A stretch of 43,984 nucleotides of DNA. Origin: Escherichia phage UAB_Phi78. A program made the translations under genes and the position numbers. The notes under the pieces are model-generated. The model was given only the letters and a program-made list of their open reading frames with translations, was not told the origin of the DNA and ran no database searches. This document shows, one piece after another, positions 1 to 43,984 of this stretch. How positions within the stretch are numbered: the first letter of the stretch is position 1; every line of letters starts with the position of its first letter. Location of the stretch: the sequence record GU595417; one strand, given 5' to 3'.

Positions 1-280
1 TAGGCGTGTGTCAGGTCTCTCGGCCTCGGCCTCGCCGGGATGTCCCCATAGGGTGCCTGTGGGCGCTAGGGCGGCCTGAGAAGGCCTGAGAGAGTCGCTT
101 AGTGTGGGCCAAAGGGAGACCGGAGGCCGACCGAGAGCGAGCGAGAGGGACACGCGGAGGACGCTTGACAGCGTGTGCGGGCGTGGGCTATCTGTTCCTT
201 TGCTCCTCACTTCGTTTGCTCCGCTTACGCTACGCTTCACTCACGGCCTTGTGTACCTTAGGGACTTCCTTATCGTGTAC
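1..280. repeat. GC-rich left genome terminus, candidate terminal-repeat region
   Basis: Sharp GC-rich block with internal short direct repeats (cggcctcggcctcgcc; ggcctgaga twice; gagcgagcgagag) and no RBS-supported ORF, unlike the AT-richer remainder. The right end of the window does not repeat this sequence, so the extent of any terminal repeat cannot be set from this window alone. Confidence 0.4.
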
Positions 281-288
281 CTTGGGAC

Positions 289-380
289 AGTCTTAGTAAA
301 TACCTTAGTCACTTCCTTAGTAGCTTCCTTAGTGAGTAGCTTAGTGGCTATCTATTGCTGTCTTAGTGTTACCTTAGTGA
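289..380. repeat. short periodic repeat array (CCTTAGT core, about 12-bp spacing)
   Basis: CTTAGT/CCTTAGT recurs at about 291, 303, 315, 327, 340, 362 and 373, mostly 12 bp apart, with further copies at about 551 and 564. T7-type genomes are known to carry short repeat arrays next to the terminal repeat. Confidence 0.6.
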
Positions 381-520
381 TTGCATAGCTACGCTATAAG
401 ATGCGAATAGGTCGCGGTCGGTAGACCGCTAAAGAAAGAGAAGAATAATAAGATGCAGTCGGAGGAACACCAGAACACAGGCCAACCTATCCTAGCCTTG
501 TATCTATTGCTTTTTCCTTG

Positions 521-536
521 GTCCAACACGTTAGAC
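521..536 (-). repeat. dispersed 16-bp near-palindromic element (GTCTAACGTGTTGGAC family), inverted copy
   Basis: gtccaacacgttagac is the exact reverse complement of the core found at 6253, 6424 and elsewhere. Confidence 0.7.
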
Positions 537-569
537 AACCTATCTTATTCTTAGTGAGGTAACTTAGTG

Positions 570-598
570 TTGACAAGGTAGGTTTAGTGTAATACTAT
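570..598 (+). promoter_or_regulatory. candidate host sigma70 early promoter
   Basis: TTGACA (570-575), 17-bp spacer, TACTAT (593-598), upstream of the first early ORF. Confidence 0.45.
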
Positions 599-726
599 GC
601 ATCACGTAGGCGGTGCTGAGGCACCTAGTAGCCAGCTAGTAAGGCATATGAAGTGACTAGTGTCTACATTGCTCTTTAATAATCTGGTTGTGTCTCGATA
701 GGTCAACTAACAAAAGGTGAACTGTC

Positions 727-1014
727 ATGGCTTTAATTAGTATGAAGAAGTTAAACACGGGAGAGGCTCTTAACCTATTTAACTCCGAGGAGTGGGATCT
801 ATCTAAAGGTGTATATACTTGCCCTTGCTTCAAACGAAATAAGGAAACAGGTGAAGTTTTGCGTTTGCCTGATAAGGTAAAAGTAGATTACTTTATACAT
901 ATGAAAGGTAATGCTTCTCTTAACAGATTGCACATACAAAAGAGCGCAGCTAAATCTATAGCATCTTTGTTGTGTAAACAATTAAAGGATATAAAAGAGA
1001 TACCAAACTATTAA
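727..1014 (+). CDS. hypothetical early protein (95 aa)
   Basis: ORF with RBS-like aaaggtga upstream; first gene after the candidate early promoter. Confidence 0.55.
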   Translation: MALISMKKLNTGEALNLFNSEEWDLSKGVYTCPCFKRNKETGEVLRLPDKVKVDYFIHMKGNASLNRLHIQKSAAKSIASLLCKQLKDIKEIPNY

Positions 1015-1126
1015 AGATATGGTCGGCGCAAGCTGGCCTATCAAGACACAACCTAGCTCTTTAACAATTTGCTTAGTGTAACCTATGTAAGCCGTGGTTA
1101 ATTACTTATTGAATGAGGAATTAACT

Positions 1127-1306
1127 ATGACAAGACTGTACAAAGATGATTCAAGCGGCGCTTATTACACACTTTGCGGGAGGACTTTAATACTTCTCAA
1201 TGGTGCAACAGGTAGACGTCTTATCTCTTATCTTGCTACACATAGAGCATGTATACATAGTGGTTTGCAGCTAGTTGGTAATAACTTTAAGAGGAAGCAA
1301 CTATGA
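1127..1306 (+). CDS. hypothetical early protein (59 aa)
   Basis: In-frame ATG at 1127 preceded by GAGGA RBS; the track ORF 1094..1306 probably starts here. Confidence 0.4.
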   Translation: MTRLYKDDSSGAYYTLCGRTLILLNGATGRRLISYLATHRACIHSGLQLVGNNFKRKQL

Positions 1307-1482
1307 TGACCTTGAACCGTAGAGAAGCTAGCGCAGTCTTTACTATGTTGTGTTGGATGATACGTAACAACGAAATGATGACTGATGATGAGCTAGCGCT
1401 TTACCATCGCTTTCGTAATGAAGGTTGGGATGATACTGTAAACAAGGAACGCAACATACTGAAGGAGCTAATCAATGTTTAA
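1303..1482 (+). CDS. hypothetical early protein (59 aa)
   Basis: ATG overlaps the upstream stop (ATGATG / TGA), with AAGAGGAAG RBS; just under the 60-aa cutoff so absent from the ORF track. Confidence 0.4.
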   Translation: MMTLNRREASAVFTMLCWMIRNNEMMTDDELALYHRFRNEGWDDTVNKERNILKELINV

Positions 1483-1684
1483 ACACACGATATACACGCA
1501 ATGCAGCATCTCCGCAGGTCTTATGAATTGGTGGGGCAAATCTGGGATTAAGTGCTACAATCTGAATGACTCTAGCACTATGTATGAGGTTACTCTCATG
1601 AGAAGATACAACCATGATACGCTGTTATGGGTACTATCTGAATGGGGTATAGACTATGAAGATGTGATTACAGAAGAAATCTAA
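1475..1684 (+). CDS. hypothetical early protein (69 aa)
   Basis: ORF with GAAGGAG RBS, start overlapping the preceding stop. Confidence 0.5.
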   Translation: MFKHTIYTQCSISAGLMNWWGKSGIKCYNLNDSSTMYEVTLMRRYNHDTLLWVLSEWGIDYEDVITEEI

Positions 1685-1692
1685 ATTAGTTG

Positions 1693-1721
1693 TTGACAAC
1701 CACGGCTTACAAGGTTACATT
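1693..1721 (+). promoter_or_regulatory. candidate host sigma70 early promoter
   Basis: TTGACA (1693-1698), 17-bp spacer, TACATT (1716-1721). Confidence 0.4.
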
Positions 1722-1837
1722 AAGCATCAAGAAGTAAAGTTCTTTAACAAATCAGGTGAACTAAGTCGGATAGGTTAACGCATAGGAGGCTTGCGAGTAT
1801 CCTAGAGGGTAACCTAACTAACTAAGAGGATTTAATT

Positions 1838-2194
1838 ATGTCTTACTCTAACATGACTTACGCTAACGTTTATAACCACGCTTACTCCTTGCTGGATGAG
1901 TACATTCGATATGAAGATGTACGCGATTATGACGAAGCAACTGATAAGATTCATGAGGCTGCGGATAATGCGGTTCCCGTCTATTACAAAGATATTTTCT
2001 CAGTAATGGCTAGCGGTGGAATCGATCATGAATTCGAAGATTCAGGCTTAATACCGGACACTAAGGATGTGACACGCATTCTACAAGCTCGCATTTATGA
2101 GCAACTGACTATCGATCTGTATGAAGTGGTAGCAGACTTGCTTAATGAATATCTTGAAGAAGTAGAAGCTGAAGAAGACGAGGAGGAGGAATAA
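1838..2194 (+). CDS. ocr: Ocr-like DNA-mimic anti-restriction protein (T7 gp0.3 homologue)
   Basis: 118-aa strongly acidic protein. The pattern SNMTY...IRY.D.RD...[48 protein letters not shown]...[10 protein letters not shown] plus an acidic tail matches T7 Ocr as I recall it. Good RBS; early-region position. Confidence 0.75.
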
Positions 2195-2314
2195 ATGTTT
2201 GCTGGTAAGCTTTATAACTTCATGTTCTCCGATGGTATCATGCTGAAATGCTCTCTTGCTTTCGCTAAAATGCGAGAGGAGACACTTGGAACTACATATA
2301 CACTAATTATGTGA
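2195..2314 (+). CDS. hypothetical small protein (39 aa)
   Basis: ATG directly after the ocr stop, with GAGGAGGAGGAA upstream; below the track cutoff. Confidence 0.3.
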   Translation: MFAGKLYNFMFSDGIMLKCSLAFAKMREETLGTTYTLIM

Positions 2315-2325
2315 CACTATAAGAG
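2305..2325 (+). promoter_or_regulatory. degenerate SP6-type promoter-like sequence
   Basis: aattatgtgacactataagag shares the GTGACACTATA core with the SP6 consensus but diverges at flanking positions. Confidence 0.3.
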
Positions 2326-2383
2326 GCTTAACAGGTCATCCTTGCGAGGGTGACCGATTAAACCAACTTAAAGAGGTGTAAAC

Positions 2384-2539
2384 ATGAAAACTTTGATTAA
2401 TGTGCTGGCTTGCTTCCTACTTGGTTCTATCATCTTGCTTGCTAGTGCTGGCGTTAAGATTGAATCTCATCATTATGACTTTGGAACTTGCAAACATTTG
2501 ATGGTAGGCGGCGCAATGTGGCATACATGGTATGAGTGA
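2384..2539 (+). CDS. small hydrophobic (membrane or secreted) protein (51 aa)
   Basis: AGAGGTG RBS; N-terminal hydrophobic stretch LACFLLGSIILLASAG. Confidence 0.4.
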   Translation: MKTLINVLACFLLGSIILLASAGVKIESHHYDFGTCKHLMVGGAMWHTWYE

Positions 2540-2601
2540 TTAGCCTATAGCTCATTTAGTGGGCTATGTGATATTCACTTAACTAACTAAGGTAAGCAAT
2601 T

Positions 2602-3477
2602 ATGACTACTGAAAACACTGTTGTATCCGTCCGTGAAGCTGCAACTGCTGAAATCAAGGTACACTTAGATACAATTGGCACCGCCTATCTGAAAGTTGGT
2701 TCCCTCTTGAATGAACTACGCGGTGACTTTGAGAATCAACGTGACTTTCTGTCTTATGTAGAAGCTGAATTCAGCATTAAGAAGGCACAATGCTATAACC
2801 TGATGAACGTAGCGCGTTGCTTTGACGGTGACGAGCGTTTCAAAGGCGTTGCCATGCGTGTCATGCTCGCCCTTATCCCGTTCGCTGATGATGGCGCAAT
2901 CATGGATAAGGCCGCCGGACTTGCCGCTAACGGCGAACTAGACACCAAGGCCGTGAATGCACTTGTATCGCCGTCTAAGCCTGTGAAGGCTGAAGCCAGC
3001 CAATCACAAGCCGAAGACACAAAAGCCGCTGAGAAGGCCGCTCCTGTAGAATCTGAGGCATTACAAAGCGTGCCGCATGAGGTAGCACCGGAAGGCGACG
3101 AATCCGCACCGTGGGAGGATGCGCCAGCGACTACCGAGGCCGCAGCGCCTAAGCTAGATAATGCTGAGAACACCGAGAACGCGGCTATGGCTAGCCTGCT
3201 GGCGCAAATCAAGACGCTGACCGAGCAACTGACCGCAGCAAACGACCGCATCGCAGAACTGACCAGCACACGCGAGACCAAGAAGGCAGCCGCGCCTATG
3301 TTGCCTCAATTCAAATCTAAGTGCTTCTATGCTCGCTTAGGTCTGAGCGCGGAGGAGGCGGAGAAGAAAACAGCAGTTAATAAGGCTAAACGTGAACTTG
3401 TTAAGCTTGGATACGGAGAAGGTCATGAAGCTTGGGATCTGATTCAAGAGGCTGTTACCACACTTACTGAGAAATAA
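2602..3477 (+). CDS. hypothetical early protein (291 aa) with low-complexity Ala/Glu/Lys-rich centre
   Basis: Long ORF with AGGTAAG RBS-like sequence. The antisense ORF 2793..3281 is explained by its biased composition. Confidence 0.65.
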   Translation: MTTENTVVSVREAATAEIKVHLDTIGTAYLKVGSLLNELRGDFENQRDFLSYVEAEFSIKKAQCYNLMNVARCFDGDERFKGVAMRVMLALIPFADDGAIMDKAAGLAANGELDTKAVNALVSPSKPVKAEASQSQAEDTKAAEKAAPVESEALQSVPHEVAPEGDESAPWEDAPATTEAAAPKLDNAENTENAAMASLLAQIKTLTEQLTAANDRIAELTSTRETKKAAAPMLPQFKSKCFYARLGLSAEEAEKKTAVNKAKRELVKLGYGEGHEAWDLIQEAVTTLTEK

Positions 3478-3480
3478 TAG

Positions 3481-3509
3481 TTGACTTATAGAGCGTCATT
3501 AAGTAAGAT
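3481..3509 (+). promoter_or_regulatory. candidate host sigma70 promoter upstream of the RNA polymerase gene
   Basis: TTGACT (3481-3486), 17-bp spacer, TAAGAT (3504-3509), about 40 bp before the RNAP start. Confidence 0.45.
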
Positions 3510-3551
3510 GGCGCTCAATTAAGTTATCTAGCACTTAACGGAGTAAACAAG

Positions 3552-6176
3552 ATGCAAGACTTACACGCTATCCAGCTTCAATTAGAAGAAGAGATGTTTA
3601 ATGGTGGCATTCGTCGGTTCGAAGCAGACCAACAACGCCAGATTGCAGCAGGTAGCGAGAGTGACACGGCATGGAACCGCCGCCTGTTGTCCGAACTTAT
3701 TGCACCTATGGCTGAAGGTATTCAGGCTTATAAAGAGGAGTACGAAGGCAAGAAAGGTCGTGCTCCTCGCGCATTGGCATTCTTACAGTGTGTAGAAAAT
3801 GAAGTTGCAGCATACATCACTATGAAGGTAGTTATGGATATGCTGAATACTGATGTTACTCTTCAGGCTATTGCAATGAGCGTAGCGGAGCGCATCGAAG
3901 ACCAAGTGCGTTTTAGCAAGTTAGAAGGTCACGCCGCTAAATACTTTGAGAAGGTTAAGAAATCACTCAAGGCTAGCCGTACTAAGTCCTATCGTCACGC
4001 GCACAACGTAGCTGTAGTGGCTGAAAAGTCAGTAGCAGAAAAAGACGCTGACTTTGACCGTTGGGAGGCATGGCCCAAAGAGGCTCAATTGCAAATTGGT
4101 ACTACCTTGCTTGAAATCTTAGAGGGCAGCGTATTCTATAACGGTGAACCTGTATTTATGCGTGCTATGCGCACTTATGGCGGCAAGACTATTTACTACT
4201 TACAGACTTCTGAAAGTGTAGGTCAGTGGATTAGCGCGTTCAAAGAGCACGTAGCGCAATTAAGCCCAGCTTATGCTCCTTGCGTAGTCCCTCCTCGTCC
4301 TTGGAAAACCCCATTCAACGGTGGATTCCATACTGAGAAGGTAGCTAGTCGTATTCGCCTTGTAAAAGGCAACCGCGAACATGTGCGCAAGTTAACTCAA
4401 AAGCAGATGCCAAAGGTTTATAAGGCTATCAATGCCCTACAGAATACGCAATGGCAAATCAACAAGGACGTATTAGCAGTTATTGAGGAAGTGATTCGCT
4501 TAGACCTCGGTTATGGTGTGCCGTCCTTCAAGCCCCTGATTGACAAGGAGAACAAGCCAGCTAACCCTGTGCCTGTTGAATTCCAGCACCTGCGCGGTCG
4601 TGAACTGAAAGAAATGCTCTCCCCTGAGCAGTGGCAACAATTTATCAACTGGAAAGGTGAGTGTGCCCGCCTGTATACCGCAGAAACTAAGCGCGGTTCA
4701 AAGTCCGCCGCCGTTGTTCGCATGGTAGGGCAGGCCCGTAAATATAGCACCTTTGAATCCATTTACTTCGTGTACGCAATGGACAGCCGTTCCCGTGTAT
4801 ACGCGCAGTCTAGCACGCTCTCTCCGCAGTCTAACGACTTAGGCAAGGCATTACTCCGCTTTACCGAAGGACGCCCTGTAGACAGCGTAGAGGCGCTTAA
4901 ATGGTTCTGCGTGAATGGCGCTAACCTTTGGGGGTGGGACAAGAAAATTTTTGATGTACGCGTGTCTAACGTGTTGGACGAAGAGTTCCAGGATATGTGC
5001 CGCGACATCGCCGCAGACCCTCTCACGTTCACTCAATGGGCCAAAGCGGACGCGCCTTATGAATTCCTCGCATGGTGCTTTGAGTACGCTCAATACCTTG
5101 ACTTAGTAGAGGAAGGAAGGGCCGACGAGTTCCGCACACACCTGCCAGTACATCAGGACGGTTCCTGCTCCGGTATTCAGCACTATAGCGCTATGCTTCG
5201 CGATGAAGTAGGGGCCAAGGCTGTTAACCTGAAACCGTCCGATACGCCGCAGGATATTTACGGGGCGGTAGCGCAGGTTGTTATCAAGAAGAATGCGCTA
5301 TACATGGATGCAGACGATGCAACTACGTTTACTTCTGGTAGCGTAACACTGTCCGGTGCAGAACTGCGAGCAATGGCTAGCGCATGGGATAGCATTGGTA
5401 TTACCCGCAGCTTAACCAAAAAGCCAGTGATGACCTTGCCTTATGGTTCTACTCGCTTAACTTGCCGTGAATCTGTGATTGACTACATCGTAGACTTAGA
5501 GGAGAAAGAGGCGCAGAAGGCAGTAGCAGAAGGGCGGACGGCAAACAAGGTTCATCCGTTTGAAGACGACCGTCAAGACTACCTGACTCCGGGCGCAGCA
5601 TATAACTACATGACGGCATTAATCTGGCCTTCTATTTCTGAGGTAGTTAAGGCACCAATTGTAGCGATGAAGATGATACGCCAGCTTGCACGCTTTGCAG
5701 CGAAACGCAATGAAGGGCTGATGTACACCCTGCCTACTGGCTTCATCTTAGAACAGAAGATTATGGCAACCGAGATGTTACGTGTGCGTACCTGCCTGAT
5801 GGGTGATATCAAGATGTCGCTTCAGGTTGAAACGGATATAGTAGATGAAGCTGCTATGATGGGCGCAGCAGCACCTAACTTCGTACACGGTCATGATGCA
5901 AGTCACCTTATCCTTACCGTATGTGAATTGGTAGACAAAGGGGTAACTAGTATCGCGGTAATCCACGACTCTTTCGGCACTCATGCCGACAACACTCTCA
6001 CTCTTAGAGTGGCACTTAAAGGGCAGATGGTTGCAATGTATAGTGAAGGCCATGCACTTCAGAAATTACTGGACGAGCACGAAGATCGTTGGATGGTTGA
6101 TACTGGCATCGAAGTGCCTGAGCAAGGGGAGTTTGACCTTAACGAAATCATGGAATCTGAATACGTGTTTGCCTAA
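3552..6176 (+). CDS. single-subunit DNA-directed RNA polymerase (T7/SP6 type)
   Basis: 874 aa; T7-RNAP-like motifs [19 protein letters not shown] and HDSFGTH and a C-terminal ...YVFA end; 874 aa matches the known length of SP6 RNAP. Confidence 0.97.
4964..4979 (+). repeat. 16-bp near-palindromic element embedded in the RNAP coding sequence
   Basis: gtctaacgtgttggac, translated in frame as SNVLD. Confidence 0.7.
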
Positions 6177-6194
6177 TAGATTAATAAACATACA

Positions 6195-6223
6195 GGTCAG
6201 CCTTCGGGCTGGCCTTTTCTTTC
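6195..6223 (+). terminator. intrinsic terminator after the RNAP gene
   Basis: 8-bp GC-rich stem (ggtcagcc / ggctggcc) with a UUCG tetraloop, followed by ttttctttc. Confidence 0.7.
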
Positions 6224-6252
6224 ACCTACTACTTGTAACATTTCATTAACAA

Positions 6253-6268
6253 GTCTAACGTGTTGGAC
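6253..6268 (+). repeat. 16-bp near-palindromic element
   Basis: gtctaacgtgttggac, 10 bp upstream of a promoter-like sequence. Confidence 0.7.
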
Positions 6269-6277
6269 ACGATGCGG

Positions 6278-6298
6278 ATTTAAGGGACACTCTAGGAC
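6278..6298 (+). promoter_or_regulatory. degenerate SP6-type promoter-like sequence
   Basis: atttaagggacactctaggac against the consensus atttaggtgacactatagaag. Confidence 0.35.
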
Positions 6299-6423
6299 TA
6301 ACCGTCGGAGACGGAAAGTAATAGGTAGTAATAGGAAGTAGTAGGTAAGTAAGGTAACTATAGGTTACTTAGGTTACTTCTTCCTATTACCTCCTTCTTA
6401 ATAGGGAGGGCAGACACTAGGTT

Positions 6424-6439
6424 GTCTAACGTGTTGGAC
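6424..6439 (+). repeat. 16-bp near-palindromic element
   Basis: gtctaacgtgttggac, 8 bp upstream of the promoter at 6447. Confidence 0.7.
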
Positions 6440-6446
6440 AGAACCT

Positions 6447-6467
6447 ATTTACGTGACACTATTGAAC
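6447..6467 (+). promoter_or_regulatory. SP6-type phage promoter (variant)
   Basis: atttacgtgacactattgaac; close to consensus, upstream of the HNH and primase genes. Confidence 0.55.
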
Positions 6468-6492
6468 AAGATTAAACTTTCAAGGAGGTAAC

Positions 6493-6903
6493 ATGCGTAA
6501 ATCATTAGCTCAAATGGTAGAGCAAGCAGGTTATACTATACATGCAGACGGTACTATCACAGGTAAGCGCGGAAATATCTTGAAGCCTTGGCTTCAGACT
6601 TCCGGCTATCAGGTTGTGAACATTGTGTTCAAGAAGGGAACAAGAACCACAACACTTGTGCATCGTATTATCGCAAGTAAATACTGCCCATGCTCAGATC
6701 AACTAGCTAATGATGTAAACCACAAGGACGGAGACAAGACCAATAACGTCTCCTCTAATCTGGAATGGATTACACGCAGACAGAACCGCAACCACTACCT
6801 TGGGTTTGAAGATTACATGACACTTACGGCAAACGATGCCCGTAGAAAGAACAATGAGCGTACTATCGCTCGTCGTAAATTACTTAAACAACTTAATAAG
6901 TGA
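6493..6903 (+). CDS. HNH homing endonuclease
   Basis: AAGGAGGT RBS; HNH-family motif VNHKDGDKTNN...NLEWIT; free-standing between the RNAP and primase genes. Confidence 0.8.
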   Translation: MRKSLAQMVEQAGYTIHADGTITGKRGNILKPWLQTSGYQVVNIVFKKGTRTTTLVHRIIASKYCPCSDQLANDVNHKDGDKTNNVSSNLEWITRRQNRNHYLGFEDYMTLTANDARRKNNERTIARRKLLKQLNK

Positions 6904-6913
6904 GGAATAAATC

Positions 6914-7039
6914 ATGCGTACCAACTTCGAGAAAATCCGTAAAGCTAACCGTGACTTTGACATGGAAGTTAAGGGGAAGAAGTTGAACAAAGTCAAGCGC
7001 GACCGTTCTGCTAAACGTGCGTGGATGGAGGCTGCATAA
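6914..7039 (+). CDS. hypothetical small basic protein (41 aa)
   Basis: ATG with GAGGAATAA RBS; Lys/Arg-rich; below the track cutoff. Confidence 0.35.
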   Translation: MRTNFEKIRKANRDFDMEVKGKKLNKVKRDRSAKRAWMEAA

Positions 7040-7040
7040 C

Positions 7041-9020
7041 ATGGCGATTGTGAACAACATTCCTTGCCCTGAGTGCCAACGCAACGGACATGATAAATCG
7101 GGCAATCACCTCATGATATTTGAGGATGGCGCTGGTTACTGTAACCGTGGTCACTTCCATAATAGTGGTCGGCCCTACTACCACAAACCCGAAGGTGGCA
7201 TAGAAATCACTGAGCTTCCTATTACTGGCAACATTAAGTATACACCTTCACAGTTCCGTGAACTTGAAAAGGAAGGGAAGATAAGCGACCCTAAGCTGCG
7301 CGCCATTGCACTTGGCGGTATGCGTATGAAAGATCGTTGGGAGGTGATGAATGACGAAGAAAGGGCGGAGCAAGAAGCAGAATGGCAGCTTGACGTTGAG
7401 TGGTTCCTTGAACTTAAAAGGAAGAACCTTGTATCACGACACATTCGCGGAGACATTTGCGCCCTCTATGATGTCCGAGTCGGTCATGATGGAGAAGGCA
7501 AGGTTAACAGGCATTACTACCCTCGCTTCGAAGGTGGCAAACTTGTAGGCGCTAAGTGCCGGACGCTACCTAAAGACTTTAAGTTTGGACACCTAGGTAA
7601 ATTGTTCGGCAACCAAGACATGTTCGGCATGAACACAATGTCTAACGTGTTGGACAAGGGACGCCGTAAAGATACCCTGCTCATAGTAGGTGGTGAACTG
7701 GATGCCTTGGCCGCACAACAGATGCTTCTGGATTCTGCCAAAGGCACGAAGTGGGAAGGGCAACCCTATCATGTGTGGTCTATCAACAAGGGCGAGGCTT
7801 GCCTTGAAGAGATCGTGCAGAACCGTGAGCACATCTCACAATTCAAGAAGATTATGTGGGGCTTCGACGGCGATGAGGTAGGGCAGAAGCTGAACCAACA
7901 AGCGGCCCGCCTATTCCACGGTAAGTCTTATATCCTTGAGTACCCTGCTGGCTGCAAGGACGCTAACAAGGCGCTTATGGCTGGCAAATCTAAGGAGTTC
8001 GTCGATGCATGGTTCAATGCCAAGTCGTCAGATGAGGTCTTCGGTAGCCAGATTAAATCCATCGCATCTCAAAGGGATAAGCTGAAGGCTGCACGACCGG
8101 AACCGGGATTGTCTTGGCCTTGGCCTAAGCTGAACAAGATAACCCTTGGCATCCGTAAGCATCAGCTAATCATCGTCGGCGCTGGTTCTGGTGTAGGTAA
8201 GACGGAGTTCCTCCGCGAAGTAGTGAAGCATCTCATTGAAGAACACGGTGAATCTGTCGGTATTATCTCTACGGAAGACCCGATGGTTAAGGTCTCCCGC
8301 GCATTCATTGGTAAGTGGATAGATAAGCGTATTGAACTACCTCCAACCAATGACCCAAGGGAAGATGGCTACCGTGAGGTATTCGACTACACGGAGGAAG
8401 AGGCCAACGCTGCTATCGACTACGTTGCTGACACTGGTAAGCTGTTCGTGGCTGACCTTGAAGGTGACTATTCAATGGAGAAGGTAGAGCAGACTTGCCT
8501 TGAGTTCGAGGCAATGGGTATTTCCAACATCATCATTGATAACTTAACAGGAATTAAATTAGATGAACGAAATTTTGGTGGTAAAGTTGGTGCGCTTGAT
8601 GAGTGCGTCAAAAGAATCGGCACTATCAAAGACCGACATCCGGTTACTATCTTCCTTGTCTCGCACCTTACACGTCCTTCGGGGCAACGTACCTCACACG
8701 AAGAAGGTGGCGAGGTTATCCTTTCTGACTTCCGAGGCTCAGGAGCTATCGGATTCTGGGCTTCTTACGCCTTGGGGATTGAGCGTAATACAAGGGCTGA
8801 AACGCTTGATGAAAGGACTACCACGTACATCTCATGTGTCAAAGACCGAGACCAAGGCATCTACACTGGCACTAAGGTGATGCTTAAAGGCGATGTTAGT
8901 ACAGGTAGATTGATGGAACCACAAGCACGTACTAGGTCATTTGATACAGGCGCTCCAAAAGAGCAAGCTGTACCTGATGAATTAGGTGACACTATAGAAG
9001 ATAACACACAGGAGTTTTAA
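7041..9020 (+). CDS. DNA primase/helicase (T7 gp4-like)
   Basis: N-terminal zinc ribbon CPECQ...CNRGHFH, Walker A GAGSGVGKT, and an acidic C-terminal tail ending ...DNTQEF. The track ORF begins at an upstream GTG (7017); ATG 7041 with GGAGG upstream is preferred. Confidence 0.93.
   Translation: MAIVNNIPCPECQRNGHDKSGNHLMIFEDGAGYCNRGHFHNSGRPYYHKPEGGIEITELPITGNIKYTPSQFRELEKEGKISDPKLRAIALGGMRMKDRWEVMNDEERAEQEAEWQLDVEWFLELKRKNLVSRHIRGDICALYDVRVGHDGEGKVNRHYYPRFEGGKLVGAKCRTLPKDFKFGHLGKLFGNQDMFGMNTMSNVLDKGRRKDTLLIVGGELDALAAQQMLLDSAKGTKWEGQPYHVWSINKGEACLEEIVQNREHISQFKKIMWGFDGDEVGQKLNQQAARLFHGKSYILEYPAGCKDANKALMAGKSKEFVDAWFNAKSSDEVFGSQIKSIASQRDKLKAARPEPGLSWPWPKLNKITLGIRKHQLIIVGAGSGVGKTEFLREVVKHLIEEHGESVGIISTEDPMVKVSRAFIGKWIDKRIELPPTNDPREDGYREVFDYTEEEANAAIDYVADTGKLFVADLEGDYSMEKVEQTCLEFEAMGISNIIIDNLTGIKLDERNFGGKVGALDECVKRIGTIKDRHPVTIFLVSHLTRPSGQRTSHEEGGEVILSDFRGSGAIGFWASYALGIERNTRAETLDERTTTYISCVKDRDQGIYTGTKVMLKGDVSTGRLMEPQARTRSFDTGAPKEQAVPDELGDTIEDNTQEF
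7640..7655 (+). repeat. 16-bp near-palindromic element embedded in the primase coding sequence
   Basis: gtctaacgtgttggac, again translated as SNVLD. Confidence 0.7.
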
Positions 9021-9121
9021 ATGGATGAACTAGGCTTTTGGTTGTTCATGGTTGTATGTATCGTTATGATTAACCTAGACAAACTTGCCATGCTAATTAA
9101 GTAGTGTCCTTATCAGGGCTT

Positions 9122-9137
9122 GTCCAACATGTTGGAC
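9122..9137. repeat. 16-bp element, perfect-palindrome variant
   Basis: gtccaacatgttggac is its own reverse complement. Confidence 0.7.
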
Positions 9138-9176
9138 AGGCTCTTATTAAGCACATTAACTAACTGGAGATTAACT

Positions 9177-9869
9177 ATGAAGCTTAACTTAAAAGTAGGT
9201 GAACGTGTACGTAATATTCGTGTTGGATCTGCACGCGCAGGGTGGCAAGGTGCCGTCATCGTTGTAACAGAGGAGGAGTACGAAGTTCGATGGGATTGCG
9301 GAGAGAAGCAGGCTTATCTTCGTCGCTTCTCACACAAGAACCTTGAGCGCACACATGTAGCAAGCAAATGCACCTGTGTACACGATGAACTGTGTGACCG
9401 CTGTGCTCGTCAAGTCAGTAAGGCACTGACATTCATGGAGCGGTATGGTGCAGGTCACAAGACACTTGCGGAAGCAGCGTGGAATGTGCTCACGATCGAA
9501 CGCTCTAATGGTCGCAAGGTACTGAAGCGTGAGCGTCGTAATGTGATCACAGGCCAGACACAAGCAGAAATGCAAGCACAGTACGGGCCAGCAAAGGGCG
9601 GTATCATATTCAACACCCGTACATTAGGGCGCAGTACAGGTCAAGCCTTTCGCATCTTAGGCGAGGCCATGTGTAATCCTGGTATTGCTATACGTTATGA
9701 AGATGTAGACCATGCAATATCTGAAGGTACGAGTAATAGAGTTGTATTGAACAGACACTTTGAACAGGTGTTACGTGACACTATAGGTGAGCGCAAGGGC
9801 TTTACCTTTGAGCGCGGCCATGTTACATTTAACCCTATCGTTACGGAGGAAACCTATGTCACGCAATGA
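9177..9869 (+). CDS. hypothetical protein (230 aa)
   Basis: ATG 9177 with GGAG RBS; the track ORF starts upstream at 9120 inside the palindromic element, which is unlikely to be the true start. Confidence 0.6.
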   Translation: MKLNLKVGERVRNIRVGSARAGWQGAVIVVTEEEYEVRWDCGEKQAYLRRFSHKNLERTHVASKCTCVHDELCDRCARQVSKALTFMERYGAGHKTLAEAAWNVLTIERSNGRKVLKRERRNVITGQTQAEMQAQYGPAKGGIIFNTRTLGRSTGQAFRILGEAMCNPGIAIRYEDVDHAISEGTSNRVVLNRHFEQVLRDTIGERKGFTFERGHVTFNPIVTEETYVTQ

Positions 9870-10062
9870 CAGCAAGCACAGCCTGAAGTTCCTTGAGCAG
9901 CATGAAGACCTTGCAGCAAAGGTAACTAACCAAGCATTCCTGTTTGCACAACTCACACTGGCTGAAGCTAAGAAGAACAGCCTTACTCGTGAACAGATTA
10001 TTAAGGAAGGTTGCCGTGGTGCAACTCGTCGTATTAAGAACCACAGAAGTGGTGCTCGCTAG
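9856..10062 (+). CDS. hypothetical protein (68 aa)
   Basis: ATG 9856 with GGAGGAA RBS; start overlaps the end of the upstream gene. Confidence 0.5.
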   Translation: MSRNDSKHSLKFLEQHEDLAAKVTNQAFLFAQLTLAEAKKNSLTREQIIKEGCRGATRRIKNHRSGAR

Positions 10063-10079
10063 TTAATAAGTCGTGGCTT

Positions 10080-10095
10080 GTCTAACATGTTGGAC
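10080..10095 (+). repeat. 16-bp near-palindromic element
   Basis: gtctaacatgttggac. Confidence 0.7.
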
Positions 10096-10220
10096 AGGTC
10101 ACTATCATATTAATTGGAGGAATTACTGTATGATTAATTACGATTCTGATTGGGATTACGAAGATTCATTACAGCCTGAACCGGAGACACCAGACTACAA
10201 GTTTGAAACGGAGGCAATGT

Positions 10221-10439
10221 ATGAAGACTATTAAACTAAGTAAAGTTTGCTCTTGCGGTAAAGGTTATCGCAGTCGTATAGATGGTAAGTGTGGGCATTG
10301 CAGATCTAAGAAAGAGGCTGCTTTGTTTGATAAGTACCACCATGAATTAGCCTATAACTATCCTCATCTCACACCTAATTCTTTATTAGGAATTGGCTAT
10401 AGGGTTAAATACTTTGGAGCAGTCTATGAAATCAATTGA
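10221..10439 (+). CDS. small zinc-ribbon-like protein (72 aa)
   Basis: ATG 10221 with GGAGG RBS; cysteine pairs CSCGKG...CGHC. Confidence 0.5.
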   Translation: MKTIKLSKVCSCGKGYRSRIDGKCGHCRSKKEAALFDKYHHELAYNYPHLTPNSLLGIGYRVKYFGAVYEIN

Positions 10440-12972
10440 TTGGAAGAGGGAGGCGGAAGGTCGTATCCTAGTGATGGATGCGGAAGCTAAAGGTCTGCTT
10501 GATGCTATCCGCTACGGGCATCGTGAAGATGTGCATATCATTTGCTGCATGGACTTGCTTACTACCGAGGAGTTCCTCTTCTTTGACCCATATGAGATGC
10601 GTGACCCTGAAGCAAGAGAACGCCTGAAAGAGTGGGAAGGCCATCAAGATGGTGACTTGGTTGATGGTGTTAACTTCCTGAAGTACTGTGAAGCTATCGT
10701 GTCACAGAACTTCTTAGGATATGACGGCCTGCTCTTTGAGAAAGCATTCCCTAATATCTGGAAAGGCTTTAACTACACAGAGAAGCGCGGCAAGGGCAGG
10801 CTCCGTGCCGACCTGTGTCCTGTGCGGGTCATGGACACACTGGTGATGAGCCGCCTGTTAAACCCCGATAGACGCCTCCCTCCGCAAGCATACGCCAAAG
10901 GTATGGGTAACGTCGCCCCTCACTCTATTGAGGCGCATGGTATCCGTATCGGTCGCTATAAGCCTGAGAACGAGGACTGGTCTAAGCTGACAGACCACAT
11001 GGTTCATCGTGTACGTGAGGACGTGGCGATCGGTCGTGACCTGTTCCTGTGGCTATATAATGGCGAGTGGATGGAGCACAAGCGGCGTGGTGTCAATCCA
11101 CGGACTGGCCTTGGCATTGAGACGGCCTTTCACATGGAGTCTATTGTAGCACTGGAGATGTCCCGTCAAGCGGAGCGTGGCTTCCGGTTGGATATAGACA
11201 AGGCACTGGCACGATGCCAGGAACTTGACCAGAAGATCGACGAGACGGTTGCAGCATTCCGACCTCACATGCCAATGCGTATCAAGTCTAAACCCTTCAA
11301 ACCTCAAGAGAAGCAGGAGCAGGTAGATGCAGCAAACTCATTTAGTTTACAGAATCAGATTGGTGTTACGCTTGGAGCCGATGCTTTCATTCATGCCGAG
11401 CGGCGCTCCGATAGGAAGACTGTATGGTCAGTCACTACTAAGTCAGGTGATTGGTCGGCTACTGTCAAGAAAGACTTCCCTCACATCCGAGGAAACATCA
11501 ATGATACTCCGAGCATTAAACACATCGGGCCATATACACCTGTCACCTTCGAAGATATCCCGCTTGGCAACCGAGATACCGTTAAGCAGGTTCTGTATGA
11601 CTTTGGGTGGCGGGGTGTTGAGTTCAACGACACTGAACAATCTTATCTGGACGAGCATGGAGTGTTGCCTAAACCTTGGAGTGGAAAGATAAATGAGAAG
11701 TCCCTTACTTTATGGCAGGAAAGGGCTGCACGTGAAGGTAAGTCAGTCCCTGATTGGTGCTTGGGTATCGCTGCATGGTACATACTCGTTTCCCGTCGTG
11801 GTCAGATCCTCAACCGTGGTGATGTTGAAACCTTCGATGCAACGGGGCGTTGGCCCTCGCAAGCTGGTGTACGAAAGTGTCGCGGCCTTATACCTGTAGC
11901 CTTTAATAAGGAGCTAGGTATCAATGCACAGACGTACTACGAAACGTATGGCTACTGGCCTACGTCCGATAAGGATGACGGAGAGTGGCGTGTTCCCGCT
12001 GTTGCTATTTCTATTGGCACTTCTACGTTCCGTATGCGTCACAGGAATGTGGTTAACATCCCCGCTCGTGGCCTTTACCCTCTTCGTGATTTATTCATAG
12101 CTGGTAAAGGTAAGATGATTCTTGGTTGTGACGGTGCAGGTCTGGAGTTGCGTGTACTCTCGCACTTCATGAACGACCCTGAGTACCAAGAGATCGTCCT
12201 GCATGGTGACATTCATACACATAACCAGCTCAAGGCTGGCCTGCCTAAGCGTGATATGGCGAAGACCTTTATCTACGCATTCCTGTATGGCTCAGGTATT
12301 GCCAACCTCGCTGCGGTATGTGGCGTAACTGAAGATGAGATGAAGGAAGTTGTTGCACGCTTTGAGATAGAGCTACCTTCATTGGCAAGACTTCGTGAGA
12401 ATGTTATTGCGGCAGGTAATCGATATGGATACCTCCAGGCACCTGACGGTCATTGGGGCCGCATCCGTATGAGCGGTGGTGTACTTAAAGAGCACACCAT
12501 GCTTAACGTATTACTCCAGATGACAGGCTCATTGTGCATGAAGTATGCATTGGTTAAGGCCTTTGCAGTCATGCGCCGTGAAGGTGTGGCACTAGATGAC
12601 ATGGGAAATCCGTGTGGCGTGGCTAACGTACACGATGAAATCCAGATGGAAGTACCAGAAGAGGAGGTGTTGTACCTTGACTATGAATTGCCTTTCACGC
12701 TGGAAGGTTTCGAAAATGAGAAGCAAGCCATCAAAGCTGTGTTCGACCCTGAAGAGAAACGTGTGCATGTGGACTCAGAGGGTCGTATGTGGTCTGCTGC
12801 TAACTTGGTTGAAGTTGATGCTGCTGCTGGTGTGCTGCGTTGTCAGCGTCGCTACCACAGGGCTGGTCATATTATCGCTGACGCCATGACTTGGGCTGGC
12901 AAGTATCTTAACATGCGCTGCCCTATGGCTGGCGAATATAAAATAGGTGCAAGTTGGAAGGAGACACACTAA
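10426..12972 (+). CDS. DNA polymerase (family A, T7 gp5-like)
   Basis: Pol I motif B KTFIYAFLYG, motif C VHDE, and an N-terminal exonuclease-like region. ATG 10426 with GGAG RBS is preferred over the track start at 10393. Confidence 0.93.
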   Translation: MKSIDWKREAEGRILVMDAEAKGLLDAIRYGHREDVHIICCMDLLTTEEFLFFDPYEMRDPEARERLKEWEGHQDGDLVDGVNFLKYCEAIVSQNFLGYDGLLFEKAFPNIWKGFNYTEKRGKGRLRADLCPVRVMDTLVMSRLLNPDRRLPPQAYAKGMGNVAPHSIEAHGIRIGRYKPENEDWSKLTDHMVHRVREDVAIGRDLFLWLYNGEWMEHKRRGVNPRTGLGIETAFHMESIVALEMSRQAERGFRLDIDKALARCQELDQKIDETVAAFRPHMPMRIKSKPFKPQEKQEQVDAANSFSLQNQIGVTLGADAFIHAERRSDRKTVWSVTTKSGDWSATVKKDFPHIRGNINDTPSIKHIGPYTPVTFEDIPLGNRDTVKQVLYDFGWRGVEFNDTEQSYLDEHGVLPKPWSGKINEKSLTLWQERAAREGKSVPDWCLGIAAWYILVSRRGQILNRGDVETFDATGRWPSQAGVRKCRGLIPVAFNKELGINAQTYYETYGYWPTSDKDDGEWRVPAVAISIGTSTFRMRHRNVVNIPARGLYPLRDLFIAGKGKMILGCDGAGLELRVLSHFMNDPEYQEIVLHGDIHTHNQLKAGLPKRDMAKTFIYAFLYGSGIANLAAVCGVTEDEMKEVVARFEIELPSLARLRENVIAAGNRYGYLQAPDGHWGRIRMSGGVLKEHTMLNVLLQMTGSLCMKYALVKAFAVMRREGVALDDMGNPCGVANVHDEIQMEVPEEEVLYLDYELPFTLEGFENEKQAIKAVFDPEEKRVHVDSEGRMWSAANLVEVDAAAGVLRCQRRYHRAGHIIADAMTWAGKYLNMRCPMAGEYKIGASWKETH

Positions 12973-13070
12973 TGCAAACAGTTATTATCATAGGAGTTGT
13001 ATTATTATTCGCGGTAGTATTTTGGGCCTTCTCAGGTACTGACCCAGATTGTGATGGTAATTACGATTAA
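12972..13070 (+). CDS. small hydrophobic peptide (32 aa)
   Basis: ATG overlaps the polymerase stop (TAATG); AAGGAGA 9 nt upstream; single predicted transmembrane segment; below the track cutoff. Confidence 0.3.
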   Translation: MQTVIIIGVVLLFAVVFWAFSGTDPDCDGNYD

Positions 13071-13099
13071 GTTAGATTCACCTAAATTCTTCTTACTTG

Positions 13100-13120
13100 A
13101 TTTAGGTGACACTATAGAAG
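13100..13120 (+). promoter_or_regulatory. SP6-type phage promoter (consensus)
   Basis: Exact atttaggtgacactatagaag. Confidence 0.9.
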
Positions 13121-13184
13121 GACAGCCAAGGTAATCTAGGTTATTAAGGCAGTATAGGTAATTAGGTAATATAGGAGAATAAAT

Positions 13185-13562
13185 ATGTCTATGGTAACTA
13201 TCCTTGTAGCAATGTCTCAGTACCTGCGTAGCCTGTCTGTTCGTATGAAGAACAAGGCTATCAAGGCAATTAAAGATCGCATCGCTGTAGTTGAGGCGGA
13301 GCAGGTAGAGTTAGAAGAGAGCCGAAGCAATCGCATGGTTGATTGCCACAAGCGATACTATGCATCTTATGAAGACCTTCGTGCTCGATACGTCAAAGAG
13401 GTGGCTGAGTTACTGGAGCGTCATGAGACGGAGCAGCGTAATCTGAAGGCAGACTTTGAAGAGAACAAGCGCACTATTGCACTTACCTCTCAGGCTGCAT
13501 CTAATGAACTGAAGCGTGAACTTGTAATGCTTAGTTCTGAACTGGATAACCTAACCAAGTAA
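13185..13562 (+). CDS. hypothetical protein (125 aa), coiled-coil-like
   Basis: TAGGAGAATAA RBS; charged heptad-like sequence. Confidence 0.6.
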   Translation: MSMVTILVAMSQYLRSLSVRMKNKAIKAIKDRIAVVEAEQVELEESRSNRMVDCHKRYYASYEDLRARYVKEVAELLERHETEQRNLKADFEENKRTIALTSQAASNELKRELVMLSSELDNLTK

Positions 13563-13581
13563 TTAGGTGACACTGTAGAAC
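13560..13581 (+). promoter_or_regulatory. SP6-type phage promoter (variant)
   Basis: taattaggtgacactgtagaac. Confidence 0.7.
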
Positions 13582-13641
13582 AATAGGTCGATTAAGTTCG
13601 GCCTATGATTGTATCGTGTAACCAAAAGGAGGAATTAATTA

Positions 13642-14451
13642 ATGGCTCGTAATGAATTTAACTTTGGTGCTGAAATTGCCACTTCAACTGGTGGGGTATT
13701 CAAGAACCCAGATGTTGGCGACCATGAAGCTGTTATCTCAGGCATCATTCATGTTGGTTCCTTTCAAGATATATTCAAGAAAGGTAACACTACTGAAGTG
13801 AAGAAGCCAGCTAACTTTGTACTGGTCAAGGTTGTGCTGATGGGCGATGAAGACAAGAACGATGATGACTCTCGCATGGAGCAGTGGATGGCTGTGCCGC
13901 TGAAGTCAGGCGACAAGGCTACGCTTACCAAGTTCCTGAATGCAGTTGACCCGCGTGAGCAGCTTGGAGGTTTCGATGACTTCATTGGAGAATGCATGAC
14001 CGTAAGCATGGTTGGCGATGACAAAGGTGGTAAGAATGAAGATGGCACCTTCAAGTATGTTAACTGGAAGGGATTCGGCGGTATGCCGGATAAGCTGAAG
14101 AAGCTGGTACTGGCTCAGGTTGAAGAGGAAGGTCTGACCATGACAGGTCACATCACCTTCGACAAGCTGACCAAAGACATCATCGACTCTATCCCTGCAC
14201 ACCTTGTCCGTCAGTACCTGCTAAATGAGACACCTCGTGGCAAGAACCTGTCAGTAGCTGGCTCTCACGTAGAGACTATCATTGCTGAAGCTCGTGCCGC
14301 TGACCCTGAGTGGAAGAAGGCCAAGAAGAAAGACAATGACGCTACACCGGAAGACCGTAAGCCGCTAGACACCGGCGCTGCTGTTCCGCAGGAAGTGCCG
14401 GAAGCGCAGAATGCCCCGGCACCTGCTATGGATGAAGATGCTGAGTATTAA
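13642..14451 (+). CDS. hypothetical protein with acidic C-terminal tail (candidate ssDNA-binding protein)
   Basis: AAGGAGG RBS; 269 aa; C-terminus ...PAMDEDAEY is acidic with an aromatic last residue, as in T7 gp2.5. The functional assignment is inference only. Confidence 0.55.
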   Translation: MARNEFNFGAEIATSTGGVFKNPDVGDHEAVISGIIHVGSFQDIFKKGNTTEVKKPANFVLVKVVLMGDEDKNDDDSRMEQWMAVPLKSGDKATLTKFLNAVDPREQLGGFDDFIGECMTVSMVGDDKGGKNEDGTFKYVNWKGFGGMPDKLKKLVLAQVEEEGLTMTGHITFDKLTKDIIDSIPAHLVRQYLLNETPRGKNLSVAGSHVETIIAEARAADPEWKKAKKKDNDATPEDRKPLDTGAAVPQEVPEAQNAPAPAMDEDAEY

Positions 14452-14468
14452 TTAATCAAGGAGGTTTA

Positions 14469-14687
14469 ATGAAAGTAGAAGCAGTAACCCTACACTTCAA
14501 GCCCGGCGTAACGTCGCTGGGCGGCACGCAGTTCATTTCTTTTAGCGAGGGCAAGGCATACCAAGACTTGCACTACATTACCCGTGAAGGGCAGCACGTC
14601 GTGAATTATAGCGACCCGGTGACTGGCAAACGTCACGGCATCGGATTCCCTATGACGGACATCCGTCAGACCAATACGATTCTGTAA
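14469..14687 (+). CDS. hypothetical protein (72 aa)
   Basis: AAGGAGGT RBS. Confidence 0.55.
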   Translation: MKVEAVTLHFKPGVTSLGGTQFISFSEGKAYQDLHYITREGQHVVNYSDPVTGKRHGIGFPMTDIRQTNTIL

Positions 14688-14703
14688 GTCTAACGCGTTG
14701 GAC
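14688..14703 (+). repeat. 16-bp near-palindromic element
   Basis: gtctaacgcgttggac, 16 bp upstream of the promoter at 14720. Confidence 0.7.
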
Positions 14704-14719
14704 AAAATGGTATCCTCTT

Positions 14720-14740
14720 ATTTAGGGGACACTATAGAAG
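14720..14740 (+). promoter_or_regulatory. SP6-type phage promoter (one mismatch)
   Basis: atttaggggacactatagaag. Confidence 0.85.
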
Positions 14741-14792
14741 AGAGAATTTTAATCGGCGATAATGCCACCATTAACAGAAGGAGAATTTAAAT

Positions 14793-15161
14793 ATGTTCAC
14801 TATCGAAACTATCGTAAACCGTGTTGTTAAAGGCGCTACCCTGGTATCCGTTGAGTCTTTCATTATCGTCGATGAAGCTGGCTCGCTGGTAGCTGGTACT
14901 AAGGCTTATGATACCCGTGAAGAAGCTCAGGCTAAGATTGACAGCATGGGTAACTTTGCTGCTGGTCTGGAGTTCGCACGTGCTTGCTTCCCGGAGCAGG
15001 CTGACAAAGCTCAGATTGGTAAGGCTAACATCGTAGCTGAATATCTGGACTGGATTGAAGCAGGTAAGCCTGTGAAAGAAGCTAAGTCTGCTGAAGTTGT
15101 TGAAGCTGCTGCCGAAGAAGCTCCGGTTGCTGCTCAGGTGAGCGAAGAAGAAGAGTTCTAA
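14793..15161 (+). CDS. hypothetical protein with acidic C-terminal tail (122 aa)
   Basis: GAAGGAGAA RBS; ends ...SEEEEF; followed directly by a strong terminator. Confidence 0.65.
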   Translation: MFTIETIVNRVVKGATLVSVESFIIVDEAGSLVAGTKAYDTREEAQAKIDSMGNFAAGLEFARACFPEQADKAQIGKANIVAEYLDWIEAGKPVKEAKSAEVVEAAAEEAPVAAQVSEEEEF

Positions 15162-15168
15162 TTAACAT

Positions 15169-15202
15169 GCCCTGTCTGCCTTAGTGTAGGCAGGGCTTTT
15201 GC
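15169..15202 (+). terminator. intrinsic terminator
   Basis: About 11-bp stem (gccctgtctgc / gtaggcagggc, with G-U pairs) followed by ttttg. Confidence 0.65.
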
Positions 15203-15226
15203 GTAATAGATATTGGAGAATAAATT

Positions 15227-15538
15227 ATGCCGTCTATTGAATCTCGTTTAAAAGCAGACTATGAAAGCTATTATGACCATCTAACCATGACATCTTATTT
15301 AAATGTGTATATTAAACTGGACGGGAGCTTGTTCCATCTCAAGAAATATACTCAGAAAGAGTTGTTTGAGTTAGGTTATTGGATTTGGTCTTATGAAGAG
15401 ATAGCTGAAAAGGTTCTGCTTGAAGTTCTCAAGGAGTGGCCTACATGTCAAGACCAAACTTCGAGTTCGGAGCTACAGTGTCGGAAGACAGTAGTATCAT
15501 CCTGTGGCCGACTGAAGGTAAGAGAATCGCTCTCATAG
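15227..15538 (+). CDS. hypothetical protein (103 aa)
   Basis: GGAGAATAA RBS; overlaps the exonuclease start by about 94 nt, so the true extent is uncertain. Confidence 0.4.
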   Translation: MPSIESRLKADYESYYDHLTMTSYLNVYIKLDGSLFHLKKYTQKELFELGYWIWSYEEIAEKVLLEVLKEWPTCQDQTSSSELQCRKTVVSSCGRLKVRESLS

Positions 15539-16476
15539 ATGGGGACATGATTCCCTACATCATTGGTTACACTATCAATGAGATGACACTTGTCCGAGCT
15601 ATGACTCGTGTTAAGTCAGGACAAGTAGAGCGCATTGAAGATACACCTGAGTGTAAGCAAGCTTGCGATCGCGTAAACTCCATGCTTAACTCTTGGGTGT
15701 ATGGCGCAGAATGTGATGCTGCACGCATCTTCCTCACAAAGTCAGATGCTAACTTCCGCTTACGCTTGGCCTTCACCAAGCCCTACAAGGGTACACGAAA
15801 GGCAGACAAACCTCCATTCTTCTATGAGATGCGACAACATTTGATAAGTGTGCATGGTGCAGAACTGGCAGATGGAGAGGAAGCAGATGACCTTATGAGC
15901 ATCGCACAATGGGACAGTCATCGCCGCTTCTTGCAAGAGGTAGGTAACGAGTTCTCAATAGGAAGCCCTGAGCATAAGGTGTTCTCCGATACTGTTATTG
16001 TATCTGCGGATAAAGACCTAATGATAGTACCGGGATGGCACTTGCAACCGGGAAGCGAGATGAAATGGGTTGAACCTATGGGCTGGCTTGACCTTCGCCG
16101 TAAGGCTAACGGGCAGGTCAAAGACCTTAAAGGTGCAGGCCTCAAGTTCTTCTATGCACAGATGATTATAGGTGACGACATAGATAACTATGCAGGCATC
16201 CCCGGACGTGGGGCCAAGTATGCTTATAACCTCCTTGATAGTTGCAAGACTGAGAAGGAACTCTATATGGCTGTGCTTGGTGCCTACAAGTCTAAGTTCG
16301 GAGAAAGTCAAGTCAAGCTAAAGAACCATAGAGGAACATACCGCATCGGCAAGGCTTTTGATCTTATGCTAGAATGTGGTCGCTTGGCCCATATGGCAAG
16401 GTTCAAAGGCGACATCTGGCGTGCGGATAAGAATCCAATTGTGTGGGGAGATGATGATTCATGGCAATCAGATTGA
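15445..16476 (+). CDS. 5'-3' exonuclease (FEN family, T7 gp6-like)
   Basis: AAGGAG RBS; N-terminal LIDGD and H3TH-type motif GDDIDNYAGIPGRG. Confidence 0.85.
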   Translation: MSRPNFEFGATVSEDSSIILWPTEGKRIALIDGDMIPYIIGYTINEMTLVRAMTRVKSGQVERIEDTPECKQACDRVNSMLNSWVYGAECDAARIFLTKSDANFRLRLAFTKPYKGTRKADKPPFFYEMRQHLISVHGAELADGEEADDLMSIAQWDSHRRFLQEVGNEFSIGSPEHKVFSDTVIVSADKDLMIVPGWHLQPGSEMKWVEPMGWLDLRRKANGQVKDLKGAGLKFFYAQMIIGDDIDNYAGIPGRGAKYAYNLLDSCKTEKELYMAVLGAYKSKFGESQVKLKNHRGTYRIGKAFDLMLECGRLAHMARFKGDIWRADKNPIVWGDDDSWQSD

Positions 16477-16871
16477 AGGCTTCGGAGGTAGCTGACTACA
16501 AGAAGGAGTTACTTGAGAAGCAGAAATGGAAATGCCCTTTATGCGGTGGTAGCCTCAAGGCTGTCACTGCAATTAACCGTGTACTTGATCATGACCATGA
16601 GACAGGCTTCTGCCGTGCAGTAGTTTGTCGAGGTTGCAATGGTGCGGAGGGTAAGATCTTAGGTGTTATTTCTGGTTATGGTAAGGCAGGTAACAATCGC
16701 TACTTCCAACTGAAGTGGCTGGAGAACTTGTATAATTACTGGAAGTTACATCAAACACCTCAGACTGATAAGCTGTATCATAAGCATAAGACTGAGGCGG
16801 AGAAGCGCGAGGCTCGCAATCGCAAGGCTCGCTTGGCATACGCAAGAAAGAAGGAGGGTAAAGTTGGGTAA
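16461..16871 (+). CDS. endonuclease VII-like Holliday-junction resolvase
   Basis: CPLCGG...DHDHETGFCRAVVCRGCNGAEG zinc-binding pattern of the T4 endonuclease VII family. Confidence 0.8.
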   Translation: MAIRLKASEVADYKKELLEKQKWKCPLCGGSLKAVTAINRVLDHDHETGFCRAVVCRGCNGAEGKILGVISGYGKAGNNRYFQLKWLENLYNYWKLHQTPQTDKLYHKHKTEAEKREARNRKARLAYARKKEGKVG

Positions 16872-17871
16872 GCTACGCTCACTGTATAAAGACTCCGAGG
16901 TACTTGATGCAATAGAGCAGGCTACCGACGAGAAAGGTAATGTTAATTATAACGAGATGGCTAAGGTATTGTCTGCTCATCCGGTCGGTAAGAAGATTAC
17001 ACGACAGCTTGCTCGTTACTGGCATGGTCAATTCATGCATACCAAGAAGAATGGTGACTACTACCAGACTCTTTCTCAGGAGGATAAGCGACTCAAAGAA
17101 GCACGTAAGCTCAGGACTCCTGACCGCTATGAGGATCTGGCTATTGTACCATTGCCTGACTCGCCTCATAGAAGTGTACTGGTAATCCCTGACACTCATG
17201 CACCTTATGAACACCCAGACACCTTGGAGTTCTTGGCAGCAGTGGCGGCACGCTTCCGTCCTGATACGGTGGTGCACTTAGGTGATGAGGCAGACAAACA
17301 TGCCCTGTCATTCCACGATAGTGACCCTAACCTTGACTCCGCTGGTATGGAGTTAGAGAAGGCCCGTGTCTTCATGCACAAGCTGCACCGGATGTTTCCG
17401 GTCATGCGCCTGTGCCACTCCAACCACGGCTCTATGCACTTCCGCAAGGCAAGCGCCAAGGGTATTCCTGTCCAATACCTGCGCACCTACCGTGAAGTCT
17501 TCTTCCCGCATGGAGGCGGAGATCAGTGGGATTGGCAGCATACCCATGTTCTGGAGTTACCTAATGGAGAGCAGGTTGCATTCAAGCACCAGCCAGCAGG
17601 TTCTGTGTTAGCAGATGCGGCACATGAGCGAATGAATCTGGTGTGTGGTCACTTGCATGGCAAGATGTCAGTAGAGTATGCGCGCAACACCCATGAGCAG
17701 TATTGGGCTGTGCAAGGTGGCTGTCTTATTGATGAGTCATCTCGCGCATTTGCTTATGGACGTGAGTCCAAGTACAAGCCAGCACTAGGTTGCGTGGTGA
17801 TTGTAGAAGGTGTACCTCAGATTGTCCCAATGCAGACCAATGCAGAAGGCCGTTGGGTTGGAAAGATTTAA
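16864..17871 (+). CDS. calcineurin-like metallophosphoesterase
   Basis: Motifs DTHAP, GDEAD and SNHG. Apparent TTG start 6 nt after AGGAGG; an internal ATG start cannot be excluded. Confidence 0.65.
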   Translation: MGKLRSLYKDSEVLDAIEQATDEKGNVNYNEMAKVLSAHPVGKKITRQLARYWHGQFMHTKKNGDYYQTLSQEDKRLKEARKLRTPDRYEDLAIVPLPDSPHRSVLVIPDTHAPYEHPDTLEFLAAVAARFRPDTVVHLGDEADKHALSFHDSDPNLDSAGMELEKARVFMHKLHRMFPVMRLCHSNHGSMHFRKASAKGIPVQYLRTYREVFFPHGGGDQWDWQHTHVLELPNGEQVAFKHQPAGSVLADAAHERMNLVCGHLHGKMSVEYARNTHEQYWAVQGGCLIDESSRAFAYGRESKYKPALGCVVIVEGVPQIVPMQTNAEGRWVGKI

Positions 17872-17886
17872 GTGACACTATAGAAC
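17866..17886 (+). promoter_or_regulatory. SP6-type phage promoter (one mismatch)
   Basis: atttaagtgacactatagaac, overlapping the stop of the upstream gene. Confidence 0.85.
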
Positions 17887-17971
17887 AAAGGGCTAGGTAA
17901 GACTTTACTTGCTGGCGTATCCAAACGGTATTTCACTAGACCTTGATTGTATAGTGAATGGAGGAATTAAT

Positions 17972-18421
17972 ATGGCTAAATTTAAAGTAGGTGATGAAGT
18001 TAAGCGTAAAGAAGATGACTATAGTGAAGCATGGCTTGATGGATGTAGAGAGGGTAGATTCAGTCCAAACGATGTCATGGTTGTGGAAAAGGTATCAGTA
18101 TCTGGTTCTTTGATTACACTCCGAGGTGTGACTGGGGCTTGGGTTGCTGAGAGTTTTGAACTGTTTCATAAGAAGGAAGACTCTTGTGACATGGTAATGA
18201 ACCCTAAACACTATGAATTCTTCGAAGGAGTAGAGGCAATCACAATCATTGCCCGTAGCATGACCGAGAAGCAATTCGCTGGTTACTGTATGGGTAACGC
18301 TTTGAAGTATCGTCTACGTGCAGGTAAGAAGCTCAATACTGAGGAAGATCTGAAGAAAGCAGACTACTACAAAGACCTGTTCCAGAAGCATCGCCATGAA
18401 TGTATCGATGAGGATCTCTAA
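17972..18421 (+). CDS. hypothetical protein (149 aa)
   Basis: ATG 17972 with GGAGGAA RBS; the track ORF starts further upstream at 17909. Confidence 0.55.
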   Translation: MAKFKVGDEVKRKEDDYSEAWLDGCREGRFSPNDVMVVEKVSVSGSLITLRGVTGAWVAESFELFHKKEDSCDMVMNPKHYEFFEGVEAITIIARSMTEKQFAGYCMGNALKYRLRAGKKLNTEEDLKKADYYKDLFQKHRHECIDEDL

Positions 18422-19368
18422 TGAACATATTCGAATTCCTAGGACTACCTGAAGATCATCGCCCCAAACCTGTTATGCTGGTTAAGCATAGGGATGAAGT
18501 GCCAGAAAGCAAACTTACACTCCCGGTTTACGCACAGGTGAAACGGGATGGAATCTTTAGTGCTACAGTTGTGCGTTCTGATGGGACTGTAGGTGTCTTT
18601 GGTCGTACTGGTAAAAAGCTGGCTAACGTCGAACAACTGGAAGCATCTTTTACAGGTTGGCCTGCTGGTGTCTACCTAGGCGAGTTGCAGTCTATGGCTG
18701 TTGATATCTACCTTGAGGCGCTTTCAGGTGTGGTGAATCCAAACAGGACTGAGCCTCTTGACTTCATAGGCCAGCAGATTAAAGATAACTTATACATTGA
18801 CTTCTTTGACATGCTGACTATTAAGGCATTCATTGAAGGGCAGACGGATGTTACATTCTTAAAGCGATACGAAGCTCTATGTCGTAGGTTGAAGAATTGC
18901 CTTCCACCTAAGAATGCAATCCTAACTATCACACCTTGTCACACCGAGCAAGAGGTGGAGGCGTTTGCACAGAAGCACATCGATGCAGGAAGAGAAGGTG
19001 CAGTCTTCAAGTTAGACTGTGACTATGAATCTGGTCACAAAGGATTCCGACAAACCAAGATTGTACGCATGGTGTCCTATGACTTAACATGCATTGGTTG
19101 GGAAGAAGGGAAAGGTAAATACAAAGGTAAGGTAGCTAATCTTATCTTTAAATGGAAGGGTGGCAAGACAATCAAGGCTATGCTTGGTCGTGGTTGGACA
19201 CATGAAGATGCTACCCGTATGTATCACGATATTAAACACGGTGGTGAACTGAACGTCATCGGTAAGATATTCGCTGTCAAGGCACTCCAAGAATCTAGCA
19301 AGGGAGTCCTGCGACTTCCCAAGGCTGGAGAGTTACGCCATGATAAGGAGGAGCCTGATGTCTTTTGA
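18421..19368 (+). CDS. ATP-dependent DNA ligase
   Basis: Adenylation motif KRDG (VYAQVKRDGIFS); start overlaps the upstream stop. Confidence 0.85.
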   Translation: MNIFEFLGLPEDHRPKPVMLVKHRDEVPESKLTLPVYAQVKRDGIFSATVVRSDGTVGVFGRTGKKLANVEQLEASFTGWPAGVYLGELQSMAVDIYLEALSGVVNPNRTEPLDFIGQQIKDNLYIDFFDMLTIKAFIEGQTDVTFLKRYEALCRRLKNCLPPKNAILTITPCHTEQEVEAFAQKHIDAGREGAVFKLDCDYESGHKGFRQTKIVRMVSYDLTCIGWEEGKGKYKGKVANLIFKWKGGKTIKAMLGRGWTHEDATRMYHDIKHGGELNVIGKIFAVKALQESSKGVLRLPKAGELRHDKEEPDVF

Positions 19369-19555
19369 TTCAATGAAAGCGACGAAGGCAGTTGAGGTAG
19401 CAGAAGCTATCTTTGATATGCTGTCTTGTGGGATTGAAGTCCCTTATACACTTCTGTCTGATGCAGAAGATTTAGGTCTGTCTGTGGAAGCTATCCGCGA
19501 GAAAGTGGAGGAACTGTATGGCGACGACCAAGAAGAAGCCGACTATCAATATTGA
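19358..19555 (+). CDS. hypothetical acidic protein (65 aa)
   Basis: In-frame ATG 19358 with AGGAGG RBS 7 nt upstream; the track ORF starts at 19340. Confidence 0.45.
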   Translation: MSFDSMKATKAVEVAEAIFDMLSCGIEVPYTLLSDAEDLGLSVEAIREKVEELYGDDQEEADYQY

Positions 19556-19694
19556 AGGTTGGGATATGCTGGAGAATATTATCCTAGCTCCATCAAGACC
19601 TAGACCAGATAAGTCACACGAAGAGTTAGTATGGGATGAAGCCAAGCGCTATATCCTGTCTTGTATCAAGCAGCAGTTTGTGGTGCAGCCATGA
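19518..19694 (+). CDS. hypothetical protein (58 aa)
   Basis: ATG with GGAGG RBS; overlaps the neighbouring ORFs in another frame and ends in an ATGA junction with the next gene; below the track cutoff. Confidence 0.3.
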   Translation: MATTKKKPTINIEGWDMLENIILAPSRPRPDKSHEELVWDEAKRYILSCIKQQFVVQP

Positions 19695-20152
19695 TAAGAC
19701 AGGCTTGCTTCCTAGATATCCCTGAGATAATTAACTTAGGGAACAGATATGTAGAAGAGGAAGTCAAGGTAGTTAAGCACCATTCAGCTACATGGGATGC
19801 AGATCAAAGCGCACATCACCTTTGTGCATCCCTTACCAGTAAGGATTTATTCTTATGGGTGGCTGTAGAAGATGGTGTTATCATAGGGTTCCTGTGGGCG
19901 GCTGCACACATCATGGCACCTTGGTCTCCGGCACTTGTGGCTTCTGACCTACTCTTCTACATCATACCAGAAAAGCGAGGGTCTCTTGCTGGTGTGCGCT
20001 TGCTCAAAGCTTACAAGTCTTGGGCTAAGGAACGCGGCTGCATAGAGGCAAGACTGTCTATCGCATCTGGTATTAATGAGGAACGTGTTGGGCGGATGTA
20101 TAATCGATTAGGGTTTACTCCGTTCGGTACAGTGTATAACTTGAAGTTTTAA
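19691..20152 (+). CDS. GNAT-family N-acetyltransferase
   Basis: Acetyl-CoA-site-like EKRGSLAGVRLL and C-terminal MYNRLGF motif; ATG 19691 overlaps the upstream stop (the track starts at TTG 19661). Confidence 0.55.
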   Translation: MIRQACFLDIPEIINLGNRYVEEEVKVVKHHSATWDADQSAHHLCASLTSKDLFLWVAVEDGVIIGFLWAAAHIMAPWSPALVASDLLFYIIPEKRGSLAGVRLLKAYKSWAKERGCIEARLSIASGINEERVGRMYNRLGFTPFGTVYNLKF

Positions 20153-20161
20153 GGAGATAAC

Positions 20162-20371
20162 ATGGGTGTAGTTAAGAAGGCATTTCAAGCGGTAGGTCTG
20201 GCACAAAAGGCGCCTCGCATTGAGGCAGCTAAGGTTCCAGCACAGCAACTTGAGCGGCAGACTGAGGTTAAATCTGAAGACATCCAGATTGGACAAGATG
20301 ATGATGCTGCGGCATCTGCTAAAGGTAAGCGTGGACTCGTTCGTCCTGTAGCCTCTAGCTTAGGAGTTTAA
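20162..20371 (+). CDS. hypothetical protein (69 aa)
   Basis: AAGGAGATAA RBS; sits immediately upstream of the portal gene. Confidence 0.55.
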   Translation: MGVVKKAFQAVGLAQKAPRIEAAKVPAQQLERQTEVKSEDIQIGQDDDAAASAKGKRGLVRPVASSLGV

Positions 20372-20372
20372 T

Positions 20373-21920
20373 ATGCAAGACACTATACTTGAGTATGGTG
20401 GTCAGCGATCGAAGATACCTAAACTGTGGGAGAAGTTTTCTAAGAAACGCAGCCCTTACCTTGATAGGGCAAAGCATTTCGCTAAGTTAACACTCCCATA
20501 CCTGATGAACAACAAAGGAGACAATGAGACTTCGCAGAATGGCTGGCAGGGTGTAGGTGCACAAGCCACCAATCATCTAGCTAATAAGCTAGCACAAGTG
20601 TTATTCCCTGCGCAACGATCATTCTTCCGTGTTGATTTAACAGCAAAAGGTGAGAAGGTATTAGATGACCGAGGACTGAAGAAGACTCAGTTAGCAACCA
20701 TCTTCGCTCGCGTAGAAACCACTGCAATGAAGGCACTGGAGCAAAGACAGTTCCGCCCAGCCATAGTTGAAGTGTTCAAGCACTTAATCGTAGCAGGTAA
20801 TTGCCTGTTGTACAAACCAAGCAAAGGTGCGATGAGTGCAGTACCCATGCACCATTATGTAGTTAACCGTGACACTAACGGTGACTTAATGGATGTAATC
20901 CTTCTGCAAGAGAAAGCGCTACGTACATTCGACCCAGCAACACGCATGGCGATAGAAGTTGGCATGAAGGGTAAGAAATGTAAAGAGGATGATAACGTCA
21001 AGCTATACACCCATGCTCAATACGCAGGTGAAGGTTTCTGGAAGATTAACCAATCTGCTGACGACATCCCTGTAGGCAAGGAGAACCGCATCAAGGCCGA
21101 GAAGCTACCGTTCATTCCACTGACATGGAAGCGCAGTTATGGTGAGGATTGGGGCCGACCTTTAGTTGAGGATTATTCTGGTGACTTGTTTGTTATCCAG
21201 TTCTTATCCGAGGCAGTGGCCCGTGGGGCTGCGCTGATGGCTGACATCAAATACCTGATTCGCCCCGGCTCCCAAACTGATGTTGATCACTTTGTTAACT
21301 CAGGGACAGGCGAGGTAATCACAGGTGTAGAGGAAGACATTCATATTGTTCAGTTAGGCAAGTATGCAGACCTGACACCTATCAGTGCTGTGCTGGAGGT
21401 ATACACTCGACGCATCGGTGTTATCTTCATGATGGAGACCATGACACGCCGCGATGCTGAACGTGTTACTGCCGTAGAGATCCAACGCGACGCGCTTGAG
21501 ATTGAGCAGAACATGGGTGGCGTATACTCCCTGTTTGCCATGACCATGCAGACACCTATTGCTATGTGGGGCTTGCAAGAGGCTGGTGATTCCTTCACTA
21601 GTGAACTGGTAGATCCTGTGATTGTAACAGGTATTGAAGCATTAGGTCGCATGGCAGAATTGGATAAGCTGGCTAACTTTGCACAGTATATGTCCTTGCC
21701 TCAAACATGGCCTGAACCTGCACAACGTGCAATCCGGTGGGGCGACTACATGGATTGGGTACGTGGTCAGATATCTGCTGAACTCCCATTCCTCAAATCT
21801 GAGGAGGAGATGCAACAAGAGATGGCGCAGCAAGCACAGGCCCAGCAAGAGGCTATGCTTAACGAAGGTGTGGCTAAGGCTGTACCGGGTGTTATTCAAC
21901 AAGAAATGAAGGAGGGTTAA
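20373..21920 (+). CDS. head-to-tail connector (portal) protein
   Basis: 515 aa; position and size match T7 gp8; TAGGAG RBS. Confidence 0.9.
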   Translation: MQDTILEYGGQRSKIPKLWEKFSKKRSPYLDRAKHFAKLTLPYLMNNKGDNETSQNGWQGVGAQATNHLANKLAQVLFPAQRSFFRVDLTAKGEKVLDDRGLKKTQLATIFARVETTAMKALEQRQFRPAIVEVFKHLIVAGNCLLYKPSKGAMSAVPMHHYVVNRDTNGDLMDVILLQEKALRTFDPATRMAIEVGMKGKKCKEDDNVKLYTHAQYAGEGFWKINQSADDIPVGKENRIKAEKLPFIPLTWKRSYGEDWGRPLVEDYSGDLFVIQFLSEAVARGAALMADIKYLIRPGSQTDVDHFVNSGTGEVITGVEEDIHIVQLGKYADLTPISAVLEVYTRRIGVIFMMETMTRRDAERVTAVEIQRDALEIEQNMGGVYSLFAMTMQTPIAMWGLQEAGDSFTSELVDPVIVTGIEALGRMAELDKLANFAQYMSLPQTWPEPAQRAIRWGDYMDWVRGQISAELPFLKSEEEMQQEMAQQAQAQQEAMLNEGVAKAVPGVIQQEMKEG

Positions 21921-21923
21921 TTA

Positions 21924-22826
21924 GTGGCCTTTGAATTTGTAGAACCGACCAATGAAACTACAGCTGCTCCGGCTGCTGAAGAGAACAAGGAGGTGACGAA
22001 TGATGTTGCTGGTGCTGACGCTGGTACTACTGGCACTGACGTACAGAATGGTGCAGACGATAAAGGCAATGAGGACACCGGAGGAGAAGCTGTTGGACAG
22101 CCTTCAGGAGAAGGAGATGGTGAACAGAATGGTGAATCTAAGCCAGATGGTGCCACGGATGAGGAAGCGCGATACTTCTTCGGTGAACACGAAGTAACCA
22201 TTGAAGTACCTGATGATGTGACCGAAGCCCTCAAAGAGAAGGGCATCGATGCTATGCAGGTTGCTCGTGAGTTGTATGGTGAAGGCGGTAAGTTTGAACT
22301 GTCAGAAGAAACCAAGCAGAAACTGTATGATGCATTTGGTAAGTTCGCAGTAGATGCATACCTGTCAGGACTAAAGGCACAGAACGAAACCTTCTTCCTC
22401 CGTGAAGAGGCTGCCGCCAAGGAAGCTGAAGCGGCAAACGCACAGCGCTACACGGATATTGCCAAGGAAGTTGGTGGTGACGAAGGTTGGAGCCGTCTGG
22501 AGGAGTGGGCGCTTGATACTCTTTCTGATGAAGAACTGGAAGCATTTAATGCAGTGATGCAGTCAGGCAACCAGTACCTCCAGCAGTACGCTGTGCGAGA
22601 GTTAGAAGGTCGCCGTAAGGCTGCACAGGGTGACGACAAGCCCAACCTGATTGAACCAACGGCTACCGCTGCTGCATCGGAAGACAATGCTCCCCTAAGC
22701 CGGGAGCAGTACATCCGAGAGATTGCACAGTTAGGCCAGAAGTATGGACGTGACCGCAAAGGGATGGCTGAAGCACAGGCACGTCTGGATGCACGTCGCC
22801 GCGCAGGTATGGCTCGCGGTCTTTAA
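21924..22826 (+). CDS. capsid assembly scaffolding protein
   Basis: 300 aa, highly acidic; GTG start after GAAGGAGGG; lies between portal and capsid as in T7 gp9. Confidence 0.8.
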   Translation: MAFEFVEPTNETTAAPAAEENKEVTNDVAGADAGTTGTDVQNGADDKGNEDTGGEAVGQPSGEGDGEQNGESKPDGATDEEARYFFGEHEVTIEVPDDVTEALKEKGIDAMQVARELYGEGGKFELSEETKQKLYDAFGKFAVDAYLSGLKAQNETFFLREEAAAKEAEAANAQRYTDIAKEVGGDEGWSRLEEWALDTLSDEELEAFNAVMQSGNQYLQQYAVRELEGRRKAAQGDDKPNLIEPTATAAASEDNAPLSREQYIREIAQLGQKYGRDRKGMAEAQARLDARRRAGMARGL

Positions 22827-22832
22827 TTGCCT

Positions 22833-22853
22833 ATTTAGGTGACACTATAGAAG
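22833..22853 (+). promoter_or_regulatory. SP6-type phage promoter (consensus)
   Basis: Exact atttaggtgacactatagaag. Confidence 0.9.
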
Positions 22854-22901
22854 GGAGGTACGCCTCCCTAACATATCAACTTGATTTATAAGGAGATTCT
22901 G

Positions 22902-23198
22902 TTGGAACTGTGGCTTCCAGTTAAAGGGTATGAAGGCCGCTATTCTGTGAGTAACAGAGGTGTTGTCGTCAGCCATTTGACAGGCAAGCCACTGACACAG
23001 AGTTGTAATACCTTCGGATATAAACAAGTCAGCCTACACAAAGATGGTAAGCAAGTGAGCAAGACTGTTCATAGACTTGTAGCCGAGGTTTTCATTCCTA
23101 ACCATAATAGCTTGCCTTTCGTCAATCACAAAGATGAAGACAAGACAAACAACGACGTTAGCAACCTAGAATGGTGTACTTGTCAGTACAATACCTAG
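22902..23198 (+). CDS. HNH homing endonuclease (second copy)
   Basis: WLPVKGYEGRYSVSNRG N-terminal motif and VNHKDEDKTNNDVSNLEW HNH motif. Probable TTG start 7 nt after AAGGAG; the track starts at 22881. Confidence 0.7.
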   Translation: MELWLPVKGYEGRYSVSNRGVVVSHLTGKPLTQSCNTFGYKQVSLHKDGKQVSKTVHRLVAEVFIPNHNSLPFVNHKDEDKTNNDVSNLEWCTCQYNT

Positions 23199-23375
23199 TA
23201 TAGTTGCGCCAAAGAGTTCACATTCATATCGCCAGAAGGTAAGGTGGTTGATGTGTTTAATTTGTCTTCCTTCTGTAAAGCAAACAAACTAGATAAAGCT
23301 GCAATGCAGAAGGTGAGCGCTGGCCTACGTAAATCACACAAAGGCTGGAAGTCTACTACATAAGGAGGTTTATAC

Positions 23376-24578
23376 ATGAGTACCCCAAATAACCTGACCA
23401 ACGTTGCAGTTTCCGCTTCCGGGGAAGTAGATAGTCTTCTCATTGAGAAGTTCAACGGTAAGGTCAACGAGCAGTACCTGAAGGGCGAAAACATCATGTC
23501 CTACTTCGACGTACAGACCGTCACTGGCACCAACACTGTGAGCAACAAATACTTGGGTGAAACCGAGTTGCAGGTACTGGCACCGGGTCAGTCTCCGGCT
23601 GCTACCTCTACTCAGGCCGATAAAAACCAGTTGGTAATTGATGCCACTGTTATTGCCCGTAATACCGTTGCTCACCTGCACGATGTACAGGGTGACATTG
23701 ACAGCCTGAAGCCGAAGCTGGCAACCAACCAAGCCAAGCAACTGAAGCGTATGGAAGATGAGATGCTGATTCAGCAGATGATGTTGGGTGGTATTGCCAA
23801 CACTCAAGCTAAACGTACCAACCCGCGTGTTAAGGGTCATGGCTTCTCTATCAACGTAGAGGTTGCAGAAGGTGAAGCACTGGTGAACCCGCAGTACGTA
23901 ATGGCTGCTGTTGAGTTCGCGCTGGAACAGCAGTTAGAGCAGGAAGTGGATATCTCCGATGTGGCTATCCTGATGCCGTGGCGCTACTTCAACGTACTGC
24001 GTGATGCAGACCGTATCGTTGACAAGACCTACACCATCAGCCAGTCGGGTGCAACCATTCAGGGCTTCACCTTGTCCAGCTACAACTGCCCGGTGATTCC
24101 GTCCAACCGTTTCCCGAAATACTCTCAGGGCCAGTCTCACCACCTGCTGTCCAATGAGGATAACGGCTATCGTTATGACCCGCTCCCGGCAATGAATGGT
24201 GCTATCGCTGTATTGTTTACGGCTGATGCGCTGCTGGTTGGTCGCTCTATTGATGTGACTGGTGACATCTTCTATGAGAAGAAAGAGAAGACCTACTACA
24301 TTGACACTTTCATGGCGGAGGGTGCAATCCCGGATCGTTGGGAGGCTGTGTCTGTTGTTACAACTAAGCGCAATACGACCACGGGTGCAGTAGAAGGCAA
24401 CGATGGTGCGCAGCATACTATCGTCAAGAACCGAGCACAGCGCAAGGCTGTATATGTCAAGAGCGCTAACCCGGCAGGTGCTGCTGCTGCTAACCTGTCT
24501 GCTGAAGATCTGGTTGCTGCTGTTCGTGCTGTGATGGCTAACGACATCAAGCCGACTGCAATGAATCCGACCAAGTAA
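23376..24578 (+). CDS. major capsid protein
   Basis: 400 aa; very strong RBS TAAGGAGGT; follows the scaffold gene and is followed by the strongest terminator in the window. Confidence 0.9.
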   Translation: MSTPNNLTNVAVSASGEVDSLLIEKFNGKVNEQYLKGENIMSYFDVQTVTGTNTVSNKYLGETELQVLAPGQSPAATSTQADKNQLVIDATVIARNTVAHLHDVQGDIDSLKPKLATNQAKQLKRMEDEMLIQQMMLGGIANTQAKRTNPRVKGHGFSINVEVAEGEALVNPQYVMAAVEFALEQQLEQEVDISDVAILMPWRYFNVLRDADRIVDKTYTISQSGATIQGFTLSSYNCPVIPSNRFPKYSQGQSHHLLSNEDNGYRYDPLPAMNGAIAVLFTADALLVGRSIDVTGDIFYEKKEKTYYIDTFMAEGAIPDRWEAVSVVTTKRNTTTGAVEGNDGAQHTIVKNRAQRKAVYVKSANPAGAAAANLSAEDLVAAVRAVMANDIKPTAMNPTK

Positions 24579-24587
24579 TAACCTATG

Positions 24588-24623
24588 CCCTATCTACCTT
24601 GCGTAGGTAGGGTTCTTTTGTTT
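24588..24623 (+). terminator. intrinsic terminator after the major capsid gene
   Basis: 10-bp stem (ccctatctac / gtaggtaggg), 5-nt loop, then ttcttttgttt. Confidence 0.8.
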
Positions 24624-24633
24624 AGGAGGATTC

Positions 24634-25374
24634 ATGCCTGTAATTCAACAATCAAGTGATGTAGGTTACATCATGTCCGATGCAAGCTTTAGCATCATTG
24701 ATAGCAAGCTAGAGGCCGTCAACCTTTGTATGCGGGCCATTGGTCGTGAGGGTGTGGATTCCCTTGACTCAGGCGACCTTGATGCTGAAGATGCGAGTAA
24801 GATGTTAGACATTGTATCCCAGCGCTTCCAGTACAATAAAGGCGGTGGTTGGTGGTTTAACCGTGAACCCAACTGGCGCATCGTGCCGGACACTAATGGT
24901 GAAGTTAATCTACCTAATAACTGCCTAGCTGTGTTGCAGTGTTATGCATTAGGTGAGCGTAAGGTTCCTATGACAATGCGTGCAGGTAAGCTGTATTCCA
25001 CATGGAACCACACGTTTGATATGAGAAGTCATGTCAACAAAGACGGTGCCATCCGTCTGACACTCCTGACTTACCTTCCTTTCGAACATCTGCCTACTAG
25101 CGTAATGCAAGCAATTGCATATCAGGCTGCGGTAGAGTTCATTGTGTCCAAGGATGCAGATAAGACCAAGTTAGCTACTCATCAGCAGATTGCAGCACAG
25201 TTATTCATTGATGTTCAATCGGAACAGATGTCTCAGAAGAGACTTAATATGTTAGTGCACAATCCGACACAGCGCCAGTTTGGTATTATGGCAGGCGGTT
25301 CGCAGAACGTACCAGCATACTCACATTCGCCTTACGATGGTTATCCACTTAAACTTTGGGAGAGTTATCGCTAA
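24634..25374 (+). CDS. tail tubular protein A
   Basis: 246 aa; TAGGAGGA RBS; position equivalent to T7 gp11. Confidence 0.8.
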   Translation: MPVIQQSSDVGYIMSDASFSIIDSKLEAVNLCMRAIGREGVDSLDSGDLDAEDASKMLDIVSQRFQYNKGGGWWFNREPNWRIVPDTNGEVNLPNNCLAVLQCYALGERKVPMTMRAGKLYSTWNHTFDMRSHVNKDGAIRLTLLTYLPFEHLPTSVMQAIAYQAAVEFIVSKDADKTKLATHQQIAAQLFIDVQSEQMSQKRLNMLVHNPTQRQFGIMAGGSQNVPAYSHSPYDGYPLKLWESYR

Positions 25375-27785
25375 TGGAAGTTCAAGGTTCTTTAGGTCGC
25401 CAGATTCAAGGCATAAGCCAGCAACCTCCAGCAGTGAGGCTAGATGGACAGTGTTCAGAAATGGTTAACATGGTGCCTGATGTAGTGGAGGGAACTAAGT
25501 CCCGCATGGGTACAACTCATATTGCCAAGCTCTTAGAGTATGGCGAAGATGACATGGCAGTGCATCATTACCGTAGAGGTGGTGAAGGTGAAGAGGAATA
25601 CTTCTTCATAATGAAGAAGGGGCAAGTACCTGAAATCTTTGACAAACAAGGCCGTAAGTGCATGGTTCAATCCCAAGACGCACCCATGATCTACCTTAGT
25701 GAGGTGACTAACCCTAGAGAGGACGTGCAGTTTATGACAATTGCAGATGTCACTTTTATGCTTAATCGCAAGAAGGTGGTTAAAGCAAGACCAGAACGTT
25801 CCCCTAAAGTAGGAAATACTGCCATTGTCTTCATGGCCTATGGTCAATATGGTACTCATTACAAAATCATTATTGACGGTGTGGTGGCCGCAGGCTACAA
25901 GACCGCTGATGGTGCCGAAGCTCACCATATTGAGACTATTAGGACGGAGAGTATAGCGTACAACCTACATCAGTCACTTCAAAGCTGGGATAAAATTGGG
26001 GATTATGAGACGCAATTGGATGGTACATCAATCTACATTACAAGGAAAGACGGCTCTACTGACTTCGATATTACCACGGAAGATGGTGCCAAAGGTAAAG
26101 ATTTGGTAGCAATCAAATATAAGGTGGCATCAACCGACCTGCTGCCTTCACGTGCGCCAGAAGGGTACAAGGTACAAGTCTGGCCTACTGGCAGTAAACC
26201 GGAATCTAGGTATTGGTTGCAAGCGGAAAAGCAGAATGGGAACATTGTCTCTTGGAAGGAGACACTAGCCGCCGATGTGTTGATAGGGTTTGATAAATCA
26301 ACTATGCCTTACATCATAGAGCGTACAGGGTTTGTCAACGGAGTCGCACAGTTTAAGATACGGCAAGGAGACTGGGAAGACCGTAAGGTAGGTGATGACC
26401 TGACTAACCCTATGCCTTCCTTCATTGATGAGGAAGTACCTCAGACATTAGGTGGTATGTTCATGGTGCAGAATCGTCTATGTGTTACTGCTGGCGAGGC
26501 TGTAATTGCAACTCGCACATCCTACTTCTTTGACTTCTTCCGGTACACTGCTGTATCTGCTGTAGCAACTGACCCTTTTGATGTATTCTCAGATGCTAGT
26601 GAGGTTTATCAGCTCAAACATGCAGTTACCTTGGATGGGTCTACTGTCTTGTTTGCAGATAAATCTCAGTTCATCCTTCCTGGTGATAAGCCTCTTGAGA
26701 AGTCAAACGTATTGCTCAAACCTGTAACCACATTTGAAGTTAACAATAATGTCAAACCTGTAGCCACAGGTGAGTCTGTAATGTTTGCTACAAGTGAAGG
26801 TGCTTATTCAGGCATAAGGGAGTTCTACACAGACTCTTATAGTGATACCAAAAAGGCGCAAGCAATAACTAGTCATGCCAATAAGCTGCTGGAAGGTAAT
26901 GTTATCATGATGTCAGCCAGTACTAATGTGAACAGATTGCTTGTCTTGACCGACAAGTACCGAAACATTATCTACTGCTATGACTGGTTGTGGCAAGGAA
27001 CCGAACGGGTACAAGCTGCATGGCATAAATGGGAGTGGCCATTAGGTACATTCATTCGTGGTATGTTCTATTCAGGGGAACACTTGTATCTGCTCATCGA
27101 ACGTGGTAGTACAGGTGTGTACCTTGAACGTATGGATATGGGTGATGCGCTTGTATATAACCTGAATGACCGCATACGTATGGACAGGCAGGCTGAACTT
27201 ATCTTTAGACATGTCAAAGCGGAAGATGTCTGGGTATCTGAGCCGTTGCCTTGGCAACCAACCGATGTGGCCTTGCTTGATTGCGTGCTGATAGACGGCT
27301 GGGATTCTTACATAGGCGGGTCTTTCTTGTTTAGCTATAATTCAAGAGATAACACCTTAACTACAACCTTTGATATGCACGATGATAACCACGTGAAAGC
27401 TAAGGTAGTAGTAGGTCAGTTATATCCTCAAGAGTTTGAACCCACACAGGTAGTCATACGTGATAACCAAGAGAGGGTGTCTTACATAGATGTACCAACA
27501 GTTGGCTTGGTTCACCTTAATCTAGACAAGTACCCTGACTTCAAGGTTGAGGTCAAGAATTTGAAGAGTGGCAAAGTGCGAAATGTATTGGCCTCTAATA
27601 GAATAGGTGGTGCCAGAAATAATATTGTTGGTTATGTAGAGCCGAGAGAAGGTGTATTCAAATTCCCACTAAGGTCTCTTAGCACCGACACAGTTTATCG
27701 TGTGATGGTAGAATCACCTCACACCTTCCAGCTTAGAGATATCGAGTGGGAAGGTTCGTACAACCCTACTAAGAGGAGAGTGTAA
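25374..27785 (+). CDS. tail tubular protein B
   Basis: About 803 aa; ATG overlaps the upstream stop (TAATG); size and position equivalent to T7 gp12. Confidence 0.85.
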   Translation: MEVQGSLGRQIQGISQQPPAVRLDGQCSEMVNMVPDVVEGTKSRMGTTHIAKLLEYGEDDMAVHHYRRGGEGEEEYFFIMKKGQVPEIFDKQGRKCMVQSQDAPMIYLSEVTNPREDVQFMTIADVTFMLNRKKVVKARPERSPKVGNTAIVFMAYGQYGTHYKIIIDGVVAAGYKTADGAEAHHIETIRTESIAYNLHQSLQSWDKIGDYETQLDGTSIYITRKDGSTDFDITTEDGAKGKDLVAIKYKVASTDLLPSRAPEGYKVQVWPTGSKPESRYWLQAEKQNGNIVSWKETLAADVLIGFDKSTMPYIIERTGFVNGVAQFKIRQGDWEDRKVGDDLTNPMPSFIDEEVPQTLGGMFMVQNRLCVTAGEAVIATRTSYFFDFFRYTAVSAVATDPFDVFSDASEVYQLKHAVTLDGSTVLFADKSQFILPGDKPLEKSNVLLKPVTTFEVNNNVKPVATGESVMFATSEGAYSGIREFYTDSYSDTKKAQAITSHANKLLEGNVIMMSASTNVNRLLVLTDKYRNIIYCYDWLWQGTERVQAAWHKWEWPLGTFIRGMFYSGEHLYLLIERGSTGVYLERMDMGDALVYNLNDRIRMDRQAELIFRHVKAEDVWVSEPLPWQPTDVALLDCVLIDGWDSYIGGSFLFSYNSRDNTLTTTFDMHDDNHVKAKVVVGQLYPQEFEPTQVVIRDNQERVSYIDVPTVGLVHLNLDKYPDFKVEVKNLKSGKVRNVLASNRIGGARNNIVGYVEPREGVFKFPLRSLSTDTVYRVMVESPHTFQLRDIEWEGSYNPTKRRV

Positions 27786-28505
27786 ATGGCAATAGGTACT
27801 GCCCTTACAGCAGGCTTGTCCAGTGTAGCAGGTAGTGCTGCATCGGGTGGCTTCCTGTCTTCGTTGGGTGGTGCTATTGGTGCAGAAGGGATAATGGGTT
27901 CTGCCATGAGTTTCTTAGGTGGAACCACTGGAGGGTTCTCTAATGCTGGTCTCCTGTCGGCAGGTATGCAAATGCTTAACCCGATAGGGGACTACTTCAC
28001 GCAGAAAGAAACAGCGAAGGCGATGAAGAAGGCACAAGAGGAGCAATGGCGTCAGCAGTTGATAGCCACAAGAGAGGCTTATGCTTCCGTGGCTAATGCT
28101 GAAAGGTCGGCCTCTAAACAATATCATTCTGAACTAATAGACAATCAGGTATCCTTATTACAGCAAAGAGCACAAGTTGCCTTACTTGCAGGTGCGAGCG
28201 GCACAGGTGGTAACTCTATCACTTCTATGCTGAATGACCTGACAGGTGAAGCTGGTAGGAACCAAGCCACCATTATTGACAACTATGAAACACAGCAGAT
28301 TAACTTTGCTAACCAACTCAAGTCTATCCAGAAGGGTGGTCAGATGATGATGCGTTCATTTGAGAAGCCGTCTGCATTCAGCGCACTAGCCAAAGGCATG
28401 TCTGGTGTAGGCGAGGCTTACCTGTCTGGTCATCAGAAAGGTACAGCACTTAGCAAGGCTTGGTCTGATTCTAGGACATATTCATCAGGAACAAGAGGAG
28501 TTTAA
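27786..28505 (+). CDS. internal virion protein
   Basis: 239 aa, Gly/Ala/Ser-rich N-terminus; AAGAGGAGAG RBS. Confidence 0.7.
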   Translation: MAIGTALTAGLSSVAGSAASGGFLSSLGGAIGAEGIMGSAMSFLGGTTGGFSNAGLLSAGMQMLNPIGDYFTQKETAKAMKKAQEEQWRQQLIATREAYASVANAERSASKQYHSELIDNQVSLLQQRAQVALLAGASGTGGNSITSMLNDLTGEAGRNQATIIDNYETQQINFANQLKSIQKGGQMMMRSFEKPSAFSALAKGMSGVGEAYLSGHQKGTALSKAWSDSRTYSSGTRGV

Positions 28506-31442
28506 ATGGCAATTGAACGTCAAGCTGTACAGGGCTTACGCCGAGTGCAGTCTACTGGTGGGCCAAGTGCTGCTAGTTTTGCGACTCGTCAGGTTGGGGT
28601 GCAAGAGACTAGTGCATCTGGTAGCCGCTTTCTTGAAGACCTTGTAAATGCTGCTGGCAGTTTGGCGACTGTCACTACTTCTATCCTGAACCAAAGGGTG
28701 GAAGATGATAAGGTACGACAATACAACCGGGCGTTAACTGGCCTGATGCCAACTGAAGATGCAACGGTTGGTGGCGCTCGCGCACACATGCTTGTCAGCT
28801 TACAAAATGACATCATCGCGCAAACCATGCAACTGTCCGATGATGCACAGCGTTTTGATGGTGATGACAGCCAATGGGAAGATCACGTTATCAACGCACG
28901 CATGGCTGTTCAAGACCGCCTGTGGGATACCTACCCTGAACTGCGTGGAGATAAGGAGTCCATGCGGGTAGTAACTAACGCCTTCATGGAGCAGCAACCT
29001 AAGATCTTTGCAGCAAGAGAGACTGCCAAGTTGAAGCAGGAAGCTGAATCTCGTATCAAGTCTATGGAATCTCGCATTCTGTTGGCTACACGTGATGTTC
29101 CTGGAGAAGCTATGGGTGATGCCTTGAATCAGTTGCAGAAAGAAGCTATGGCTATGCAAATCACCAAGCAGGAGTTTGATGCGCTGGTTTCTCAGTTGGC
29201 ATCTAATCGTGCAGCTATTGGTGATGATTCTATGATTCAAGGAACCAAGGCTCTCAAGGATGAGAATGGAGTGTCACTTTATGACCGAGTAGGTCAGTTG
29301 CAGACAGGTGAGATTCAGGCCAACCGAACATGGGCGGCGCAGAACCAAGTGGCGCTCTTTGAGAAGAAGGATGCTGCAATCAAAGCCTTTGAGGCTGGAC
29401 AGCTTAACCGTGAGCAGCTACTTCAGGTTATGCAGAACCATAATGAAATCTCAGGGGGCACTGCTTGGTCTGATAGCGAGATCAAATCTTTATTTGATAG
29501 GCAAGCTAAGGTTCGTGCTGAGTCTGCCAAACTAGAAGACTTGGTGGCCCGTGGTGAACATGGCTCTCCTTTAGGCTTGCAAGACATCAGCAAGGAAGAC
29601 CGCAAGGCGTATGCTGGTGCATTGGTTGATGCCTACACCAAGTTGGCCAATGACGAGATAACTCGTACCGGAGCTACTGGTGAAGAAGCTGAGGCCATCC
29701 GTGGACGCTATGAGCAGATGCGATACGCCAAGCTGGGGCAGCAGTTGATTGAAGACCCCATCATCAAAGAACGATATGGCTCGCTAATGCAACTATCTTC
29801 TGCCAACCTGAAAGATATGAAGGTTGAACCTGAAGCATTACAGACTATTATGCGAGCACGTGATTCTATCCCGGAAGATGCACGCCGGGCGGTGATGGGT
29901 GACAAGGAGTATGCCTTTGCGGAGAACTATGACTTGGCTACACGCATGGGTTATACGCCGGGGCAGGCCATAGAGTTTGCACAGAATGCATCGCGTGGCG
30001 ATAAGCTTCCCGGTTCTGTTATGAAAGAATTGAATGATGAAGTCGATGGTGTAGTTAGCGATGTGGCTAGTGGTAGCTGGCTTACGCGTGGCGACAACAT
30101 GAGCGACATGGGACGTGATCTTATGTTAGAAGAGGCAAACCAGATTGCCCGCTCTATGAAGGTTGCAGGTCATAACAATGACACCATTAAGCGACATCTT
30201 AAATCTTTCCTACAGAATCAGTACACTCAACTATCTGAAGGTTTCTTCACTCAAGGTGTTCTGGTCAAAGGTGATGTGAGAACGCTAGGTGACACTATAG
30301 GCACCAACCAAGGAGACGTACCTACGGTATTACGTCAGTACCTTGACAACCATAAGCAAGCCTTGCTGGATGCATCTGGCGGTATGGAAGAAGGAGACTT
30401 GTACTTTGATGTAGACTCTAAGCGCGGTATGTTTACAATACGTGCTGGTTCTGGTCGTGTACCAGTTACTCCAGCTATGCCTTTGTCTGAAATCAAAGGA
30501 CAGGACTTACTGAAGGAGCACTACGAGAAGGCAGTGAAAGAGCGCGATGAGGCTAAGAAGAACTTTGAAGCTAATCAGATGCGTATGTGGGGTGCTGGCG
30601 GGTATCAAGCTCCTGCACCAGAAAAGACTACAGCTAAGACTGTAGGTTCCCGTGGTATCGCTGACTTCCTCATGTCACCAGCCTTTGCATCAGGTGAGAA
30701 TCTACCTTCCAACTTTGAATTCAACTACAAGAGGAATAACATGGACTTCTACAATTATGTAGCTAAGACCGAGAACGGGGCCAACGTAGGGTTCGACCGA
30801 GTAGCTGGTGTATACACTCCGTACAAAGATGCACACGGTCAATCTGTGGGCTACGGTCACTTCCTCACGGAGGAGGAGAAGAAGAATGGATACATCACTA
30901 TTGGCGAAGATAAAGTACCATTTGCACCGGGACAATCTCAGTTAACACCTGAGCGTGCAATGCGCCTGCTTGAGCAGGACATGAAGAGTCACGTACCTAG
31001 CACAAAGGATTGGGCTGTACCTTTTGATGCAATGCATCCGGGAGTGCAACGTGGCCTCATGGACTTGTCTTATAACTTAGGCAAGGCTGGCATCAAGAAT
31101 GCGCCAAAGGCTTATGCAGCATTCAAGGCTGGCAAGTTCACTGATGGGTTTATCGAGATGCTGTCTACTGCATCTACTGAAGGTAAGCGCAGTTCAGGTC
31201 TGCTAGTTCGCAGGGCAGAAGCCTATAACCTTGCACAAAGCGGAGGTGCTGTTCCTAAGATTAGCGAAGTGGAGACGAGGGAAGATGGCTCCATGTACGT
31301 TAGGTTCTCAGGTAACATGTCAGAAGCATTTGTGAGCAAGTCTATCCTTGGCAAGATAGGCAAAGATGGGTGGATGGAAGTCTACCAGCCTAAAGCAGGA
31401 GCACTTGCAAGCGGCACCAAAGTGGGTCGCATTAAACTGTAG
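28506..31442 (+). CDS. internal virion protein with C-terminal lysozyme-like domain
   Basis: 978 aa; YKDAHGQSVGYGHFLT matches the T4-lysozyme-family pattern YKD..G....G.GH.LT. Confidence 0.8.
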   Translation: MAIERQAVQGLRRVQSTGGPSAASFATRQVGVQETSASGSRFLEDLVNAAGSLATVTTSILNQRVEDDKVRQYNRALTGLMPTEDATVGGARAHMLVSLQNDIIAQTMQLSDDAQRFDGDDSQWEDHVINARMAVQDRLWDTYPELRGDKESMRVVTNAFMEQQPKIFAARETAKLKQEAESRIKSMESRILLATRDVPGEAMGDALNQLQKEAMAMQITKQEFDALVSQLASNRAAIGDDSMIQGTKALKDENGVSLYDRVGQLQTGEIQANRTWAAQNQVALFEKKDAAIKAFEAGQLNREQLLQVMQNHNEISGGTAWSDSEIKSLFDRQAKVRAESAKLEDLVARGEHGSPLGLQDISKEDRKAYAGALVDAYTKLANDEITRTGATGEEAEAIRGRYEQMRYAKLGQQLIEDPIIKERYGSLMQLSSANLKDMKVEPEALQTIMRARDSIPEDARRAVMGDKEYAFAENYDLATRMGYTPGQAIEFAQNASRGDKLPGSVMKELNDEVDGVVSDVASGSWLTRGDNMSDMGRDLMLEEANQIARSMKVAGHNNDTIKRHLKSFLQNQYTQLSEGFFTQGVLVKGDVRTLGDTIGTNQGDVPTVLRQYLDNHKQALLDASGGMEEGDLYFDVDSKRGMFTIRAGSGRVPVTPAMPLSEIKGQDLLKEHYEKAVKERDEAKKNFEANQMRMWGAGGYQAPAPEKTTAKTVGSRGIADFLMSPAFASGENLPSNFEFNYKRNNMDFYNYVAKTENGANVGFDRVAGVYTPYKDAHGQSVGYGHFLTEEEKKNGYITIGEDKVPFAPGQSQLTPERAMRLLEQDMKSHVPSTKDWAVPFDAMHPGVQRGLMDLSYNLGKAGIKNAPKAYAAFKAGKFTDGFIEMLSTASTEGKRSSGLLVRRAEAYNLAQSGGAVPKISEVETREDGSMYVRFSGNMSEAFVSKSILGKIGKDGWMEVYQPKAGALASGTKVGRIKL
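30282..30303 (+). promoter_or_regulatory. internal SP6-type promoter-like sequence inside the internal virion protein gene
   Basis: acgctaggtgacactataggc matches the consensus core TAGGTGACACTATAG exactly, with a divergent upstream end. Confidence 0.5.
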
Positions 31443-31458
31443 TGTCATACTCAAGGTT

Positions 31459-31474
31459 GTCTAACACGTTGGAC
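31459..31474 (+). repeat. 16-bp near-palindromic element
   Basis: gtctaacacgttggac in the 66-bp gap between the two large internal virion protein genes. Confidence 0.7.
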
Positions 31475-31508
31475 AGCCTTTATGAATGACATTAACTAAG
31501 GAGGTAAC

Positions 31509-34500
31509 ATGGCTGACGATATTAGCCAAAGCTGGGTGACGGTATCTCAACGCAGGTTGCCGCCTACCTTTGCACAAGTGGCAGAAGCCGAGCGTAAGCT
31601 TGAAGAACAAAGAGCTAACGATAAGGTCATGCAGACTGCACTGGAAAGCGAATGGGCGCTATACGGTGGTCAGCGTGCTATTGAACGGCATACAACGGAG
31701 TTTGCCGAACAAGAAGGCTACACAGTTCCTGAGTCAACAAAAGATGAACTGTCAAAGATTCATGGTTTTGAAATTGCACAGGATATTGTGAAGGATGTTA
31801 AGTCACCAGAAGAATTGCAGTTCCGTATGTCCAATGCGATGGCAGACAAGGAGCGGTCGGAGATACTTGCACGTAATGGATTTACAGGGTTTAGCGCACA
31901 GTTAGCTGCTGGTATTCTTGACCCAGTTGGTTGGGCTGCTTCTATGGTTGCCGCCCCTGTAGCTGGTGCAGTCAAGGTCGCCCGTGTCGGTCGTATCATA
32001 AAGACGGCAGCAGTGGCTGGTGCCGAGAACGCAGCATTGGAAGCCATCCTAGCCAGTGGTGATTACCAGAAGGGCGCAGATGATGTGCTGGCTGCTGCTG
32101 GCTTTGGTATGATAATGGGTGGCACTATCGGGGCAGCCACACGTGAACGCATCGCCAGAAAGCCGGGAGTACAAGGCGTGAATGATGGTGCTGAAGCAGT
32201 GGTAGATGACTTGGATACTGTCGTGAAAGGTGCTGATGAGTTTGATGCATCTGCGGCCAAGGCTGTGCGTGAGGCTATGGAGTATGACGCTTACATGGCT
32301 GTGCGTTCCTATGAACCGCTGAAGGCTAAGGAAGTGGATATGGATGTCGCAATCCTCTCCCACTTAGATGACCTGAAGGCGAACTCTAGCGTGCGTATGA
32401 GTGCCTCCGAGAAGGGTAAACTGAAGGAGCAGATACGTCAGCTTGAAGCAGAAGCCGCCACTATGAAAGGTAAGAAGGTAGATGCCGTGGCAGAAGCTGC
32501 TGCTGCTAAGGGTGCGCCTAAGTCTGCTGCTGACAGGCTGGACTTGGATGTTAAGAAGAAGGCACTGGCACGTCGCTTTGATGAGCCGCTTGCCGACATC
32601 CAAACAAGACTCGACGAGCTTAATGCTAAACTGGCCCGCGTGGAGAACGTAGGTAAGTCCAAGGAGGAGCTGAAGAGATTCTCTAGCTTAACTAGAGAGC
32701 AGCAAATCAAGGAGCTAGGGTTAGATGCTCCGGCTCGTAAAGTGGAGATGACAAGTGCGGTACGGGAAGCTCTTGCGGCTATACGTGCTGAGAAGAAGAA
32801 GACACCAACGCAGGCCCATGCCGAAGCTAAAGCACAGGCTGAAGAGGAAGTACGGCAGAAGCGAGATGATTCTATCGGCGCTAAACGTGTAGAGGATTCG
32901 GAAATTGCAGGCGAGCAGTTTGACCTGTCTGATAGCATGGAAGACCTTATGGACGACCTTGCACGCGAAGCCTATCAGTCTGAAGTTAGACCTGTGAATC
33001 TCAAGGGTCTTGGTTCTGTGTCTTCCGTGATTCTGAACTCAAAGAACCCTGTGTTTCGTGGCCTTGGCTTGCGACTGCTGGAAAACGCACAAGGTGGTGC
33101 CTACCAAGGCAAGACTGCCTCTATCTTATCTAACGTATATGGTAACTTGATTCGCTTTGCGGAGAAGAACCGATACAATGATGGCTTCTCTCAGTTCATC
33201 AAGGATAACAACCTACGTGCTGTTGATTACCTGAACCCTGCTGTTACGAGAGACTTTAATAACCAGATTTACACTGCTATTGTCAAAGGTATACCTGATG
33301 ATACACCACGTGGTGTTAAGCTTGCTGCTGAAGGTATCGCAGATAAACTGGCTAAGTCCCTTGAAATTAGAAAGGCTGCTGGTGAGAAAGGCTTCGAAGA
33401 TGTCAAGTCAGCACGTGACTACATCCCTGTAATCTATGATGGTATCAAGGTAACTGAAGCAGTCAATAGGCTGGGTAGCAGCGAGGCGGTTATTGCCCTG
33501 TTGTCCAAAGGTTATCAGACTGGTAAGTATAAGATGGGCAAGAAGGCAGCAGATGCACTAGCTAAGGTTCAGTATATCCGCGCCTCCGACTCAACCTTAT
33601 CAAGTCGTGTGGCCTTTGACAGGGTAGTATCGCAGCAACAACAAGCACAGCTTATTGAAGACCTGAAGAAGGCAGGTGTGCCTGATAACATCATCGATAA
33701 CTTCATTGAAGGCACTGAGTTGCAAGAGATGGCGGAGTCCGTATCTAACCGAGCTAAGGCAAGCATGGGTATCAATACTCAGGCTGAATATGGCGGGATG
33801 AAGGTTCAGGACTTGCTCAACACTAACGTAGGTGAGTTGGCGGAGAACTACGGCAAAGAGGCAGCAGGCGGTGCAGCTTTGGCGGCGATGGGCTTCCCTA
33901 CCCGTCAGTCTGTATTGAATGCGATTGACGCAGCAGAACGCGCAGGACGTAATATGGCGGGTGCTGACGCCAAGGCAATCAAACAGCTTAGGGCGGAATC
34001 AGAAATGCTCAGGGACTCCGTGAAGCTCATATACGGCAACACTATCGACGCAGACCCAAATGCTGGTATTGTCCGAGGGACTCGCCGTGTACGTGAAATC
34101 ACTGGCCTGTTGCGTTTGGGTCAGATGGGCTTTGCACAGGTGCCGGAGTTGGCCCGCGCCATTACCAAGATGGGAGTGGGTACAGTGCTGAAGTCGATAC
34201 CTGCCACGAAGTTCTTACGCTCCCGCGCTGGACGTAAGGGTGGAACAGCACAAGGTGAATTACTTGAGCCTGAACTGAGGGAGATGGAAGAACTCATAGG
34301 CTACATCGGAGAAGACAACTGGCTATCAGGTTGGAACGTAAGGCACGATGAGTTCGGCGAGACCGCTGACAACATGGGGCGTCTGTCCGCCATCATCGAT
34401 AATGGGCTAGCTATGGGTAGCCGTATTAACACATGGCTGTCTGGTTTCAAGGCAATACAGGGTGGTTCTGAGAAGATTGTAGCACGCTCTATCAATAAGC

Positions 34501-35321
34501 GACTCAAGCAACATTTGATGGGTGAGCGGGAGCTACCTAAGCGTGACCTTGAAGAAGTCGGTTTGGATGAGGCTACCATGAAGCGACTCAAGCGCCACTT
34601 TGATGAGAACCCGATGTATGCCGACTATAATGGTGAGAAGATTCGAATGATGAATTTTGACGCTATGGAGCCAGACTTACGAGAAACCGTAGGTGTGGCA
34701 GTACGCCGTATGTCAGGTCGTCTTATTCAGCGTAACTTCATTGGCGATGAAGGTATCTGGATGAATAAGTGGTGGGGTAAGGCTCTTACTCAGTTTAAAT
34801 CATTCTCTATTGTGTCTATTGAGAAACAGCTTATTCACGACTTGCGTGGTGATAAGATTCAGGCAGCACAGATTATGGCATGGTCTTCCTTGCTGGGCTT
34901 TGCATCATACGCTACACAGATGCAGATGCAGGCAATTGGACGAGAAGACCGAGACAAGTTCTTACGGGAGAAGTTTGATACACAGAACATCGCTATGGGT
35001 GTATTCAATAAACTTCCACAAGTAGCTGGCTTTGGCCTAGCTGGAGATGCCTTGGCAACATTCGGCCTTATGCCTGACTCCATGATGCAGGCACCGGGTC
35101 GTATGGGCTTCCGCCAGCAAGGATTTGGCGACTTGGTGGCTGGTGCTGGTGTCATAAGTGATGCTGTGAACTTGTCACAGGCTTTAGTGAAGTACGCCAA
35201 TGGGGACGACGATGTTTCCACTAGGCAGTTAGTAGATAAGGTACGACGTCTTGTGCCTTTGGCAAATACGATTGGTGTAGGTCAGATGACCAAGGCCAGC
35301 GTAGACTTATTGGAGGACTGA
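31509..35321 (+). CDS. internal virion protein (large, T7 gp16-class)
   Basis: 1270 aa; TAAGGAGGT RBS; position equivalent to T7 gp16. Confidence 0.8.
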   Translation: MADDISQSWVTVSQRRLPPTFAQVAEAERKLEEQRANDKVMQTALESEWALYGGQRAIERHTTEFAEQEGYTVPESTKDELSKIHGFEIAQDIVKDVKSPEELQFRMSNAMADKERSEILARNGFTGFSAQLAAGILDPVGWAASMVAAPVAGAVKVARVGRIIKTAAVAGAENAALEAILASGDYQKGADDVLAAAGFGMIMGGTIGAATRERIARKPGVQGVNDGAEAVVDDLDTVVKGADEFDASAAKAVREAMEYDAYMAVRSYEPLKAKEVDMDVAILSHLDDLKANSSVRMSASEKGKLKEQIRQLEAEAATMKGKKVDAVAEAAAAKGAPKSAADRLDLDVKKKALARRFDEPLADIQTRLDELNAKLARVENVGKSKEELKRFSSLTREQQIKELGLDAPARKVEMTSAVREALAAIRAEKKKTPTQAHAEAKAQAEEEVRQKRDDSIGAKRVEDSEIAGEQFDLSDSMEDLMDDLAREAYQSEVRPVNLKGLGSVSSVILNSKNPVFRGLGLRLLENAQGGAYQGKTASILSNVYGNLIRFAEKNRYNDGFSQFIKDNNLRAVDYLNPAVTRDFNNQIYTAIVKGIPDDTPRGVKLAAEGIADKLAKSLEIRKAAGEKGFEDVKSARDYIPVIYDGIKVTEAVNRLGSSEAVIALLSKGYQTGKYKMGKKAADALAKVQYIRASDSTLSSRVAFDRVVSQQQQAQLIEDLKKAGVPDNIIDNFIEGTELQEMAESVSNRAKASMGINTQAEYGGMKVQDLLNTNVGELAENYGKEAAGGAALAAMGFPTRQSVLNAIDAAERAGRNMAGADAKAIKQLRAESEMLRDSVKLIYGNTIDADPNAGIVRGTRRVREITGLLRLGQMGFAQVPELARAITKMGVGTVLKSIPATKFLRSRAGRKGGTAQGELLEPELREMEELIGYIGEDNWLSGWNVRHDEFGETADNMGRLSAIIDNGLAMGSRINTWLSGFKAIQGGSEKIVARSINKRLKQHLMGERELPKRDLEEVGLDEATMKRLKRHFDENPMYADYNGEKIRMMNFDAMEPDLRETVGVAVRRMSGRLIQRNFIGDEGIWMNKWWGKALTQFKSFSIVSIEKQLIHDLRGDKIQAAQIMAWSSLLGFASYATQMQMQAIGREDRDKFLREKFDTQNIAMGVFNKLPQVAGFGLAGDALATFGLMPDSMMQAPGRMGFRQQGFGDLVAGAGVISDAVNLSQALVKYANGDDDVSTRQLVDKVRRLVPLANTIGVGQMTKASVDLLED

Positions 35322-36280
35322 TGAGTTATACTTTCACAGAACACACAGCGGTAGGTTCTCAGACGACTTATCCGTTTAGCTTTGCTGGTCGCGACAAGGG
35401 TTACATTCGCGCATCAGATATTATTGTGGAAGTGTTTCATGAAGGAGAGTGGAGTATTACACATGGTTGGGTGCTATCTGGCACCCACCAGATTACCTTC
35501 AATGTAGCACTACCAGAAGGGACTAAGTTCCGCATACGTCGAGATGTAGCCAAAGAGTACCCTTACGCGGAGTTTGATAGAGGTGTGGCTCTTGATATGA
35601 AATCATTGAACAACTCCTTCATTCATATCTTGCAGATCACACAGGAGATTCTTGATGGCTTCTATCCAGAAGGTTACTTCGTCAAACAGAATGTATCTTG
35701 GGGCGGGTACAAGATTACCGACCTAGCTGATGGCACAGACCCTCACGATGCAGTGAACAAAGGTCAGCTTGACGCAATAGACAGGAAGCACACTGAGTGG
35801 AATGAACAGCAAGATATTGCAATTGCTGGACTCAAGGCAGGTATGACATCAGGCATCTCTCACCGAACAGTGCCTTGGGTTACGGTAGCGGCTGGTGGAG
35901 AGCAAGTCATTAGACCACCTTACATCTTTGAATCGGCCTTGGTTTTCCTTGATGGAGTGTTGCAGCATGAACTGTCAGGTGCAGTTACTATAGCTAACAG
36001 CACTCTCACTTTCTCCGAGCCACTACGTCGTGGCACAGAAGTGTATGTATTGATAGGTAGTCGTATTGCAACATCTTCACCGGGTCTGCATATGGAGTTC
36101 AACAAGGACTTAGATGCAGGAACTACGGAGGTTAGGATTGGTATGGCGTTCTCCCATATTGATATCTACCTTGATGGCCTGTTCCAACCTAAGTCAACTT
36201 ATCAAATAAACGGCGATCTTGTTACATTCTCCGAGGGTGTACCAGCTTGCCATATGTCAGCGGATGTAGTCACTTTATAG
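35321..36280 (+). CDS. tail fibre/tailspike adaptor protein (T7 gp17 N-terminal-domain-like)
   Basis: 319 aa; start overlaps the upstream stop; sits where the tail-fibre gene lies in T7, but is too short to be a fibre itself. Confidence 0.7.
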   Translation: MSYTFTEHTAVGSQTTYPFSFAGRDKGYIRASDIIVEVFHEGEWSITHGWVLSGTHQITFNVALPEGTKFRIRRDVAKEYPYAEFDRGVALDMKSLNNSFIHILQITQEILDGFYPEGYFVKQNVSWGGYKITDLADGTDPHDAVNKGQLDAIDRKHTEWNEQQDIAIAGLKAGMTSGISHRTVPWVTVAAGGEQVIRPPYIFESALVFLDGVLQHELSGAVTIANSTLTFSEPLRRGTEVYVLIGSRIATSSPGLHMEFNKDLDAGTTEVRIGMAFSHIDIYLDGLFQPKSTYQINGDLVTFSEGVPACHMSADVVTL

Positions 36281-36288
36281 GAGGTAAG

Positions 36289-36483
36289 ATGGTTGATTCC
36301 GAACTGGTTAGCGGCGGGATGAAGTTAGCGCCATCTGCCTTAGTCTCAGGTGGGTACTTCCTCGGCATCAGTTGGGACAATTGGGTACTGATTGCGACAT
36401 TCATTTATACTGTGTTGCAAATCGGCGATTGGTTCTACAGCAAATACTCGTTATGTAAGGAGAAGAAACGTGGCAAGTCATAA
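36289..36483 (+). CDS. putative holin (single transmembrane segment, 64 aa)
   Basis: ATG 36289 with TAGGAGGTAAG RBS; one transmembrane segment ISWDNWVLIATFIYTVLQIGDWFY and a basic C-terminus; same position as T7 gp17.5. Confidence 0.55.
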   Translation: MVDSELVSGGMKLAPSALVSGGYFLGISWDNWVLIATFIYTVLQIGDWFYSKYSLCKEKKRGKS

Positions 36484-36769
36484 CAAACACGCCGCTACGG
36501 AAGATGAGGTAGGTAAGCTACATAGTGCTATCACCAATCTTTTCAACAAGAAAGCTGCTGCAATCCTCGCTGCGGTAGAGGAAGACCCTGATGCAGCAAT
36601 TGCGCTGGTGTCAGGTAAGGACATGGGTGCCATGTGTAAGTGGGTGCTAGATAATGGCATTACGGCTACACCTGCTGCACAGCAGGAAGAGTCTGCACTG
36701 TCTAAGCGCCTTGCTAAGATCAAAGCAGCATCTCAAGGTAAAGTAATCCAATTTGCTAAGGAGGCTTAA
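36470..36769 (+). CDS. terminase small subunit (candidate)
   Basis: GTG 36470, 7 nt after AAGGAG; about 100 aa; lies immediately upstream of and coupled to the large terminase, as for T7 gp18. The track ORF begins upstream at 36392. Confidence 0.5.
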   Translation: MASHNKHAATEDEVGKLHSAITNLFNKKAAAILAAVEEDPDAAIALVSGKDMGAMCKWVLDNGITATPAAQQEESALSKRLAKIKAASQGKVIQFAKEA

Positions 36770-38667
36770 TGGCTAGAGCAAGGGAGTCACAAGCTGAAGC
36801 CCTTGCCCGTTGGGAAGCCCTGCATGAGTTACAGCAAACTTTTCCGTACACTGTAGCAGGGTTACTCTCATTTGCTCAGGTTGTAATTAATACTTTAATC
36901 ACTGGCAACCCAGACCTGAACCGGGTACAAGCGGATATTCTGAAATTCCTCTTTGGAGGGAACAAATACCGGATGGTAGAGGCACAGCGTGGTCAGGCTA
37001 AGACAACCATTGCAGCTATCTACGCTGCGTTCCGTATCATCCACGAGCCACATAAACGTATCATGATTGTGTCTCAGACAGCGAAGCGAGCAGAAGAAAT
37101 CGCCGGGTGGGTTATCAAAATATTCCGTGGTCTGGACTTCTTGGAGTTCATGTTGCCTGATATCTACGCAGGTGACAAGGCTAGTATAAAAGGCTTTGAA
37201 ATCCACTACACATTGCGTGGTAGCGACAAGTCTCCATCCGTTGCTTGCTACTCTATTGAAGCAGGTATGCAGGGTGCGCGTGCAGATATCATCTTGGCGG
37301 ATGACGTAGAGTCGTTGCAGAACTCTCGTACTGCCGCAGGTCGTGCTCTCTTAGAAGACCTTACCAAGGAATTTGAATCAATCAACCAGTTCGGTGATAT
37401 CATCTACTTGGGGACACCTCAAAGCGTAAACTCCATATACAACAACCTCCCGGCACGTGGTTATCAGATTCGCATCTGGCCCGGTCGCTATCCTACACTA
37501 GAGCAGGAGGCTTGCTATGGAGACTTCCTAGCGCCGATGATTCGTCAGGATATGATTGATGACCCAAGCCTACGCTCCGGCTACGGCATCGACGGTACAC
37601 AAGGCGCACCGACCTGTCCTGAAATGTACGATGACGAGAAGCTCATTGAGAAGGAAATCTCTCAGGGTACAGCTAAGTTCCAGTTGCAGTTCATGCTGAA
37701 CACACGTTTGATGGATGCCGACCGCTATCCTCTTCGTCTTAATCAGCTTATCTTGATGAGCTTTGGTACTGACGTAGTGCCGGAGATGCCGACTTGGAGT
37801 AACGACTCGGTAAACCTTATCAGCGACGCGCCGCGCTTCGGGAACAAGCCCACAGACTACCTGTATCGGCCTGTGCCGCGTCCGTATGAGTGGCGGCCTA
37901 TTCAGCGTCGGCTGATGTATATCGACCCGGCAGGTGGCGGTAAGAACGGCGACGAGACGGGCGTAGCCATTGTGTTCCTGCTGGGAACCTTTATCTACGT
38001 CTACAAAGTCTTCGGCGTACCGGGCGGATACTCCGAATCGGCCCTCAGTCGCATTGTGAGAGAGGCAAAGCAGGCGGAGGTAAAAGAGGTCTTCATAGAG
38101 AAGAACTTCGGTCATGGTGCGTTTGAGGCGGTAATTAAGCCATACTTCGAACGTGAGTGGCCTGCCGAGTTGAAAGAAGATTACGCCACTGGTCAGAAAG
38201 AGGCCCGCATCATTGAGACGCTGGAGCCGCTTATGTCCGCACACCGCATCATCTTCAATGCCGAGATGATCAAGCAGGATGTCGATAGCGTCCAGCACTA
38301 CCCTCTTGAGATTCGCATGAGCTACAGCCTGTTTGCTCAGATGTCGAACATAACCCTTGAGAAAGGATGCCTGCGGCACGATGACCGCTTAGACGCGCTG
38401 TATGGCGCTATACGGCAATTAACCTCTCAGATAGACTATGACGAGGCTAACCGGATAAATCGTCTCAGGGCGAAGGAGATGCGCGAATATCTGGAGATGA
38501 TGACCGACCCTCTACGTCGCCGGGAGTTCTTCACAGGACAAGACCACGGTTATCGAAAACAAGTGAACACGTCAGTGGCAATGCAGCGCCGAGTCTACGG
38601 AAATGCGCCGACGATGAGAATCAAGTCTCGAAATACTCTTTCTTCAAGAATATCAAGGACTTGGTAA
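36769..38667 (+). CDS. terminase large subunit
   Basis: 632 aa; AAGGAGG RBS; size and position equivalent to T7 gp19. The 269-aa antisense ORF inside it is discounted. Confidence 0.9.
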   Translation: MARARESQAEALARWEALHELQQTFPYTVAGLLSFAQVVINTLITGNPDLNRVQADILKFLFGGNKYRMVEAQRGQAKTTIAAIYAAFRIIHEPHKRIMIVSQTAKRAEEIAGWVIKIFRGLDFLEFMLPDIYAGDKASIKGFEIHYTLRGSDKSPSVACYSIEAGMQGARADIILADDVESLQNSRTAAGRALLEDLTKEFESINQFGDIIYLGTPQSVNSIYNNLPARGYQIRIWPGRYPTLEQEACYGDFLAPMIRQDMIDDPSLRSGYGIDGTQGAPTCPEMYDDEKLIEKEISQGTAKFQLQFMLNTRLMDADRYPLRLNQLILMSFGTDVVPEMPTWSNDSVNLISDAPRFGNKPTDYLYRPVPRPYEWRPIQRRLMYIDPAGGGKNGDETGVAIVFLLGTFIYVYKVFGVPGGYSESALSRIVREAKQAEVKEVFIEKNFGHGAFEAVIKPYFEREWPAELKEDYATGQKEARIIETLEPLMSAHRIIFNAEMIKQDVDSVQHYPLEIRMSYSLFAQMSNITLEKGCLRHDDRLDALYGAIRQLTSQIDYDEANRINRLRAKEMREYLEMMTDPLRRREFFTGQDHGYRKQVNTSVAMQRRVYGNAPTMRIKSRNTLSSRISRTW

Positions 38668-38686
38668 TTAGGGGACACTATAGGAG
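38666..38686 (+). promoter_or_regulatory. SP6-type phage promoter (variant)
   Basis: aattaggggacactataggag, directly after the terminase stop. Confidence 0.75.
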
Positions 38687-38757
38687 GAGGCCCAGAGAAT
38701 AAGAGAAATAACAAGGATAATATAGGTTAACCTAGGTTATATAGGTTACTATAGTAT

Positions 38758-38777
38758 GGGTGTACTCCTGTACACCC
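38758..38777 (+). other. perfect leader hairpin
   Basis: gggtgtac-tcct-gtacaccc: 8-bp perfect stem in the 5' leader downstream of the promoter at 38666. Confidence 0.6.
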
Positions 38778-38819
38778 TATTCCTTACTTCCTTACTATAC
38801 TTACATAATAGGAGAGAGA

Positions 38820-39095
38820 ATGTCTAATAGCTATAGTACACAACCTCTTACAGGTAAGTCTGCTCGTAAGCAGGTACAACCTGTGAGTGAAGCACTAATG
38901 CTTCCTGTAATCTCAAAAGAGGAGGCTAGTAAGAAAAGCAATGTTATTAATGATGCCACCAAATCAGGCAAACAGAAAGGAGCCATGGTGTGTCTTGACT
39001 CATCTGGTGCATTAAGTATTGCTATTGCAGTTGATGACAAAGAAGATTCTAATTGGCTGTCCGTTACAGCGGGCACTTCTATTACCCCAGCTTAA
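38820..39095 (+). CDS. hypothetical small protein, paralogue A (about 92 aa)
   Basis: ATG 38820 with AGGAGAGAGAA RBS; shares SGKQKGAM......G....IAIA with the next gene. Confidence 0.6.
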   Translation: MSNSYSTQPLTGKSARKQVQPVSEALMLPVISKEEASKKSNVINDATKSGKQKGAMVCLDSSGALSIAIAVDDKEDSNWLSVTAGTSITPA

Positions 39096-39110
39096 GAAGA
39101 GGAGGATTAC

Positions 39111-39398
39111 ATGGCTAAATATGGTGAAGGTTCTGTTACTGGTCAGGCTTTTCGAGTAAAGGCAGTACAAACTATTGCAACGGCAATCCCCATGCCTGTT
39201 GTTGCTGAAGCAGACCTTAAGAAGAAAGATCACCCTATCAACATTAAACACCTATCTGGTAAGCAGAAGGGTGCGATGATTGCTGTTGAGAAAGAAGGCC
39301 CAACCCTGTATATTGCTATTGCACGTGGTAGTGAACCTACTGACCCTTGGGATACAACCACTATGGAGGGAGACCCTGTCACTCCAACAGGGGACTAA
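39111..39398 (+). CDS. hypothetical small protein, paralogue B (95 aa)
   Basis: AGAGGAGGA RBS; paralogous to the upstream gene. Confidence 0.65.
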   Translation: MAKYGEGSVTGQAFRVKAVQTIATAIPMPVVAEADLKKKDHPINIKHLSGKQKGAMIAVEKEGPTLYIAIARGSEPTDPWDTTTMEGDPVTPTGD

Positions 39399-39400
39399 TA

Positions 39401-39745
39401 ATGCTTAACAAGTACTTCAAGCGTAAAGAGTTCGCTTGCCGTTGTGGATGCGGCACATCCACTGTTGATGCTGAATTACTACAGGTAGTCACAGATGTGC
39501 GTGAGCACTTTGGTGCTCCTGTGGTTATCACTTCTGGGCATCGCTGTGCTAAGCACAACTTAAATGTTGGTGGCGCTCGTGGCTCCAAGCATCTGCTTGG
39601 CATTGCTGCTGACATTAACGTGAAGGGTGTATCTCCTATACGGGTGCGAGAGTACCTATGCAATAAGTATCCTGACAAGTACGGCATTGGTGCTTACACG
39701 AACTTCACACACATCGATGTGCGCTCTAACAAGGCTAGGTGGTAA
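39401..39745 (+). CDS. endolysin, zinc peptidase M15 family
   Basis: SGHRCAKHN...GSKH...AADI...THIDVR zinc-binding His/Asp pattern of M15 peptidases; ATG 39401 (the track starts at 39347). Confidence 0.8.
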   Translation: MLNKYFKRKEFACRCGCGTSTVDAELLQVVTDVREHFGAPVVITSGHRCAKHNLNVGGARGSKHLLGIAADINVKGVSPIRVREYLCNKYPDKYGIGAYTNFTHIDVRSNKARW

Positions 39746-39882
39746 TGAAGGGTTGCATTGCATACTGTGAGCGTAAGGTAAAGGAGGCCAGTGAAGCTGG
39801 AAACTACACTGACTTCCAGAACTATACGCACCTTCTGAACGAATGGAAAGTGAGGGCTGGTTGTGAAACTGTTAAAGAGTAA
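39745..39882 (+). CDS. hypothetical small protein (45 aa)
   Basis: ATG overlaps the endolysin stop (TAATG); below the track cutoff. Confidence 0.3.
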   Translation: MKGCIAYCERKVKEASEAGNYTDFQNYTHLLNEWKVRAGCETVKE

Positions 39883-40009
39883 GAAGGTAGTAGCAGCACT
39901 GGTAGGTTTGGTGGTAGCGTTGGTTTCTGTCGGCATGGGTGTTGAGTTTGGCGCTCAGACTGCCGATGCAGTTACCAGTGTTGTCTGCCAAGCCGTAGGC
40001 TGTGAATAA
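39863..40009 (+). CDS. small membrane peptide (48 aa)
   Basis: GTG start 6 nt after GAGGG; a basic N-terminus followed by a hydrophobic segment (VVAALVGLVVALVSVGMGV). Confidence 0.3.
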   Translation: MKLLKSKKVVAALVGLVVALVSVGMGVEFGAQTADAVTSVVCQAVGCE

Positions 40010-40211
40010 ACTTCTTAAGGTGCTGGCAGGTCTACTTGGCCTGCTGGTTGCCTACAAGCGAGAACAAGAGCAGAAGGAGGCTCAACGTGAAGCGAATCAT
40101 GCTAGCGACAATCCTGCTGATTGGTTCGCTGATCACTTCCGGGTGCGGGACGGCGTTACCAGAACGCCCAACCAAGCCGACGCTGACGGCAGTGTACGAG
40201 GTGGACGATAA
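40002..40211 (+). CDS. putative i-spanin (Rz-like)
   Basis: N-terminal transmembrane segment LLKVLAGLLGLLVAY followed by a charged region; GTG start overlaps the upstream stop. Confidence 0.5.
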   Translation: MNKLLKVLAGLLGLLVAYKREQEQKEAQREANHASDNPADWFADHFRVRDGVTRTPNQADADGSVRGGR

Positions 40212-40284
40212 GGTCTGCTTCAGCAAGCCTGATGCTACACAACTTGGACTGTACATTTTATCGCTAGAACGCGGCTACAATTAA
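40086..40284 (+). CDS. putative o-spanin (Rz1-like lipoprotein) overlapping the i-spanin in the +1 frame
   Basis: GTG 40086, 7 nt after AAGGAGG; KRIMLATILLIGSLITSGC signal peptide with lipobox-like SGC, then a Pro-rich mature part. Confidence 0.5.
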
Positions 40285-40313
40285 TACATAGTCTTATGTA
40301 TCATACACCTACG

Positions 40314-40334
40314 ATTTAGGTGACACTATAGAAG
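40314..40334 (+). promoter_or_regulatory. SP6-type phage promoter (consensus)
   Basis: Exact atttaggtgacactatagaag upstream of the tailspike genes. Confidence 0.9.
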
Positions 40335-40414
40335 AGAAGTATAGTGCCGTTCTTTTGAGCGGCCTATTACTCACCAGTCTTCATGGGGATGGCTGGATAT
40401 TAATAGGAGGTTTA

Positions 40415-42067
40415 ATGTCATTAACTAAACCACGTTGCTTCAGGAAGGCAAGCTATCTAAGTCAGTTAGGCACTTTGCAGAATCTAGCTAACACTGGAGA
40501 TGACGTACTTGTTATCGATGTTGACTACGAGTTCACTAACGGAGAGACTGTAGACTTCAAAGGTCAACTGGTTCGTATAGAGTGCGAAGCTAAGTTCATT
40601 GGTGATGGTGCTTTGATCTTCACTAATATGGCTAGTGGTTCTGTGGTAGAAAAGCCTTTCATGGAAAGCAAGTCCACACCTTGGGTTATTTACCCTTGGA
40701 CAGAAGATGGAAAGTGGATTACAGATGCACAAGCTGTTGCTGCTACATTGAAACAATCTAAGACCGAAGGATATCAACCGGGAGTCAACGATTGGGTTAA
40801 GTTTCCCGGACTTGAAGCATTGATGCCTCAAGAGGTGAAAGATCAGTATGTAGTATCCACACTGGACATCCGTGACTGCGTAGGTGTTGAGGTAAGACGC
40901 GCTGGCGGCCTTATGGCAGCTTATTTGTTTCGCAACTGTCATCACTGTAAGGTGATTGATTCTGACACCATCATTGGTGGTAAAGACGGAATCATAACCT
41001 TTGAAAACTTAGGTGGTGAATGGGGAATCGGTAACTATGCCATAGGTGGTCGTGTACATTATGGCTCAGGAAGTGGTGTGCAGTTCCTTCGAAATAATGG
41101 AGGTGCATCTCACAACGGTGGAGTTATTGGTGTAACCTCATGGCGTGCAGGTGAGTCTGGGTTCAAGACATGGCAAGGTTCTGTAGGTGCAGGTACATCT
41201 CGTAACTATAACCTTCAGTTCCGTGACTCAGTTGCACTGTCTCCCGTGTGGGATGGCTTTGACTTAGGCTCAGATCCAGGAATGGCACCAGAAGAGGACA
41301 GACCGGGAGACTTGCCTGTGTCTCAATACCCTATGCATCAGCTACCTAACAACCACATGGTTGATAACATCCTTGTTATGAATTCATTAGGTGTGGGTTT
41401 AGGTATGGATGGTCGCGGTGGATATGTATCTAATGTTACCGTACAAGATTGTGCAGGTGCAGGTATCCTTGCTTATGCATTCAACCGTACCTTCTCTAAC
41501 ATTACGGTGATTGACTGCAACTACATGAACTTCGATTCAGACCAGATAATCATCATTGGTGACTGCATCGTGAATGGCATCCGCGCCGCTGGTATTAAAC
41601 CTCAGCCATCTAAGGGTATGGTCATCAGTGCACCTAACTCGACCCTTAGTGGGATTGTAGGTAACGTGCCACCAGACCGTATCCTTGCAGGTAACATCCT
41701 TGACCCTGTGTTGGGTCATACAAGGATTAATGGGTTTAATAGTGACTCGGCAGAACTGAGCTTCAGAATCCACAAGCTTACCAAGACCTTGGATAGTGGT
41801 GCTATTCGCTCTACGCTGAATGGTGGGCCGGGTACAGGTTCTGCATGGACGGAGATGACTGCAATTTCAGGGTCAGCTCCAAATGCTGTCTCGTTGAAGA
41901 TTAACCGTGGAGACTTCAAGGCAACTGAGATCCCCGTGGCACCTACTGTGCTTCCAGATGAAGCGGTAAGAGACCACAACTCTATTGCGCTCTATTTCGA
42001 TCAGGAGGCTCTTTGGGCTTTAGTTAAGAAACCAAACGGAAGTCTTACACGAATGAAGCTTGCTTAA
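40415..42067 (+). CDS. tailspike, P22-like endorhamnosidase lacking the head-binding domain
   Basis: 550 aa from ATG 40415 (TAGGAGGT RBS). The C-terminal half matches the P22 tailspike as I recall it (DPGMAPE.DRPGDLPVSQYPMH...RIHKL.KTLDSGA...ALVKKPNG). Confidence 0.9.
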   Translation: MSLTKPRCFRKASYLSQLGTLQNLANTGDDVLVIDVDYEFTNGETVDFKGQLVRIECEAKFIGDGALIFTNMASGSVVEKPFMESKSTPWVIYPWTEDGKWITDAQAVAATLKQSKTEGYQPGVNDWVKFPGLEALMPQEVKDQYVVSTLDIRDCVGVEVRRAGGLMAAYLFRNCHHCKVIDSDTIIGGKDGIITFENLGGEWGIGNYAIGGRVHYGSGSGVQFLRNNGGASHNGGVIGVTSWRAGESGFKTWQGSVGAGTSRNYNLQFRDSVALSPVWDGFDLGSDPGMAPEEDRPGDLPVSQYPMHQLPNNHMVDNILVMNSLGVGLGMDGRGGYVSNVTVQDCAGAGILAYAFNRTFSNITVIDCNYMNFDSDQIIIIGDCIVNGIRAAGIKPQPSKGMVISAPNSTLSGIVGNVPPDRILAGNILDPVLGHTRINGFNSDSAELSFRIHKLTKTLDSGAIRSTLNGGPGTGSAWTEMTAISGSAPNAVSLKINRGDFKATEIPVAPTVLPDEAVRDHNSIALYFDQEALWALVKKPNGSLTRMKLA

Positions 42068-42072
42068 TATAG

Positions 42073-42095
42073 GCAGCGCGTTAGCGCTGCTTTCA
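42073..42095 (+). terminator. hairpin, possible weak terminator between the two tailspike genes
   Basis: Perfect 7-bp stem gcagcgc-gtta-gcgctgc, followed by tttcacgcg, a poor T-tract. Confidence 0.4.
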
Positions 42096-42150
42096 CGCGA
42101 ACTTTTCTTAAAGGTTATCATAGTGGTAGCCTTTCAGAAAAGGAGGTGAC

Positions 42151-43665
42151 ATGATACAAAGATTAGGTTCTTCCTTAGTGAAGATGCCAAATGGTCTTAC
42201 ATTGACACAGTGGTTGCAGCCTGCAAACATCATCAAGGTAGATGATGCACCGTACAATGGAGACCTTATTGCTGCATATAATGCTGTTCCAGTTACAGGT
42301 AATTATGCTTTGGTTCTTACCAACCACACTTACAATGCAGTTGGCTTGTTCGATGCAGGTCGTAACACGAAGCCTAACATCACCATCATTGGTGCTGGTA
42401 TGCCTCAACTTGCAGGAGACAGATCGTCATTTGTTGCAGGTTCGGGTACTATCATTAAGGGTGCAGTAAAGAACTCCGCCAAGGGTTTCCAGATTGCTAA
42501 CCTAGGTATTGATTGTGGTAACACAGTTAGTCGTACAGATTACCAACCTGCACGCTTCGAAGACCCACTACAGATATATGGGTGTGGCGCTAATGCTAAC
42601 ATCTTCATCGATAACGTGAAATGCCTTAGTGCAGTTTCTGTAGATGAACGACCGGGAACACACAGCATTCTGCTTGAGCAGACTGAAGGTGTCACCATCG
42701 GCTATGTAGAGTGCATTGGTGGCTTTCACGGCCTAACCATCAAGTGCCGTAACCTACGTGGTGGGATTGCACATTGCTATGGTCAGTATGGTGATGGCTT
42801 CATCATCAAGTCCGATGCTGGTGGTGCAGCGAGTCACATCTACATGGAGCGAATTCAGGTAGGACACCCAGATCAGTCTATGTGGCCTGATGTGCACTTG
42901 GGTGGTATCTACGATGCGCACGATGGTGTAACCATTGATAGTGTTAGCATTGGTGAGTTGCATGTTGTACGAGGAACTTGGGGTCTGATACCTGCTGATA
43001 ACGCCACTGGCAATATCACCAACTTCCATATTGGACATTATGAGTGCCACCTTACTTACGGCAACCACTACTCCCTTGTTATCAACAACAAGGTTGTAGG
43101 TTGGACTATGGGTACTCACAACATCACGACCTGCTCAGGTGGTATCAAGGTAGACCCTGCATCAGTGTATGTGAACATAGGTACTGGTCGCTCTACAAAC
43201 AACACTGAAAGTGGGTACTCTCTTGGTGGCAACACCTTGATTCATGGTGAACTGATTGCAGATGCGAATGGTAAGTATGGTGTAGAGTATTCTGGTGGTC
43301 TAGGTCTTGATGTAAGTAAGATTCATGGATTCCAGAATCCACTTGGTACTTACTCAGGGTACTCTTCTGCTATCCAATCCCTACTGTGGCCTGACGCTGG
43401 GTTTGAAGCTATGGTAACAGGTAGAACTGTGACTTTACGTGGTTCACTCACTAAAGGCTCTACTGCATGGTGCGGTCAGGTGCTTGATGCTGTTAAGCCT
43501 ACACGAGACATTCGTATCTACGCATGGGCTGTTGGCATTGGTGGTTCAATGGTTCCTGTGGAAGCATGGGTTCGTTCTGCTACTGGTGCTATAGATGTCG
43601 TAGGCAAGGATTCGGTTGGCGAAGGGCAGATTGTTAGCTTCACTGGCAGCTACATCTTCAAGTGA
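42151..43665 (+). CDS. second tailspike / receptor-binding protein
   Basis: 504 aa; AAAGGAGGTGA RBS; Gly/Asn/Thr-rich repeats suggesting a beta-helix; terminal position. Confidence 0.7.
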   Translation: MIQRLGSSLVKMPNGLTLTQWLQPANIIKVDDAPYNGDLIAAYNAVPVTGNYALVLTNHTYNAVGLFDAGRNTKPNITIIGAGMPQLAGDRSSFVAGSGTIIKGAVKNSAKGFQIANLGIDCGNTVSRTDYQPARFEDPLQIYGCGANANIFIDNVKCLSAVSVDERPGTHSILLEQTEGVTIGYVECIGGFHGLTIKCRNLRGGIAHCYGQYGDGFIIKSDAGGAASHIYMERIQVGHPDQSMWPDVHLGGIYDAHDGVTIDSVSIGELHVVRGTWGLIPADNATGNITNFHIGHYECHLTYGNHYSLVINNKVVGWTMGTHNITTCSGGIKVDPASVYVNIGTGRSTNNTESGYSLGGNTLIHGELIADANGKYGVEYSGGLGLDVSKIHGFQNPLGTYSGYSSAIQSLLWPDAGFEAMVTGRTVTLRGSLTKGSTAWCGQVLDAVKPTRDIRIYAWAVGIGGSMVPVEAWVRSATGAIDVVGKDSVGEGQIVSFTGSYIFK

Positions 43666-43672
43666 GGTATGT

Positions 43673-43816
43673 ATGCCCTTAGTGAAGTCTATCAAGGAGA
43701 AGGCTGTACTCCAGAACACAGAAGAGCTAATCAAGTCCGGTCGTGACCCTAAGCAGGCTTATGCCATTGCTAAGGATGTACAGCGACGTGCCTTGAAGAA
43801 GCCTTCTGCATCTTAG
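43673..43816 (+). CDS. hypothetical small basic protein (47 aa)
   Basis: In-frame ATG 43673 after GAGG; the track ORF starts upstream inside the tailspike gene. Confidence 0.4.
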   Translation: MPLVKSIKEKAVLQNTEELIKSGRDPKQAYAIAKDVQRRALKKPSAS

Positions 43817-43869
43817 TGTAACCAAAGGGCTGGCCTAGGTTGGCCCTTAGTGTAATCAAAGGAGATAAC

Positions 43870-43947
43870 ATGTATATTCCAATGGAAGCAGTAGTAGGTA
43901 TCGCTTGTTTGCTAGTAGGGTTTGTCATAGGTTTGATAGCACAATAA
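43870..43947 (+). CDS. small hydrophobic peptide (25 aa)
   Basis: AAAGGAGATAACATG; MYIPMEAVVGIACLLVGFVIGLIAQ; below the track cutoff. Confidence 0.3.
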   Translation: MYIPMEAVVGIACLLVGFVIGLIAQ

Positions 43948-43984
43948 TGGTGGTCACAAAGTAGCCAAAGTCAAAATTTTGATA

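What the first reader, a model, noticed from the sequence alone, without database searches (positions are those of the whole stretch)
6493..23198. Two paralogous free-standing HNH homing endonuclease genes
The genes at 6493-6903 and about 22902-23198 share a nearly identical HNH motif (VNHKDGDKTNN..SNLEWIT and VNHKDEDKTNNDVSNLEWCT). Each sits directly downstream of an SP6-type promoter, between essential genes (RNAP/primase and scaffold/capsid). Such insertions are mobile selfish elements that often differ between otherwise near-identical phages, and the second appears to use a non-ATG start.
Basis: partly seen in the sequence, partly recalled or inferred. Interest (0 to 1): 0.45.

Follow-up and report, generated by a model that had tools for sequence, protein, structure and literature searches.

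The report
Two HNH homing endonuclease genes, one broken
This SP6-like Salmonella phage (UAB_Phi78) carries two ordinary, already-annotated selfish homing-endonuclease genes, each wedged between a resident promoter/ribosome-binding site and the next gene; one is intact and conserved, and the other is cut short by a premature stop codon.

Summary
Both ORFs, the shared motif, both SP6-type promoters and the TTG start are real. The window is phage UAB_Phi78, whose GenBank record already calls both products "HNH homing endonuclease".

- The second gene does not end naturally at 23198. It is a 153-codon gene (22902-23363) carrying an in-frame amber (GAG->TAG at 23196). Relatives pSL2, BP12B and GRNsp03 have it intact, and GRNsp51 has a different, independent amber.
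- The two genes share only 38% identity over 86 aa and have different architectures. They are independent acquisitions, not duplicates.
- Both promoters are resident ones, also present in phages that lack the inserts.

**Evidence for mobility**
- Both genes are present or absent among close relatives.
- Each insert sits between a resident ribosome-binding site and the ATG of the next gene (gene 1.1; major capsid) and brings a replacement ribosome-binding site.
- Insert-linked changes cluster in the first codons downstream: four synonymous changes in capsid nt 4-12, and a Thr-codon insertion in gene 1.1.
- Each gene is far less diverged than its flanks: HNH2 0.4-0.65% against 3-6%, and the VEc3/PhiNW-E1 orthologues of HNH1 0.7% against 8-9%.
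- HNH1 is under strong purifying selection (omega about 0.05).

Both match the nicking enzyme I-HmuI. No activity was tested. This is an ordinary, known kind of element.

The parts
6447..6467 (+). Resident SP6-type (middle) promoter ATTTACGTGACACTATTGAAC that drives HNH1, gene 1.1 and primase
   Evidence: 3 mismatches to consensus. Also present in the insert-free phages SP6, Kenya-K30 and BP12B.
6479..6485 (+). Ribosome-binding site AAGGAGG used by HNH1, 7 nt before the ATG. It occupies the position of the gene 1.1 ribosome-binding site in insert-free phages.
   Evidence: Sequence. Junction comparisons.
6493..6903 (+). HNH1: intact 136-aa I-HmuI-like HNH_3 endonuclease gene (GenBank ADW95215.2)
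   Evidence: omega 0.047 against the VEc3 orthologue. Among Salmonella phages in the collection, found only in pSL2.
6902..6906 (+). Replacement ribosome-binding site (GAGGA) for gene 1.1, carried at the 3' end of the HNH1 insert and overlapping its stop codon
6914..7039 (+). Gene 1.1 homologue (41 aa). The insert-linked allele has an extra Thr codon at position 3 (MRTNFEK against MRNFEK), so the HNH1 target probably lies at its 5' end.
   Evidence: Pfam Phage_1_1, E 2.5e-12. Alignments.
22833..22853 (+). Resident late SP6 promoter with perfect consensus, for the major capsid gene. It now transcribes HNH2 first.
   Evidence: Identical in SP6 and Kenya-K30, which lack HNH2.
22890..22895 (+). 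Original capsid-gene ribosome-binding site AAGGAG, now serving the TTG start of HNH2
22902..23198 (+). HNH2 N-terminal open frame (98 codons, TTG start): NUMOD4 + HNH_3 motif, ended by amber TAG 23196-23198 (GAG in relatives). GenBank ADW95244.1.
23199..23363 (+). Same-frame continuation of HNH2 (54 codons + TAA). It encodes the C-terminal putative DNA-binding domain (FTFISPEG...SHKGW) and is not translated as part of the enzyme in this phage.
   Evidence: Only a non-significant similarity to the I-HmuI C-terminal domain. A 39-aa piece is annotated separately in GenBank.
23362..23368 (+). Duplicated or replacement ribosome-binding site AAGGAGG for the capsid gene, supplied by the 3' end of the HNH2 insert
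23376..23387 (+). First four capsid codons. They hold 4 synonymous differences (capsid nt 4, 5, 9, 12) fixed between insert-bearing and insert-free phages, and are the putative HNH2 target/immunity site.
   Evidence: 4 of the 6 fixed differences in 1100 nt fall here. Alignment.

Best explanation
The window holds two independently acquired free-standing homing endonuclease genes of the I-HmuI-like HNH_3 family. Each sits inside the 5' leader of a resident transcription unit. It uses the resident phage promoter and ribosome-binding site, and supplies a new ribosome-binding site for the displaced downstream gene.

**Inferred mechanism.** In a mixed infection with an insert-free relative, the enzyme nicks or cuts the relative's DNA near the empty site, around the start of gene 1.1 for HNH1 and the start of the capsid gene for HNH2. 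Recombinational repair then uses the insert-bearing genome as template and copies the gene across. The insert-bearing genome is protected by the insertion itself and by nearby sequence changes.

**HNH1 (6493-6903)** is intact, under strong purifying selection and presumably active.

**HNH2 (22902-23363)** is cut at codon 99 by an amber codon in this phage. By sequence alignment, the stop falls two residues after the Asn that aligns with Asn96 of I-HmuI. All of the C-terminal domain is lost. It is therefore most likely a decaying relic, the degeneration stage of the homing cycle.

**Shown here:** gene identity, insertion anatomy, presence/absence among relatives, the divergence contrast with the flanks, and the nonsense mutations.

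**Inferred only:** cleavage activity, target sites, nick versus double-strand cut, and the inactivity of the truncated protein.
For: **Family**
- Pfam HNH_3 is above threshold for both genes, and NUMOD4 for HNH2.
- PHROG HNH endonuclease families match at E 1e-32 and 4e-42.
- Direct sequence matches to the solved I-HmuI structure 1U3E: E 1.3e-18 for HNH2 and 2.5e-11 for HNH1.
- The motif residues H76, N88 and N97 are invariant in the seven-sequence alignment.

**Free-standing**
- No Rfam intron or other RNA family reaches threshold around either gene.

**Presence or absence**
- HNH1 is in UAB_Phi78 and pSL2 only among 14 Salmonella records. Orthologues sit at the same locus in 3 of about 74 Vectrevirus/Escherichia records and in 2 Proteus phages.
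- HNH2 is in 5 Zindervirus genomes and absent from SP6 and the four Kenya phages.

**Junctions**
- Both inserts lie exactly between a ribosome-binding site and the ATG.

**Changes next to the insert**
- 4 of the 6 fixed insert-plus/insert-minus differences in 1100 nt of capsid gene lie in nt 4-12, and all are synonymous.
- A Thr-codon insertion in gene 1.1 is shared by the insert-bearing UAB_Phi78, VEc3 and G9.

**Recent lateral spread**
- HNH2 differs by 2-3 of 462 nt between the UAB_Phi78 and BP12B lineages, while the flanks differ by 3.1% and 5.9%.
- HNH1 of VEc3 and PhiNW-E1 differs by 3 of 417 nt, while the flanking RNAP and primase differ by 7.9% and 9.0%.

**Selection**
- HNH1 omega is 0.047, equal to the primase gene.

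**Decay of HNH2**
- Independent ambers: E99* here and Q33* in GRNsp51. Changes among the 5 copies are 2 nonsense, 4 missense and 1 synonymous.

**I-HmuI background**
- It is a nicking homing enzyme with an N-terminal catalytic domain and a C-terminal DNA-binding domain (PMC3017599, PMC3428280).
Against: - No enzymatic or genetic test exists for these proteins.
- Between genera, HNH1 is as diverged as its flanks: pS 0.62 against 0.61 for primase. Long-term vertical residence with repeated precise loss therefore explains part of its patchy distribution, and strong purifying selection is also what a domesticated function would give.
- The insert-minus group for HNH2 comprises only two lineages (SP6, Kenya), so the 'fixed difference' statistic is not phylogenetically independent.
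- Both enzymes have Asn where I-HmuI has Asp before the catalytic His (alignments). Its effect on activity is unknown.
- The amber rests on a single public sequence. The exact 98-aa product occurs on one contig only, although ORF39 was already 98 aa in the 2016 version of the genome.
Confidence: 0.8

Rival explanations
1. HNH1 is a long-resident, domesticated nuclease that benefits the phage. Possible roles are excluding or degrading competing phage genomes, or helping replication or recombination near the putative origin downstream of the RNAP gene. On this view it is not a purely selfish homing element.
For: - Orthologues occupy the same locus in three genera (Zindervirus, Vectrevirus, Acadevirus). 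Their divergence equals that of the flanking core genes, and omega is 0.047.
- It lies just downstream of a repeat-rich, hairpin-rich region after the RNAP gene.
Against: - It is absent from most members of each genus, including close relatives with 97-98% identical flanking proteins, so it is dispensable.
- Within Vectrevirus it is about 10-fold less diverged than its flanks, which indicates lateral movement.
- Purifying selection is also expected for an actively homing gene.
Confidence: 0.12
2. The amber codon in HNH2 is not a real inactivation. It could be a sequencing or assembly error, or it could be read through or suppressed in the propagation host so that full-length enzyme is still made.
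For: - Only one public sequence carries it.
- It is a single G->T change, and the downstream frame is otherwise intact with no further damage.
Against: - The 98-aa ORF appears both in the 2016 published annotation and in the later revised record.
- An independent amber plus three missense changes in GRNsp51 show that this gene does decay in nature.
- No suppressor context is known, and none was tested.
Confidence: 0.15
3. The genes are packaging-associated HNH proteins (HK97 gp74-like terminase cofactors) or general DNA-degrading nucleases rather than site-specific homing enzymes.
For: HNH-family proteins in phages can have such roles (PMC3592412, PMC5304195, listed).
Against: - Neither gene is next to the terminase genes, which lie some 13 kb downstream on the map of the near-identical phage pSL2.
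- Neither has the CxxC zinc sites of that class.
- The best structural relative is the site-specific nicking homing enzyme I-HmuI.
- Both genes are dispensable in relatives.
Confidence: 0.03

Closest known systems
I-HmuI (Bacillus phage SPO1; PDB 1U3E), a nicking HNH homing endonuclease
   Same: Direct sequence homology: E 1.3e-18 for HNH2 over residues 4-115, and 2.5e-11 for HNH1 over residues 16-104. HNH2 has the same order of N-terminal beta-rich DNA-contacting region, then the HNH motif, then a C-terminal domain ending in HKGW (HKGY in I-HmuI).
   Different: I-HmuI is encoded inside a group I intron in a DNA polymerase gene, whereas these two genes are free-standing between genes. Both have Asn instead of Asp before the catalytic His. 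HNH1 lacks the NUMOD4 start and the C-terminal domain and instead has a short basic tail. HNH2 is truncated here.
Free-standing homing endonuclease genes of T-even phages (seg and mob genes; 'intronless homing')
   Same: Intergenic position between conserved genes, patchy distribution among relatives, and an inferred target in the neighbouring gene with linked flanking polymorphisms. The comparison with these genes rests on general knowledge, but the pattern itself is seen here.
   Different: The seg genes belong to the GIY-YIG family. The mob genes are HNH genes but are not close relatives. The host is a T7/SP6-type podophage, and the inserts sit precisely between a ribosome-binding site and a start codon.
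Annotated HNH endonucleases of other Molineuxvirinae: VEc3 gp09, PM 93 gp09, BP12B gp09 and gp31
   Same: VEc3 gp09 (90% aa identity) and PM 93 gp09 (75%) are orthologues of HNH1 at the same locus. BP12B gp31 is the intact orthologue of HNH2 (98.7%).
   Different: BP12B gp09 is a different NUMOD4-HNH gene inserted on the other side of gene 1.1.

Membership tests
HNH_3 / I-HmuI-like HNH endonucleases | HNH (beta-beta-alpha-metal) motif detectable by profile, with the conserved His and Asn residues | tested here: met
   Pfam PF13392 scores 33.1 bits (HNH1) and 29.5 bits (HNH2) against a cut-off of 24.8. 1U3E matches both. NH-K-D...NN...NLEW.T...N is invariant.
HNH_3 / I-HmuI-like HNH endonucleases | N-terminal NUMOD4-type DNA-contacting region | tested here: inconclusive
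   HNH2 has NUMOD4 at E 1.2e-11, above threshold. HNH1 has no NUMOD4 hit, but it aligns to I-HmuI from residue 15 and lacks the W..I.GYEG start.
HNH_3 / I-HmuI-like HNH endonucleases | C-terminal DNA-binding domain, as in the two-domain I-HmuI | tested here: not met
   In this window HNH2 stops at codon 99, before that domain. Even in the intact orthologue its similarity to the I-HmuI C-terminus is not significant (2.6 bits). HNH1 has only a 35-residue basic tail.
HNH_3 / I-HmuI-like HNH endonucleases | Predicted beta-beta-alpha-metal fold | tested here: inconclusive
   The AlphaFold2 model from a 7-sequence alignment had pLDDT below 50 over residues 67-117, so no fold search was run.
Homing endonuclease gene (mobile, site-specific) | Presence/absence polymorphism at one conserved site among related genomes | tested here: met
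Homing endonuclease gene (mobile, site-specific) | Evidence of lateral spread: the gene is much less diverged than its flanks | tested here: met
   HNH2 0.4-0.65% against 3.1% and 5.9%. HNH1 orthologues in VEc3 and PhiNW-E1 0.7% against 7.9% and 9.0%. This was not seen between genera.
Homing endonuclease gene (mobile, site-specific) | Site-specific cleavage of the insert-free allele and resistance of the insert-bearing allele | not testable with these tools
   Only indirect evidence: clustered insert-linked changes immediately downstream of both inserts.
Intron-encoded homing endonuclease | The gene lies within a self-splicing group I or II intron that interrupts a host gene | tested here: not met
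   No intron family appears in Rfam at E<=1. The flanking genes are complete and uninterrupted.
Terminase-associated HNH (HK97 gp74-like) | Adjacent to the terminase genes or cos site, with a CxxC zinc-binding HNH | tested here: not met
   The terminase genes lie about 13 kb downstream of HNH2, on the map of the 98%-identical phage pSL2. Neither protein has CxxC pairs.

The most novel reading that the evidence does not exclude
HNH1 may be more than a transient parasite. It could be an old, selectively maintained resident of the RNAP-to-primase gap of SP6-like phages in three genera, giving its carrier an advantage in mixed infections (marker exclusion of insert-free competitors). The RNAP-gene 1.1-primase interval would then be a dedicated arena where different HNH genes (HNH1-type upstream of gene 1.1, NUMOD4-type downstream) compete. 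In addition, the truncated 98-aa HNH2 product might be retained as a DNA-binding fragment acting on the capsid-gene leader.
Probability: 0.1. Interest if true: 0.45.

Novelty: already known. Interest (0 to 1): 0.22.

Why it matters
The wider importance is small, because free-standing HNH homing endonuclease genes are common in T7/SP6-like phages and these two are already labelled as such in the public record.

**Practical value**
- It corrects the gene model. HNH2 is a 153-codon gene interrupted by an amber codon, not a 98-aa gene plus a 39-aa gene.
- UAB_Phi78 is a biocontrol and therapy candidate, so it is useful to know which of its accessory nucleases are intact.
- The set of near-identical phages gives a ready natural experiment for measuring homing, target sites and decay in an SP6-type phage. 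HNH2 is intact in pSL2, BP12B and GRNsp03, amber in UAB_Phi78 and GRNsp51, and absent from SP6 and the Kenya phages.

Tried and rejected
- **Structure prediction.** The restored HNH2 was modelled from a shallow 7-sequence alignment. Mean pLDDT was 58.8 and the HNH core was below 50. The model was judged unusable and no fold search was run. The deep homologue searches that would give a better alignment were not spent, because the direct sequence match to 1U3E already settles the family.
- **Group I intron or other RNA family.** None was found around either gene. Only sub-threshold miRNA-like hits to a hairpin at 6309-6405 appeared.
- **Further genes of this type.** A motif scan of all six frames found only these two. 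The endonuclease VII-like core gene near 16.5 kb belongs to a different class and is conserved in all relatives.
- **Base composition as a sign of foreign origin.** Both genes are about 42.5% GC against 47.4% for the genome, only about 1.3 SD low, so this is not decisive.
- **Recent transfer of HNH1 between genera.** Rejected: synonymous divergence from VEc3 equals that of the primase gene.
- **Literature.** The 2016 UAB_Phi78 genome paper lists the 98-aa ORF as 'Unknown', has no ORF at the HNH1 position, and does not discuss HNH genes in this phage. No paper on free-standing homing endonucleases in Autographiviridae turned up with the terms tried.
- **Alternative start at TTG 22881 (105 aa).** Rejected: it has no ribosome-binding site, it would include the ribosome-binding site inside the coding sequence, and that exact protein is absent from the databases.


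Full report
**Identity of the window**

The window is 98-99.8% identical to Salmonella phage vB_SenAt-pSL2, species Zindervirus UAB78. Exact protein look-ups place the 136-aa and 98-aa products on a 43,984-bp contig of phage UAB_Phi78. They are ADW95215.2 and ADW95244.1, both named 'HNH homing endonuclease'. A 39-aa C-terminal fragment (QXM18132.1) carries the same name. The 2016 genome paper (PMC4837284) lists the 98-aa ORF as 'Unknown', has no ORF at the HNH1 position and does not discuss these genes.

**Check of the observation**

- ORF 6493-6903 (ATG, 136 aa) and an ORF ending at 23198 both exist.
- Both pass Pfam HNH_3. HNH2 also has NUMOD4.
- Both hit PHROG HNH families and the solved nicking homing endonuclease I-HmuI, 1U3E, at E 2.5e-11 and 1.3e-18.
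- The SP6 promoter consensus occurs 9 times in the window against 0 expected. Two of these sites are at 6447-6467 (3 mismatches) and 22833-22853 (perfect).
- The HNH2 start is TTG 22902, six bases after AAGGAG. Intact orthologues are annotated from the same base.

Three corrections follow.

1. 23196-23198 is a premature amber codon. pSL2, BP12B and GRNsp03 read GAG (Glu99) there. The frame continues for 54 more codons to TAA 23361-23363, giving a 153-aa protein in those phages.
2. HNH1 is followed by a gene 1.1 homologue (6914-7039, Pfam Phage_1_1) and only then by the primase gene.
3. The two proteins share 38% identity over 86 aa and differ in architecture. They are family members acquired separately, not a duplicated pair.

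**Anatomy of the insertions**

*HNH2*
- Insert-free SP6 and Kenya-K30 read: promoter, stem-loop, TATAAGGAGATTATAATAC-ATG(capsid).
- Insert-bearing phages read: ...TATAAGGAGATT-CTG-TTG(HNH2)...ACATAAGGAGGTTTATAC-ATG(capsid).
- The insert is therefore about 460 bp. It takes over the capsid ribosome-binding site and carries a second copy for the capsid gene.

*HNH1*
- The cleanest comparison is in the E. coli relatives.
- VEc3 and G9 (with insert) and EC120 and K1-5 (without) are nearly identical on both sides.
- The insert begins right after the gene 1.1 ribosome-binding site (GGAG) and ends with a new ribosome-binding site before gene 1.1.
- UAB_Phi78 has the same arrangement.

Both promoters are resident promoters, present whether or not the insert is there. 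Rfam finds no intron, so both genes are free-standing.

**Distribution**

*HNH1*
- Among Salmonella phages in the collection it occurs only in UAB_Phi78 and pSL2.
- Orthologues lie at the same locus in Escherichia phages VEc3, vB_Ec-G9 and PhiNW-E1 (about 90% aa identity) and in Proteus phages PM 93 and PM 116 (75%).
- About 70 other Vectrevirus/Escherichia records have the empty site.

*HNH2*
- It is present in UAB_Phi78, pSL2, BP12B, GRNsp03 and GRNsp51, and absent from SP6 and four Kenya phages.
- Its nearest relatives elsewhere are only about 50% identical and sit at other loci.

**Evidence of mobility and of a nearby target**

- *HNH2 against its flanks.* Between the UAB_Phi78 and BP12B lineages HNH2 differs at 2-3 of 462 nt (0.4-0.65%). 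The 1100 nt upstream and downstream differ by 3.1% and 5.9%.
- *HNH1 against its flanks.* Between VEc3 and PhiNW-E1, HNH1 differs at 3 of 417 nt (0.7%). The flanking RNAP and primase sequences differ by 7.9% and 9.0%. Both genes have therefore spread laterally within their gene pools recently.
- *Capsid start.* Of 6 differences fixed between insert-bearing and insert-free phages in the first 1100 nt of the capsid gene, 4 lie in nt 4-12. All are synonymous (AGT/AGC against TCT, ACC against ACG, CCA against CCG), and about 70 identical bases follow.
- *Gene 1.1 start.* The insert-linked alleles of UAB_Phi78, VEc3 and G9 share an extra Thr codon at position 3. The VEc3 allele is otherwise almost identical to insert-free EC120.

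These are the expected marks of target sites that span the downstream start codons, and of changes that protect the carrier. That reading is an inference, and the insert-free group for HNH2 comprises only two lineages.

**Selection and decay**

- HNH1 against VEc3 gives dN 0.062, dS 1.3 and omega 0.047. This is the same as the primase gene (omega 0.05), with equal synonymous divergence (pS 0.62 against 0.61).
- HNH1 is therefore functional and has not crossed between genera recently. Its lineage has tracked each genus while moving within it.
- HNH2 shows the opposite pattern. Among five copies the changes are 2 nonsense (E99* here, Q33* in GRNsp51), 4 missense and 1 synonymous.
- By sequence alignment to I-HmuI, the amber falls two residues after the Asn that aligns with Asn96. 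It removes the whole C-terminal part.
- I-HmuI is described as having an N-terminal catalytic and a C-terminal DNA-binding domain (PMC3428280) and as nicking a degenerate site of about 24 bp (PMC3017599).
- The 98-aa product is therefore most likely inactive, but this is an inference.
- The catalytic roles of His75 and Asn96 in I-HmuI are recalled from memory of the 2004 structure paper, not from a tool result.

**Mechanism proposed**

- HNH1 is transcribed from the middle promoter, with a strong ribosome-binding site and an ATG start, at the time of DNA replication.
- HNH2 is transcribed from the strongest late promoter but uses a TTG start, which probably limits its level.
- In co-infection the enzyme nicks or cuts the empty allele, and repair copies the insert.
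- In UAB_Phi78 only HNH1 should still do this. HNH2 is a relic that still carries the 'immune' capsid 5' sequence.

**Rivals**

- *Domesticated HNH1.* This is favoured by deep conservation at one locus and low omega. It is weakened by the gene's absence from most relatives and its lateral spread.
- *Amber as an error or a suppressed codon.* Only one public sequence carries it. However, it persisted across two record versions, and GRNsp51 shows independent decay.
- *Packaging-type HNH.* Rejected on position and motif.

**Verdict**

This is a correct but ordinary finding. Both genes are already annotated, and the element type is well known. The useful additions are:
- the corrected HNH2 gene model, an amber-interrupted 153-codon gene;
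- the insertion anatomy, in which each insert takes over a resident ribosome-binding site;
- quantitative evidence of recent spread;
- two independent inactivations.

Noticed in passing
window 6253-6269 and 6424-6440; 6317-6346; 6309-6405: The gap after the RNAP gene holds several repeats. There is a perfect 17-nt direct repeat GTCTAACGTGTTGGACA, each copy just upstream of an SP6-promoter-like sequence. There are three tandem 10-mers (AGTAATAGGT) and a long hairpin (-33.9 kcal/mol, z -3.0). The region is 95% conserved in SP6. Its position resembles the T7 primary replication origin with its tandem promoters (comparison from memory).
   Followed up: partly
L006 (BP12B) 2404-2850; L012 (PM 93) 3746-4490; window 7041-7088: The RNAP-to-primase gap is a hotspot for different HNH genes. 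BP12B has a distinct NUMOD4-HNH (148 aa) between gene 1.1 and primase, and the first ~48 nt of its primase gene are strongly diverged from UAB_Phi78 and SP6. Proteus phage PM 93 has both an HNH1 orthologue and a second, apparently fragmented NUMOD4-HNH at this locus.
   Followed up: partly
L014 (GRNsp51) 1201-1662: The GRNsp51 copy of HNH2 has its own amber (CAG->TAG, codon 33) plus three missense changes in the C-terminal domain. This is an independent inactivation of the same gene.
   Followed up: yes
window ~16461-16868: This is an endonuclease VII-like gene (CxxC...HDH...CxxC). It is a third His-metal-finger nuclease but is conserved in SP6, BP12B and pSL2, so it is a core gene and not a mobile one.
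   Followed up: partly
window 22853-22868: A stem-loop GGGAGG-tacg-CCTCCC lies at the very 5' end of the late capsid transcript. The stem is conserved in phages with and without the insert, while the loop varies (CG/AT/GT).
   Followed up: no
L007 (Kenya-K30) 2429-2521: Kenya-K30 has an extra ~120 bp between gene 1.1 and primase. It encodes a 30-aa hydrophobic peptide (MEPIEFLVIAGALQAIGLFGYAIYSLLKSL) that is absent from UAB_Phi78 and SP6. This is another variable insert at the same hotspot.
   Followed up: no
window 7017 versus 7041: The mechanical ORF list starts the primase/helicase at GTG 7017, overlapping gene 1.1. Relatives annotate the ATG that corresponds to window 7041. The 2016 paper's coordinates are offset by 65 to 120 nt from this version of the genome, which shows the record was revised.
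   Followed up: no

Follow-up and report, generated by a model that had tools for sequence, protein, structure and literature searches.

How many of the very short open reading frames (ORFs) of a densely packed phage genome are real genes, and what could be encoded by the two that flank its DNA polymerase gene? We addressed this question in a window of 43,984 nucleotides (record GU595417), by which we mean the whole stretch of DNA that was analysed. The original prediction listed six ORFs of fewer than 60 amino acids (aa), each said to carry a well-spaced Shine-Dalgarno (SD) sequence. All six are present where they had been placed, in frame from ATG to stop (Table 1). The statement about SDs holds for five of them (10130-10234, 12972-13070, 2195-2314, 6914-7039 and 43870-43947), but not for the ORF at 39745-39882, which is preceded by a weak AAGG/GGTGG. 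The list was also incomplete. Further small ORFs that are SD-preceded or otherwise supported lie at 1306-1482, 2384-2539, 9021-9104, 19566-19694 and 43673-43816, and a GTG-start ORF lies at 39863-40009. Below, the 34-aa and 32-aa ORFs on either side of the polymerase gene are termed ORF A and ORF B.

Table 1. Positions of the small ORFs and of neighbouring features in the window
Feature	Position	Strand	Details
39-aa peptide	2195..2314	+	directly after ocr-like gene; UAB_Phi78 ORF7; SP6 gene 53; K1-5/K1E gene 4; phrog_11746
41-aa very basic peptide	6914..7039	+	before primase/helicase gene; UAB_Phi78 ORF12; K1-5/K1E gene 8; phrog_2490
Stable RNA hairpin	10073..10102	+	between the preceding gene's stop and the RBS of ORF A; 13-bp stem, -21.5 kcal/mol, z -3.6
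SD of ORF A (GGAGG)	10116..10120	+	9 nt before ATG; ATTGATTGGAGG conserved in all relatives
ORF A, 34-aa acidic-aromatic microprotein	10130..10234	+	UAB_Phi78 ORF18; K1E gp11.5 family; phrog_15473
72-aa Cys-rich (CxC...CxxC) gene	10221..10439	+	between ORF A and polymerase gene; phrog_12821, E 9e-48
DNA polymerase gene	10426..12972	+	95-100% identity to SP6-group polymerases
ORF B, 32-aa single-pass membrane peptide	12972..13070	+	UAB_Phi78 ORF21; SP6 gp15; K1-5/K1E gp14; phrog_4539
SP6-type phage promoter, perfect	13100..13120	+	0 mismatches to ATTTAGGTGACACTATAGAAG
45-aa soluble Cys/Trp-containing peptide	39745..39882	+	lysis cassette, between endolysin and holin-like TM gene; UAB_Phi78 ORF53; SP6 gene 55; phrog_1312
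25-aa hydrophobic single-TM peptide	43870..43947	+	just inside right genome end; UAB_Phi78 ORF58; SP6 gene 52; phrog_37692

The source genome is that of the SP6-like Salmonella podovirus UAB_Phi78, and the window agrees with its published gene table. Table 2 of that publication lists ORF7 (39 aa), ORF12 (41 aa), ORF18, ORF21 (32 aa), ORF53 (45 aa) and ORF58 (25 aa) (Bardina et al. 2016, PMC4837284). These published ORFs are equal to those of the window in length and order, their coordinates being shifted by 62-118 nt. All six small ORFs had been annotated there as "unknown", and none is new. Annotated counterparts of all six are found in SP6, K1-5, K1E or pSL2 (SP6 genes 15, 52, 53 and 55; K1-5 genes 4, 8 and 14; K1E genes 4, 8, 11.5 and 14), with ORF A annotated in pSL2 as well as in UAB_Phi78. 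Each of the six matches a PHROG profile HMM whose family is labelled 'unknown function'. ORF A matches phrog_15473 with an E-value of 6.3e-21 (residues 1-34 on profile positions 2-35 of 35) and ORF B matches phrog_4539 with 3.3e-14 (residues 1-28 on positions 4-32 of 32), while the other four give full-length matches to phrog_11746 (9e-27), phrog_2490 (2.4e-14), phrog_1312 (7.1e-14) and phrog_37692 (6.4e-20). Searches of the small ORFs against Pfam, NCBIfam and PADLOC returned no named family except Phage_1_1 for the 41-aa basic peptide, and a literature search found no functional study of these six peptides. The published annotations of UAB_Phi78, SP6, K1-5 and K1E are identical in substance to the present ORFs and came without an analysis of function or selection.

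Next, we asked whether the six ORFs behave as coding sequences. Conservation of the ORFs and their ribosome-binding sites (RBSs) in related genomes had been proposed as a check, and its outcome was positive. Intact ORFs with their RBSs or stop-start coupling are kept across diverged relatives, pN/pS ranges from 0.13 to 0.39 across the six, variation is concentrated at third codon positions, and each ORF is under purifying selection, in agreement with the proposal that these sub-60-aa ORFs are real genes. Small ORFs also exceed what is expected by chance: in the 4,796 gap bases lying outside genes of at least 60 aa, 10 of the 18 ATG-initiated ORFs of 20-59 aa on the coding strand are SD-preceded, compared with only one (1/8) on the opposite strand of the same bases. 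In ORF B, the covariation of the RBS with the peptide was an additional argument for coding. The last codons of the polymerase gene, which form this RBS, read AAG GAG (K-E) in phages that have the peptide, while in pSL2 and BP12B, which are devoid of it, the gene ends in GCG GAA (A-E); AAGGAG is found in the polymerase end only where ORF B follows.

The four ORFs remote from the polymerase gene follow the same pattern. All 11 genomes of the comparison contain the 39-aa ORF (pN/pS 0.28; variable sites 14/14/34 by codon position), the 41-aa ORF (pN/pS 0.26) and the 45-aa ORF (pN/pS 0.39), the last of these with an in-frame stop in its LL11 copy. The 41-aa peptide matches Pfam PF08200 (Phage_1_1) over model positions 1-40 of 40, with 47.5 bits against a gathering cutoff of 21; the closest match given for it in Table 2 of the UAB_Phi78 publication is T7 gene 1.1 (PMC4837284). 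The 45-aa ORF has the A of its ATG at 39745, which is also the last base of the endolysin stop codon (ORF 39347-39745), and homologues of this peptide carry a precomputed Pfam PF26839 match. In the 25-aa ORF, both SD and ORF are intact in the diverged Kenya-K30 and AAPEc6, with a pN/pS of 0.16-0.28. A purely cis-acting DNA element at this position was rejected in view of these intact diverged copies with low pN/pS.

Could some or all of these ORFs be untranslated, their conservation stemming from nucleotide signals such as RBSs of neighbouring genes, promoters, RNA structures or end-processing? The 25-aa ORF lends itself to such an explanation: SP6 and BP12B carry it without a nucleotide change, and the neighbouring terminal cis element retains 97% conservation as far as Proteus phages. 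The weak SD and the interrupted LL11 copy of the 45-aa ORF point the same way, as does the 27-aa ORF at 9021-9104, which is common only to the window and pSL2. However, substitutions cluster at synonymous positions in all six ORFs, and ORF length is held at 46-75% protein identity; in the 25-aa ORF, length and SD are intact at 74% nucleotide identity. Moreover, an Rfam and tRNA search of the entire window gave no match, so none overlaps the six ORFs. Absence of translation is thus very improbable. In conclusion, the substitution patterns and the retained RBSs indicate that the six ORFs are very probably real coding genes.

ORFs A and B are accessory genes on either side of the polymerase gene, in slots where homing-endonuclease genes are accommodated as well. 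Together with the Cys-rich gene and the polymerase gene they form a transcription unit that ends at the promoter downstream of ORF B, the upstream promoter being located at 8980-9000. The slot between ORF A and the polymerase gene varies in content: BP12B has nothing there, LL11, L022 and L095 have HNH genes, and L096 has a 55-aa ORF. ORF A itself is absent from L016, L021 and L037, in which the polymerase ATG directly follows the RBS of ORF A, and ORF B is absent from pSL2, BP12B and NTNC80A. Since these close relatives do without them, both peptides are dispensable. The two polymerase flanks are insertion hot spots at which accessory microgenes and homing endonucleases alternate. The hairpin upstream of ORF A is conserved in relatives with and without ORF A, and may be a candidate RNA processing or attenuation site.

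ORF A encodes MINYDSDWDYEDSLQPEPETPDYKFETEAMYEDY, with a net charge of about -11.5 and with 12 D/E and seven aromatics among its 34 residues. As had been proposed, it overlaps the start of the next gene, reaching 14 nt into the Cys-rich gene. Among 16 distinct nucleotide versions the median pN/pS is 0.29, synonymous sites are near saturation, and the variable sites are distributed 16/16/27 over the three codon positions. D-S-D-W is invariant among 11 aligned members, and the tail, variable in sequence, is acidic in all members of the family. A profile search of 5.8 billion clusters retrieved 33 protein clusters (29-56 aa), each of them from SP6-like contigs, over which the motif [YFW]-D-S-D-W-D-Y-x-D is almost invariant; the exceptions are one ESDW, one DSDWDW, and some phage copies with F or N at the final two positions of the motif. 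When 1.84 billion representatives were searched exhaustively with an HMM, the only matches were short stand-alone peptides and a single repeat protein, judged spurious, and neither collection contained a larger protein or a fusion with the motif. Judging from these searches, the family consists of stand-alone microproteins restricted to SP6-like phages, and its members always occupy the slot that precedes the DNA polymerase gene. In the C-terminus of ORF A, part of the conservation is imposed by the downstream gene, whose RBS and start overlap it.

ORF B encodes MQTVIIIGVVLLFAVVFWAFSGTDPDCDGNYD. Its SD (AAGGAG) is located at 12958-12963, 8 nt upstream, and its coupling to the polymerase stop, which had been suggested previously, takes the form of an ATG that overlaps the polymerase TAA (TAATG). 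Homologues are present in 67 phage records, with 69-97% identity. Six distinct nucleotide versions exist; against other lineages pS is 0.59-0.65 while pN is only 0.13-0.15, and variable sites are distributed 9/6/17 by codon position. The peptide ends in an acidic tail, [ITV]DPD[CY]DGNYD, in which DPD[CY]DGNYD is invariant but for the [CY] position despite synonymous change. Within this tail, all six distinct copies have an EF-hand-like D-x-D-x-D-G core (DPDCDG or DPDYDG). The complete 12-residue EF-hand loop with an acidic position 12 and flanking helices is absent from ORF B, which ends nine residues past the first Asp, and ORF B has no EF-hand Pfam match. A search of IMG/VR with a degenerate DNA pattern of the tail retrieved nine contigs, all of them already known, and a concatenated TM38+TM32 query retrieved TM38 homologues only, on SP6-like contigs.

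As to function, the original prediction considered that such peptides often act as inhibitors of host proteins or as membrane effectors. This is a generic guess, and a reasonable one: the compositions of the peptides are compatible with it, one being extremely acidic, two single-TM and one very basic. Our searches yielded no target, structure or named family to back such a role, the sole named family being that of T7 gene 1.1. Herein, we propose a mechanism for each of the two flanking peptides. The ORF A peptide would be intrinsically disordered and acidic-aromatic, and its N-terminal DSDWDY(x)D(S) motif, together with the variable poly-acidic tail, could act as a decoy for a basic surface. 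This surface would be a nucleic-acid-binding or tail-binding one, on a host or a phage protein. The decoy is modelled on the T7 small class II host-takeover proteins and on the acidic tails of T7 gp2.5 and gp4. The ORF B peptide would insert into the inner membrane in an N-in/C-out orientation (the LL11 record annotates it as 'TMD N in C out'), display its conserved DxDxDG-type acidic tail, and modulate an envelope protein or process. As a pair, these mechanisms are tentative and rather doubtful. Less likely again is a stronger form of the first, in which ORF A represents a new class of minimal, roughly 30-residue disordered phage decoys whose invariant motif plugs a conserved basic pocket, either on the phage replisome or on a host protein that binds DNA or serves in defence. 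If this were true, ORF A would be the smallest known phage inhibitor of its kind, and would explain how SP6-group phages perform functions without the T7-type genes.

Two other explanations of ORF A have to be weighed against the decoy. The peptide might be a functionless product of a translational-coupling leader, with ribosomes stopping 14 nt inside the next gene and thereby being delivered to the polymerase gene or to an inserted gene. The downstream gene does have its GGAGG and its ATG within the last codons of ORF A, the 14-nt overlap is kept regardless of which gene is downstream, and the C-terminal residues of ORF A follow the identity of that gene. Nevertheless, a leader requires no specific sequence, whereas the N-terminal motif is almost invariant despite near-saturated synonymous sites. 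Furthermore, coupling is not required, since phages without ORF A have the polymerase gene straight behind the same RBS. The leader explanation is accordingly improbable. Slightly better placed, and unlikely nonetheless, is a role as a replisome factor: a free mimic of the acidic tails of helicase and single-stranded DNA-binding protein (SSB), which docks on the polymerase or in the DNA-binding cleft of the SSB and regulates hand-offs at the fork. ORF A is always beside the polymerase gene and in one transcription unit with it, and S-W-D and D-W-S motifs occur in the T7 gp2.5 and gp4 tails. Acidic tails with a terminal aromatic are also present in the window, where the primase/helicase ends in ..EDNTQEF, a 122-aa protein in ..SEEEEF and the 269-aa OB-fold protein in ..MDEDAEY, the last of which is still conserved in relatives with as little as about 29% identity. 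Against this role, the terminal aromatic is not conserved in the ORF A family (the window copy ends in Y, many members in N, E, A, Q, D or C), ORF A is dispensable in some lineages, and adjacency to an enzyme gene predicts function weakly in T7-type genomes. AlphaFold2 did not support docking either. In a single-chain fusion of ORF A to the polymerase through a (G4S)6 linker (paired, shallow alignment; no PAE), the polymerase part was well folded while the peptide had a pLDDT of 26-28 and no secondary structure; in a fusion with the OB-fold protein, a putative SSB (single chain, shallow alignment, no PAE), the peptide had a pLDDT of 39-47 and only a four-residue helix. Neither fusion, each a weak test of docking, lends confidence to a binding of ORF A to the polymerase or the putative SSB.

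For ORF B, the alternative to a modulator of the host envelope is a lysis-timing, holin-like or superinfection-exclusion peptide, acting with a partner, TM38, in K1-5 and K1E. Its build would suit such a role, as it comprises a single TM segment in 32 aa, no basic residues and an acidic tail, and its accessory, variable presence is often seen in exclusion genes and morons. In the relative L040 (polymerase identity 55%), the stop of the polymerase gene is likewise overlapped by a TM peptide, which has 28 aa and is not homologous. However, ORF B belongs to the replication module, far from the holin-like gene 36289-36483 and from the endolysin/spanin cassette at 39401-40284; it matches phrog_4539 rather than the holin family phrog_4712, which is matched by ORF 39863-40009; and it has no dual start. 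We regard a lysis or exclusion peptide as unlikely. Taken jointly with the decoy and envelope-modulator mechanisms, the reading that we prefer, with a probability of roughly 0.6, is that the six ORFs are genuine, translated and conserved microprotein genes that are ordinary parts of densely packed T7/SP6-type phage genomes.

The finding of the small ORFs is correct and ordinary, since all six were already annotated in UAB_Phi78 and its relatives, and with the ORFs also present in PHROGs its value as a discovery is small. What is added to the earlier annotation is the evidence of purifying selection, the family motifs, the dispensability of the two flanking peptides and the architecture of the slots. 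The selection analysis provides evidence that the hypothetical microgenes are real, and at least 11 real or likely genes of this 44-kb genome of the T7 supergroup go unnoticed when a cutoff of 60 aa is applied. Two peptides, the acidic DSDWDY peptide and the DPDxDGNYD membrane peptide, are tractable phage-microprotein candidates.

Several known systems resemble these peptides in part. The 41-aa peptide has the RNA polymerase gene on one side and the replication genes on the other, as does T7 gene 1.1. The T7 copy, however, directly follows gene 1; in the window, a gene of 136 aa separates the 41-aa ORF from the RNA polymerase gene, and the ORF borders directly on the primase/helicase gene. To our knowledge, the gene 1.1 family has no known function in T7 either. 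AcrZ, MgtS and KdpF are single-TM microproteins that regulate membrane proteins; like them, ORF B and the 25-aa peptide consist of one hydrophobic helix with short tails, while the acidic DPDxDGNYD tail of ORF B is without counterpart there. Comparison of these two TM peptides with named families gave only chance-level, sub-cutoff matches (DUF7512, Vpu, HmcD).

ORF A has two sets of possible counterparts in T7. Ocr, Gp2 and gp5.9 are small, densely negative proteins that are expressed with DNA-metabolism genes and that form folded domains of 52-116 aa. ORF A, from a phage of the T7 supergroup, is likewise small, of high negative charge density and expressed together with DNA-metabolism genes, yet it has only 34 aa and is predicted to be disordered. 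Pfam, the PHROG functional families and PADLOC gave no sequence or profile similarity of ORF A to these three proteins. For an Ocr-like DNA mimic, the charge density of ORF A fits, while no fold was predicted in the single-chain fusions. The second set is formed by the acidic tails of gp2.5 and gp4, in which a C-terminal aromatic residue is essential. Unlike these tails, ORF A is a free 34-aa protein rather than part of an SSB or helicase, its conserved element is N-terminal instead of C-terminal, and a terminal aromatic is not a family trait. The likeness of its DSDWDYEDS to ..EESWDEDDEE.. (gp2.5) and ..ESTDWSNDTDF (gp4) is short and of low complexity, so that no significance can be assigned to it. 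Like the tails, ORF A is strongly acidic and studded with aromatics, with Trp in a Ser/Asp context; its window copy ends in Tyr, and it is encoded beside the polymerase gene.

All six sub-60-aa ORFs of the original prediction were found in the window exactly as described (table below). The Shine-Dalgarno (SD) sequences attributed to them held for the 34-aa ORF A and the 32-aa ORF B, while that at 39745-39882 proved weak, but its ATG and the endolysin stop codon have one base in common. ORF A is indeed highly acidic (12 acidic, one basic and seven aromatic residues; net charge about -11.5) and runs 14 nt into the gene that follows, and ORF B is coupled to the polymerase gene, whose stop codon its ATG overlaps (TAATG). 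Within the 4.8 kb outside genes of at least 60 aa, ten SD-preceded small ORFs lie on the coding strand versus one on the opposite strand; thus, the pattern exceeds chance.

Features of the window discussed in the text
Feature	Coordinates	Description
ORF A	10130-10234	34 aa, MINYDSDWDYEDSLQPEPETPDYKFETEAMYEDY; GGAGG 9 nt upstream
ORF B	12972-13070	32 aa, MQTVIIIGVVLLFAVVFWAFSGTDPDCDGNYD; AAGGAG 8 nt upstream
39-aa ORF	2195-2314	
41-aa ORF	6914-7039	basic
25-aa ORF	43870-43947	
Lysis cassette	39401-40284	five ORFs, in the order of the next five rows
Endolysin	39401-39745	first in cassette
45-aa soluble peptide	39745-39882	second, between endolysin and holin-family TM gene
Holin-like ORF	39863-40009	third; 48-aa holin-family TM protein, GTG start
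i-spanin-like ORF	40002-40211	
o-spanin ORF	within 40036-40284	lipoprotein-type, overlapping i-spanin-like ORF
Further sub-60-aa ORF	1306-1482	
Further sub-60-aa ORF	2384-2539	51-aa signal/TM peptide
Further sub-60-aa ORF	9021-9104	27-aa TM ORF
Further sub-60-aa ORF	19566-19694	
Further sub-60-aa ORF	43673-43816	47-aa peptide
RNA hairpin	10073-10102	strong; 13-bp stem, -21.5 kcal/mol, z -3.6; between stop of gene 9856-10062 and RBS of ORF A
Primase/helicase tail	8961-9020	acidic, C-terminal aromatic, ..EDNTQEF
269-aa OB-fold protein tail	14400-14451	acidic, C-terminal aromatic, ..MDEDAEY
122-aa protein tail	15120-15161	acidic, C-terminal aromatic, ..SEEEEF

The comparison drew on eleven complete genomes of relatives and, for the surroundings of the polymerase gene, on 69 IMG/VR loci. 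ORF A, in 16 distinct nucleotide versions, had a median pN/pS of 0.29, with synonymous divergence near saturation (pS 0.5-0.9) and 16, 16 and 27 variable sites by codon position. For ORF B (six distinct versions), pN was 0.13-0.15 and pS 0.59-0.65 between the window and other lineages, variable sites numbered 9, 6 and 17, and the tail DPD[CY]DGNYD was retained through synonymous changes. The last polymerase codons read AAG GAG, an SD, where ORF B follows, versus GCG GAA in pSL2 and BP12B, which lack it. The 39-, 41- and 45-aa ORFs were present in all eleven genomes (pN/pS 0.28, 0.26 and 0.39, respectively). The 25-aa ORF, whose SP6 and BP12B copies are nucleotide-identical and uninformative for selection, keeps both its reading frame and its SD in Kenya-K30 and AAPEc6, where nucleotide identity is 74-86% (pN/pS 0.16-0.28). 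Searches for Rfam families and tRNAs showed no overlap with the six. From this purifying selection, the intact ORFs and SDs in relatives, the SD codons linked to ORF B and the lack of Rfam or tRNA overlap, we infer that all six ORFs are protein-coding, which supports the prediction of real small genes.

Nine SP6-type promoters (ATTTAGGTGACACTATAGAAG, 0-3 mismatches) occur in the window, where chance would give none. Over 9000-14000, Salmonella phage GRNsp51 shares 99.3% identity with the window, pSL2 97% and SP6 about 90%. Table 2 of the published description of Salmonella phage UAB_Phi78 (Bardina et al. 2016, PMC4837284) gives the same order of genes and the same ORF lengths, with coordinates shifted by 62-118 nt. 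The window, IMG/VR entry UViG_2595698432 (43,984 bp), therefore belongs to the genus Zindervirus, SP6-like podoviruses within the T7 supergroup. That table lists all six small ORFs, as ORFs 7, 12, 18, 21, 53 and 58, each 'Unknown' (Bardina et al. 2016, PMC4837284). Among relatives, small genes of this kind are annotated in the records of SP6 (genes 15, 52, 53, 55), K1-5 (4, 8, 12, 13.5, 14), K1E (4, 8, 11.5, 14) and pSL2 (five of the six). PHROG holds a family of unknown function for each of the six, the 41-aa peptide matches Pfam PF08200 (T7 gene 1.1 protein; 47.5 bits, cutoff 21), homologues of the 45-aa peptide bear PF26839, and NCBIfam and PADLOC searches with the small ORFs gave no match. 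Thus, the six had been annotated before and are ordinary components of genomes in the SP6 group. The DSDWDY microprotein (ORF A) is the only one deserving an experiment.

The original list was incomplete, since six more sub-60-aa ORFs occur in the window. Four of these, the GTG-start holin-family ORF among them, show conservation at low pN/pS or PHROG matches; 9021-9104, coupled to the helicase stop and shared with pSL2 alone, is doubtful as a gene. An in-frame stop interrupts the 47-aa ORF in K1E, and another the 45-aa lysis-cassette ORF in LL11 (39512-39640). Either these stops are sequencing errors or they show that the genes can be lost. The final 36 nt of the window (43949-43984), adjoining the start of the terminal repeat, keep about 97% identity even in Proteus phages and probably act in cis in end processing or packaging.

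Phage promoters at 8980 and 13100 bound a single transcription unit made up of ORF A, the Cys-rich and polymerase genes and ORF B. An inverted repeat with 10-bp arms (TCACCTAAAT...ATTTAGGTGA) spans 13079-13120, and its right arm doubles as the 5' half of a perfect SP6 promoter (13100-13120); the repeat's fold barely beats shuffled sequences (z -2.0). Both polymerase-gene flanks are insertion hot spots (window 10221-10439 and 12972-13100; loci L021, L022, L024, L027, L050, L095 and L096 of relatives). Upstream, the gap after ORF A is empty in BP12B and holds a Cys-rich 72-81-aa gene in the window, K1E and CrRp3, an HNH endonuclease in LL11, L022 and L095, and a 55-aa ORF in L096; most inserts (Cys-rich and HNH genes) overlap the polymerase start by the identical 14 nt. 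Downstream, the slot holds ORF B alone, TM38 with ORF B, an HNH endonuclease gene or nothing.

The ORF B peptide lacks basic residues and combines a single hydrophobic helix (residues ~4-20) with a tail of 12 residues whose net charge is -4; of a calcium-binding loop, this tail has the core alone. The LL11 annotation predicts an N-in/C-out orientation. Just upstream, K1-5, K1E and LL11 encode gp13.5 (TM38), a 38-aa peptide of similar architecture ending DIPDEEEGYD. The single helix and conserved DxDxDG-type acidic tail suggest that this microprotein sits in the membrane and acts on the periplasmic side; family searches and the layout of the lysis cassette revealed no link to lysis genes.

ORF A occupies a constant slot, 3' of a hairpin, possibly an attenuator or a site of RNase III-type processing, and 5' of the polymerase gene. 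The hairpin is kept in relatives, including those whose polymerase gene comes right after it. Because the three phages lacking ORF A place the polymerase gene immediately behind the same hairpin and RBS, ORF A is dispensable and unnecessary for polymerase expression. Family searches retrieved 33 clusters, all of them stand-alone peptides (29-56 aa) from SP6-like contigs of ~44 kb; among 1.84 billion proteins there were nine representatives, one a spurious repeat protein. A nearly invariant N-terminal motif, [YFWH]-[DE]-S-D-W-D-[YFW]-x-D-[SRA]-[LMF], precedes a variable acidic tail, whose end is partly set by the overlapping RBS and start of whichever gene comes next. SP6 gp13 (53 aa) and K1-5 gp12 (50 aa) are longer and have only the tail in common.

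In composition, ORF A resembles two C-terminal tails of T7 that are acidic and contain aromatic residues, those of gp2.5 (..EESWDEDDEESEEADEDGDF) and gp4 (..ESTDWSNDTDF); the binding sites of these tails are basic patches of T7 DNA polymerase and the cleft of the SSB. Docking was therefore tested with AF2 single-chain fusions of ORF A to the polymerase or the OB-fold protein, using paired alignments. Neither partner was supported, peptide pLDDT being 26-28 and 39-47, respectively. Moreover, unlike the T7 tails, the family does not conserve a terminal aromatic residue, and its conserved motif is N-terminal. For these reasons a replisome-specific factor mimicking acidic tails is not supported. 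Three replication-module proteins themselves end in an acidic tail with a C-terminal aromatic, kept in the OB-fold protein even in relatives at ~29% identity, which suggests a T7-like acidic-tail network. Our best guess for ORF A, tentative at a probability of roughly 0.3, is a disordered acidic-aromatic decoy that would cover a protein's basic surface, whether the protein comes from the host or the phage, a role comparable to that of T7's small class II host-takeover proteins.

Follow-up and report, generated by a model that had tools for sequence, protein, structure and literature searches.

Several small acetyltransferases have been described or annotated in phages. The closest relatives of the gene treated here are gp28 of phage SP6, gp27 of BP12B and gp27 of K1E, direct orthologs whose neighbouring genes and overlaps are the same. 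All three already carry the public annotation 'acetyltransferase', which was assigned by homology only. In the searchable literature we found no functional work on gp28 of SP6, K1E or K1-5 or on any member of the PHROG family phrog_1249, and no anti-defence role of a phage GNAT that would be relevant to the gp28 family.

Experimental results are available for more distant proteins. The Rac protein (gp28) of LUZ19/phiKMV is GNAT-like and triggers cleavage of the alpha subunit of the host RNA polymerase (PMC7552054). Rac requires its acetyl-CoA pocket residues, raises global lysine acetylation and is toxic when expressed alone; the cleavage is restricted to the genus Phikmvvirus, and the LKA1 homolog, which is encoded at the same position, does not cause it (PMC7552054). 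In P. putida Rac had no effect (PMC11794488). The T7 protein gp13 is needed for morphogenesis and is not kept in the virion, and HHpred relates it to acetyltransferases (PMC4819975; PMC6775973). The position of the GNAT genes in phages of the SIO1 and YeP5 type has been equated with that of T7 gene 13 (IVP-A) (Hardies et al. PMC4819975; Bischoff et al. PMC6775973). Finally, AcrVA5 is a phage GNAT that acetylates Cas12a, and LUZ19 Gp13 is an early growth-inhibiting GNAT (PMC3604761). Judged from the published descriptions, both are small single-domain phage GNATs like gp28 and show that phages make use of protein acetylation; in contrast to gp28, their genes are expressed early or serve anti-defence, and the genomic surroundings are unrelated.

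Identity and genomic setting of the acetyltransferase gene

The window, that is, the whole stretch of DNA analysed (43,984 bases, phage UAB_Phi78), is the complete genome of an SP6-like Salmonella podophage (Zindervirus, Autographiviridae). Gene calling yielded the canonical SP6 order. The early region, which includes an Ocr-like gene, is followed by the genes for RNA polymerase, replication, ligase, portal and scaffold, and then by those for capsid, tail tube A and B, internal virion proteins, terminase and tailspike. Between 19300 and 20400, the identity amounts to 99.9% with phages BP12B and GRNsp03 and to 95.8% with SP6. This region contains, or adjoins, the following genes:

18421-19368, plus strand: ATP-dependent DNA ligase gene (Pfam DNA_ligase_OB_2 and DNA_ligase_A_M; phrog_114)
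19358-19555, plus strand: small ORF of 65 aa, SP6 gp26-like (phrog_5860), with an AAGGAGG Shine-Dalgarno (SD) sequence
19518-19694, plus strand: small ORF of 58 aa, SP6 gp27-like (phrog_6507), with a GGAGG SD sequence
19691-20152, plus strand: GNAT acetyltransferase gene, 153 aa, ATG start, ortholog of SP6 gp28 and BP12B gp27
20162-20371, plus strand: gp29, 69 aa, T7 gp7.3 homolog (phrog_9033 at 9e-16, phrog_1320 at 6e-11)
20373-21920, plus strand: portal (head-tail connector) gene, annotated as SP6 gp30 and BP12B gp29

After a shift of 676 nt, all window coordinates agreed with the BP12B annotation. The acetyltransferase is an already known gene (SP6 gp28, BP12B gp27), and its product is called gp28 in the following. 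The UAB_Phi78 protein is 99.3% identical to SP6 gp28 and BP12B gp27 and 100% identical to the GRNsp51 protein; it differs from SP6 gp28 by one amino acid and in nothing else of substance. The proteins of the K1E group, including the annotated K1E gp27, are about 75% identical to gp28. At the nucleotide level, the gene and its SP6 counterpart differ by 20 synonymous changes and one non-synonymous change, which corresponds to a pN/pS of 0.015. The values for the portal and ligase genes, also against SP6, are 0.015 and 0.061, respectively. As its pN/pS is the same as that of the portal gene, 19691-20152 is not a chance ORF. It is the known GNAT gene of the SP6 group, real and under constraint, and its product is predicted from sequence and model to be catalytic.

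An earlier note, made from the sequence alone, had proposed a GNAT gene between the ligase and portal genes. The GNAT assignment was borne out by the Pfam profiles, PHROG 1249, a structural model and its structural neighbours, all described below. The coordinates confirmed the order of the three genes, with the correction that a 69-codon gp7.3-like gene (20162-20371) precedes the portal gene. The description of the gene as lying 'among DNA-metabolism genes' understates the context, which comprises a transcript shared with portal and scaffold and a conserved position equivalent to that of T7 gene 7.

Transcription and translation of the gene

A pattern search of the window revealed nine SP6-type promoters, compared with zero expected. 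Two of them delimit the transcription unit of the GNAT gene:

17866-17886, plus strand: SP6-type phage promoter with two mismatches to the consensus, at the head of the GNAT transcription unit
22833-22853, plus strand: the following SP6 promoter, a perfect match to the consensus, situated after the scaffold gene

The unit that starts at 17866 comprises the genes for a DUF3310 "nucleotide kinase", ligase, gp26, gp27, the GNAT, gp29, portal and scaffold. Between the promoters at 17866 and 22833 we found no promoter and no convincing terminator, and sigma-70 promoters or terminators separating the GNAT gene from the structural genes did not occur above the shuffled expectation. Because the unit is unbroken up to 22833, the GNAT would be made by the phage polymerase alongside the first morphogenetic proteins.

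The two small ORFs upstream of the GNAT gene, which the earlier note had also listed, were recovered at 19358-19555 and 19518-19694. The first starts within the end of the ligase gene, with an overlap of 11 nt, and the second overlaps the first by 38 nt. Within this 38-nt overlap there is an indel of 3 nt relative to SP6 that keeps both frames, which supports the view that both small ORFs are real. Their families, phrog_5860 and phrog_6507, are conserved in phages and have no assigned function. The TGA of the second ORF overlaps the ATG of the GNAT gene in the sequence ATGA, and the GNAT gene lacks a good SD sequence, whereas nearly every other gene of the window has one. Translational coupling of the GNAT gene to both small ORFs had been proposed; on the basis of the ATGA overlap and the lack of a good SD sequence, it is plausible for the last junction, between 19518-19694 and the GNAT gene. 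A stop/start overlap with an upstream small ORF also exists in phi-A318, uligo, Atu_ph02, LIMEzero, LUZ19 and KNP. Homology of gp27 to LUZ19 gp27 and its counterparts was considered and rejected: a common motif could be recognised by eye, but the E-values were only 0.35-0.5. At these E-values, HMMs from non-Molineuxvirinae proteins placed gp27 in first or second rank out of the 711 ORFs in the window.

Predicted fold and active site

Two Pfam acetyltransferase profiles matched gp28 above their cut-offs, namely PF00583 Acetyltransf_1 (32.4 bits, cut-off 20.7) and PF13508 Acetyltransf_7 (31.3 bits, cut-off 27). PHROG 1249 'acetyltransferase' matched over the full length (HMM match, residues 1-151, E=6e-52), and it was also matched by all of 14 diverse gp28 relatives. 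An AlphaFold2 model, for which 25 homologs were used as input, had a mean pLDDT of 91.2 and a pTM of 0.86. Its topology, b1-a1-a2-b2-b3-b4-a3-b5-a4-b6-b7, is the textbook GNAT order, and the b5-a4-b6 half that binds the cofactor is complete. A Foldseek comparison of the model with the PDB gave 670 matches at E<=1e-3; all 50 of those listed were GNATs, with TM-scores of up to 0.80. Together, profiles and model allow gp28 to be identified with high confidence as the product of a GNAT enzyme gene.

Two motifs of the predicted active site were located in the gene:

19967-19993, plus strand: b4-a3 loop, GNAT motif A, predicted to bind the acetyl-CoA pyrophosphate; codons 93-101, P-E-K-R-G-S-L-A-G, aligned to the 'RGxxxG' loop of solved GNATs
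20099-20116, plus strand: a4/b6 motif B with the candidate general acid Tyr137; codons 137-142, Y-N-R-L-G-F, aligned with '...LYKALG' of diamine acetyltransferase 2 (2bei)

Conservation was analysed in 14 diverse family members with identities down to about 27%. Arg96 was present in all 14 and Gly97 in 13, and position 101 was Gly, Ala or Ser throughout; residue 86 was acidic in 13 of the 14, position 137 was Tyr in 12 and Phe in the other two, and Gly141 was invariant. In an HMMER alignment, Asp86 and Tyr137 of gp28 fall on a Glu and a Tyr of human diamine acetyltransferase 2 (2bei), which we take to be the general base and the general acid of this SSAT-type enzyme. The motif A of gp28 reads R96-G97-S-L-A-G101, so that Leu stands where the textbook Q/R-x-x-G-x-G/A motif has its central Gly (Leu or variable in the family). 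The solved GNAT 3lod likewise lacks the central Gly. Judged from the conserved residues and the model, gp28 is very probably an active acetyl-CoA-dependent transferase.

The search of the gp28 sequence against solved structures gave a best E-value of 0.019, and thus no match at E<0.01. Among the structural neighbours, which are 12-23% identical, protein and small-molecule acetyltransferases are interleaved. With no closer neighbour in structure or sequence, no substrate assignment can be transferred to gp28. One alternative is that gp28 acetylates a small molecule, e.g. a polyamine, a toxin of the aminoglycoside-like or amino-acid analogue type, or a nucleotide-derived immune signal, and serves a metabolic or anti-defence purpose. 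Indeed, the top neighbours include the polyamine acetyltransferase DpA, SSAT2, phosphinothricin/ArsN acetyltransferases and AAC(6')/AAC(3), and one gp28 relative is annotated as 'aminoglycoside acetyltransferase'. However, acetyltransferases of protein N-termini and histones (Ard1, Naa10/30/50/60, RimI and Hpa2) are equally found among the neighbours, so that no subfamily is indicated, and the fixed place of the gene in the virion-gene modules of two podophage architectures (see below) would be unexpected for a metabolic or anti-defence accessory gene. We consider a small-molecule substrate improbable.

Conserved position upstream of the portal gene

A tblastn search retrieved gp28-type relatives from 242 phage records, nearly all of them of Autographiviridae-type podophages. 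The hosts include Escherichia, Klebsiella, Salmonella, Proteus, Erwinia and Pectobacterium, and also Vibrio, Pseudomonas, Aeromonas, Shewanella and Agrobacterium. In a library clustered at 50% identity, 214 clusters belonged to the gp28 family at E<=1e-30. The gene family is thus among the most widely conserved genes without an assigned role in phages of the T7 supergroup.

The order small ORF, GNAT, small protein and portal was found in every gp28-type Autographiviridae locus examined, i.e. in SP6 and phiEa1H (Molineuxvirinae), phi-A318 and uligo (Colwellvirinae) and Atu_ph02. In these five phages and in LUZ19, Axy23, LIMEzero, phiB1_1, MR8 and KNP, the small protein of the block is gp7.3-like. 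A GNAT gene that directly precedes a gp7.3-like gene and the portal gene, which is the position of T7 'gene 7', occurs in at least five Autographiviridae lineages. The family assignment of the gp7.3-like protein is based on phrog_1320, which is matched by T7 gp7.3 at 1e-29 and by gp29 of the window at the E-value given above, and a C-terminal motif, GKRxL...LG(I/V), is common to gp29, T7 gp7.3 and LUZ19 gp29. The N-termini of gp7.3-type proteins are rich in Lys. T7 gp7.3 is listed as a 'host range and adsorption' or virion assembly protein.

Comparison with Rac of LUZ19

LUZ19 Rac resembles gp28 in several respects: it has about 150 aa, is GNAT-derived, and is encoded directly before a gp7.3-like protein and the portal, and the start of its gene overlaps an upstream small ORF. 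A profile-profile comparison of the two families gave a probability of 94.5% (E=7.5e-8) over 102 columns, and phrog_1249 was matched by five of six Rac-family proteins, for which it was the best PHROG apart from their own. In contrast, BLASTP revealed no similarity between gp28 and Rac (E=2.2), and the Rac family phrog_3986 was not matched at E<=0.01 by gp28 or any of 13 relatives. Membership of gp28 in the Rac family by sequence was therefore rejected, as profile methods alone connect the two. The proteins also differ in structure: in Rac-type proteins helix a4 is replaced by a b-hairpin, whereas gp28 keeps a4, and the D-x-H-V-G motif of Rac-type proteins is missing from gp28. In view of the missing reciprocal PHROG match, we treat gp28 (phrog_1249) and Rac (phrog_3986) as distant homologs in a shared position, and not as one family. 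Rac-type relatives were found in 209 records, including T7-like Ghunavirus phages, in which the order is gp6.7, Rac-like protein, gp7.3 and portal.

This relationship is the basis for the main rival to a role of gp28 in virion assembly. Like Rac, gp28 could acetylate host proteins in the middle to late phase of infection, for example proteins of transcription, a protease or metabolic enzymes. The shared position and the profile match both favour such a host takeover function, and so does the dependence of Rac on its acetyl-CoA pocket together with the rise in lysine acetylation. The sole experiment on a protein encoded at the gene 7 position also points to the host (PMC7552054). Moreover, none of ten scanned small or early proteins matched a family with the annotation of host RNA polymerase inhibitor or kinase, although several of these proteins have no assigned function. 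On the other hand, cleavage of the alpha subunit is specific for Phikmvvirus and does not extend to the LKA1 homolog (PMC7552054), Rac is inert in P. putida (PMC11794488), and the sequence-level and helix a4 differences separate the two proteins. The gp28 gene also belongs to the late genes, is tied to the structural module and evolves very slowly, unlike typical host-takeover genes. Overall, acetylation of host proteins by gp28 seems somewhat less likely than a role in virion assembly.

The gene 7 protein of T7

In T7 the position of the GNAT gene is occupied by gene 7, in the order gp6.7, gp7, gp7.3, an HNH gene (7.7) and portal. T7 gp7 is annotated only as 'host range', belongs to phrog_2746, and had no match in Pfam. 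Its AlphaFold2 model (pLDDT 88.9) has the GNAT topology minus a4, and all 50 matches listed in the comparison with the PDB were GNATs. A GNAT fold is thus predicted for T7 gp7, and we found no report of it in the searchable literature. The predicted fold ties a classical 'host range' gene to the gp28 family. The sequence connection runs via Rac: four of six Rac-family proteins matched phrog_2746 (best E=3e-8), and the corresponding profile comparison gave E=5e-4. In contrast, gp28 and its relatives did not match phrog_2746, and hhalign gave a probability of at most 9% for the T7 gp7 family against the gp28 family. Because Arg-Gly in motif A is replaced by Asp-Ser, T7 gp7 is probably not catalytic.

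GNATs at the gene 13 position

The closest gp28 relatives outside the Autographiviridae were found in YeP5 (31% identity, E=2e-12), SIO1 (gp26.2; 27%, E=3e-7) and metagenomic podophages. All belong to phrog_1249, and the SIO1 and YeP5 matches were full-length. In these phages the GNAT gene lies between the gene for a tail (nozzle-like) protein and an internal-virion-protein gene. As with gp28, the GNAT genes of SIO1 and YeP5 are situated directly upstream of the gene for a small internal or ejected virion protein; unlike gp28, the GNATs of SIO1, cobaviruses and the YeP5 type are not encoded before the portal. The gp28 family thus always adjoins genes whose protein products enter the cell by ejection. 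The equivalent region of the window contains two genes:

25374-27785: tail tubular B, abutting IVP-B
27786-28505: IVP-B, gp14-type (phrog_805)

No gene lies between the two in the window, which therefore has no gene-13 equivalent at this place, and the GNAT gene is located 5.2 kb upstream. LUZ19, phi-A318 and Atu_ph02 have a small gene (168-201 aa) directly after tail tubular B; it is annotated as 'internal virion protein' in LUZ19 and phi-A318 and as 'hypothetical protein' in Atu_ph02.

The Studiervirinae possess gp13 (1,197 records), and T7 gp13 matched only phrog_308 (DUF2833). When the gp13 and gp28 families were compared by hhalign, the probability was 27.8%, over 17 N-terminal columns only. 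T7 gp13 was tried as a direct gp28 homolog, but this relationship could not be established, as the match was restricted to 16-17 N-terminal columns both with the single sequence and with an alignment of seven family members. A strict complementarity between GNATs at the gene 7 position and proteins at the gene 13 position was also rejected: in Ghunavirus phages and in T7, a gene-7-position protein occurs together with gp13, and a simple model of a relocated IVP-A fails for this reason.

The gp13 family, like T7 gp7, lacks the Arg-Gly of motif A. Both are GNAT-like, according to the model of gp7 and the HHpred result for gp13 (PMC4819975), and both have probably lost catalysis. By analogy, gp28 could be a non-catalytic pseudoenzyme or chaperone whose GNAT fold has no task beyond that of a scaffold for assembly. 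The same is suspected of T7 gp13 and gp7, and the Leu in place of the central Gly of motif A in gp28 would fit this idea. However, the Arg96-Gly97...Gly/Ala101 loop, Tyr137 and Gly141 are kept in members down to about 27% identity, the cofactor-binding half is complete in the model, and solved GNATs such as 3lod also dispense with the central Gly. A non-catalytic gp28 therefore appears quite improbable. Both this reading and that of a small-molecule substrate are less likely than either an assembly function or a Rac-like function.

A possible role in the ejection-protein and virion-assembly module

Our preferred reading, to which we assign a probability of roughly 0.4, is that gp28 is a GNAT that acts on a protein of the ejection-protein and virion-assembly module. 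In detail, gp28 would be an active acetyl-CoA-dependent acetyltransferase with a protein, not a small molecule, as its target, and its conserved task would be tied to this module. The likeliest substrates would be the Lys-rich gp7.3-like gp29, internal virion proteins, or both; naming the gp7.3-type proteins on account of their Lys-rich N-termini is speculation. Then gp28 could be the counterpart in the SP6 group of the morphogenesis and infectivity factors that T7 encodes at the positions of gene 7 and gene 13 (IVP-A).

Four lines of evidence argue for an assembly-linked substrate, which we regard as tentative. First, the gene is fixed beside genes for ejected proteins in two podophage architectures, which favours a substrate intrinsic to the phage. 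Second, it is conserved across hosts ranging from Salmonella to Vibrio, Pseudomonas and Agrobacterium, which also favours a phage-intrinsic over a host-specific substrate. Third, the gene evolves as slowly as the portal gene. Fourth, virion and infectivity phenotypes are associated with the T7 proteins that are connected with gp28, namely gp7, connected through its position, and gp13, connected through the literature. The earlier note had named host proteins or small molecules as targets of phage GNATs; this is only one live option, and a role in virion assembly is at least as likely.

Some observations point away from the preferred reading. LUZ19 Rac, the only characterised protein at the gene 7 position, acts on the host (PMC7552054). 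The short N-terminal alignment of the gp13 and gp28 families, and the presence of both a gene-7-position protein and gp13 in Ghunavirus phages and T7, speak against an assembly function. The structural neighbours do not favour protein over small-molecule acetyltransferases, which weighs against a protein substrate, and the Leu at the central Gly position of motif A also counts against the reading as a whole.

Compared with the known annotation, the conserved position, the link to Rac, the link to GNATs at the IVP-A position and the predicted fold of T7 gp7 are added here. This context yields a testable hypothesis, not a discovery. SP6-like, K1E-like and Klebsiella phages with a gp28-type gene are used in phage therapy and biocontrol, and the alternative of a virion or a host target bears both on engineering, i.e. 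on whether the gene is dispensable, and on the initiation of podophage infection.

A wider scenario can be formulated, which we consider unlikely when taken as a whole. The GNAT encoded before the portal would be an ancestral enzyme of the podophage ejection module that acetylates Lys-rich ejected proteins, both gp7.3-like and internal virion proteins, for assembly or ejection. The SP6-type proteins would still be catalytic, T7 gp7 and gp13 would be degenerate, non-catalytic descendants, and Rac would affect RNA polymerase through a side activity peculiar to its lineage. If true, this would provide a biochemical explanation for T7 genes 7 and 13, which are known by phenotype only.

Predicted acetyltransferase fold of the T7 gene 7 product

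In T7, the position of the GNAT gene (SP6 gp28-type acetyltransferase) is occupied by gene 7 (T7 locus L016, 1631-2032, outside the window), which is annotated solely as 'host range' and whose product had no Pfam match. The AF2 model of T7 gp7 showed a GNAT fold without helix a4 (pLDDT 88.9), and among the 50 matches listed in a Foldseek comparison of this model with the PDB, all 50 were GNATs. In addition, HMM matches connected T7 gp7 with the Rac family, which comprises relatives of the GNAT-like LUZ19 gp28. In motif A, the acetyl-CoA pyrophosphate-binding loop, T7 gp7 has Asp-Ser in place of Arg-Gly. T7 gp7 is predicted, on the basis of the structural model, to be a GNAT-fold protein that lacks a4. 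The literature that could be searched yielded no prior report of this fold.

Among the relatives of the GNAT family from metagenomes, a few were 318-385 aa long and contained two matched stretches (L019:4001-4957; P0065, P0066, P0136). Therefore, they may represent tandem or fused GNATs. One long metagenomic relative adjoins the gene of a giant cadherin/Big_9-repeat protein.

Small ORFs upstream of the acetyltransferase gene

The small ORFs directly upstream of the GNAT gene in the window and in four comparison loci from other phages, and the overlap of the first with its neighbor, are as follows:

Window 19518-19694, gp27-like ORF
L003:7284-7535, small ORF
L005:2295-2495, small ORF
L008:2166-2363, small ORF
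L012:2209-2421, small ORF
Window 19518-19555, 38-nt overlap in which the gp26-like ORF ends and the gp27-like ORF starts

Compared with the SP6 reference, the overlap carries a 3-nt insertion, which adds one codon in each of the two reading frames (…DDQEEADYQY and MATTKKKPT…), and therefore both ORFs are intact. A loosely defined motif, P-x-T-x-E-E-[VIL]-x-[WFY]-x-[AS]-[GA]-x-[RQ], was common to the GNAT-upstream small ORFs of SP6-like, Colwellvirinae, Atuphduovirus, and Krylovirinae phages. HMM tests of their relationship against all window ORFs were non-significant (E=0.35-0.5).

Further genes of the window

Other features of the window are as follows:

1838-2194, Ocr-like anti-restriction gene, early region (phrog_2568, E=3e-51)
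6493-6903, HNH endonuclease gene, just 3' of the RNA polymerase gene (phrog_959)
22902-23363, HNH homing-endonuclease gene, flanked by the genes for the scaffold and the major capsid protein, premature stop at 23196-23198
25374-27785, tail tubular protein B gene
27786-28505, internal virion protein B gene, gp14-type (phrog_805)
39111-39398, 95-codon ORF, K1E gp42 homolog

Scanning of ten small or early window proteins yielded no matches to families that carry the annotation host RNA polymerase inhibitor or kinase. The HNH gene between scaffold and capsid is also present in BP12B, whereas it is lacking in SP6. At position 23196 the window has TAA instead of the GAA of BP12B, which splits the gene into ORFs 22881-23198 and 23244-23363; this copy may therefore represent a pseudogene or else a sequencing variant.

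The UAB_Phi78 counterpart of ORF 39111-39398 has been named 'putative acetyl-CoA acetyltransferase' (PMC4837284), which looks like an over-annotation because the product has only 95 aa.

The genes of tail tubular protein B and internal virion protein B abut, and no equivalent of T7 gene 13 (IVP-A) lies between them (25374-28505). Likewise, a small gene comes directly after tail tubular B in LUZ19 and phi-A318, where it is annotated 'internal virion protein', and in Atu_ph02, where it is annotated 'hypothetical protein'.

Follow-up and report, generated by a model that had tools for sequence, protein, structure and literature searches.

A promoter-like element embedded in the internal virion protein gene of Escherichia phage UAB_Phi78

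Does a perfect promoter core lying deep within a structural gene serve the phage's own RNA polymerase, or do the codons of that gene merely happen to spell it? The question is raised by Escherichia phage UAB_Phi78 (GU595417), a Zindervirus 99.8% identical to pSL2 and 94% identical to SP6, of which the whole stretch of 43,984 nucleotides (hereafter the window) was analysed together with related phages and metagenome contigs.

The internal core and its flanks

The core TAGGTGACACTATAG occurs without mismatch at positions 30286-30300 (+ strand), inside the span (30282-30303) for which the initial annotation had claimed a 15/15 match, and it falls where that annotation placed it, in the ORF of a 978-aa internal virion protein (28506-31442, + strand; codons L594-G599). 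This host gene encodes the homologue of SP6 gp36, an internal virion or 'lysozyme domain-containing' protein, and over the site its frame reads AGA ACG CTA GGT GAC ACT ATA GGC (R T L G D T I G). Taken from -17 to +6, the promoter-like element (30283-30305, + strand) reads CGC TAGGTGACACTATAG GCACC with a predicted start G at 30300; the match takes in the specificity positions -11 to -7, the letters at +1 and +2 (both G) each occur at natural sites, and the orientation is that of every large gene in the window. The core match is not attributable to chance. The window holds 17 core-like matches at three or fewer mismatches, six of them exact copies, compared with 1.46 expected from shuffled sequences (no shuffle reached 17), and by our own arithmetic an exact 15-mer is expected about 1e-4 times on both strands of 44 kb.

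The internal site shares with the canonical SP6 promoters (ATTTAGGTGACACTATAGAAG) an identical -14 to +1 core, the gene-sense strand and a G at +1, whereas both flanks differ. Upstream, the divergent end described in the initial annotation is confirmed: -17 to -15 is CGC, while 11 of the 12 other promoter-like sites carry ATT or AAT and the remaining one TGT. Downstream, where SP6-type promoters have a purine-rich initially transcribed sequence (GAAGA, GAACA or GGAGG), +3 to +5 is CAC in place of A/T, C/G and purine, letters that none of the 12 other sites carry there. The site is non-consensus at -17, -16, -15, +3, +4 and +5, and of its eight flanking positions five (-17, -15, +3, +4 and +5) hold a letter absent from all 12 others. 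A position weight matrix (PWM) accordingly scores it at 5.7 bits against 17.6-35.8 bits (leave-one-out) for the other sites, a soft argument only, as the penalties hang on pseudocounts from 12 sites. Placement also sets it apart: the 12 other sites are all intergenic or have a gene end at most some 100 nt away, whereas the internal site is found 1780 nt into its gene, with 1157 nt to the end of the ORF and 1209 nt to the next start codon, and does not have the intergenic or gene-end position of an SP6-type promoter.

The emphasis of the initial annotation on the upstream end was reasonable but incomplete, since the downstream CAC, which it did not mention, deviates as well, and most relatives have A/T at -16/-15 with only -17 deviating. 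Where relatives read CAT, CTT or GTT at -17 to -15, CGC is peculiar to the SP6/UAB78/Kenya lineage and replaces the A/T pairs of the canonical ATT/AAT in this phage, SP6, pSL2 and Kenya-K30. Given G/C pairs at -16/-15 and a +3 to +5 segment that is not purine-rich, the site here and in SP6 should be weaker than in the CAT, CTT or GTT relatives. Synonymous options that would better -16, -15 and +3 (ACT/ACA, TTA and GGA) go unused in this lineage. Position -17 is fixed by the second position of a codon and is C or G in every lineage, which keeps the element from ever matching the consensus in full. T7 polymerase does not depend critically on -17 and prefers A/T pairs at -16 to -14 and a purine at -6 (PMC7948468); by analogy, the CAT, CTT and GTT versions of the internal site, and a version with G at -6, would still be usable.

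Twelve SP6 promoters were counted in a 2025 paper (PMC11880802) and our scan of SP6 gives 13 cores with the internal site included, which suggests that the field has not counted it. No promoter is annotated in the six GenBank records tabulated (SP6 twice, pSL2, Kenya-K30, LL11 and K1-5), literature searches on the sequence itself, on Zindervirus promoters and on SP6 transcriptomes returned nothing relevant, and the literature searched yielded no transcripts or transcription start sites of SP6-like phages.

Conservation among relatives

SP6, pSL2, BP12B and Kenya-K30 have the same site, and TAGGTGACACTATAG lies at the homologous codons in PST_H2, CrRp3, R4596, UKE2, L092, contigs 001199 and 002160, and metagenome contigs. 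LL11 has kept the peptide with the codons TTA GGA GAT ACT ATA, two synonymous changes within the core, and in the Proteus phage Pm5460 the internal site mismatches the phage's own promoter consensus (TAGAGACCACTATAG). The whole region is absent from K1-5 and its close relatives, and the site is therefore dispensable; site or region is likewise absent in K1-5-type and FBKp16-type phages. When metagenomes were scanned with a degenerate pattern for the neighbouring peptide, eight contigs emerged, each of a lineage already seen, and a profile search of IMG/VR added one new lineage only, which was non-informative. The element is old: among phages with this version of the protein it is common to the SP6-like ones, many K1-5-like ones and several that infect Klebsiella.

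The five codons bearing -15 to -1 (CTA GGT GAC ACT ATA, L594-I598; 30285-30299, + strand) stand out from the rest of the gene by the highest excess of synonymous conservation. In a comparison of nine lineages they rank first of 767 to 839 five-codon windows, depending on the coverage cut-off; with 767 windows, identical codons were found at 107 of the 143 same-amino-acid pairs over LGDTI, with 62.1 expected. The excess ranks 1-2 of about 840 in three sets of lineages. When the comparison is restricted to lineages that use SP6-type promoters its rank is 10 of 925, and in the K1-5-type plus Proteus lineages it is unremarkable (rank 83 of 932). The ATA codon is retained in all 13 sequences that have Ile at the position, although it is rare, with a share of Ile codons in gp36 of 4-13% in most of the lineages compared and of 27% in the Proteus phage, and the other four ATA codons of the window gene are not conserved in this way. 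In the eight metagenome contigs the adjoining and equally protein-conserved FFTQGVLVKGD shows free synonymous variation, while TTA GGT GAC/AGC A/GCT ATA is fixed. The pattern suggests that the sequence is maintained by selection beyond coding needs and is not a random coding accident.

Contig 000861 provides a second line of comparison. Its promoters read TGTGTTGCACTATAG, with the early variant TATGTAGCACTATAA and an A-to-G shift at -8, and three changes, I753V, K754F and E760D, are unique to its polymerase. The internal site of this contig reads TAGGTAGCACTATAG through an Asp-to-Ser replacement (GAC to AGC). Polymerase and promoters changed at -9/-8 in this lineage, and the internal site changed at those same two bases. 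The replacement is one of only 11 differences in 487 otherwise invariant columns. The site at 9772, likely one of the counted promoters, stayed unchanged when specificity shifted in contig 000861, and tracking is thus not universal. Across lineages, the internal site tracks the phage's own specificity in contig 000861, is off-consensus in the Proteus phage and has drifted in LL11.

Gene order and the proposed role in late transcription

A strong terminator-like hairpin (24587-24613, + strand; an 11-bp stem followed by TCTTTTGTTT) stands directly after the major capsid gene and would limit read-through into the late block. The nearest canonical promoter upstream lies before the capsid gene (22833-22855, + strand; ATT TAGGTGACACTATAG AAGGG) and the next one downstream lies past the terminase gene (38666-38688, + strand; AAT TAGGGGACACTATAG GAGGA). 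Between 22836 and 38669 no promoter core other than the internal site was found, leaving a stretch of 15.8 kb that lacks a canonical promoter and has the internal site roughly at its middle. The site is accordingly placed past the capsid terminator-like hairpin, in a long block otherwise devoid of promoters, and the idea that it serves later genes fits this layout, with a terminator behind the capsid gene and no canonical promoter until 38669.

On the mechanism that we propose, a 23-base promoter-like element is embedded in the T-L-G-D-T-I-G-T codons of the gp36-type internal virion protein and would be kept in place by selection acting on the DNA as such, over and above that acting on the protein. 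With its specificity loop, the single-subunit RNA polymerase of the phage would bind the core; it would then open the TATA segment and initiate at G30300, and the transcript would cross the last third of the host gene into the genes for gp37, the tail-fibre adaptor, holin and terminase, which form part of a 14-kb late block behind the capsid terminator that has no canonical promoter. First to gain from a transcript begun at 30300 would be the first complete gene downstream, which encodes the 1270-aa gp37 homologue (31509-35321, + strand) and has a strong ribosome-binding site (TAAGGAGG); no + strand terminator-like site was found from 30300 to 31509.

A boost to the lysozyme-domain region of the host gene, also envisaged in the initial annotation, is poorly supported. 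The domain does lie downstream of the site (Pfam PF00959 at aa 770-905), but a transcript from 30300 begins inside the ORF, so that the domain could be obtained only via an internal start codon. The sole candidate is the in-frame ATG at 30741, with an AAGAGG Shine-Dalgarno sequence and a 233-aa product; several lineages that retain the promoter-like site have CAG or GCA at this position, and the ATG is thus not linked to the site. A reading of AGGTGA within the core as a Shine-Dalgarno sequence was also rejected, as inspection by eye found no start codon at a usable distance.

Two known arrangements resemble the one proposed here. In T7, phi13 and phi17 are secondary and late promoters downstream of the T-phi terminator that precede gene starts, and some T7 promoters are situated inside genes, gene 4 being an example. 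The putative promoter would, by analogy, be like phi13 and phi17 an extra phage-polymerase promoter re-supplying virion and packaging genes past the terminator of the capsid gene, and would differ from them in its mid-gene position, its promoter family and its degraded upstream end. K1-5-like phages provide the other arrangement, an intragenic core within their small-terminase gene (CAA/CTA TACTGGACACTATAG AAGAAG; seen in K1-5, LL11, CrRp3, R4596, UKE2, contig 002160 and L092), which is similarly a perfect core of the phage's own type on the coding strand of a late gene with a non-consensus -17 to -15, but which occurs in another gene and has the consensus downstream sequence AAGAAG. The window has no small-terminase-type core at the homologous place (36540-36600).

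Alternative explanations and implications

The comparative evidence, namely the synonymous conservation and the step in concert with one shift of polymerase and promoters, leans towards a functional element. The site could nevertheless be a non-functional by-product, in which the LGDTIG codons happen to spell the core and the polymerase leaves an inherited sequence unused because both flanks are wrong. LL11 would fit such an origin, as it keeps the peptide with different codons and, starting from an ancestral xTAGGnGAyACTATAGG, stands only two synonymous positions away from a perfect core; so would the low PWM score, the location deep within a gene, the absence of site or region from K1-5-type and FBKp16-type phages, the published count of 12 SP6 promoters that apparently omits the site, and the similar sequence held by a Proteus phage whose own promoters differ. 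A by-product would not, however, be expected to place the largest synonymous-conservation excess of a 978-codon gene on exactly these five codons, to keep a rare ATA in every lineage with Ile there while synonymous sites vary freely in the conserved peptide next to it, or to switch to AGC, by two base changes that replace an amino acid, in precisely the lineage that gained G at -8 in its promoters. We consider this explanation unlikely, though worth keeping in view.

The synonymous constraint is real but does not on its own reveal its cause, and a different constraint on DNA or RNA would also conserve the codons: mRNA structure, a programmed slow-down of translation at rare codons (TTA/CTA and ATA), or repeated gene conversion from the dozen canonical promoter copies, by which the internal copy would stay identical to them. 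RNA structure was rejected, since the 135 nt surrounding the site showed no folding advantage over shuffled sequence (z = 0.05). Of the five codons two are rare, but GGT, GAC and ACT are common and a pause at rare codons does not account for their conservation. Gene conversion would mimic the co-variation in contig 000861, where the early promoter and the internal site share GTAGCACTATA, yet conversion tracts would be expected to bring along the ATT and AAG flanks, which are never found at the internal site in any lineage. Taken together these constraints are an improbable source of the pattern. Some T7 promoters have a described role in transcription-driven genome internalisation, and the element might similarly bind polymerase mainly for purposes other than mRNA synthesis, as a secondary replication origin or primer site or as an entry point for internalisation. 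An intact core beside a poor initiation-proximal flank, roughly midway in the 15.8 kb that lack a canonical promoter, would suit such a role, but it has no specific sequence support and K1-5-type phages manage without the site; we regard it as very improbable.

The best explanation, to which we give about an even chance, is that the site is an attenuated secondary late promoter feeding the genes from gp37 through terminase. Polymerase binding, initiation, promoter strength and the benefit to downstream genes are here inferred from sequence comparison. More tentatively, and with somewhat less than even confidence, the segment may be dual-coding, both promoter and protein, preserved across several Molineuxvirinae genera, co-evolving with polymerase specificity to the point of forcing Asp to Ser in contig 000861, and tuned in strength in each lineage through -16/-15.

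Cloned fragments of the host gene carry a cryptic SP6 promoter core, and the natural CGC, CAT, CTT and GTT series on an identical core is a variant set for measuring the contribution of -17 to -15. If inactive, the site would be a useful negative control, and the unusual synonymous constraint would need another cause. If active, it would be a thirteenth, atypical SP6 promoter missed by annotation in a phage that supplies a standard laboratory promoter, and a further start, behind the capsid terminator, would have to be added to the late transcription map of SP6-like phages. Should the dual-coding reading be true, the element would be a clear natural case of a segment that is at once promoter and protein.

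A promoter core within the internal virion protein gene

A complete genome of an SP6-like Salmonella phage (IMG/VR UViG 2595698432_000001) makes up the window. Between 29000 and 32000 its sequence shares 99.8% identity with vB_SenAt-pSL2 (Salmonella phage, species Zindervirus UAB78) and 94% with SP6. The initial annotation had placed a 15/15 promoter core with a divergent upstream end inside the gene for the 978-aa internal virion protein, and both parts of that description hold. The core TAGGTGACACTATAG matches exactly at 30286-30300 (+ strand) within ORF 28506..31442 (978 aa), whose product is homologous to SP6 gp36 and carries the annotation 'lysozyme domain-containing' or internal virion protein. 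The codons across it (AGA ACG CTA GGT GAC ACT ATA GGC) encode R-T-L-G-D-T-I-G, and conventional promoter numbering places +1 at G30300 and CGC at -17 to -15. With up to 3 mismatches the core occurs 17 times in the window versus 1.46 expected from shuffles, six of these exact, so that chance does not account for the internal 15-mer.

The 12 other promoter-like sites make up one coherent family, (A/T)(A/T/G)T TA(G/C/A/T)G(T/G)GACACTATAG followed by a purine-rich stretch, and all 12 are intergenic or within ~100 nt of a gene end. The internal site lies 1780 nt from the start of its own gene, with the next start codon 1209 nt away, and its letters at -17, -15, +3, +4 and +5 are found in none of the 12. 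Its score is 5.7 bits on a PWM trained on the 12, which themselves reach 17.6-35.8 bits (leave-one-out). SP6 carries the site at 29396-29410, likewise with CGC, as do pSL2 and Kenya-K30. An SP6 scan returned 13 cores at ≤2 mismatches, this one included, while a 2025 paper gives 12 promoter copies (PMC11880802), from which we infer that the internal site is normally left out of the count. A further site, at 9769-9791 (core 9772-9786; TGT TACGTGACACTATAG GTGAG) in the 3' end of ORF 9120..9869, is also atypical at -17 to -15 and is kept in all lineages (SP6 9115; contig 000861, locus L018, 9592). That ORF is a single 249-aa frame in the window and two genes in the pSL2 record (9175-9675 and 9668-9868), a discrepancy that could reflect a frameshift, annotation or sequencing difference.

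Allelic series and codon constraint among relatives

The homologous codons and each phage's own promoters were gathered from GenBank phages, IMG/VR and metagenome contigs. Where a phage's own promoters are SP6-type, the internal site combines a perfect core with CGC (SP6, UAB78, Kenya), CTT (PST_H2) or GTT (contig 001199), or reads CTT plus TAGGTGACGCTATAG, with G at -6 and Thr changed to Ala (K1-ULIP33/VR702/000522 group). Among phages whose promoters read TACTGGACACTATAG, CrRp3, R4596, UKE2, 002160 and L092 have CAT with an SP6-type core, LL11 has CGT with TAGGAGATACTATAG (two synonymous changes), and in the K1-5 group the segment is non-homologous and the site absent. Contig 000861 (promoters TGTGTTGCACTATAG) has CAT plus TAGGTAGCACTATAG, and Proteus phage Pm5460 (promoters TAGAGACCACTATAG) has GTT plus TAGGAGACACTATAG, mismatched to its own consensus. 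In the FBKp16/PA45-9/045697 group no CACTATAG-type promoter cores were seen, and the peptide is RGLGEALK, without the site. Position -17, a second codon position, is therefore C or G in every lineage; -16 is A/T and -15 is T in all but SP6/UAB78/Kenya (G, C) and LL11 (G at -16).

A saturation study of T7 polymerase found -17 not critical, A/T pairs preferred at -16 to -14, a purine preferred at -6 and no substitution tolerated at -9 to -7 (PMC7948468). By this analogy, imperfect because the SP6 and K1E polymerases do not follow some T7 recognition rules (PMC11880802), the CAT, CTT and GTT versions and the G at -6 of the K1-ULIP33 group would be usable, and the CGC version of the window phage and SP6 would be weakened at two positions.

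To measure synonymous constraint, full-length gp36 sequences of nine lineages were codon-aligned and, per amino acid, the frequency was taken at which two lineages sharing it also agree in its codon. The L-G-D-T-I codons (30285-30299) are identical in 107/143 pairs versus 62.1 expected, an excess larger than in any other of the gene's 767 five-codon windows. With alternative lineage sets they rank 1 of 839, 2 of 837 and, without Zindervirus, 1 of 836, and they rank 13 of 861 in lineages with an intact LGDTI peptide, 10 of 925 in the four SP6-type-promoter lineages and 83 of 932 in the K1-5-type and Proteus lineages. With the site fixed beforehand, its rank can be read as an empirical P of ~0.001-0.015, uncorrected for phylogeny, though the same tree underlies every window. 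The Ile codon ATA accounts for just 4-13% of gp36 Ile codons in most of the lineages examined and for 27% in the Proteus phage. This rare codon is used in 13/13 sequences having Ile at the site; elsewhere in the window's gene it occurs four more times, without comparable conservation. Eight metagenome contigs found through the neighbouring peptide FFTQGVLVKGD, with no condition set on the internal site, vary freely at synonymous positions in its eleven codons and are constant for TTA GGT GAC/AGC A/GCT ATA. The flanks are not unusually similar, which makes recent exchange of a block carrying the site unlikely.

Possible co-variation with polymerase specificity

In contig 000861 (IMG/VR 3300045988_000861) some ten promoters read TGTGTTGCACTATAG, with an early variant TATGTAGCACTATAA, so that G,A at -9/-8 has become T/A,G. 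Its polymerase carries I753V, K754F and E760D, a set absent from the other lineages examined, in a region that would correspond, as mapped by homology with T7, to the specificity loop. The internal-site form TAGGTAGCACTATAG is confined to this lineage and replaces GAC (Asp) by AGC (Ser), altering exactly -9 and -8. The replacement needs two base changes and is one of only 11 differences of this contig over 487 gp36 columns invariant in 14 others; the probability that this codon would by chance be hit in this way and direction is roughly estimated at ~0.001-0.002. Not every promoter-like site tracked the shift: the 9772-type site retained GTGACAC, while the contig's other promoters switched to GTTGCAC.

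The shifted consensus ATT TGTGTTGCACTATAG is found in the contig's loci (L018, L087, L011) and in metagenome locus L136, and the contig's polymerase also carries M95F, L104F and I107V. The contig appears to represent a naturally occurring switch of polymerase/promoter specificity at -13, -12, -9 and -8. Within the RNA polymerase gene itself, TAT(T/C)CAGCACTATAG is conserved across lineages (window 5174-5188; L018 5494; LL11, L006, 4867; L020 4649); it has AGCACTATAG in common with the contig 000861 promoters but, upstream of -8, bears little resemblance to the SP6 core.

A predicted secondary promoter in the late block

The leading reading of the internal site, to which we give about an even chance, is a secondary promoter of SP6 type, conserved and attenuated. 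That the site is a by-product of the coding sequence is rather less probable: the poor flanks, mid-gene position, drift in LL11, mismatch in the Proteus phages and loss in K1-5 would fit, but the synonymous constraint and the Asp-to-Ser switch are left unexplained. Gene conversion from canonical promoters could mimic both constraint and co-variation, yet the ATT and AAG flanks would be expected to come along and never appear at the internal site. Polymerase binding used outside transcription, at a replication origin or in genome entry, seems improbable. RNA structure is unsupported as the cause of the constraint (folding z = 0.05). An internal start for a lysozyme-domain fragment was likewise rejected. 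ATG 30741 is in frame and preceded by AAGAGGAATAAC, and 30741-31442 would encode a 233-aa C-terminal fragment with that domain; it is not conserved together with the site, being kept in Zindervirus, contig 000861 and Vectrevirus-like lineages, whereas contig 001199, the K1-ULIP33 group and the Proteus phage have CAG or GCA instead.

A strong terminator-like hairpin (24587-24613, + strand; 11-bp stem, then TCTTTTGTTT) directly follows the major capsid gene, in the position that T-phi occupies in T7. After the capsid promoter (22836) the next canonical one is at 38669, with the internal site as the only core in between. On this layout both tail-tube genes, gp35-gp37, the tail-fibre adaptor, the holin and the two terminase genes rely on read-through. 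Transcription from 30300 would replenish the distal half of this block, and gp37, whose RBS (31509) is strong, would be reached first; the terminator scan found no + strand terminator-like sites from 30300 to 31509. The 66-nt gp36-gp37 spacer (31443-31508) holds an inverted repeat, AAGGTTGTC...GGACAGCCTT (31452-31479; ~9 pairs, 10-nt loop), which lacks a following T run, was missed by the scan owing to its loop size and could be a processing site or weak stop signal.

An intragenic core and an intragenic near-core were also seen in relatives. K1-5-like phages carry a perfect own-type core inside the small-terminase gene, a second case of a core within a late gene, with the AAGAAG consensus downstream and CAA/CTA at -17 to -15 (LL11, L006, 36327-36341; K1-5, L007, 35491-35505; further loci L097:21174, L096:21248, L092:13179 and L132/L133:17572); nothing promoter-like stands at the homologous position of the window, 36540-36600. 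The K1-ULIP33/000522 lineage has a near-core, ATA TGGGTGACGCTATAG, in the tail tubular protein B gene (L100:7341, L108:6017, L130:6021, L137:4389, L138:4696, L139:7010), with G at -6 as in its gp36 site; the window's homologue (~27125-27150) reads ATATGGGTGATGCGCTTG and is not promoter-like.

The predicted promoter looks weaker in the SP6/UAB78/Kenya lineage than in its relatives. Finding an internal or secondary promoter is, in kind, no surprise for a T7-like phage; what lends this site its value is the evidence for synonymous constraint and co-variation, together with the natural allelic series at -17 to -15.

Follow-up and report, generated by a model that had tools for sequence, protein, structure and literature searches.

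In the SP6 group of phages, database entries give the name i-spanin to a small membrane peptide, here called p48. The comparison of the lysis genes of phage UAB_Phi78 with those of its relatives suggests that the wrong small gene bears this name, and that the product of the adjoining gene, p69, fits the role. As a whole, we consider it fairly probable that lysis in UAB_Phi78 relies on a holin, an M15 endolysin without a signal peptide, and a mini-spanin formed by p69 and an overlapping lipoprotein, with p48 acting separately as a peptide of the T7 gp19.5 type.

Organization of the lysis genes

The window, that is, the whole stretch of 43,984 nucleotides analyzed here (GU595417), represents an SP6-like podovirus with 98.9% identity to Salmonella phage vB_SenAt-pSL2 (species Zindervirus UAB78). 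All ORFs named in a preliminary description of this DNA are present on the + strand, conserved, and subject to purifying selection specific to their frame. Their coordinates are correct except for the start of the lipoprotein gene, which lies at 40087 and not at 40086, from where the frame contains stop codons. Judged by family membership, the lysis genes are the ordinary, previously catalogued set of an SP6-like Salmonella phage, with all parts drawn from known families (Table 1). The consensus SP6 promoter matches the window 6 times, against 0 matches expected by chance, and no further match lies between the promoter at 22833..22855 and position 40314. This upstream promoter presumably drives a late transcript on which the holin, terminase, and lysis-cluster genes are carried together.

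Table 1. Lysis genes of UAB_Phi78, neighboring genes, and flanking promoters
Feature	Position	Strand	Remarks
Nearest upstream phage promoter	22833..22855	+	promoter match, 1 mismatch
Tail-fibre/adaptor gene	35321-36280		upstream neighbor of holin gene
T7-family (gp17.5-type) holin, 64 aa	36289..36483	+	ATG; GGAGG 5 nt upstream; flanked by tail-fibre/adaptor gene and terS
terS	36470-36769		downstream neighbor of holin gene
terL	36769-38667		after terS
Endolysin, 114 aa, Peptidase_M15_3	39401..39745	+	PF08291, phrog_894
p45, 45 aa, soluble, Cys-containing (N-terminal CxxxC)	39745..39882	+	phrog_1312
p48, 48-aa type-II membrane peptide	39863..40009	+	GTG start, GAGGG upstream; phrog_4712
p69, 69-aa protein	40002..40211	+	GTG start; phrog_9219
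Putative o-spanin, 65-aa outer-membrane lipoprotein precursor	40087..40284	+	GTG start, AGGAGG 7 nt upstream; phrog_8971
Consensus SP6 promoter for tailspike gene	40314..40336	+	exact match to ATTTAGGTGACACTATAGAAGAG; 3' boundary of lysis cluster

The holin and the endolysin

The holin-like gene lies between the tail adaptor and the terminase, as described previously, and matches PF10746 (E 6.5e-31; 106 bits against a cutoff of 25.4 bits) as well as phrog_920 'holin' (E 1e-23). By BLASTP, its product shares 47% identity over 30 aa with a T7 gp17.5 sequence that does not derive from the fetched T7 record. The gene occupies the place of T7 gene 17.5, and the order matches T7 17 / 17.5 / 18. The split layout described previously is the ancestral gene order of the T7 supergroup, with the holin gene between the tail-fibre gene and the gene for the small terminase subunit, and is no peculiarity of UAB_Phi78.

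The endolysin was correctly recognized as an M15 peptidase without a signal peptide. It matches PF08291 (E 9e-33) and phrog_894 'endolysin' (E 2e-42), and its SGHRC, AADI, and THID motifs are kept among the SP6-like relatives (loci L001-L026). Simple hydropathy reveals neither a signal peptide nor a SAR domain nor a hydrophobic N-terminus; the highest Kyte-Doolittle mean over 19 residues is 0.85, so the protein contains no TM-like segment. Such an enzyme would depend on the distant holin, although the homologous holin of T7 is dispensable (PMC2680503).

Conservation and co-occurrence of the small genes

We compared the small genes across 40 non-identical related genomes of the SP6-like and Gajwadongvirus types. 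The p48, p69, and lipoprotein ORFs are all intact in 40/40 of these genomes, with the same coupling and overlap. The p48 and p69 genes overlap by 8, 4, or 1 nt and are translationally coupled; in UAB_Phi78, the GTG start of p69 lies inside GTGAATAA, a stretch that overlaps the stop codon of the p48 gene. The lipoprotein ORF in turn overlaps the p69 ORF by 125 nt in a different frame. For the trio, dN/dS is 0.09-0.31 in the own frame, compared with about 0.9-3.8 when this DNA is read in the remaining frames. Given their integrity in 40 genomes and this frame-specific constraint, the small ORFs are real genes beyond chance.

Within the overlapping DNA, the constraint is divided between the two frames. 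Across p69 codons 29-52, the ratio is 0.31-0.35 in the p69 frame compared with 0.85-0.91 when the same DNA is read as the lipoprotein signal peptide, whereas across the p69 tail it is 1.3 in the p69 frame and 0.37 in the lipoprotein frame. The non-overlapping codons 4-28 of p69 give 0.28, and residues 53-69 are unconstrained. The C-terminal part of the lipoprotein gives 0.09-0.10, and p48 shows a value of 0.21.

The preceding gene, p45, had been described together with p48, and it too is present and under purifying selection (0.17 in frame vs 1.25-1.5 off frame; phrog_1312, E 7e-14). In two relatives (L019, L022), stop codons interrupt the gene. A tblastn search with UAB_Phi78 p45 as the query detected it in only 24 of these 40 genomes with the trio, namely in Proteus PM93 and in close relatives of the SP6/K1-5 type; at this position, the more divergent relatives have small ORFs with Cys, which the search missed.

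Beyond these genomes, the members of the trio come apart in both directions. Members of the p69 and lipoprotein families (phrog_9219 and phrog_8971) occur without a p48-like gene in three Vibrio cassettes (L049, L109, and L111), ordered Amidase_3, 77-aa 2-TM protein, 58-aa protein, and lipoprotein, and in another cassette (L108) with a 78-aa 2-TM protein, the overlapped pair, and an endolysin-like protein. Conversely, a phrog_4712 peptide directly follows the M15 endolysin in Pectobacterium phage PP1 and two further loci (L112, L113), with no p69 or lipoprotein homologue. The p69 family is co-inherited with the lipoprotein in at least three unrelated holin/endolysin backgrounds, always immediately upstream of it or overlapping it.

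The lipoprotein and p69

The lipoprotein-like gene read in the other frame was rightly taken for an o-spanin gene, its start aside. It matches phrog_8971 'Rz-like spanin' (E 1.9e-34) and falls within the SpaninDB o-spanin family of K1-5, K1E, SP6, and UAB_phi78. By simple hydropathy, the signal ends at the lipobox ITSG|C, leaving a mature form of 46 aa with a Pro/Lys-rich linker followed by the conserved C-terminal domain DATxLGLYILSLERGY. Family members mostly have TSG or ISG as the lipobox, none has Asp at +2, and 66/67 contain one additional Cys in the mature protein.

p69 matches phrog_9219 (E 4.5e-29), a family of 127 clusters, all of 56-77 aa. In addition to a short hydrophobic/amphipathic helix at the N-terminus, it has a charged helix and the conserved motif AQxEA(D/N)..NPxDWFxDHF(R)V, and its AF2 model contains helices at 2-36 and 38-45. 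In nearly all members, the longest run of the N-terminal helix free of K, R, D, E, Q, N, H, or P spans 6-13 residues, and in approximately 40% of the family it spans only 6, as in MIKALLEVLAILLRAIERK. For the p69 helix, the insertion energy sums to +0.6 kcal/mol across 15 residues and to +8 across 19, compared with -0.8 for p48 across 19. By these measures, the helix is a marginal membrane anchor and a poor TMD, and 'i-spanin' is therefore a functional hypothesis for p69. The earlier call of an i-spanin-like gene agrees with the listing of this ORF by Kongari 2018 as the overlapped i-spanin of UAB_Phi78 and with its co-occurrence with the lipoprotein. Collectively, the sequence comparisons make p69 the probable inner-membrane-side partner, or mini i-spanin, of the lipoprotein.

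p48 resembles T7 gp19.5

p48 matches phrog_4712 (E 9e-16). It has a basic N-terminus, a TMD of 19 residues that is strong by simple hydropathy, and ~20 aa of C-terminal tail with C42 and C47. T7 gp19.5 (49 aa) matches it in both architecture and cysteine positions. By hhalign, the two families align with 30 columns in register (Prob 77%, E 2e-5), and each is the other's top non-self HMM match. An exhaustive profile search at E<=1e-3 did not retrieve gp19.5, and there was no DUF5465 match. p48 is probably the counterpart of gp19.5, on a likeness that falls short of proof of homology. Two evolution studies of holin-deleted T7, independent of each other, recovered A24D and E38G in gp19.5 and implicated 19.5 in lysis timing (PMC2680503; PMC8365609). 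p48 is a candidate lysis-timing or holin-accessory factor.

Assignment of the i-spanin

The assignment of p48 as the i-spanin, 'separated' from the lipoprotein and with p69 as an accessory or unrelated protein, is found in the SpaninDB entries for K1-5, K1E, and SP6, in GenBank AY288927.2 (gene 56), and in the CPT annotation of phage Premi. Its strong type-II TMD, its two periplasmic cysteines, and a gene that always adjoins the pair in SP6-like genomes agree with this label, and a robust N-in/C-out anchor of the kind found in i-spanins counts against our preferred reading. However, the SpaninDB curators themselves flagged the peptide as 'too small?', with its ~20 periplasmic residues, and the alleged 77-bp gap to the o-spanin gene is filled by a conserved 69/73-aa GTG-start ORF. 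Moreover, p48 homologues are kept in PP1-like phages that have no lipoprotein, two other cassette types combine the lipoprotein with the p69 family and have no p48, and T7 has its probable p48 counterpart on top of full-size Rz/Rz1 (18.5/18.7). We therefore regard p48 as an unlikely i-spanin. A three-component spanin, with p48 as the membrane anchor, p69 as the connector, and the lipoprotein as the outer-membrane subunit, would explain the intact, coupled trio and the marginal p69 helix. It would also accommodate the p48 Cys pair, another i-spanin-like feature, which is present in every examined lineage with the lipoprotein and absent in the examined PP1-like lineage, although the Cys-less members checked may be a single clade. 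Nevertheless, the pair exists without p48 and p48 without the pair, and cysteines are nearly absent from the p69 family (3/120 members carry any). In AF2 models, p48 fused to the lipoprotein was poor and unstable (pTM 0.31; pLDDT ~80 in the lipoprotein domain; mean pLDDT falling from 59 to 40 across five models), whereas p69 fused to the mature lipoprotein reached a pTM of 0.47 with pLDDT 85-90 in that domain, which slightly favors p69 as the partner. Such a ternary complex seems rather improbable to us.

Alternatively, p69 could act as a regulator, for instance of holin triggering, in the cytoplasm or at the membrane periphery, with the lipoprotein acting alone or in another process such as superinfection exclusion. 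In many p69 family members, the amphipathic N-terminal helix carries charged residues at i and i+7 whose signs covary (E..R 37 times, K/R..D 6 times), and a K/R cluster follows it, so that the positive-inside rule would place the conserved motif in the cytoplasm. Homology of p69 to T7 gp18.5 is undetectable. Furthermore, Rz/Rz1 is much longer than this pair, which could not plausibly span an intact periplasm; this also weighs against the mini-spanin. In contrast, the co-inheritance with the lipoprotein occurs at the usual spanin position, and the conserved part of the lipoprotein is likely a small folded domain, unlike the receptor-blocking type. A regulatory role thus appears very unlikely. 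The double dissociation and the likeness to gp19.5 lead us to favor p48 as an extra lysis-associated membrane peptide, as the preliminary description had proposed, over a spanin subunit as annotated in SP6, K1-5, K1E, and Premi. The sequence evidence further indicates that the UAB_Phi78-type spanin assignment applies to the whole group, including K1-5, K1E, and SP6.

Proposed course of lysis

Literature searches found no experiment on these SP6-group lysis proteins, and the following course is proposed. As a member of the T7 family, the holin would permeabilize the inner membrane, and the cytoplasmic signal-less M15 peptidase would then reach and cleave the murein. p69 and the overlapping lipoprotein probably make up a spanin-type module of two components and of unusually small size, in which the lipoprotein would be sorted to the outer membrane and p69 would act from the inner-membrane side via its N-terminal helix. 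p69 would engage the conserved C-terminal hairpin-helix domain of the lipoprotein, probably via the invariant NPxDWFxDHF motif. Because the conserved periplasmic stretches are short (~35 residues of p69 and 46-50 of the mature lipoprotein), the pair probably engages only after murein degradation lets the membranes approach each other, and it may then disrupt the outer membrane. Separately from the i-spanin, p48 would be expected to tune the timing of membrane permeabilization, as a second holin or as an accessory of the holin.

Comparison with known systems

UAB_Phi78 and T7 share the holin family and its place, the scattering of lysis functions among packaging genes in the late region, and, downstream of terL, a gene for a ~49-aa single-TMD peptide with C42 and C47. 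They differ in the endolysin, which in T7 is the gp3.5 amidase (known from the literature rather than from the fetched T7 region) and in UAB_Phi78 is an M15 peptidase whose gene adjoins those of the spanins. In T7, full-size spanins of 143 and 83 aa are embedded and located between terS and terL, whereas those of UAB_Phi78 are 69 and 65 aa, overlapped, located after terL, and without detectable homology to them. In SpaninDB (Kongari 2018; PMC6139136), the overlapped pair of UAB_Phi78 is listed as a 69-aa OIS and a 61-aa OOS with an overlap of 110 bp, that is, the same two ORFs and the same o-spanin family as here. Unlike this entry, those for K1-5, K1E, and SP6 list a 'separated' pair with a 49-aa peptide as the i-spanin and leave a 72/73-aa GTG-start ORF unrecognized.

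As in lambda Rz/Rz1, an outer-membrane lipoprotein with a single extra Cys in its mature form is combined with a partner whose gene overlaps in a different frame, and the pair stands last in the lysis cluster. However, the UAB_Phi78 partner has only ~35 conserved residues past the marginal helix, with no long coiled-coil and no cysteines; the genes are overlapped rather than embedded, and the complex is probably too short for pre-assembly across the murein. In Gajwadongvirus (ECBP5, PP99), genes for a peptide (49 aa), a protein (69 aa), and a lipoprotein (69 aa) likewise precede the tailspike gene. In contrast to the M15 peptidase of UAB_Phi78, the lysin annotated in the fetched loci is of the lysozyme/transglycosylase type, and an SAR-type endolysin has been demonstrated experimentally for the related phage KBNP1315 (PMC4640515). 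The 69-aa gene of Gajwadongvirus starts with ATG, and E7 and R14 lie in the N-terminal helix of its product.

Layout and transcription of the lysis region

The preliminary description of UAB_Phi78 had proposed a split lysis system, in which a holin-like gene lies far from the endolysin and small membrane-protein genes follow the latter. The observation proved correct, and its interpretation was essentially right. The product of the holin gene scores 106.3 bits against PF10746 (cutoff 25.4), above the curated threshold and covering residues 4–59, and the gene sits between the adaptor gene and terS, 2.9 kb from the endolysin. A holin gene between the tail-fibre and small terminase genes is common to the window and T7, whose order is tail fibre 17, holin 17.5, small terminase 18, Rz/Rz1-like 18.5/18.7, large terminase 19, and 19.5. 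Because the order 17/17.5/18 matches, the split layout is ancestral and normal for the T7 supergroup. The T7 homologue of this holin is dispensable for lysis (PMC2680503).

The endolysin, predicted beforehand to be an M15 peptidase without a signal peptide, matches PF08291 at 113 bits (cutoff 23.2 bits), and its catalytic-type motifs SGHRC, AADI, and THID are kept among the SP6-like relatives (L001–L026). Its N-terminus, MLNKYFKRKEFACRC, is polar, the maximal 19-residue Kyte–Doolittle mean is 0.85, and there is no hydrophobic segment. With neither a signal peptide nor a SAR domain, the enzyme is predicted to be of the canonical, holin-dependent type. A PDB sequence search with it detected no solved structure. 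Additionally, M15_3 relatives with 41–46% identity (L029–L040) lie on contigs of ~4.3–6 kb, a microvirus-like size, mostly from one metagenome.

The window holds six SP6-type promoters, against zero expected by chance; an exact one, ATTTAGGTGACACTATAGAAGAG, is the tailspike promoter, and the lipoprotein gene is the last gene before it. The scan gave zero matches between 22833 and 40314; one late transcript therefore probably carries the holin gene, both terminase genes, and the endolysin cluster. For a second promoter within the lysis cluster, sigma-70 and terminator scans of the region found nothing above chance. An 8-bp GC-rich hairpin (GGGTGTAC-TCCT-GTACACCC) directly past terL may act as a terminator-like element or as a site of RNA processing, although the scan overall was not above chance. 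It lies ahead of two tandem paralogues of phrog_2725, which have the motif HP(I/V)N..SGKQKGAM in common and of which phage PP1 has three copies (L026 1489–2361). Their public label, 'acetyl-CoA acetyltransferase', is doubtful because a thiolase would be far larger than the 91 and 95 aa found here. In one relative (L112 1738–2520), a 260-aa form is joined to G-x-x repeats of the collagen-like kind, and this fusion suggests that the protein is structural or located at the surface and the label wrong.

Positions 36200–40400 are 98.9% identical, over the full length, to Salmonella phage vB_SenAt-pSL2 (Autographiviridae, Molineuxvirinae, Zindervirus UAB78), and 123 phage records with Escherichia, Klebsiella, Salmonella, and other hosts contain related sequence. 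The IMG/VR contig IMGVR_UViG_2595698432_000001 is the window itself. The system is already known: it is the ordinary, catalogued SP6-group lysis set of a sequenced species, and every part falls in a catalogued family.

Features of the lysis region of UAB_Phi78, with family matches and pooled Nei–Gojobori dN/dS in the own frame and in the other frames of identical DNA
Feature	Coordinates	Family match	dN/dS, own frame	dN/dS, other frames
Tail fibre/adaptor gene	35321–36280
T7-family holin	36289–36483	Phage_holin_2_2 (PF10746), E 6.5e-31; phrog_920 'holin', E 1e-23
terS	36470–36769
GC-rich hairpin	38758–38777
Paralogue, 91 aa	38820–39095	phrog_2725
Paralogue, 95 aa	39111–39398	phrog_2725
Endolysin	39401–39745	Peptidase_M15_3 (PF08291), E 9e-33; phrog_894 'endolysin'
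p45	39745–39882	phrog_1312, family without assigned function	0.17	1.25–1.5
p48	39863–40009	phrog_4712, labelled 'holin'	0.21	0.9–2.0
p69	40002–40211	phrog_9219, family without assigned function	0.28 (non-overlapping codons 4–28)	1.0–3.8
Lipoprotein, candidate o-spanin	40087–40284	phrog_8971 'Rz-like spanin', E 1.9e-34	0.09–0.10 (non-overlapping C-terminus)	1.05–2.6
SP6-type (tailspike) promoter	40314–40336

The small open reading frames are genes

All ORFs of the preliminary description are present; its sole error is the lipoprotein start, placed at 40086, which is actually a GTG at 40087 with AGGAGG 7 nt upstream. The genes for p48 (a 48-aa membrane peptide), p69 (a 69-aa protein), and the lipoprotein are intact in 40/40 non-identical relatives, among them SP6, K1-5, Proteus PM93, Gajwadongvirus ECBP5/PP99, Klebsiella S16a/RCIP0053, Erwinia VL73, and metagenomic contigs. 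Relatives of p48 were gathered by local unfiltered tblastn and profile searches, and IMG/VR scans with the lipoprotein and p48 alignments returned mostly the same phage group again. Depending on the relative, the start of p69 and the stop of p48 share 8 nt (GTGAATAA), 4 nt, or 1 nt, and the lipoprotein gene overlaps p69 by 101–140 nt in all 40 genomes.

For each of these three genes and for p45, the 45-aa ORF behind the endolysin, substitutions are constrained in the own frame. Inside the p69/lipoprotein overlap, constraint is partitioned between the frames: p69 codons 29–52 show a dN/dS of 0.31–0.35, against 0.85–0.91 when the DNA is read as the lipoprotein signal peptide, and the p69 tail shows 1.3, against 0.37 in the lipoprotein frame. 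Because of this partition, with the tail unconstrained, the functional part of p69 is placed in residues 1–52. Collectively, these results indicate that p45, p48, p69, and the lipoprotein ORFs are real genes. One relative (L024) pairs a 49-aa peptide and a p69 N-terminus of the K1-5 type with the lipoprotein linker variant and truncated 61-aa p69 tail of L013–L016, a mosaic that indicates recombination inside the overlapping pair.

Regarding p45, its homologues in L019 and L022 carry in-frame stop codons in relatives otherwise intact, so that either the gene is dispensable or sequencing errors are at play there. A disruptin-like cationic peptide was considered and rejected, as p45 is charge-neutral (7 K+R, 7 D+E) and not amphipathic. 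In the distant relative L110, the ORF at the p45 position carries Pfam DUF8272.

The partner of the lipoprotein

The lipoprotein had been taken for an o-spanin, and several features agree with this. Its signal, MKRIMLATILLIGSLITSG|C followed by G, ends in ITSG|C by hydropathy; TSG or ISG predominates in the family lipobox, and no member has Asp at +2, which is compatible with outer-membrane sorting. The gene lies within the lysis cluster and belongs to the SpaninDB o-spanin family of K1-5, K1E, SP6, and UAB_phi78 (Kongari 2018). Mature lengths across the family are 41–58 aa, and the likeness to T7 gp18.7 is confined to the lipoprotein signal. A literature search found no experimental work on the SP6-group small lysis proteins, including this o-spanin family.

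Which protein would act as the i-spanin is answered in two ways by Kongari 2018, where it is the overlapped 69-aa ORF in UAB_Phi78 and a 49-aa peptide of the p48 type in K1-5, K1E, and SP6. As the preliminary description held, p48 reads as a membrane peptide: four N-terminal Lys are followed by 19 hydrophobic residues whose summed insertion energy is −0.8 kcal/mol, consistent with an N-in/C-out TMD. However, only ~20 residues follow the TMD (marked 'too small?' in SpaninDB), short of a substantial periplasmic domain, and p48 is not consistently inherited with the lipoprotein. The cassettes of Vibrio phages and contigs (L109, L111, and PVP-XSN, L049) run in the order Amidase_3 endolysin, 76/77-aa two-TM protein, 58-aa protein of phrog_9219 (E 3.7e-18), and lipoprotein of phrog_8971, with no p48-like gene. 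Similarly, in locus L108 a 78-aa two-TM protein is followed by the overlapping genes of phrog_9219 and phrog_8971 and then by an endolysin-like protein, and p48 is absent. Conversely, Pectobacterium phage PP1 (L026) and contigs L112 and L113 have a Cys-less phrog_4712 peptide directly 3′ of the M15 endolysin, followed by a tail or HNH gene, with no p69 or lipoprotein homologue.

This distribution shows a double dissociation of p48 from p69 and the lipoprotein. Because of it, p69 and the lipoprotein are seen to act as a mobile unit that turns up with unrelated holins and endolysins, as spanin pairs do, and p48 is a lineage-specific gene whose presence is independent of the pair. Based on these observations, we reason that the earlier calls should be corrected and that the probable partner of the lipoprotein is the 69/73-aa GTG-start ORF, not the 48/49-aa peptide. 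The idea of an i-spanin-like gene overlapped by the lipoprotein gene is supported by the conserved overlap, by co-inheritance in three cassette types (some of them without p48), and by the UAB_Phi78 entry of Kongari 2018. Cys co-occurrence had suggested that a disulfide might join p48 to the lipoprotein, but this idea is unsupported: the L108 lipoprotein keeps its mid-domain Cys without p48, and the Cys loss in the PP1-like p48 examined may reflect a single clade.

What can be held against p69 is its marginal anchor. Kongari 2018, whose stated eligibility criterion was a membrane-localization signal, did include this ORF as the overlapped i-spanin of UAB_Phi78. Its hydrophobic run in the window is 12–15 residues, with a summed insertion energy of +0.6 kcal/mol over 15 residues and +8 over 19; several relatives reach +3 to +7 over 15 residues, compared with −0.8 to −2.2 for p48. 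In the family's N-terminal helix, the longest stretch free of K/R/D/E/Q/N/H/P is 6–13 residues, and only 6 in 51 of 124 sequences (e.g., MIKALLEVLAILLRAIERK). Basic residues cluster on the C-terminal side of the helix. Helix positions 6 and 13 (K6 and G13 in the window) read E..R in 37 sequences, K/R..D in 6, and E..G in 45, counts that ignore kinship; this i/i+7 charge covariation hints at helix–helix pairing or oligomerization, not a simple membrane anchor. As a spanin, the pair would be unusually small and marginally anchored.

Residues 1–52 of p69 comprise the N-terminal helix, a K/E-rich segment, and the nearly invariant motif AQxEA(D/N)..NPxDWFxDHF(R)V. The family forms 127 clusters among 5.8 billion proteins, all of 56–77 aa, mostly on 44–46 kb contigs and none with a Pfam domain. 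In an AF2 model of p69 linked to the mature lipoprotein (pTM 0.47), p69 forms helices 2–36 and 38–45 with a disordered tail, and the lipoprotein forms a hairpin and helix (pLDDT 85–90). In comparison, the p48–lipoprotein fusion reached a pTM of 0.31 and was unstable, mean pLDDT falling from 59 to 40 over five models. The models weakly favour p69 as the partner; because the output carries no contact information, the discrimination is weak and no interface can be claimed. Foldseek of the fused model against the PDB gave no match.

A 48-residue peptide resembling T7 gp19.5

The product of T7 gene 19.5, MFRLLLNLLRHRVTYRFLVVLCAALGYASLTGDLSSLESVVCSILTCSD, resembles p48: it has 49 aa, a basic N-terminus, one TMD, and C42/C47, and its gene lies downstream of terL. 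The Cys positions are the same in p48 (VTSVVC42QAVGC47E in the window, VTDVVCQVITCE in K1-5). Aligning 67 p48 with 12 gp19.5 sequences in hhalign gave a probability of 76.8% (E 2.1e-5; 30 columns in register). Among 6470 stop-to-stop ORF segments collected locally, the two HMMs are reciprocal best non-self matches, with E-values of 0.002–0.07 in one direction and 0.3–8 in the other. Other searches were less favourable. T7 gp19.5 (phrog_2193) matches phrog_4712 at E 0.03 only; the K1-5 homologue, the sole p48 member scanned at E ≤ 1, had no match to the gp19.5 family Pfam DUF5465; and an exhaustive p48 profile search of 1.8 billion representatives returned 29 similar peptides of 45–67 aa, with no gp19.5-type sequence at E ≤ 1e-3. 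On balance, p48 is probably the gp19.5 counterpart, with homology not proven.

This relationship bears on both the partner and the function of p48. T7 carries full-size Rz/Rz1 besides gp19.5, and therefore the gp19.5-type peptide is not the i-spanin in T7. Moreover, genetic evidence ties gp19.5 to T7 lysis timing. Deletion of holin 17.5 delays lysis by only 2.8 min, compensatory evolution after this deletion struck gene 19.5 (A24D, E38G), and a 19.5 deletion in which the M hairpin was also removed causes late lysis (PMC2680503). An independent passage experiment yielded the identical two substitutions, with 19.5 mRNA up-regulated (PMC8365609). By probable homology, these genetics support the earlier suggestion that p48 may regulate lysis or serve as an antiholin or as a second holin.

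A possible mode of action

It is hardly plausible that p69 and the lipoprotein bridge an intact periplasm in the manner of Rz/Rz1, because only ~35 conserved p69 residues follow the helix (T7 gp18.5 has 143 aa) and the mature lipoprotein is so short. The p69 family has no detectable homology to gp18.5 (hhalign Prob 0.3%). In our reading, the two proteins would instead engage only once the membranes can approach each other after murein degradation. Under one reading, which we consider unlikely as a whole, the SP6-group spanin would be a minimal trans-acting fusogen, and p48 the second timing factor of holin type that has long been sought in the T7 supergroup. Rather than a pre-inserted type-II protein, p69 would then be an amphipathic, oligomerizing helix that joins the envelope no earlier than the triggering of the holin; its NPxDWFxDHF motif would dock on the 30-residue hairpin–helix domain of the lipoprotein with no pre-assembled murein-threading complex, and the gp19.5-like p48 would act in parallel as the timing factor. 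If the reassignment of the partner holds, this unusually small pair would allow one to probe how much periplasm-spanning structure outer-membrane disruption needs. A conserved SP6-group peptide would likewise be tied to T7 gene 19.5, itself the still unexplained candidate behind holin-independent lysis timing in T7 evolution experiments, and the question would become testable in a second phage group.

Annotation of the three small genes

As reported, the UAB_Phi78 genome paper identified a putative holin and the M15 peptidase, and found no counterpart of T7 gp18.5 (Rz-like; termed endolysin there) in SP6, K1E, K1-5, or UAB_Phi78 (PMC4837284). For the three small SP6-like genes, the names 'holin', 'i-spanin', and 'o-spanin' are assigned inconsistently among SpaninDB, GenBank AY288927.2 with UniRef, and RefSeq/PHROG-type names. 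In AY288927.2 (SP6), the 49-aa gene is labelled 'i-spanin' and the p69-frame ORF at 39607–39804 (L043 1137–1334) 'o-spanin', though it has no lipobox, and the real lipoprotein ORF at 39670–39880 is unannotated. The name 'o-spanin' for the p69-frame protein also stands in UniRef (P0081), and RefSeq calls the p48-type peptide 'holin'. Similarly, in the CPT annotation of Proteus phage Premi, the 47-aa peptide is the i-spanin and the 65-aa ORF is unannotated. Collectively, the 69/73-aa gene is often unannotated or mislabelled 'o-spanin', and the value of the present analysis is corrective, as the reassignment of these inconsistent annotations is what it adds.

In the PP1-like phages, where the Cys-less p48 homologue lies downstream of the endolysin and a recognizable spanin pair is absent, a conserved 38-aa lipoprotein precursor is encoded directly 5′ of the M15 endolysin (L026 2319–2489; L112 2529–2645; L113 790–906). 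Its mature form has ~22 aa and the pattern C[VI][IV]V.DS..V....D..YK[VI]G[LI].

Follow-up and report, generated by a model that had tools for sequence, protein, structure and literature searches.

SP6-type promoters and their polymerases are standard tools; the natural leaders that lie downstream of them have barely been described, and our literature search found no transcriptome paper on the SP6-like phage group. The closest described systems are the promoter-proximal RNA elements of the related T7 group and a set of 5' stem-loop stabilisers. The RNase III sites of T7 (R1.1, R1.3, R6.5 and others) are intergenic RNA elements close to promoters; their coordinates are reportedly those given by Dunn and Studier in 1983. 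The T7 phi10 leader and the 5' UTR of E. coli ompA combine a stable hairpin with about 40 nt of unstructured spacer and a ribosome-binding site. STAB-SD and standby sites are SD-like sequences in 5' leaders that are not used for initiation. At the level of DNA, T7 origins consist of a phage promoter and, after it, an AT-rich region, an arrangement that lets transcripts of the phage polymerase prime DNA synthesis. The leader analysed here would resemble in function the promoter-proximal RNA elements of T7 (R1.1 and the phi10 5' stem-loop), and yet would represent a distinct variant of them.

The leader is part of a stretch of 43,984 nucleotides (Escherichia phage UAB_Phi78, sequence record GU595417), which was analysed at its full length and is referred to below as the window. 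The window is a near-complete SP6-like podophage genome of the UAB78/pSL2 type and, over 1 kb around the leader, it shows 99.3% identity to Salmonella phage vB_SenAt-pSL2 (Zindervirus UAB78). A consensus search (TTAGGNGACACTATAGRAG) recovers 13 SP6-type promoters in the window, against 0.06 expected, and all of them are on the + strand, as are the parts of the leader and of its two sister elements described below. One of these promoters, TTAGGGGACACTATAGGAG (38668-38686), has no mismatches to the consensus and places the transcript start (+1) at G 38683. The leader that follows is flanked on one side by the gene for the large terminase (36769-38667) and on the other by a small gp41-like gene (ORF 38820-39095), of which every relative compared has a homologue. 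The start of the gp41-like gene consists of the SD UAGGAGAGAGA, for which a duplex of -7.3 kcal/mol with the anti-SD is computed, and the ATG at 38820 (38806-38822 for both). That 38683-38822 constitutes the 5' untranslated leader of the gp41-like message transcribed from the promoter at 38668, and that it forms a conserved cis-acting RNA module, is a reading to which we give about an even chance; most likely, the leader controls how stable the downstream message is and how it is processed and translated. An upstream ORF running from an AUG at 38756 to a UAA at 38827, which overlaps the gp41 start, was considered and rejected because its frame is not conserved: in K1-5 this AUG shares the frame of gp41, in SP6 it is missing, and the length of a (GA)n run varies. 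Likewise, no Rfam family matches at its gathering threshold anywhere in the window, and the best sub-threshold match, preQ1-II, was treated as chance (22.9 bits, E = 0.11, where the threshold is 47 bits).

The terminase-gp41 leaders of 22 distinct relatives from Salmonella, Escherichia, Klebsiella and Citrobacter phages and from metagenomes were compared, including those of SP6, K1-5, K1E, Klebsiella phage IME184, Citrobacter phage CrRp3 and IMG/VR contigs. A common order is found in the 22 leaders: the promoter, a purine-rich start of the form GAAGGAGGCC, an array of short repeats, a hairpin, a pyrimidine tract, the SD and the ATG. The arrays hold 3-6 units with a UAGGU core, sometimes UAGGA, and are usually followed by GCCUUAGU before the GC-rich hairpin, and the ribosome-binding sites read UAGGAG or AAGGAG. 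In SP6, K1-5 and KAW1A4500, and likewise in many more contigs, one array of this kind follows the RNA polymerase gene, another follows the DNA polymerase gene and a third lies between terminase and gp41, so that the three syntenic positions are all occupied; for Klebsiella phage IME184, this holds for the terminase-gp41 position at least. The SP6-like terminase-gp41 leaders also contain (TA)n and (GA)n microsatellites. The leader of the window is 82-97% identical to those of Vectrevirus, as compared with 43-62% for the 3' end of the terminase gene. This profile is mosaic, and hence the identity of the leader cannot be read as purifying selection alone; it may reflect mosaic exchange rather than constraint.

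The first component of the leader considered here is the GC-rich hairpin. A perfect 8-bp hairpin had been reported at this place by a first-pass annotation of the sequence, and it is indeed present: GGGTGTAC-TCCT-GTACACCC (38758-38777; in RNA, GGGUGUAC-UCCU-GUACACCC) forms eight perfect pairs with a computed energy of -13.1 kcal/mol, and begins 75 nt after the transcript start (38683 to 38758). Among relatives, the same position is occupied by at least five types of stem with energies between -12 and -13.5 kcal/mol, namely the type of the window (GGGUGUAC/GUACACCC), GGGAGGUA/UACCUCCC, GG(GA)GGGUAC/GUACCC(GA)CC (which contains a tandem G-A mismatch), GGGUACUCU/AGAGUACCC and GAGGGUAC/GUACCCUC. 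A sixth type, GUAUCCUC/GAGGAUAC, appears in the same layout in viral contig L052, apparently from a more distant phage, which differs in its promoter and carries an unrelated gene downstream. In most lineages, the hairpin is located 38-46 nt (about 40) upstream of the ATG. Alignment of whole leaders with MAFFT and RNAalifold misaligned the hairpins, and hence we used a gap-free alignment of the 20-nt hairpins in which the register was held by artificial flanking anchors. In this alignment, both partners have changed in six of the eight pairs, and pairing is present in 87.5% of the cells (the unpaired ones being mainly G-A mismatches); none of 500 shuffles reaches these values. As a control for register, sliding the 3' strand by 1-3 columns lowers the paired fraction to 25-57%. 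Given that different stems are found at one and the same place and that the changes among them are compensatory, the comparison of sequences indicates that the GC-rich hairpin is an RNA structure under selection for pairing.

The relationship of this hairpin to the RNase III sites of T7 was examined with a covariance model whose training set comprised six sites of T7 and three canonical ones from genomes of the SP6 group, the consensus tested being a lower stem, CUCAAGGUC, an upper stem-loop, GGCCUUUAUGAU and again the lower stem. Folding of the T7 sequence at the site coordinates reproduced the known hairpins. In the window, the model identifies a canonical site with a near-perfect T7 consensus at 31440-31493 (59.9 bits, a score obtained for a member of the training set), as well as weak full-length candidates at 2534, 9102 and 10060, whereas in the region around the leader (38600-38900) it returns nothing at E values up to 10 with filters off. 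Membership of the leader hairpin in the canonical T7 RNase III family is therefore not supported, even if it may still be processed. As in R1.1, a purine-rich 5' strand starting at +1 is followed by a GC-rich upper hairpin and a pyrimidine-rich 3' strand; AAGGU in the 5' strand and UAU or UAG after the GC-rich hairpin are shared with the T7 sites, and R1.3 has GCCUUAGU in common with the K1-5 type of leader. Unlike the T7 sites, the leader hairpin has no adjacent lower stem, and a UAGGU array of 40-70 nt is interposed between the hairpin and the 5' strand of the leader. T7-type sites have a stacked duplex of about two helical turns with an internal loop in it. In the leader hairpin, the duplex spans 8 bp, or 12 bp if AGUA/UAUU pairing is included, and a predicted closing helix of 14 bp is split off from it by the branch that contains the array, whereas the sister element at 6328-6390 reaches 26 bp.

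The leader can also be set beside the 5' stem-loop stabilisers, since it too presents a stable hairpin followed by a spacer of about 40 nt and a ribosome-binding site, and the compensatory pattern in its stem (six of eight pairs, matched by none of the 500 shuffles) is what selection on such a hairpin would leave. In contrast to such stabilisers, in which the stem-loop is within a few nucleotides of the 5' end, the hairpin of the leader starts 75 nt away from it. It would become terminal only after a putative processing cut, or else base pairing to the pyrimidine tract would guard the 5' end.

Rho-independent (class I) terminators, which are marked by a GC-rich hairpin and a run of U directly behind it, resemble the leader hairpin with its U/C-rich tail, and the GenBank record of KAW1A4500 labels the homologous hairpin as a putative terminator. 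Under this interpretation, the hairpin would act as a partial terminator or attenuator that limits read-through from the terminase operon and tunes expression of the right-end genes, which we consider very unlikely. A lenient terminator pattern does accept the hairpin, with T at five of the eight positions that follow its stem, and in some lineages the tail is richer in U (UUUAUUCUUUUCUUU). The tail of the window (UAUUCCUU), however, is weak and interrupted when compared with the UUCUUUUGUUU found after the capsid gene, and the hairpin lies just after a promoter of its own, so that at 75 nt past the start it would also halt the transcripts of that promoter. Moreover, that the hairpin keeps a constant distance to the start codon suggests that it functions in the message.

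The second component of the leader is the array of UAGGU decamers (38720-38757). TAGGTTA is found at 38723-38729, 38733-38739 and 38742-38748, which agrees with the repeats first noticed at about 38720-38755, and an inverted copy that had been overlooked, TAACCTA (38728-38734), overlaps units 1 and 2. The earlier observation that similar repeats follow phage promoters at 6355-6380 and 13125-13170 is also upheld, and the motif is enriched over background. The window contains 18 copies of TAGGTTA against 5.0 expected, a count reached by none of 100 shuffles, and 36 copies of WAGGTWAY against 10.0 expected. Only three places in the window hold a cluster of three or more TAGGT within 32 nt (6342-6370, 13137-13163 and 38723-38742), all of them on the + strand and just after the phage promoters at 6280, 13102 and 38668, which places the three sets of repeats in the same class; the - strand of the window has none. 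By comparison, shuffled genomes contain 0.023 such clusters on average, and only 7 of 300 shuffles hold one. Across the 22 relatives, a tally of 119 units, restricted to AGG followed by U or A, yields the logo UAUAGGU(A/U)A and a sharp peak in spacing at 9-10 nt. AGG is preceded mostly by U, and by G in 6-7% of units (arrays 1 and 3), and the arrays located after the RNA polymerase and DNA polymerase genes display the same logo and the same spacing.

This distribution bears on two interpretations of the repeats. The first-pass annotation had proposed, as its main option, that they resemble the upstream half of the SP6 promoter and could act as polymerase-binding decoys or pause sites. TAGGT does form part of the promoter of this genome (TTAGGTGACACTATAG) and TATAG recurs in the array as well. 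Nonetheless, phages whose promoters belong to at least four other types, none of them containing TAGGT, still have the arrays in the same three places: arrays with an AGGU core persist under the K1-5/K1E promoter (TTACTGGACACTATAG), and arrays are similarly kept under TAATAGTGGCGAGTATAG (L043/L206), TTAAAGACCACTATAG (L039/L203) and TTGTGTTGCACTATAG (L046/L187), the specificity regions of these array-bearing relatives reading ACTGG, GTGGCG, AAGACC and GTGTTG. Since the same arrays are found under promoters without TAGGT, the motif is independent of polymerase specificity and, as it fails to co-vary with the polymerase, the notion of a promoter half that lures or stalls the enzyme is contradicted and retains hardly any credibility. 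The part of the earlier interpretation that fits is the suggestion of RNA stability or processing elements, with which the compensatory changes in the hairpin, its fixed distance from the start codon and the sense-strand location of the arrays after promoters are all in agreement.

The second interpretation is that the repeats lack any specific function, being low-complexity sequence made by slippage in an AT-rich UTR in which only the hairpin and the promoter are functional. The variation between 3 and 6 units and the microsatellites that share these leaders speak for this interpretation. Against this, the AGG core and CCUAGG are invariant across 16 divergent leaders in which the spacers vary, the arrays are syntenic at three positions in all lineages, and their clustering is far above that of shuffles, all of which makes the absence of function most improbable.

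The two sister elements provide further insight into what the arrays may do. The first is the leader between the two promoters that follow the RNA polymerase gene (6295-6450), and it thus occupies a place akin to that of R1.1, which in T7 lies between phi1.1A and phi1.1B after the polymerase gene. Its predicted fold is more stable than that of shuffled sequences (z = -3.7). TAGGTTACT occurs twice at 6361-6378, within a longer array of AGG units (6318-6378), and this array together with a pyrimidine arm is predicted to form an imperfect hairpin of 26 bp (6328-6390), with 4 of the 26 pairs being G-U. Units of the AGGUAAC type in the 5' arm pair in this fold with units of the AGGUUAC type and with CUUCCUAUUAC in the 3' arm. 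A hairpin of 20-30 bp between the array and a pyrimidine arm is predicted in every lineage examined, with lineage-specific stem sequences, and a small 5' hairpin, CCGUCGGAGACGG (CCGUC-GGA-GACGG), shows the compensatory variants CCAUC/GAUGG and CCCUC/GAGGG. The sense strand folds better than the antisense in seven of eight relatives and in the copy of the window, and in most of them it also has more G-U pairs, which argues for RNA rather than for a DNA cruciform. Taken as predictions, these folds make a strong case for RNA structure in the first sister element. The second one, which follows the DNA polymerase gene (13117-13187), is kept in 11 relatives. It carries TAGGTTAT/TAGGTAAT units at 13128-13170, and its five AGG units, spaced 8-10 nt apart, run directly into the true SD. 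In this case, the sequence is essentially unstructured (z = +0.2).

The location of the three arrays raises the alternative that they are DNA-level elements of replication origins, in which transcripts from the promoter would prime synthesis and a periodic, purine- and AT-rich array would favour an RNA-DNA hybrid or strand opening. The positions mirror those of T7, with the tandem promoters after the RNA polymerase gene corresponding to phi1.1A/phi1.1B and the promoter after the terminase gene to phiOR. The primary origin of T7 (phi1.1A/phi1.1B) is at the same place in the genome as the first sister element, and in both cases a promoter leads into an AT-rich stretch that contains a short repeated motif, which in the phi1.1B leader is CTTAAG/CTTTAAG. 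The array is 68% AT, as opposed to 53% genome-wide, and the RNA of 38683-38757 is 67% purine, so that a promoter and an AT-rich region are both present, a combination that an origin requires but that is far from sufficient to define one. The SP6 primase site, reportedly established as 5'-GCA-3' by Tseng and coworkers in 2000, is absent from the array. GC skew is positive across the whole genome, without a switch, and is for that reason uninformative as a marker of origins. In favour of an origin we also count a paper (PMC4837284) according to which Dobbins et al. located the SP6 origin near the DNA polymerase gene. The motif of the T7 primary origin is nevertheless a different one, the strict conservation of AGG exceeds what AT-richness would demand, and the compensatory changes and sense-strand G-U pairs point to RNA, the form of structure that the evidence gathered here favours. 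We regard an origin function as quite unlikely.

The resemblance of the AGG units to ribosome-binding sites suggests yet another role, in which the units would serve as weak SD-like standby sites that hold 30S subunits near the start codon or protect the RNA through bound ribosomes. The core AGG(U/A) is that of the SD, and the context of the units is similar to that of real SDs (AUAGGUU compared with AUAGGAG). At 13117-13187, where the array is unstructured, and in the metagenomic phage L102, the units reach the true SD with their period unchanged. In addition, the 5' end of the leader, GGAGGAGG (38683), binds the anti-SD at a computed -12.1 kcal/mol and, like the AGG units, resembles STAB-SD and standby sites in being an SD-like sequence of a 5' leader that is not used for initiation. 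The individual units, however, bind the anti-SD at -3.1 kcal/mol, which is very weak next to the -7.3 kcal/mol of the true SD and below what a functional SD would show. The extended forms GAGG and GGAG are rare, because G seldom precedes AGG, and a search of E. coli 16S rRNA (rrsH) for 6- to 9-mers complementary to the units and pyrimidine repeats tested gave none. In the leader itself (38683-38822), the hairpin and a 40-nt tract separate the array from the SD. The period of 9-10 nt is a further departure from STAB-SD and standby sites. To our knowledge, the known examples lack such a period. On balance, a ribosome platform appears unlikely.

Within the predicted fold of the leader, UAACCUA at 38728-38734 can pair with UAGGUUA at 38742-38748 to yield a local hairpin of 7+5 bp (-9.1 kcal/mol for 38717-38757), and the units would thus lie partly in local UAGG/CCUA helices and partly in single strands. 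The UAGG-N4-CCUA element inside the array is identical in 16 of 16 leader sequences, and this invariance neither supports nor refutes its pairing. Folding alone fails to explain why the UAGGU core is conserved, given that the array behind the DNA polymerase gene is predicted to stay unfolded and that copy number changes freely; among relatives, it ranges from 3 to 6 without a matching change in the pyrimidine tract. Tentatively, and with a rather low probability, the array might be a distinct class of phage cis-element, a multivalent platform with a 9-10-nt period for a putative factor that reads single-stranded RNA or DNA, independently of RNase III and of the hairpin. UAGGU-like arrays upstream of other genes were seen in two further viral contigs, L052 and L102. 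In a scan of viral contigs for TAGGT-N3-6-TAGGT-N3-6-TAGGT, the matches listed were mostly coding repeats, the informative loci among them being L052, L102 and L075. Two known types of RNA site were rejected by eye as models for the array: a CsrA-type GGA sponge, as the cores are mostly GGU and not GGA, and an Hfq (ARN)n site, as runs of ARN are not conserved.

The remaining components of the leader are its two ends. The purine-rich transcript start, GGAGGAGGCCCAGAGAAUAAGAGAAAUAACAAGG (38683-38716), contains the strongest SD-like stretch of the leader and is predicted to pair with the pyrimidine tract (38778-38806), which is 76% pyrimidine and comprises direct repeats of TTCCTTAC or (U)UCCUUAC. 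This tract, which the first-pass annotation had missed, follows the hairpin in every relative. In the predicted minimum free energy structure of the window's leader, nucleotides 2-8 pair with CUUCCUU, and a recurring prediction is that the first 8-10 nt (GGAGGAGG or GAAGGAGG) and the pyrimidine tract enclose both the array hairpin and the GC-rich hairpin. For pairing of nucleotides 1-10 with the tract, the computed probability is 0.68 in the window; among 16 relatives, 10 reach 0.5 or more. This closing helix is without support from covariation, since its 5' strand is fixed by the promoter, and the folding energy of the whole leader is unexceptional against shuffles (z = -0.84 in the window and -4.1 to +0.7 in 16 relatives).

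From these observations we infer that the module acts in RNA, protecting or processing the message and setting the context of its ribosome-binding site. In the predicted structure, the purine-rich 5' end (GGAGGAGG and following bases) would pair with the CUUCCUU stretch of the tract and create a closed domain that holds the array hairpin and the GC-rich hairpin. Such a domain would hide the 5' end along with its strong SD-like sequence, and would shield the message from decay that depends on the 5' end. Alternatively, or in addition, a cut just upstream of the GC-rich hairpin would leave this hairpin as a protective cap. By either route, the real ribosome-binding site would stay at the end of an unstructured, pyrimidine-rich spacer.

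The recognition of this module has consequences for the annotation and use of SP6-like phages, as well as for the understanding of their biology. It would correct the labelling of the hairpin, which is given as a terminator in at least one relative, and the three landmarks it provides at the boundaries of modules could be used to trace mosaic exchange among phages that are candidates for therapy. A hairpin that covaries and an array that is periodic would also constitute testable parts for controlling message stability and translation with fast single-subunit polymerases. More generally, the leader may represent the answer of the SP6 group to a problem for which T7 relies on RNase III sites and 5' stem-loops.

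The 16-nt palindrome GTCYAACRYGTTRGAC is represented by nine family members in the window, against an expectation of 0, with starts at 521, 4964, 6253, 6424, 7640, 9122, 10080, 14688 and 31459. Those at 6253, 6424 and 14688 lie 25-35 nt 5' of phage promoters, two fall within genes (RNA polymerase and primase/helicase), and in three cases the palindrome makes up the upper stem of hairpins resembling RNase III sites (9102-9157, 10060-10115 and 31440-31493). In the K1-5 group, its place is taken by GTCTCACATGTGAGAC. The hairpin at 31440-31493 (+ strand), located between two large internal-virion-protein genes, is a canonical T7-type RNase III site (UAGUGUCAUACUCAAGGUUGUCUAACACGUUGGACAGCCUUUAUGAAUGACAUU) to which the consensus of T7 R1.1 and R0.5 is near-identical, and canonical sites of this type are found also in SP6 (at 12233 and 30560) and in K1-5 (at 12518). 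The covariance model built from T7 and SP6-group sites yields in addition a weak full-length match on the + strand at 2534-2579 (17.7 bits, E about 0.07), directly 5' of ORF 2602-3477, which may be a processing site of the early region. A further potential hairpin is provided by the perfect 10-bp inverted repeat at 13078-13109 (TCACCTAAAT ... ATTTAGGTGA), whose 3' arm coincides with the 5' half of promoter 13102; the sequence of this promoter could fold into a hairpin in read-through RNA.

Short repeats lie near both ends of the window (240-400 on the left and 43800-43860 on the right). CCTTAGT is present in four copies beside the left end (303-378) and 18 times in the whole genome, versus 5.7 expected, and copies of CTTAGTG occur near the right end. 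These repeats look similar to the short-repeat arrays that accompany the terminal repeats of T7. The window also contains, at about 190, the motif ATCTGTT, the class II pause signal of T7.

In the leader between the terminase and gp41-like genes, most relatives carry one GCCTTAGT immediately 5' of the hairpin. A (GA)n microsatellite (38812-38819) separates the Shine-Dalgarno sequence from the gp41-like ATG and recurs at homologous positions in relatives L002, L013 and L018. Relatives differ in its length, which runs from GAGAGA up to ten GA repeats (K1E), and this variation alters the spacing between the Shine-Dalgarno sequence and the start codon; the (TA)n runs within the arrays are likewise of variable length (K1-5 and relative L019). 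An upstream ORF of 23 codons (38756-38827, + strand), which starts at the base of the hairpin and ends 5 nt past the gp41 ATG, was considered and rejected as a functional element: the relatives do not preserve its frame, and it is therefore probably non-functional.

The array design of the leader recurs in two further viral contigs, L052 (1580-1725) and L102 (5160-5275), with promoters and downstream genes unlike those of the window. In L052 the array is followed in turn by CCUAGUAGU, by a new hairpin (GUAUCCUC/GAGGAUAC) and by AUUCCUAUU, and in L102 nine CUAGGU units lead into AAGGAGACAUG. The record of Escherichia phage SHAK7704 (OR594181.1) is classed as Kayfunavirus, bears an 'M' morphotype name and labels the region as ocr-like. 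Since this stretch in fact contains a terminase-gp41 leader of the SP6 group together with a homologue of gp41, both the annotation and the taxonomy of the record look unreliable.

Of the two promoters that follow the RNA polymerase gene, the second is directly succeeded by an HNH endonuclease ORF (6493-6903, + strand; Pfam HNH_3, PHROG 959), at a position where SP6 has only a small gp9; this ORF probably represents a mobile element inserted where two modules meet. The last ~150 nt of the terminase gene (38490-38640) share only 43-62% identity with the Vectrevirus relatives (L009-L014), whereas the adjoining leader shares 82-97%. Judging from these identities, a sharp mosaic boundary lies at the promoter between terminase and leader.
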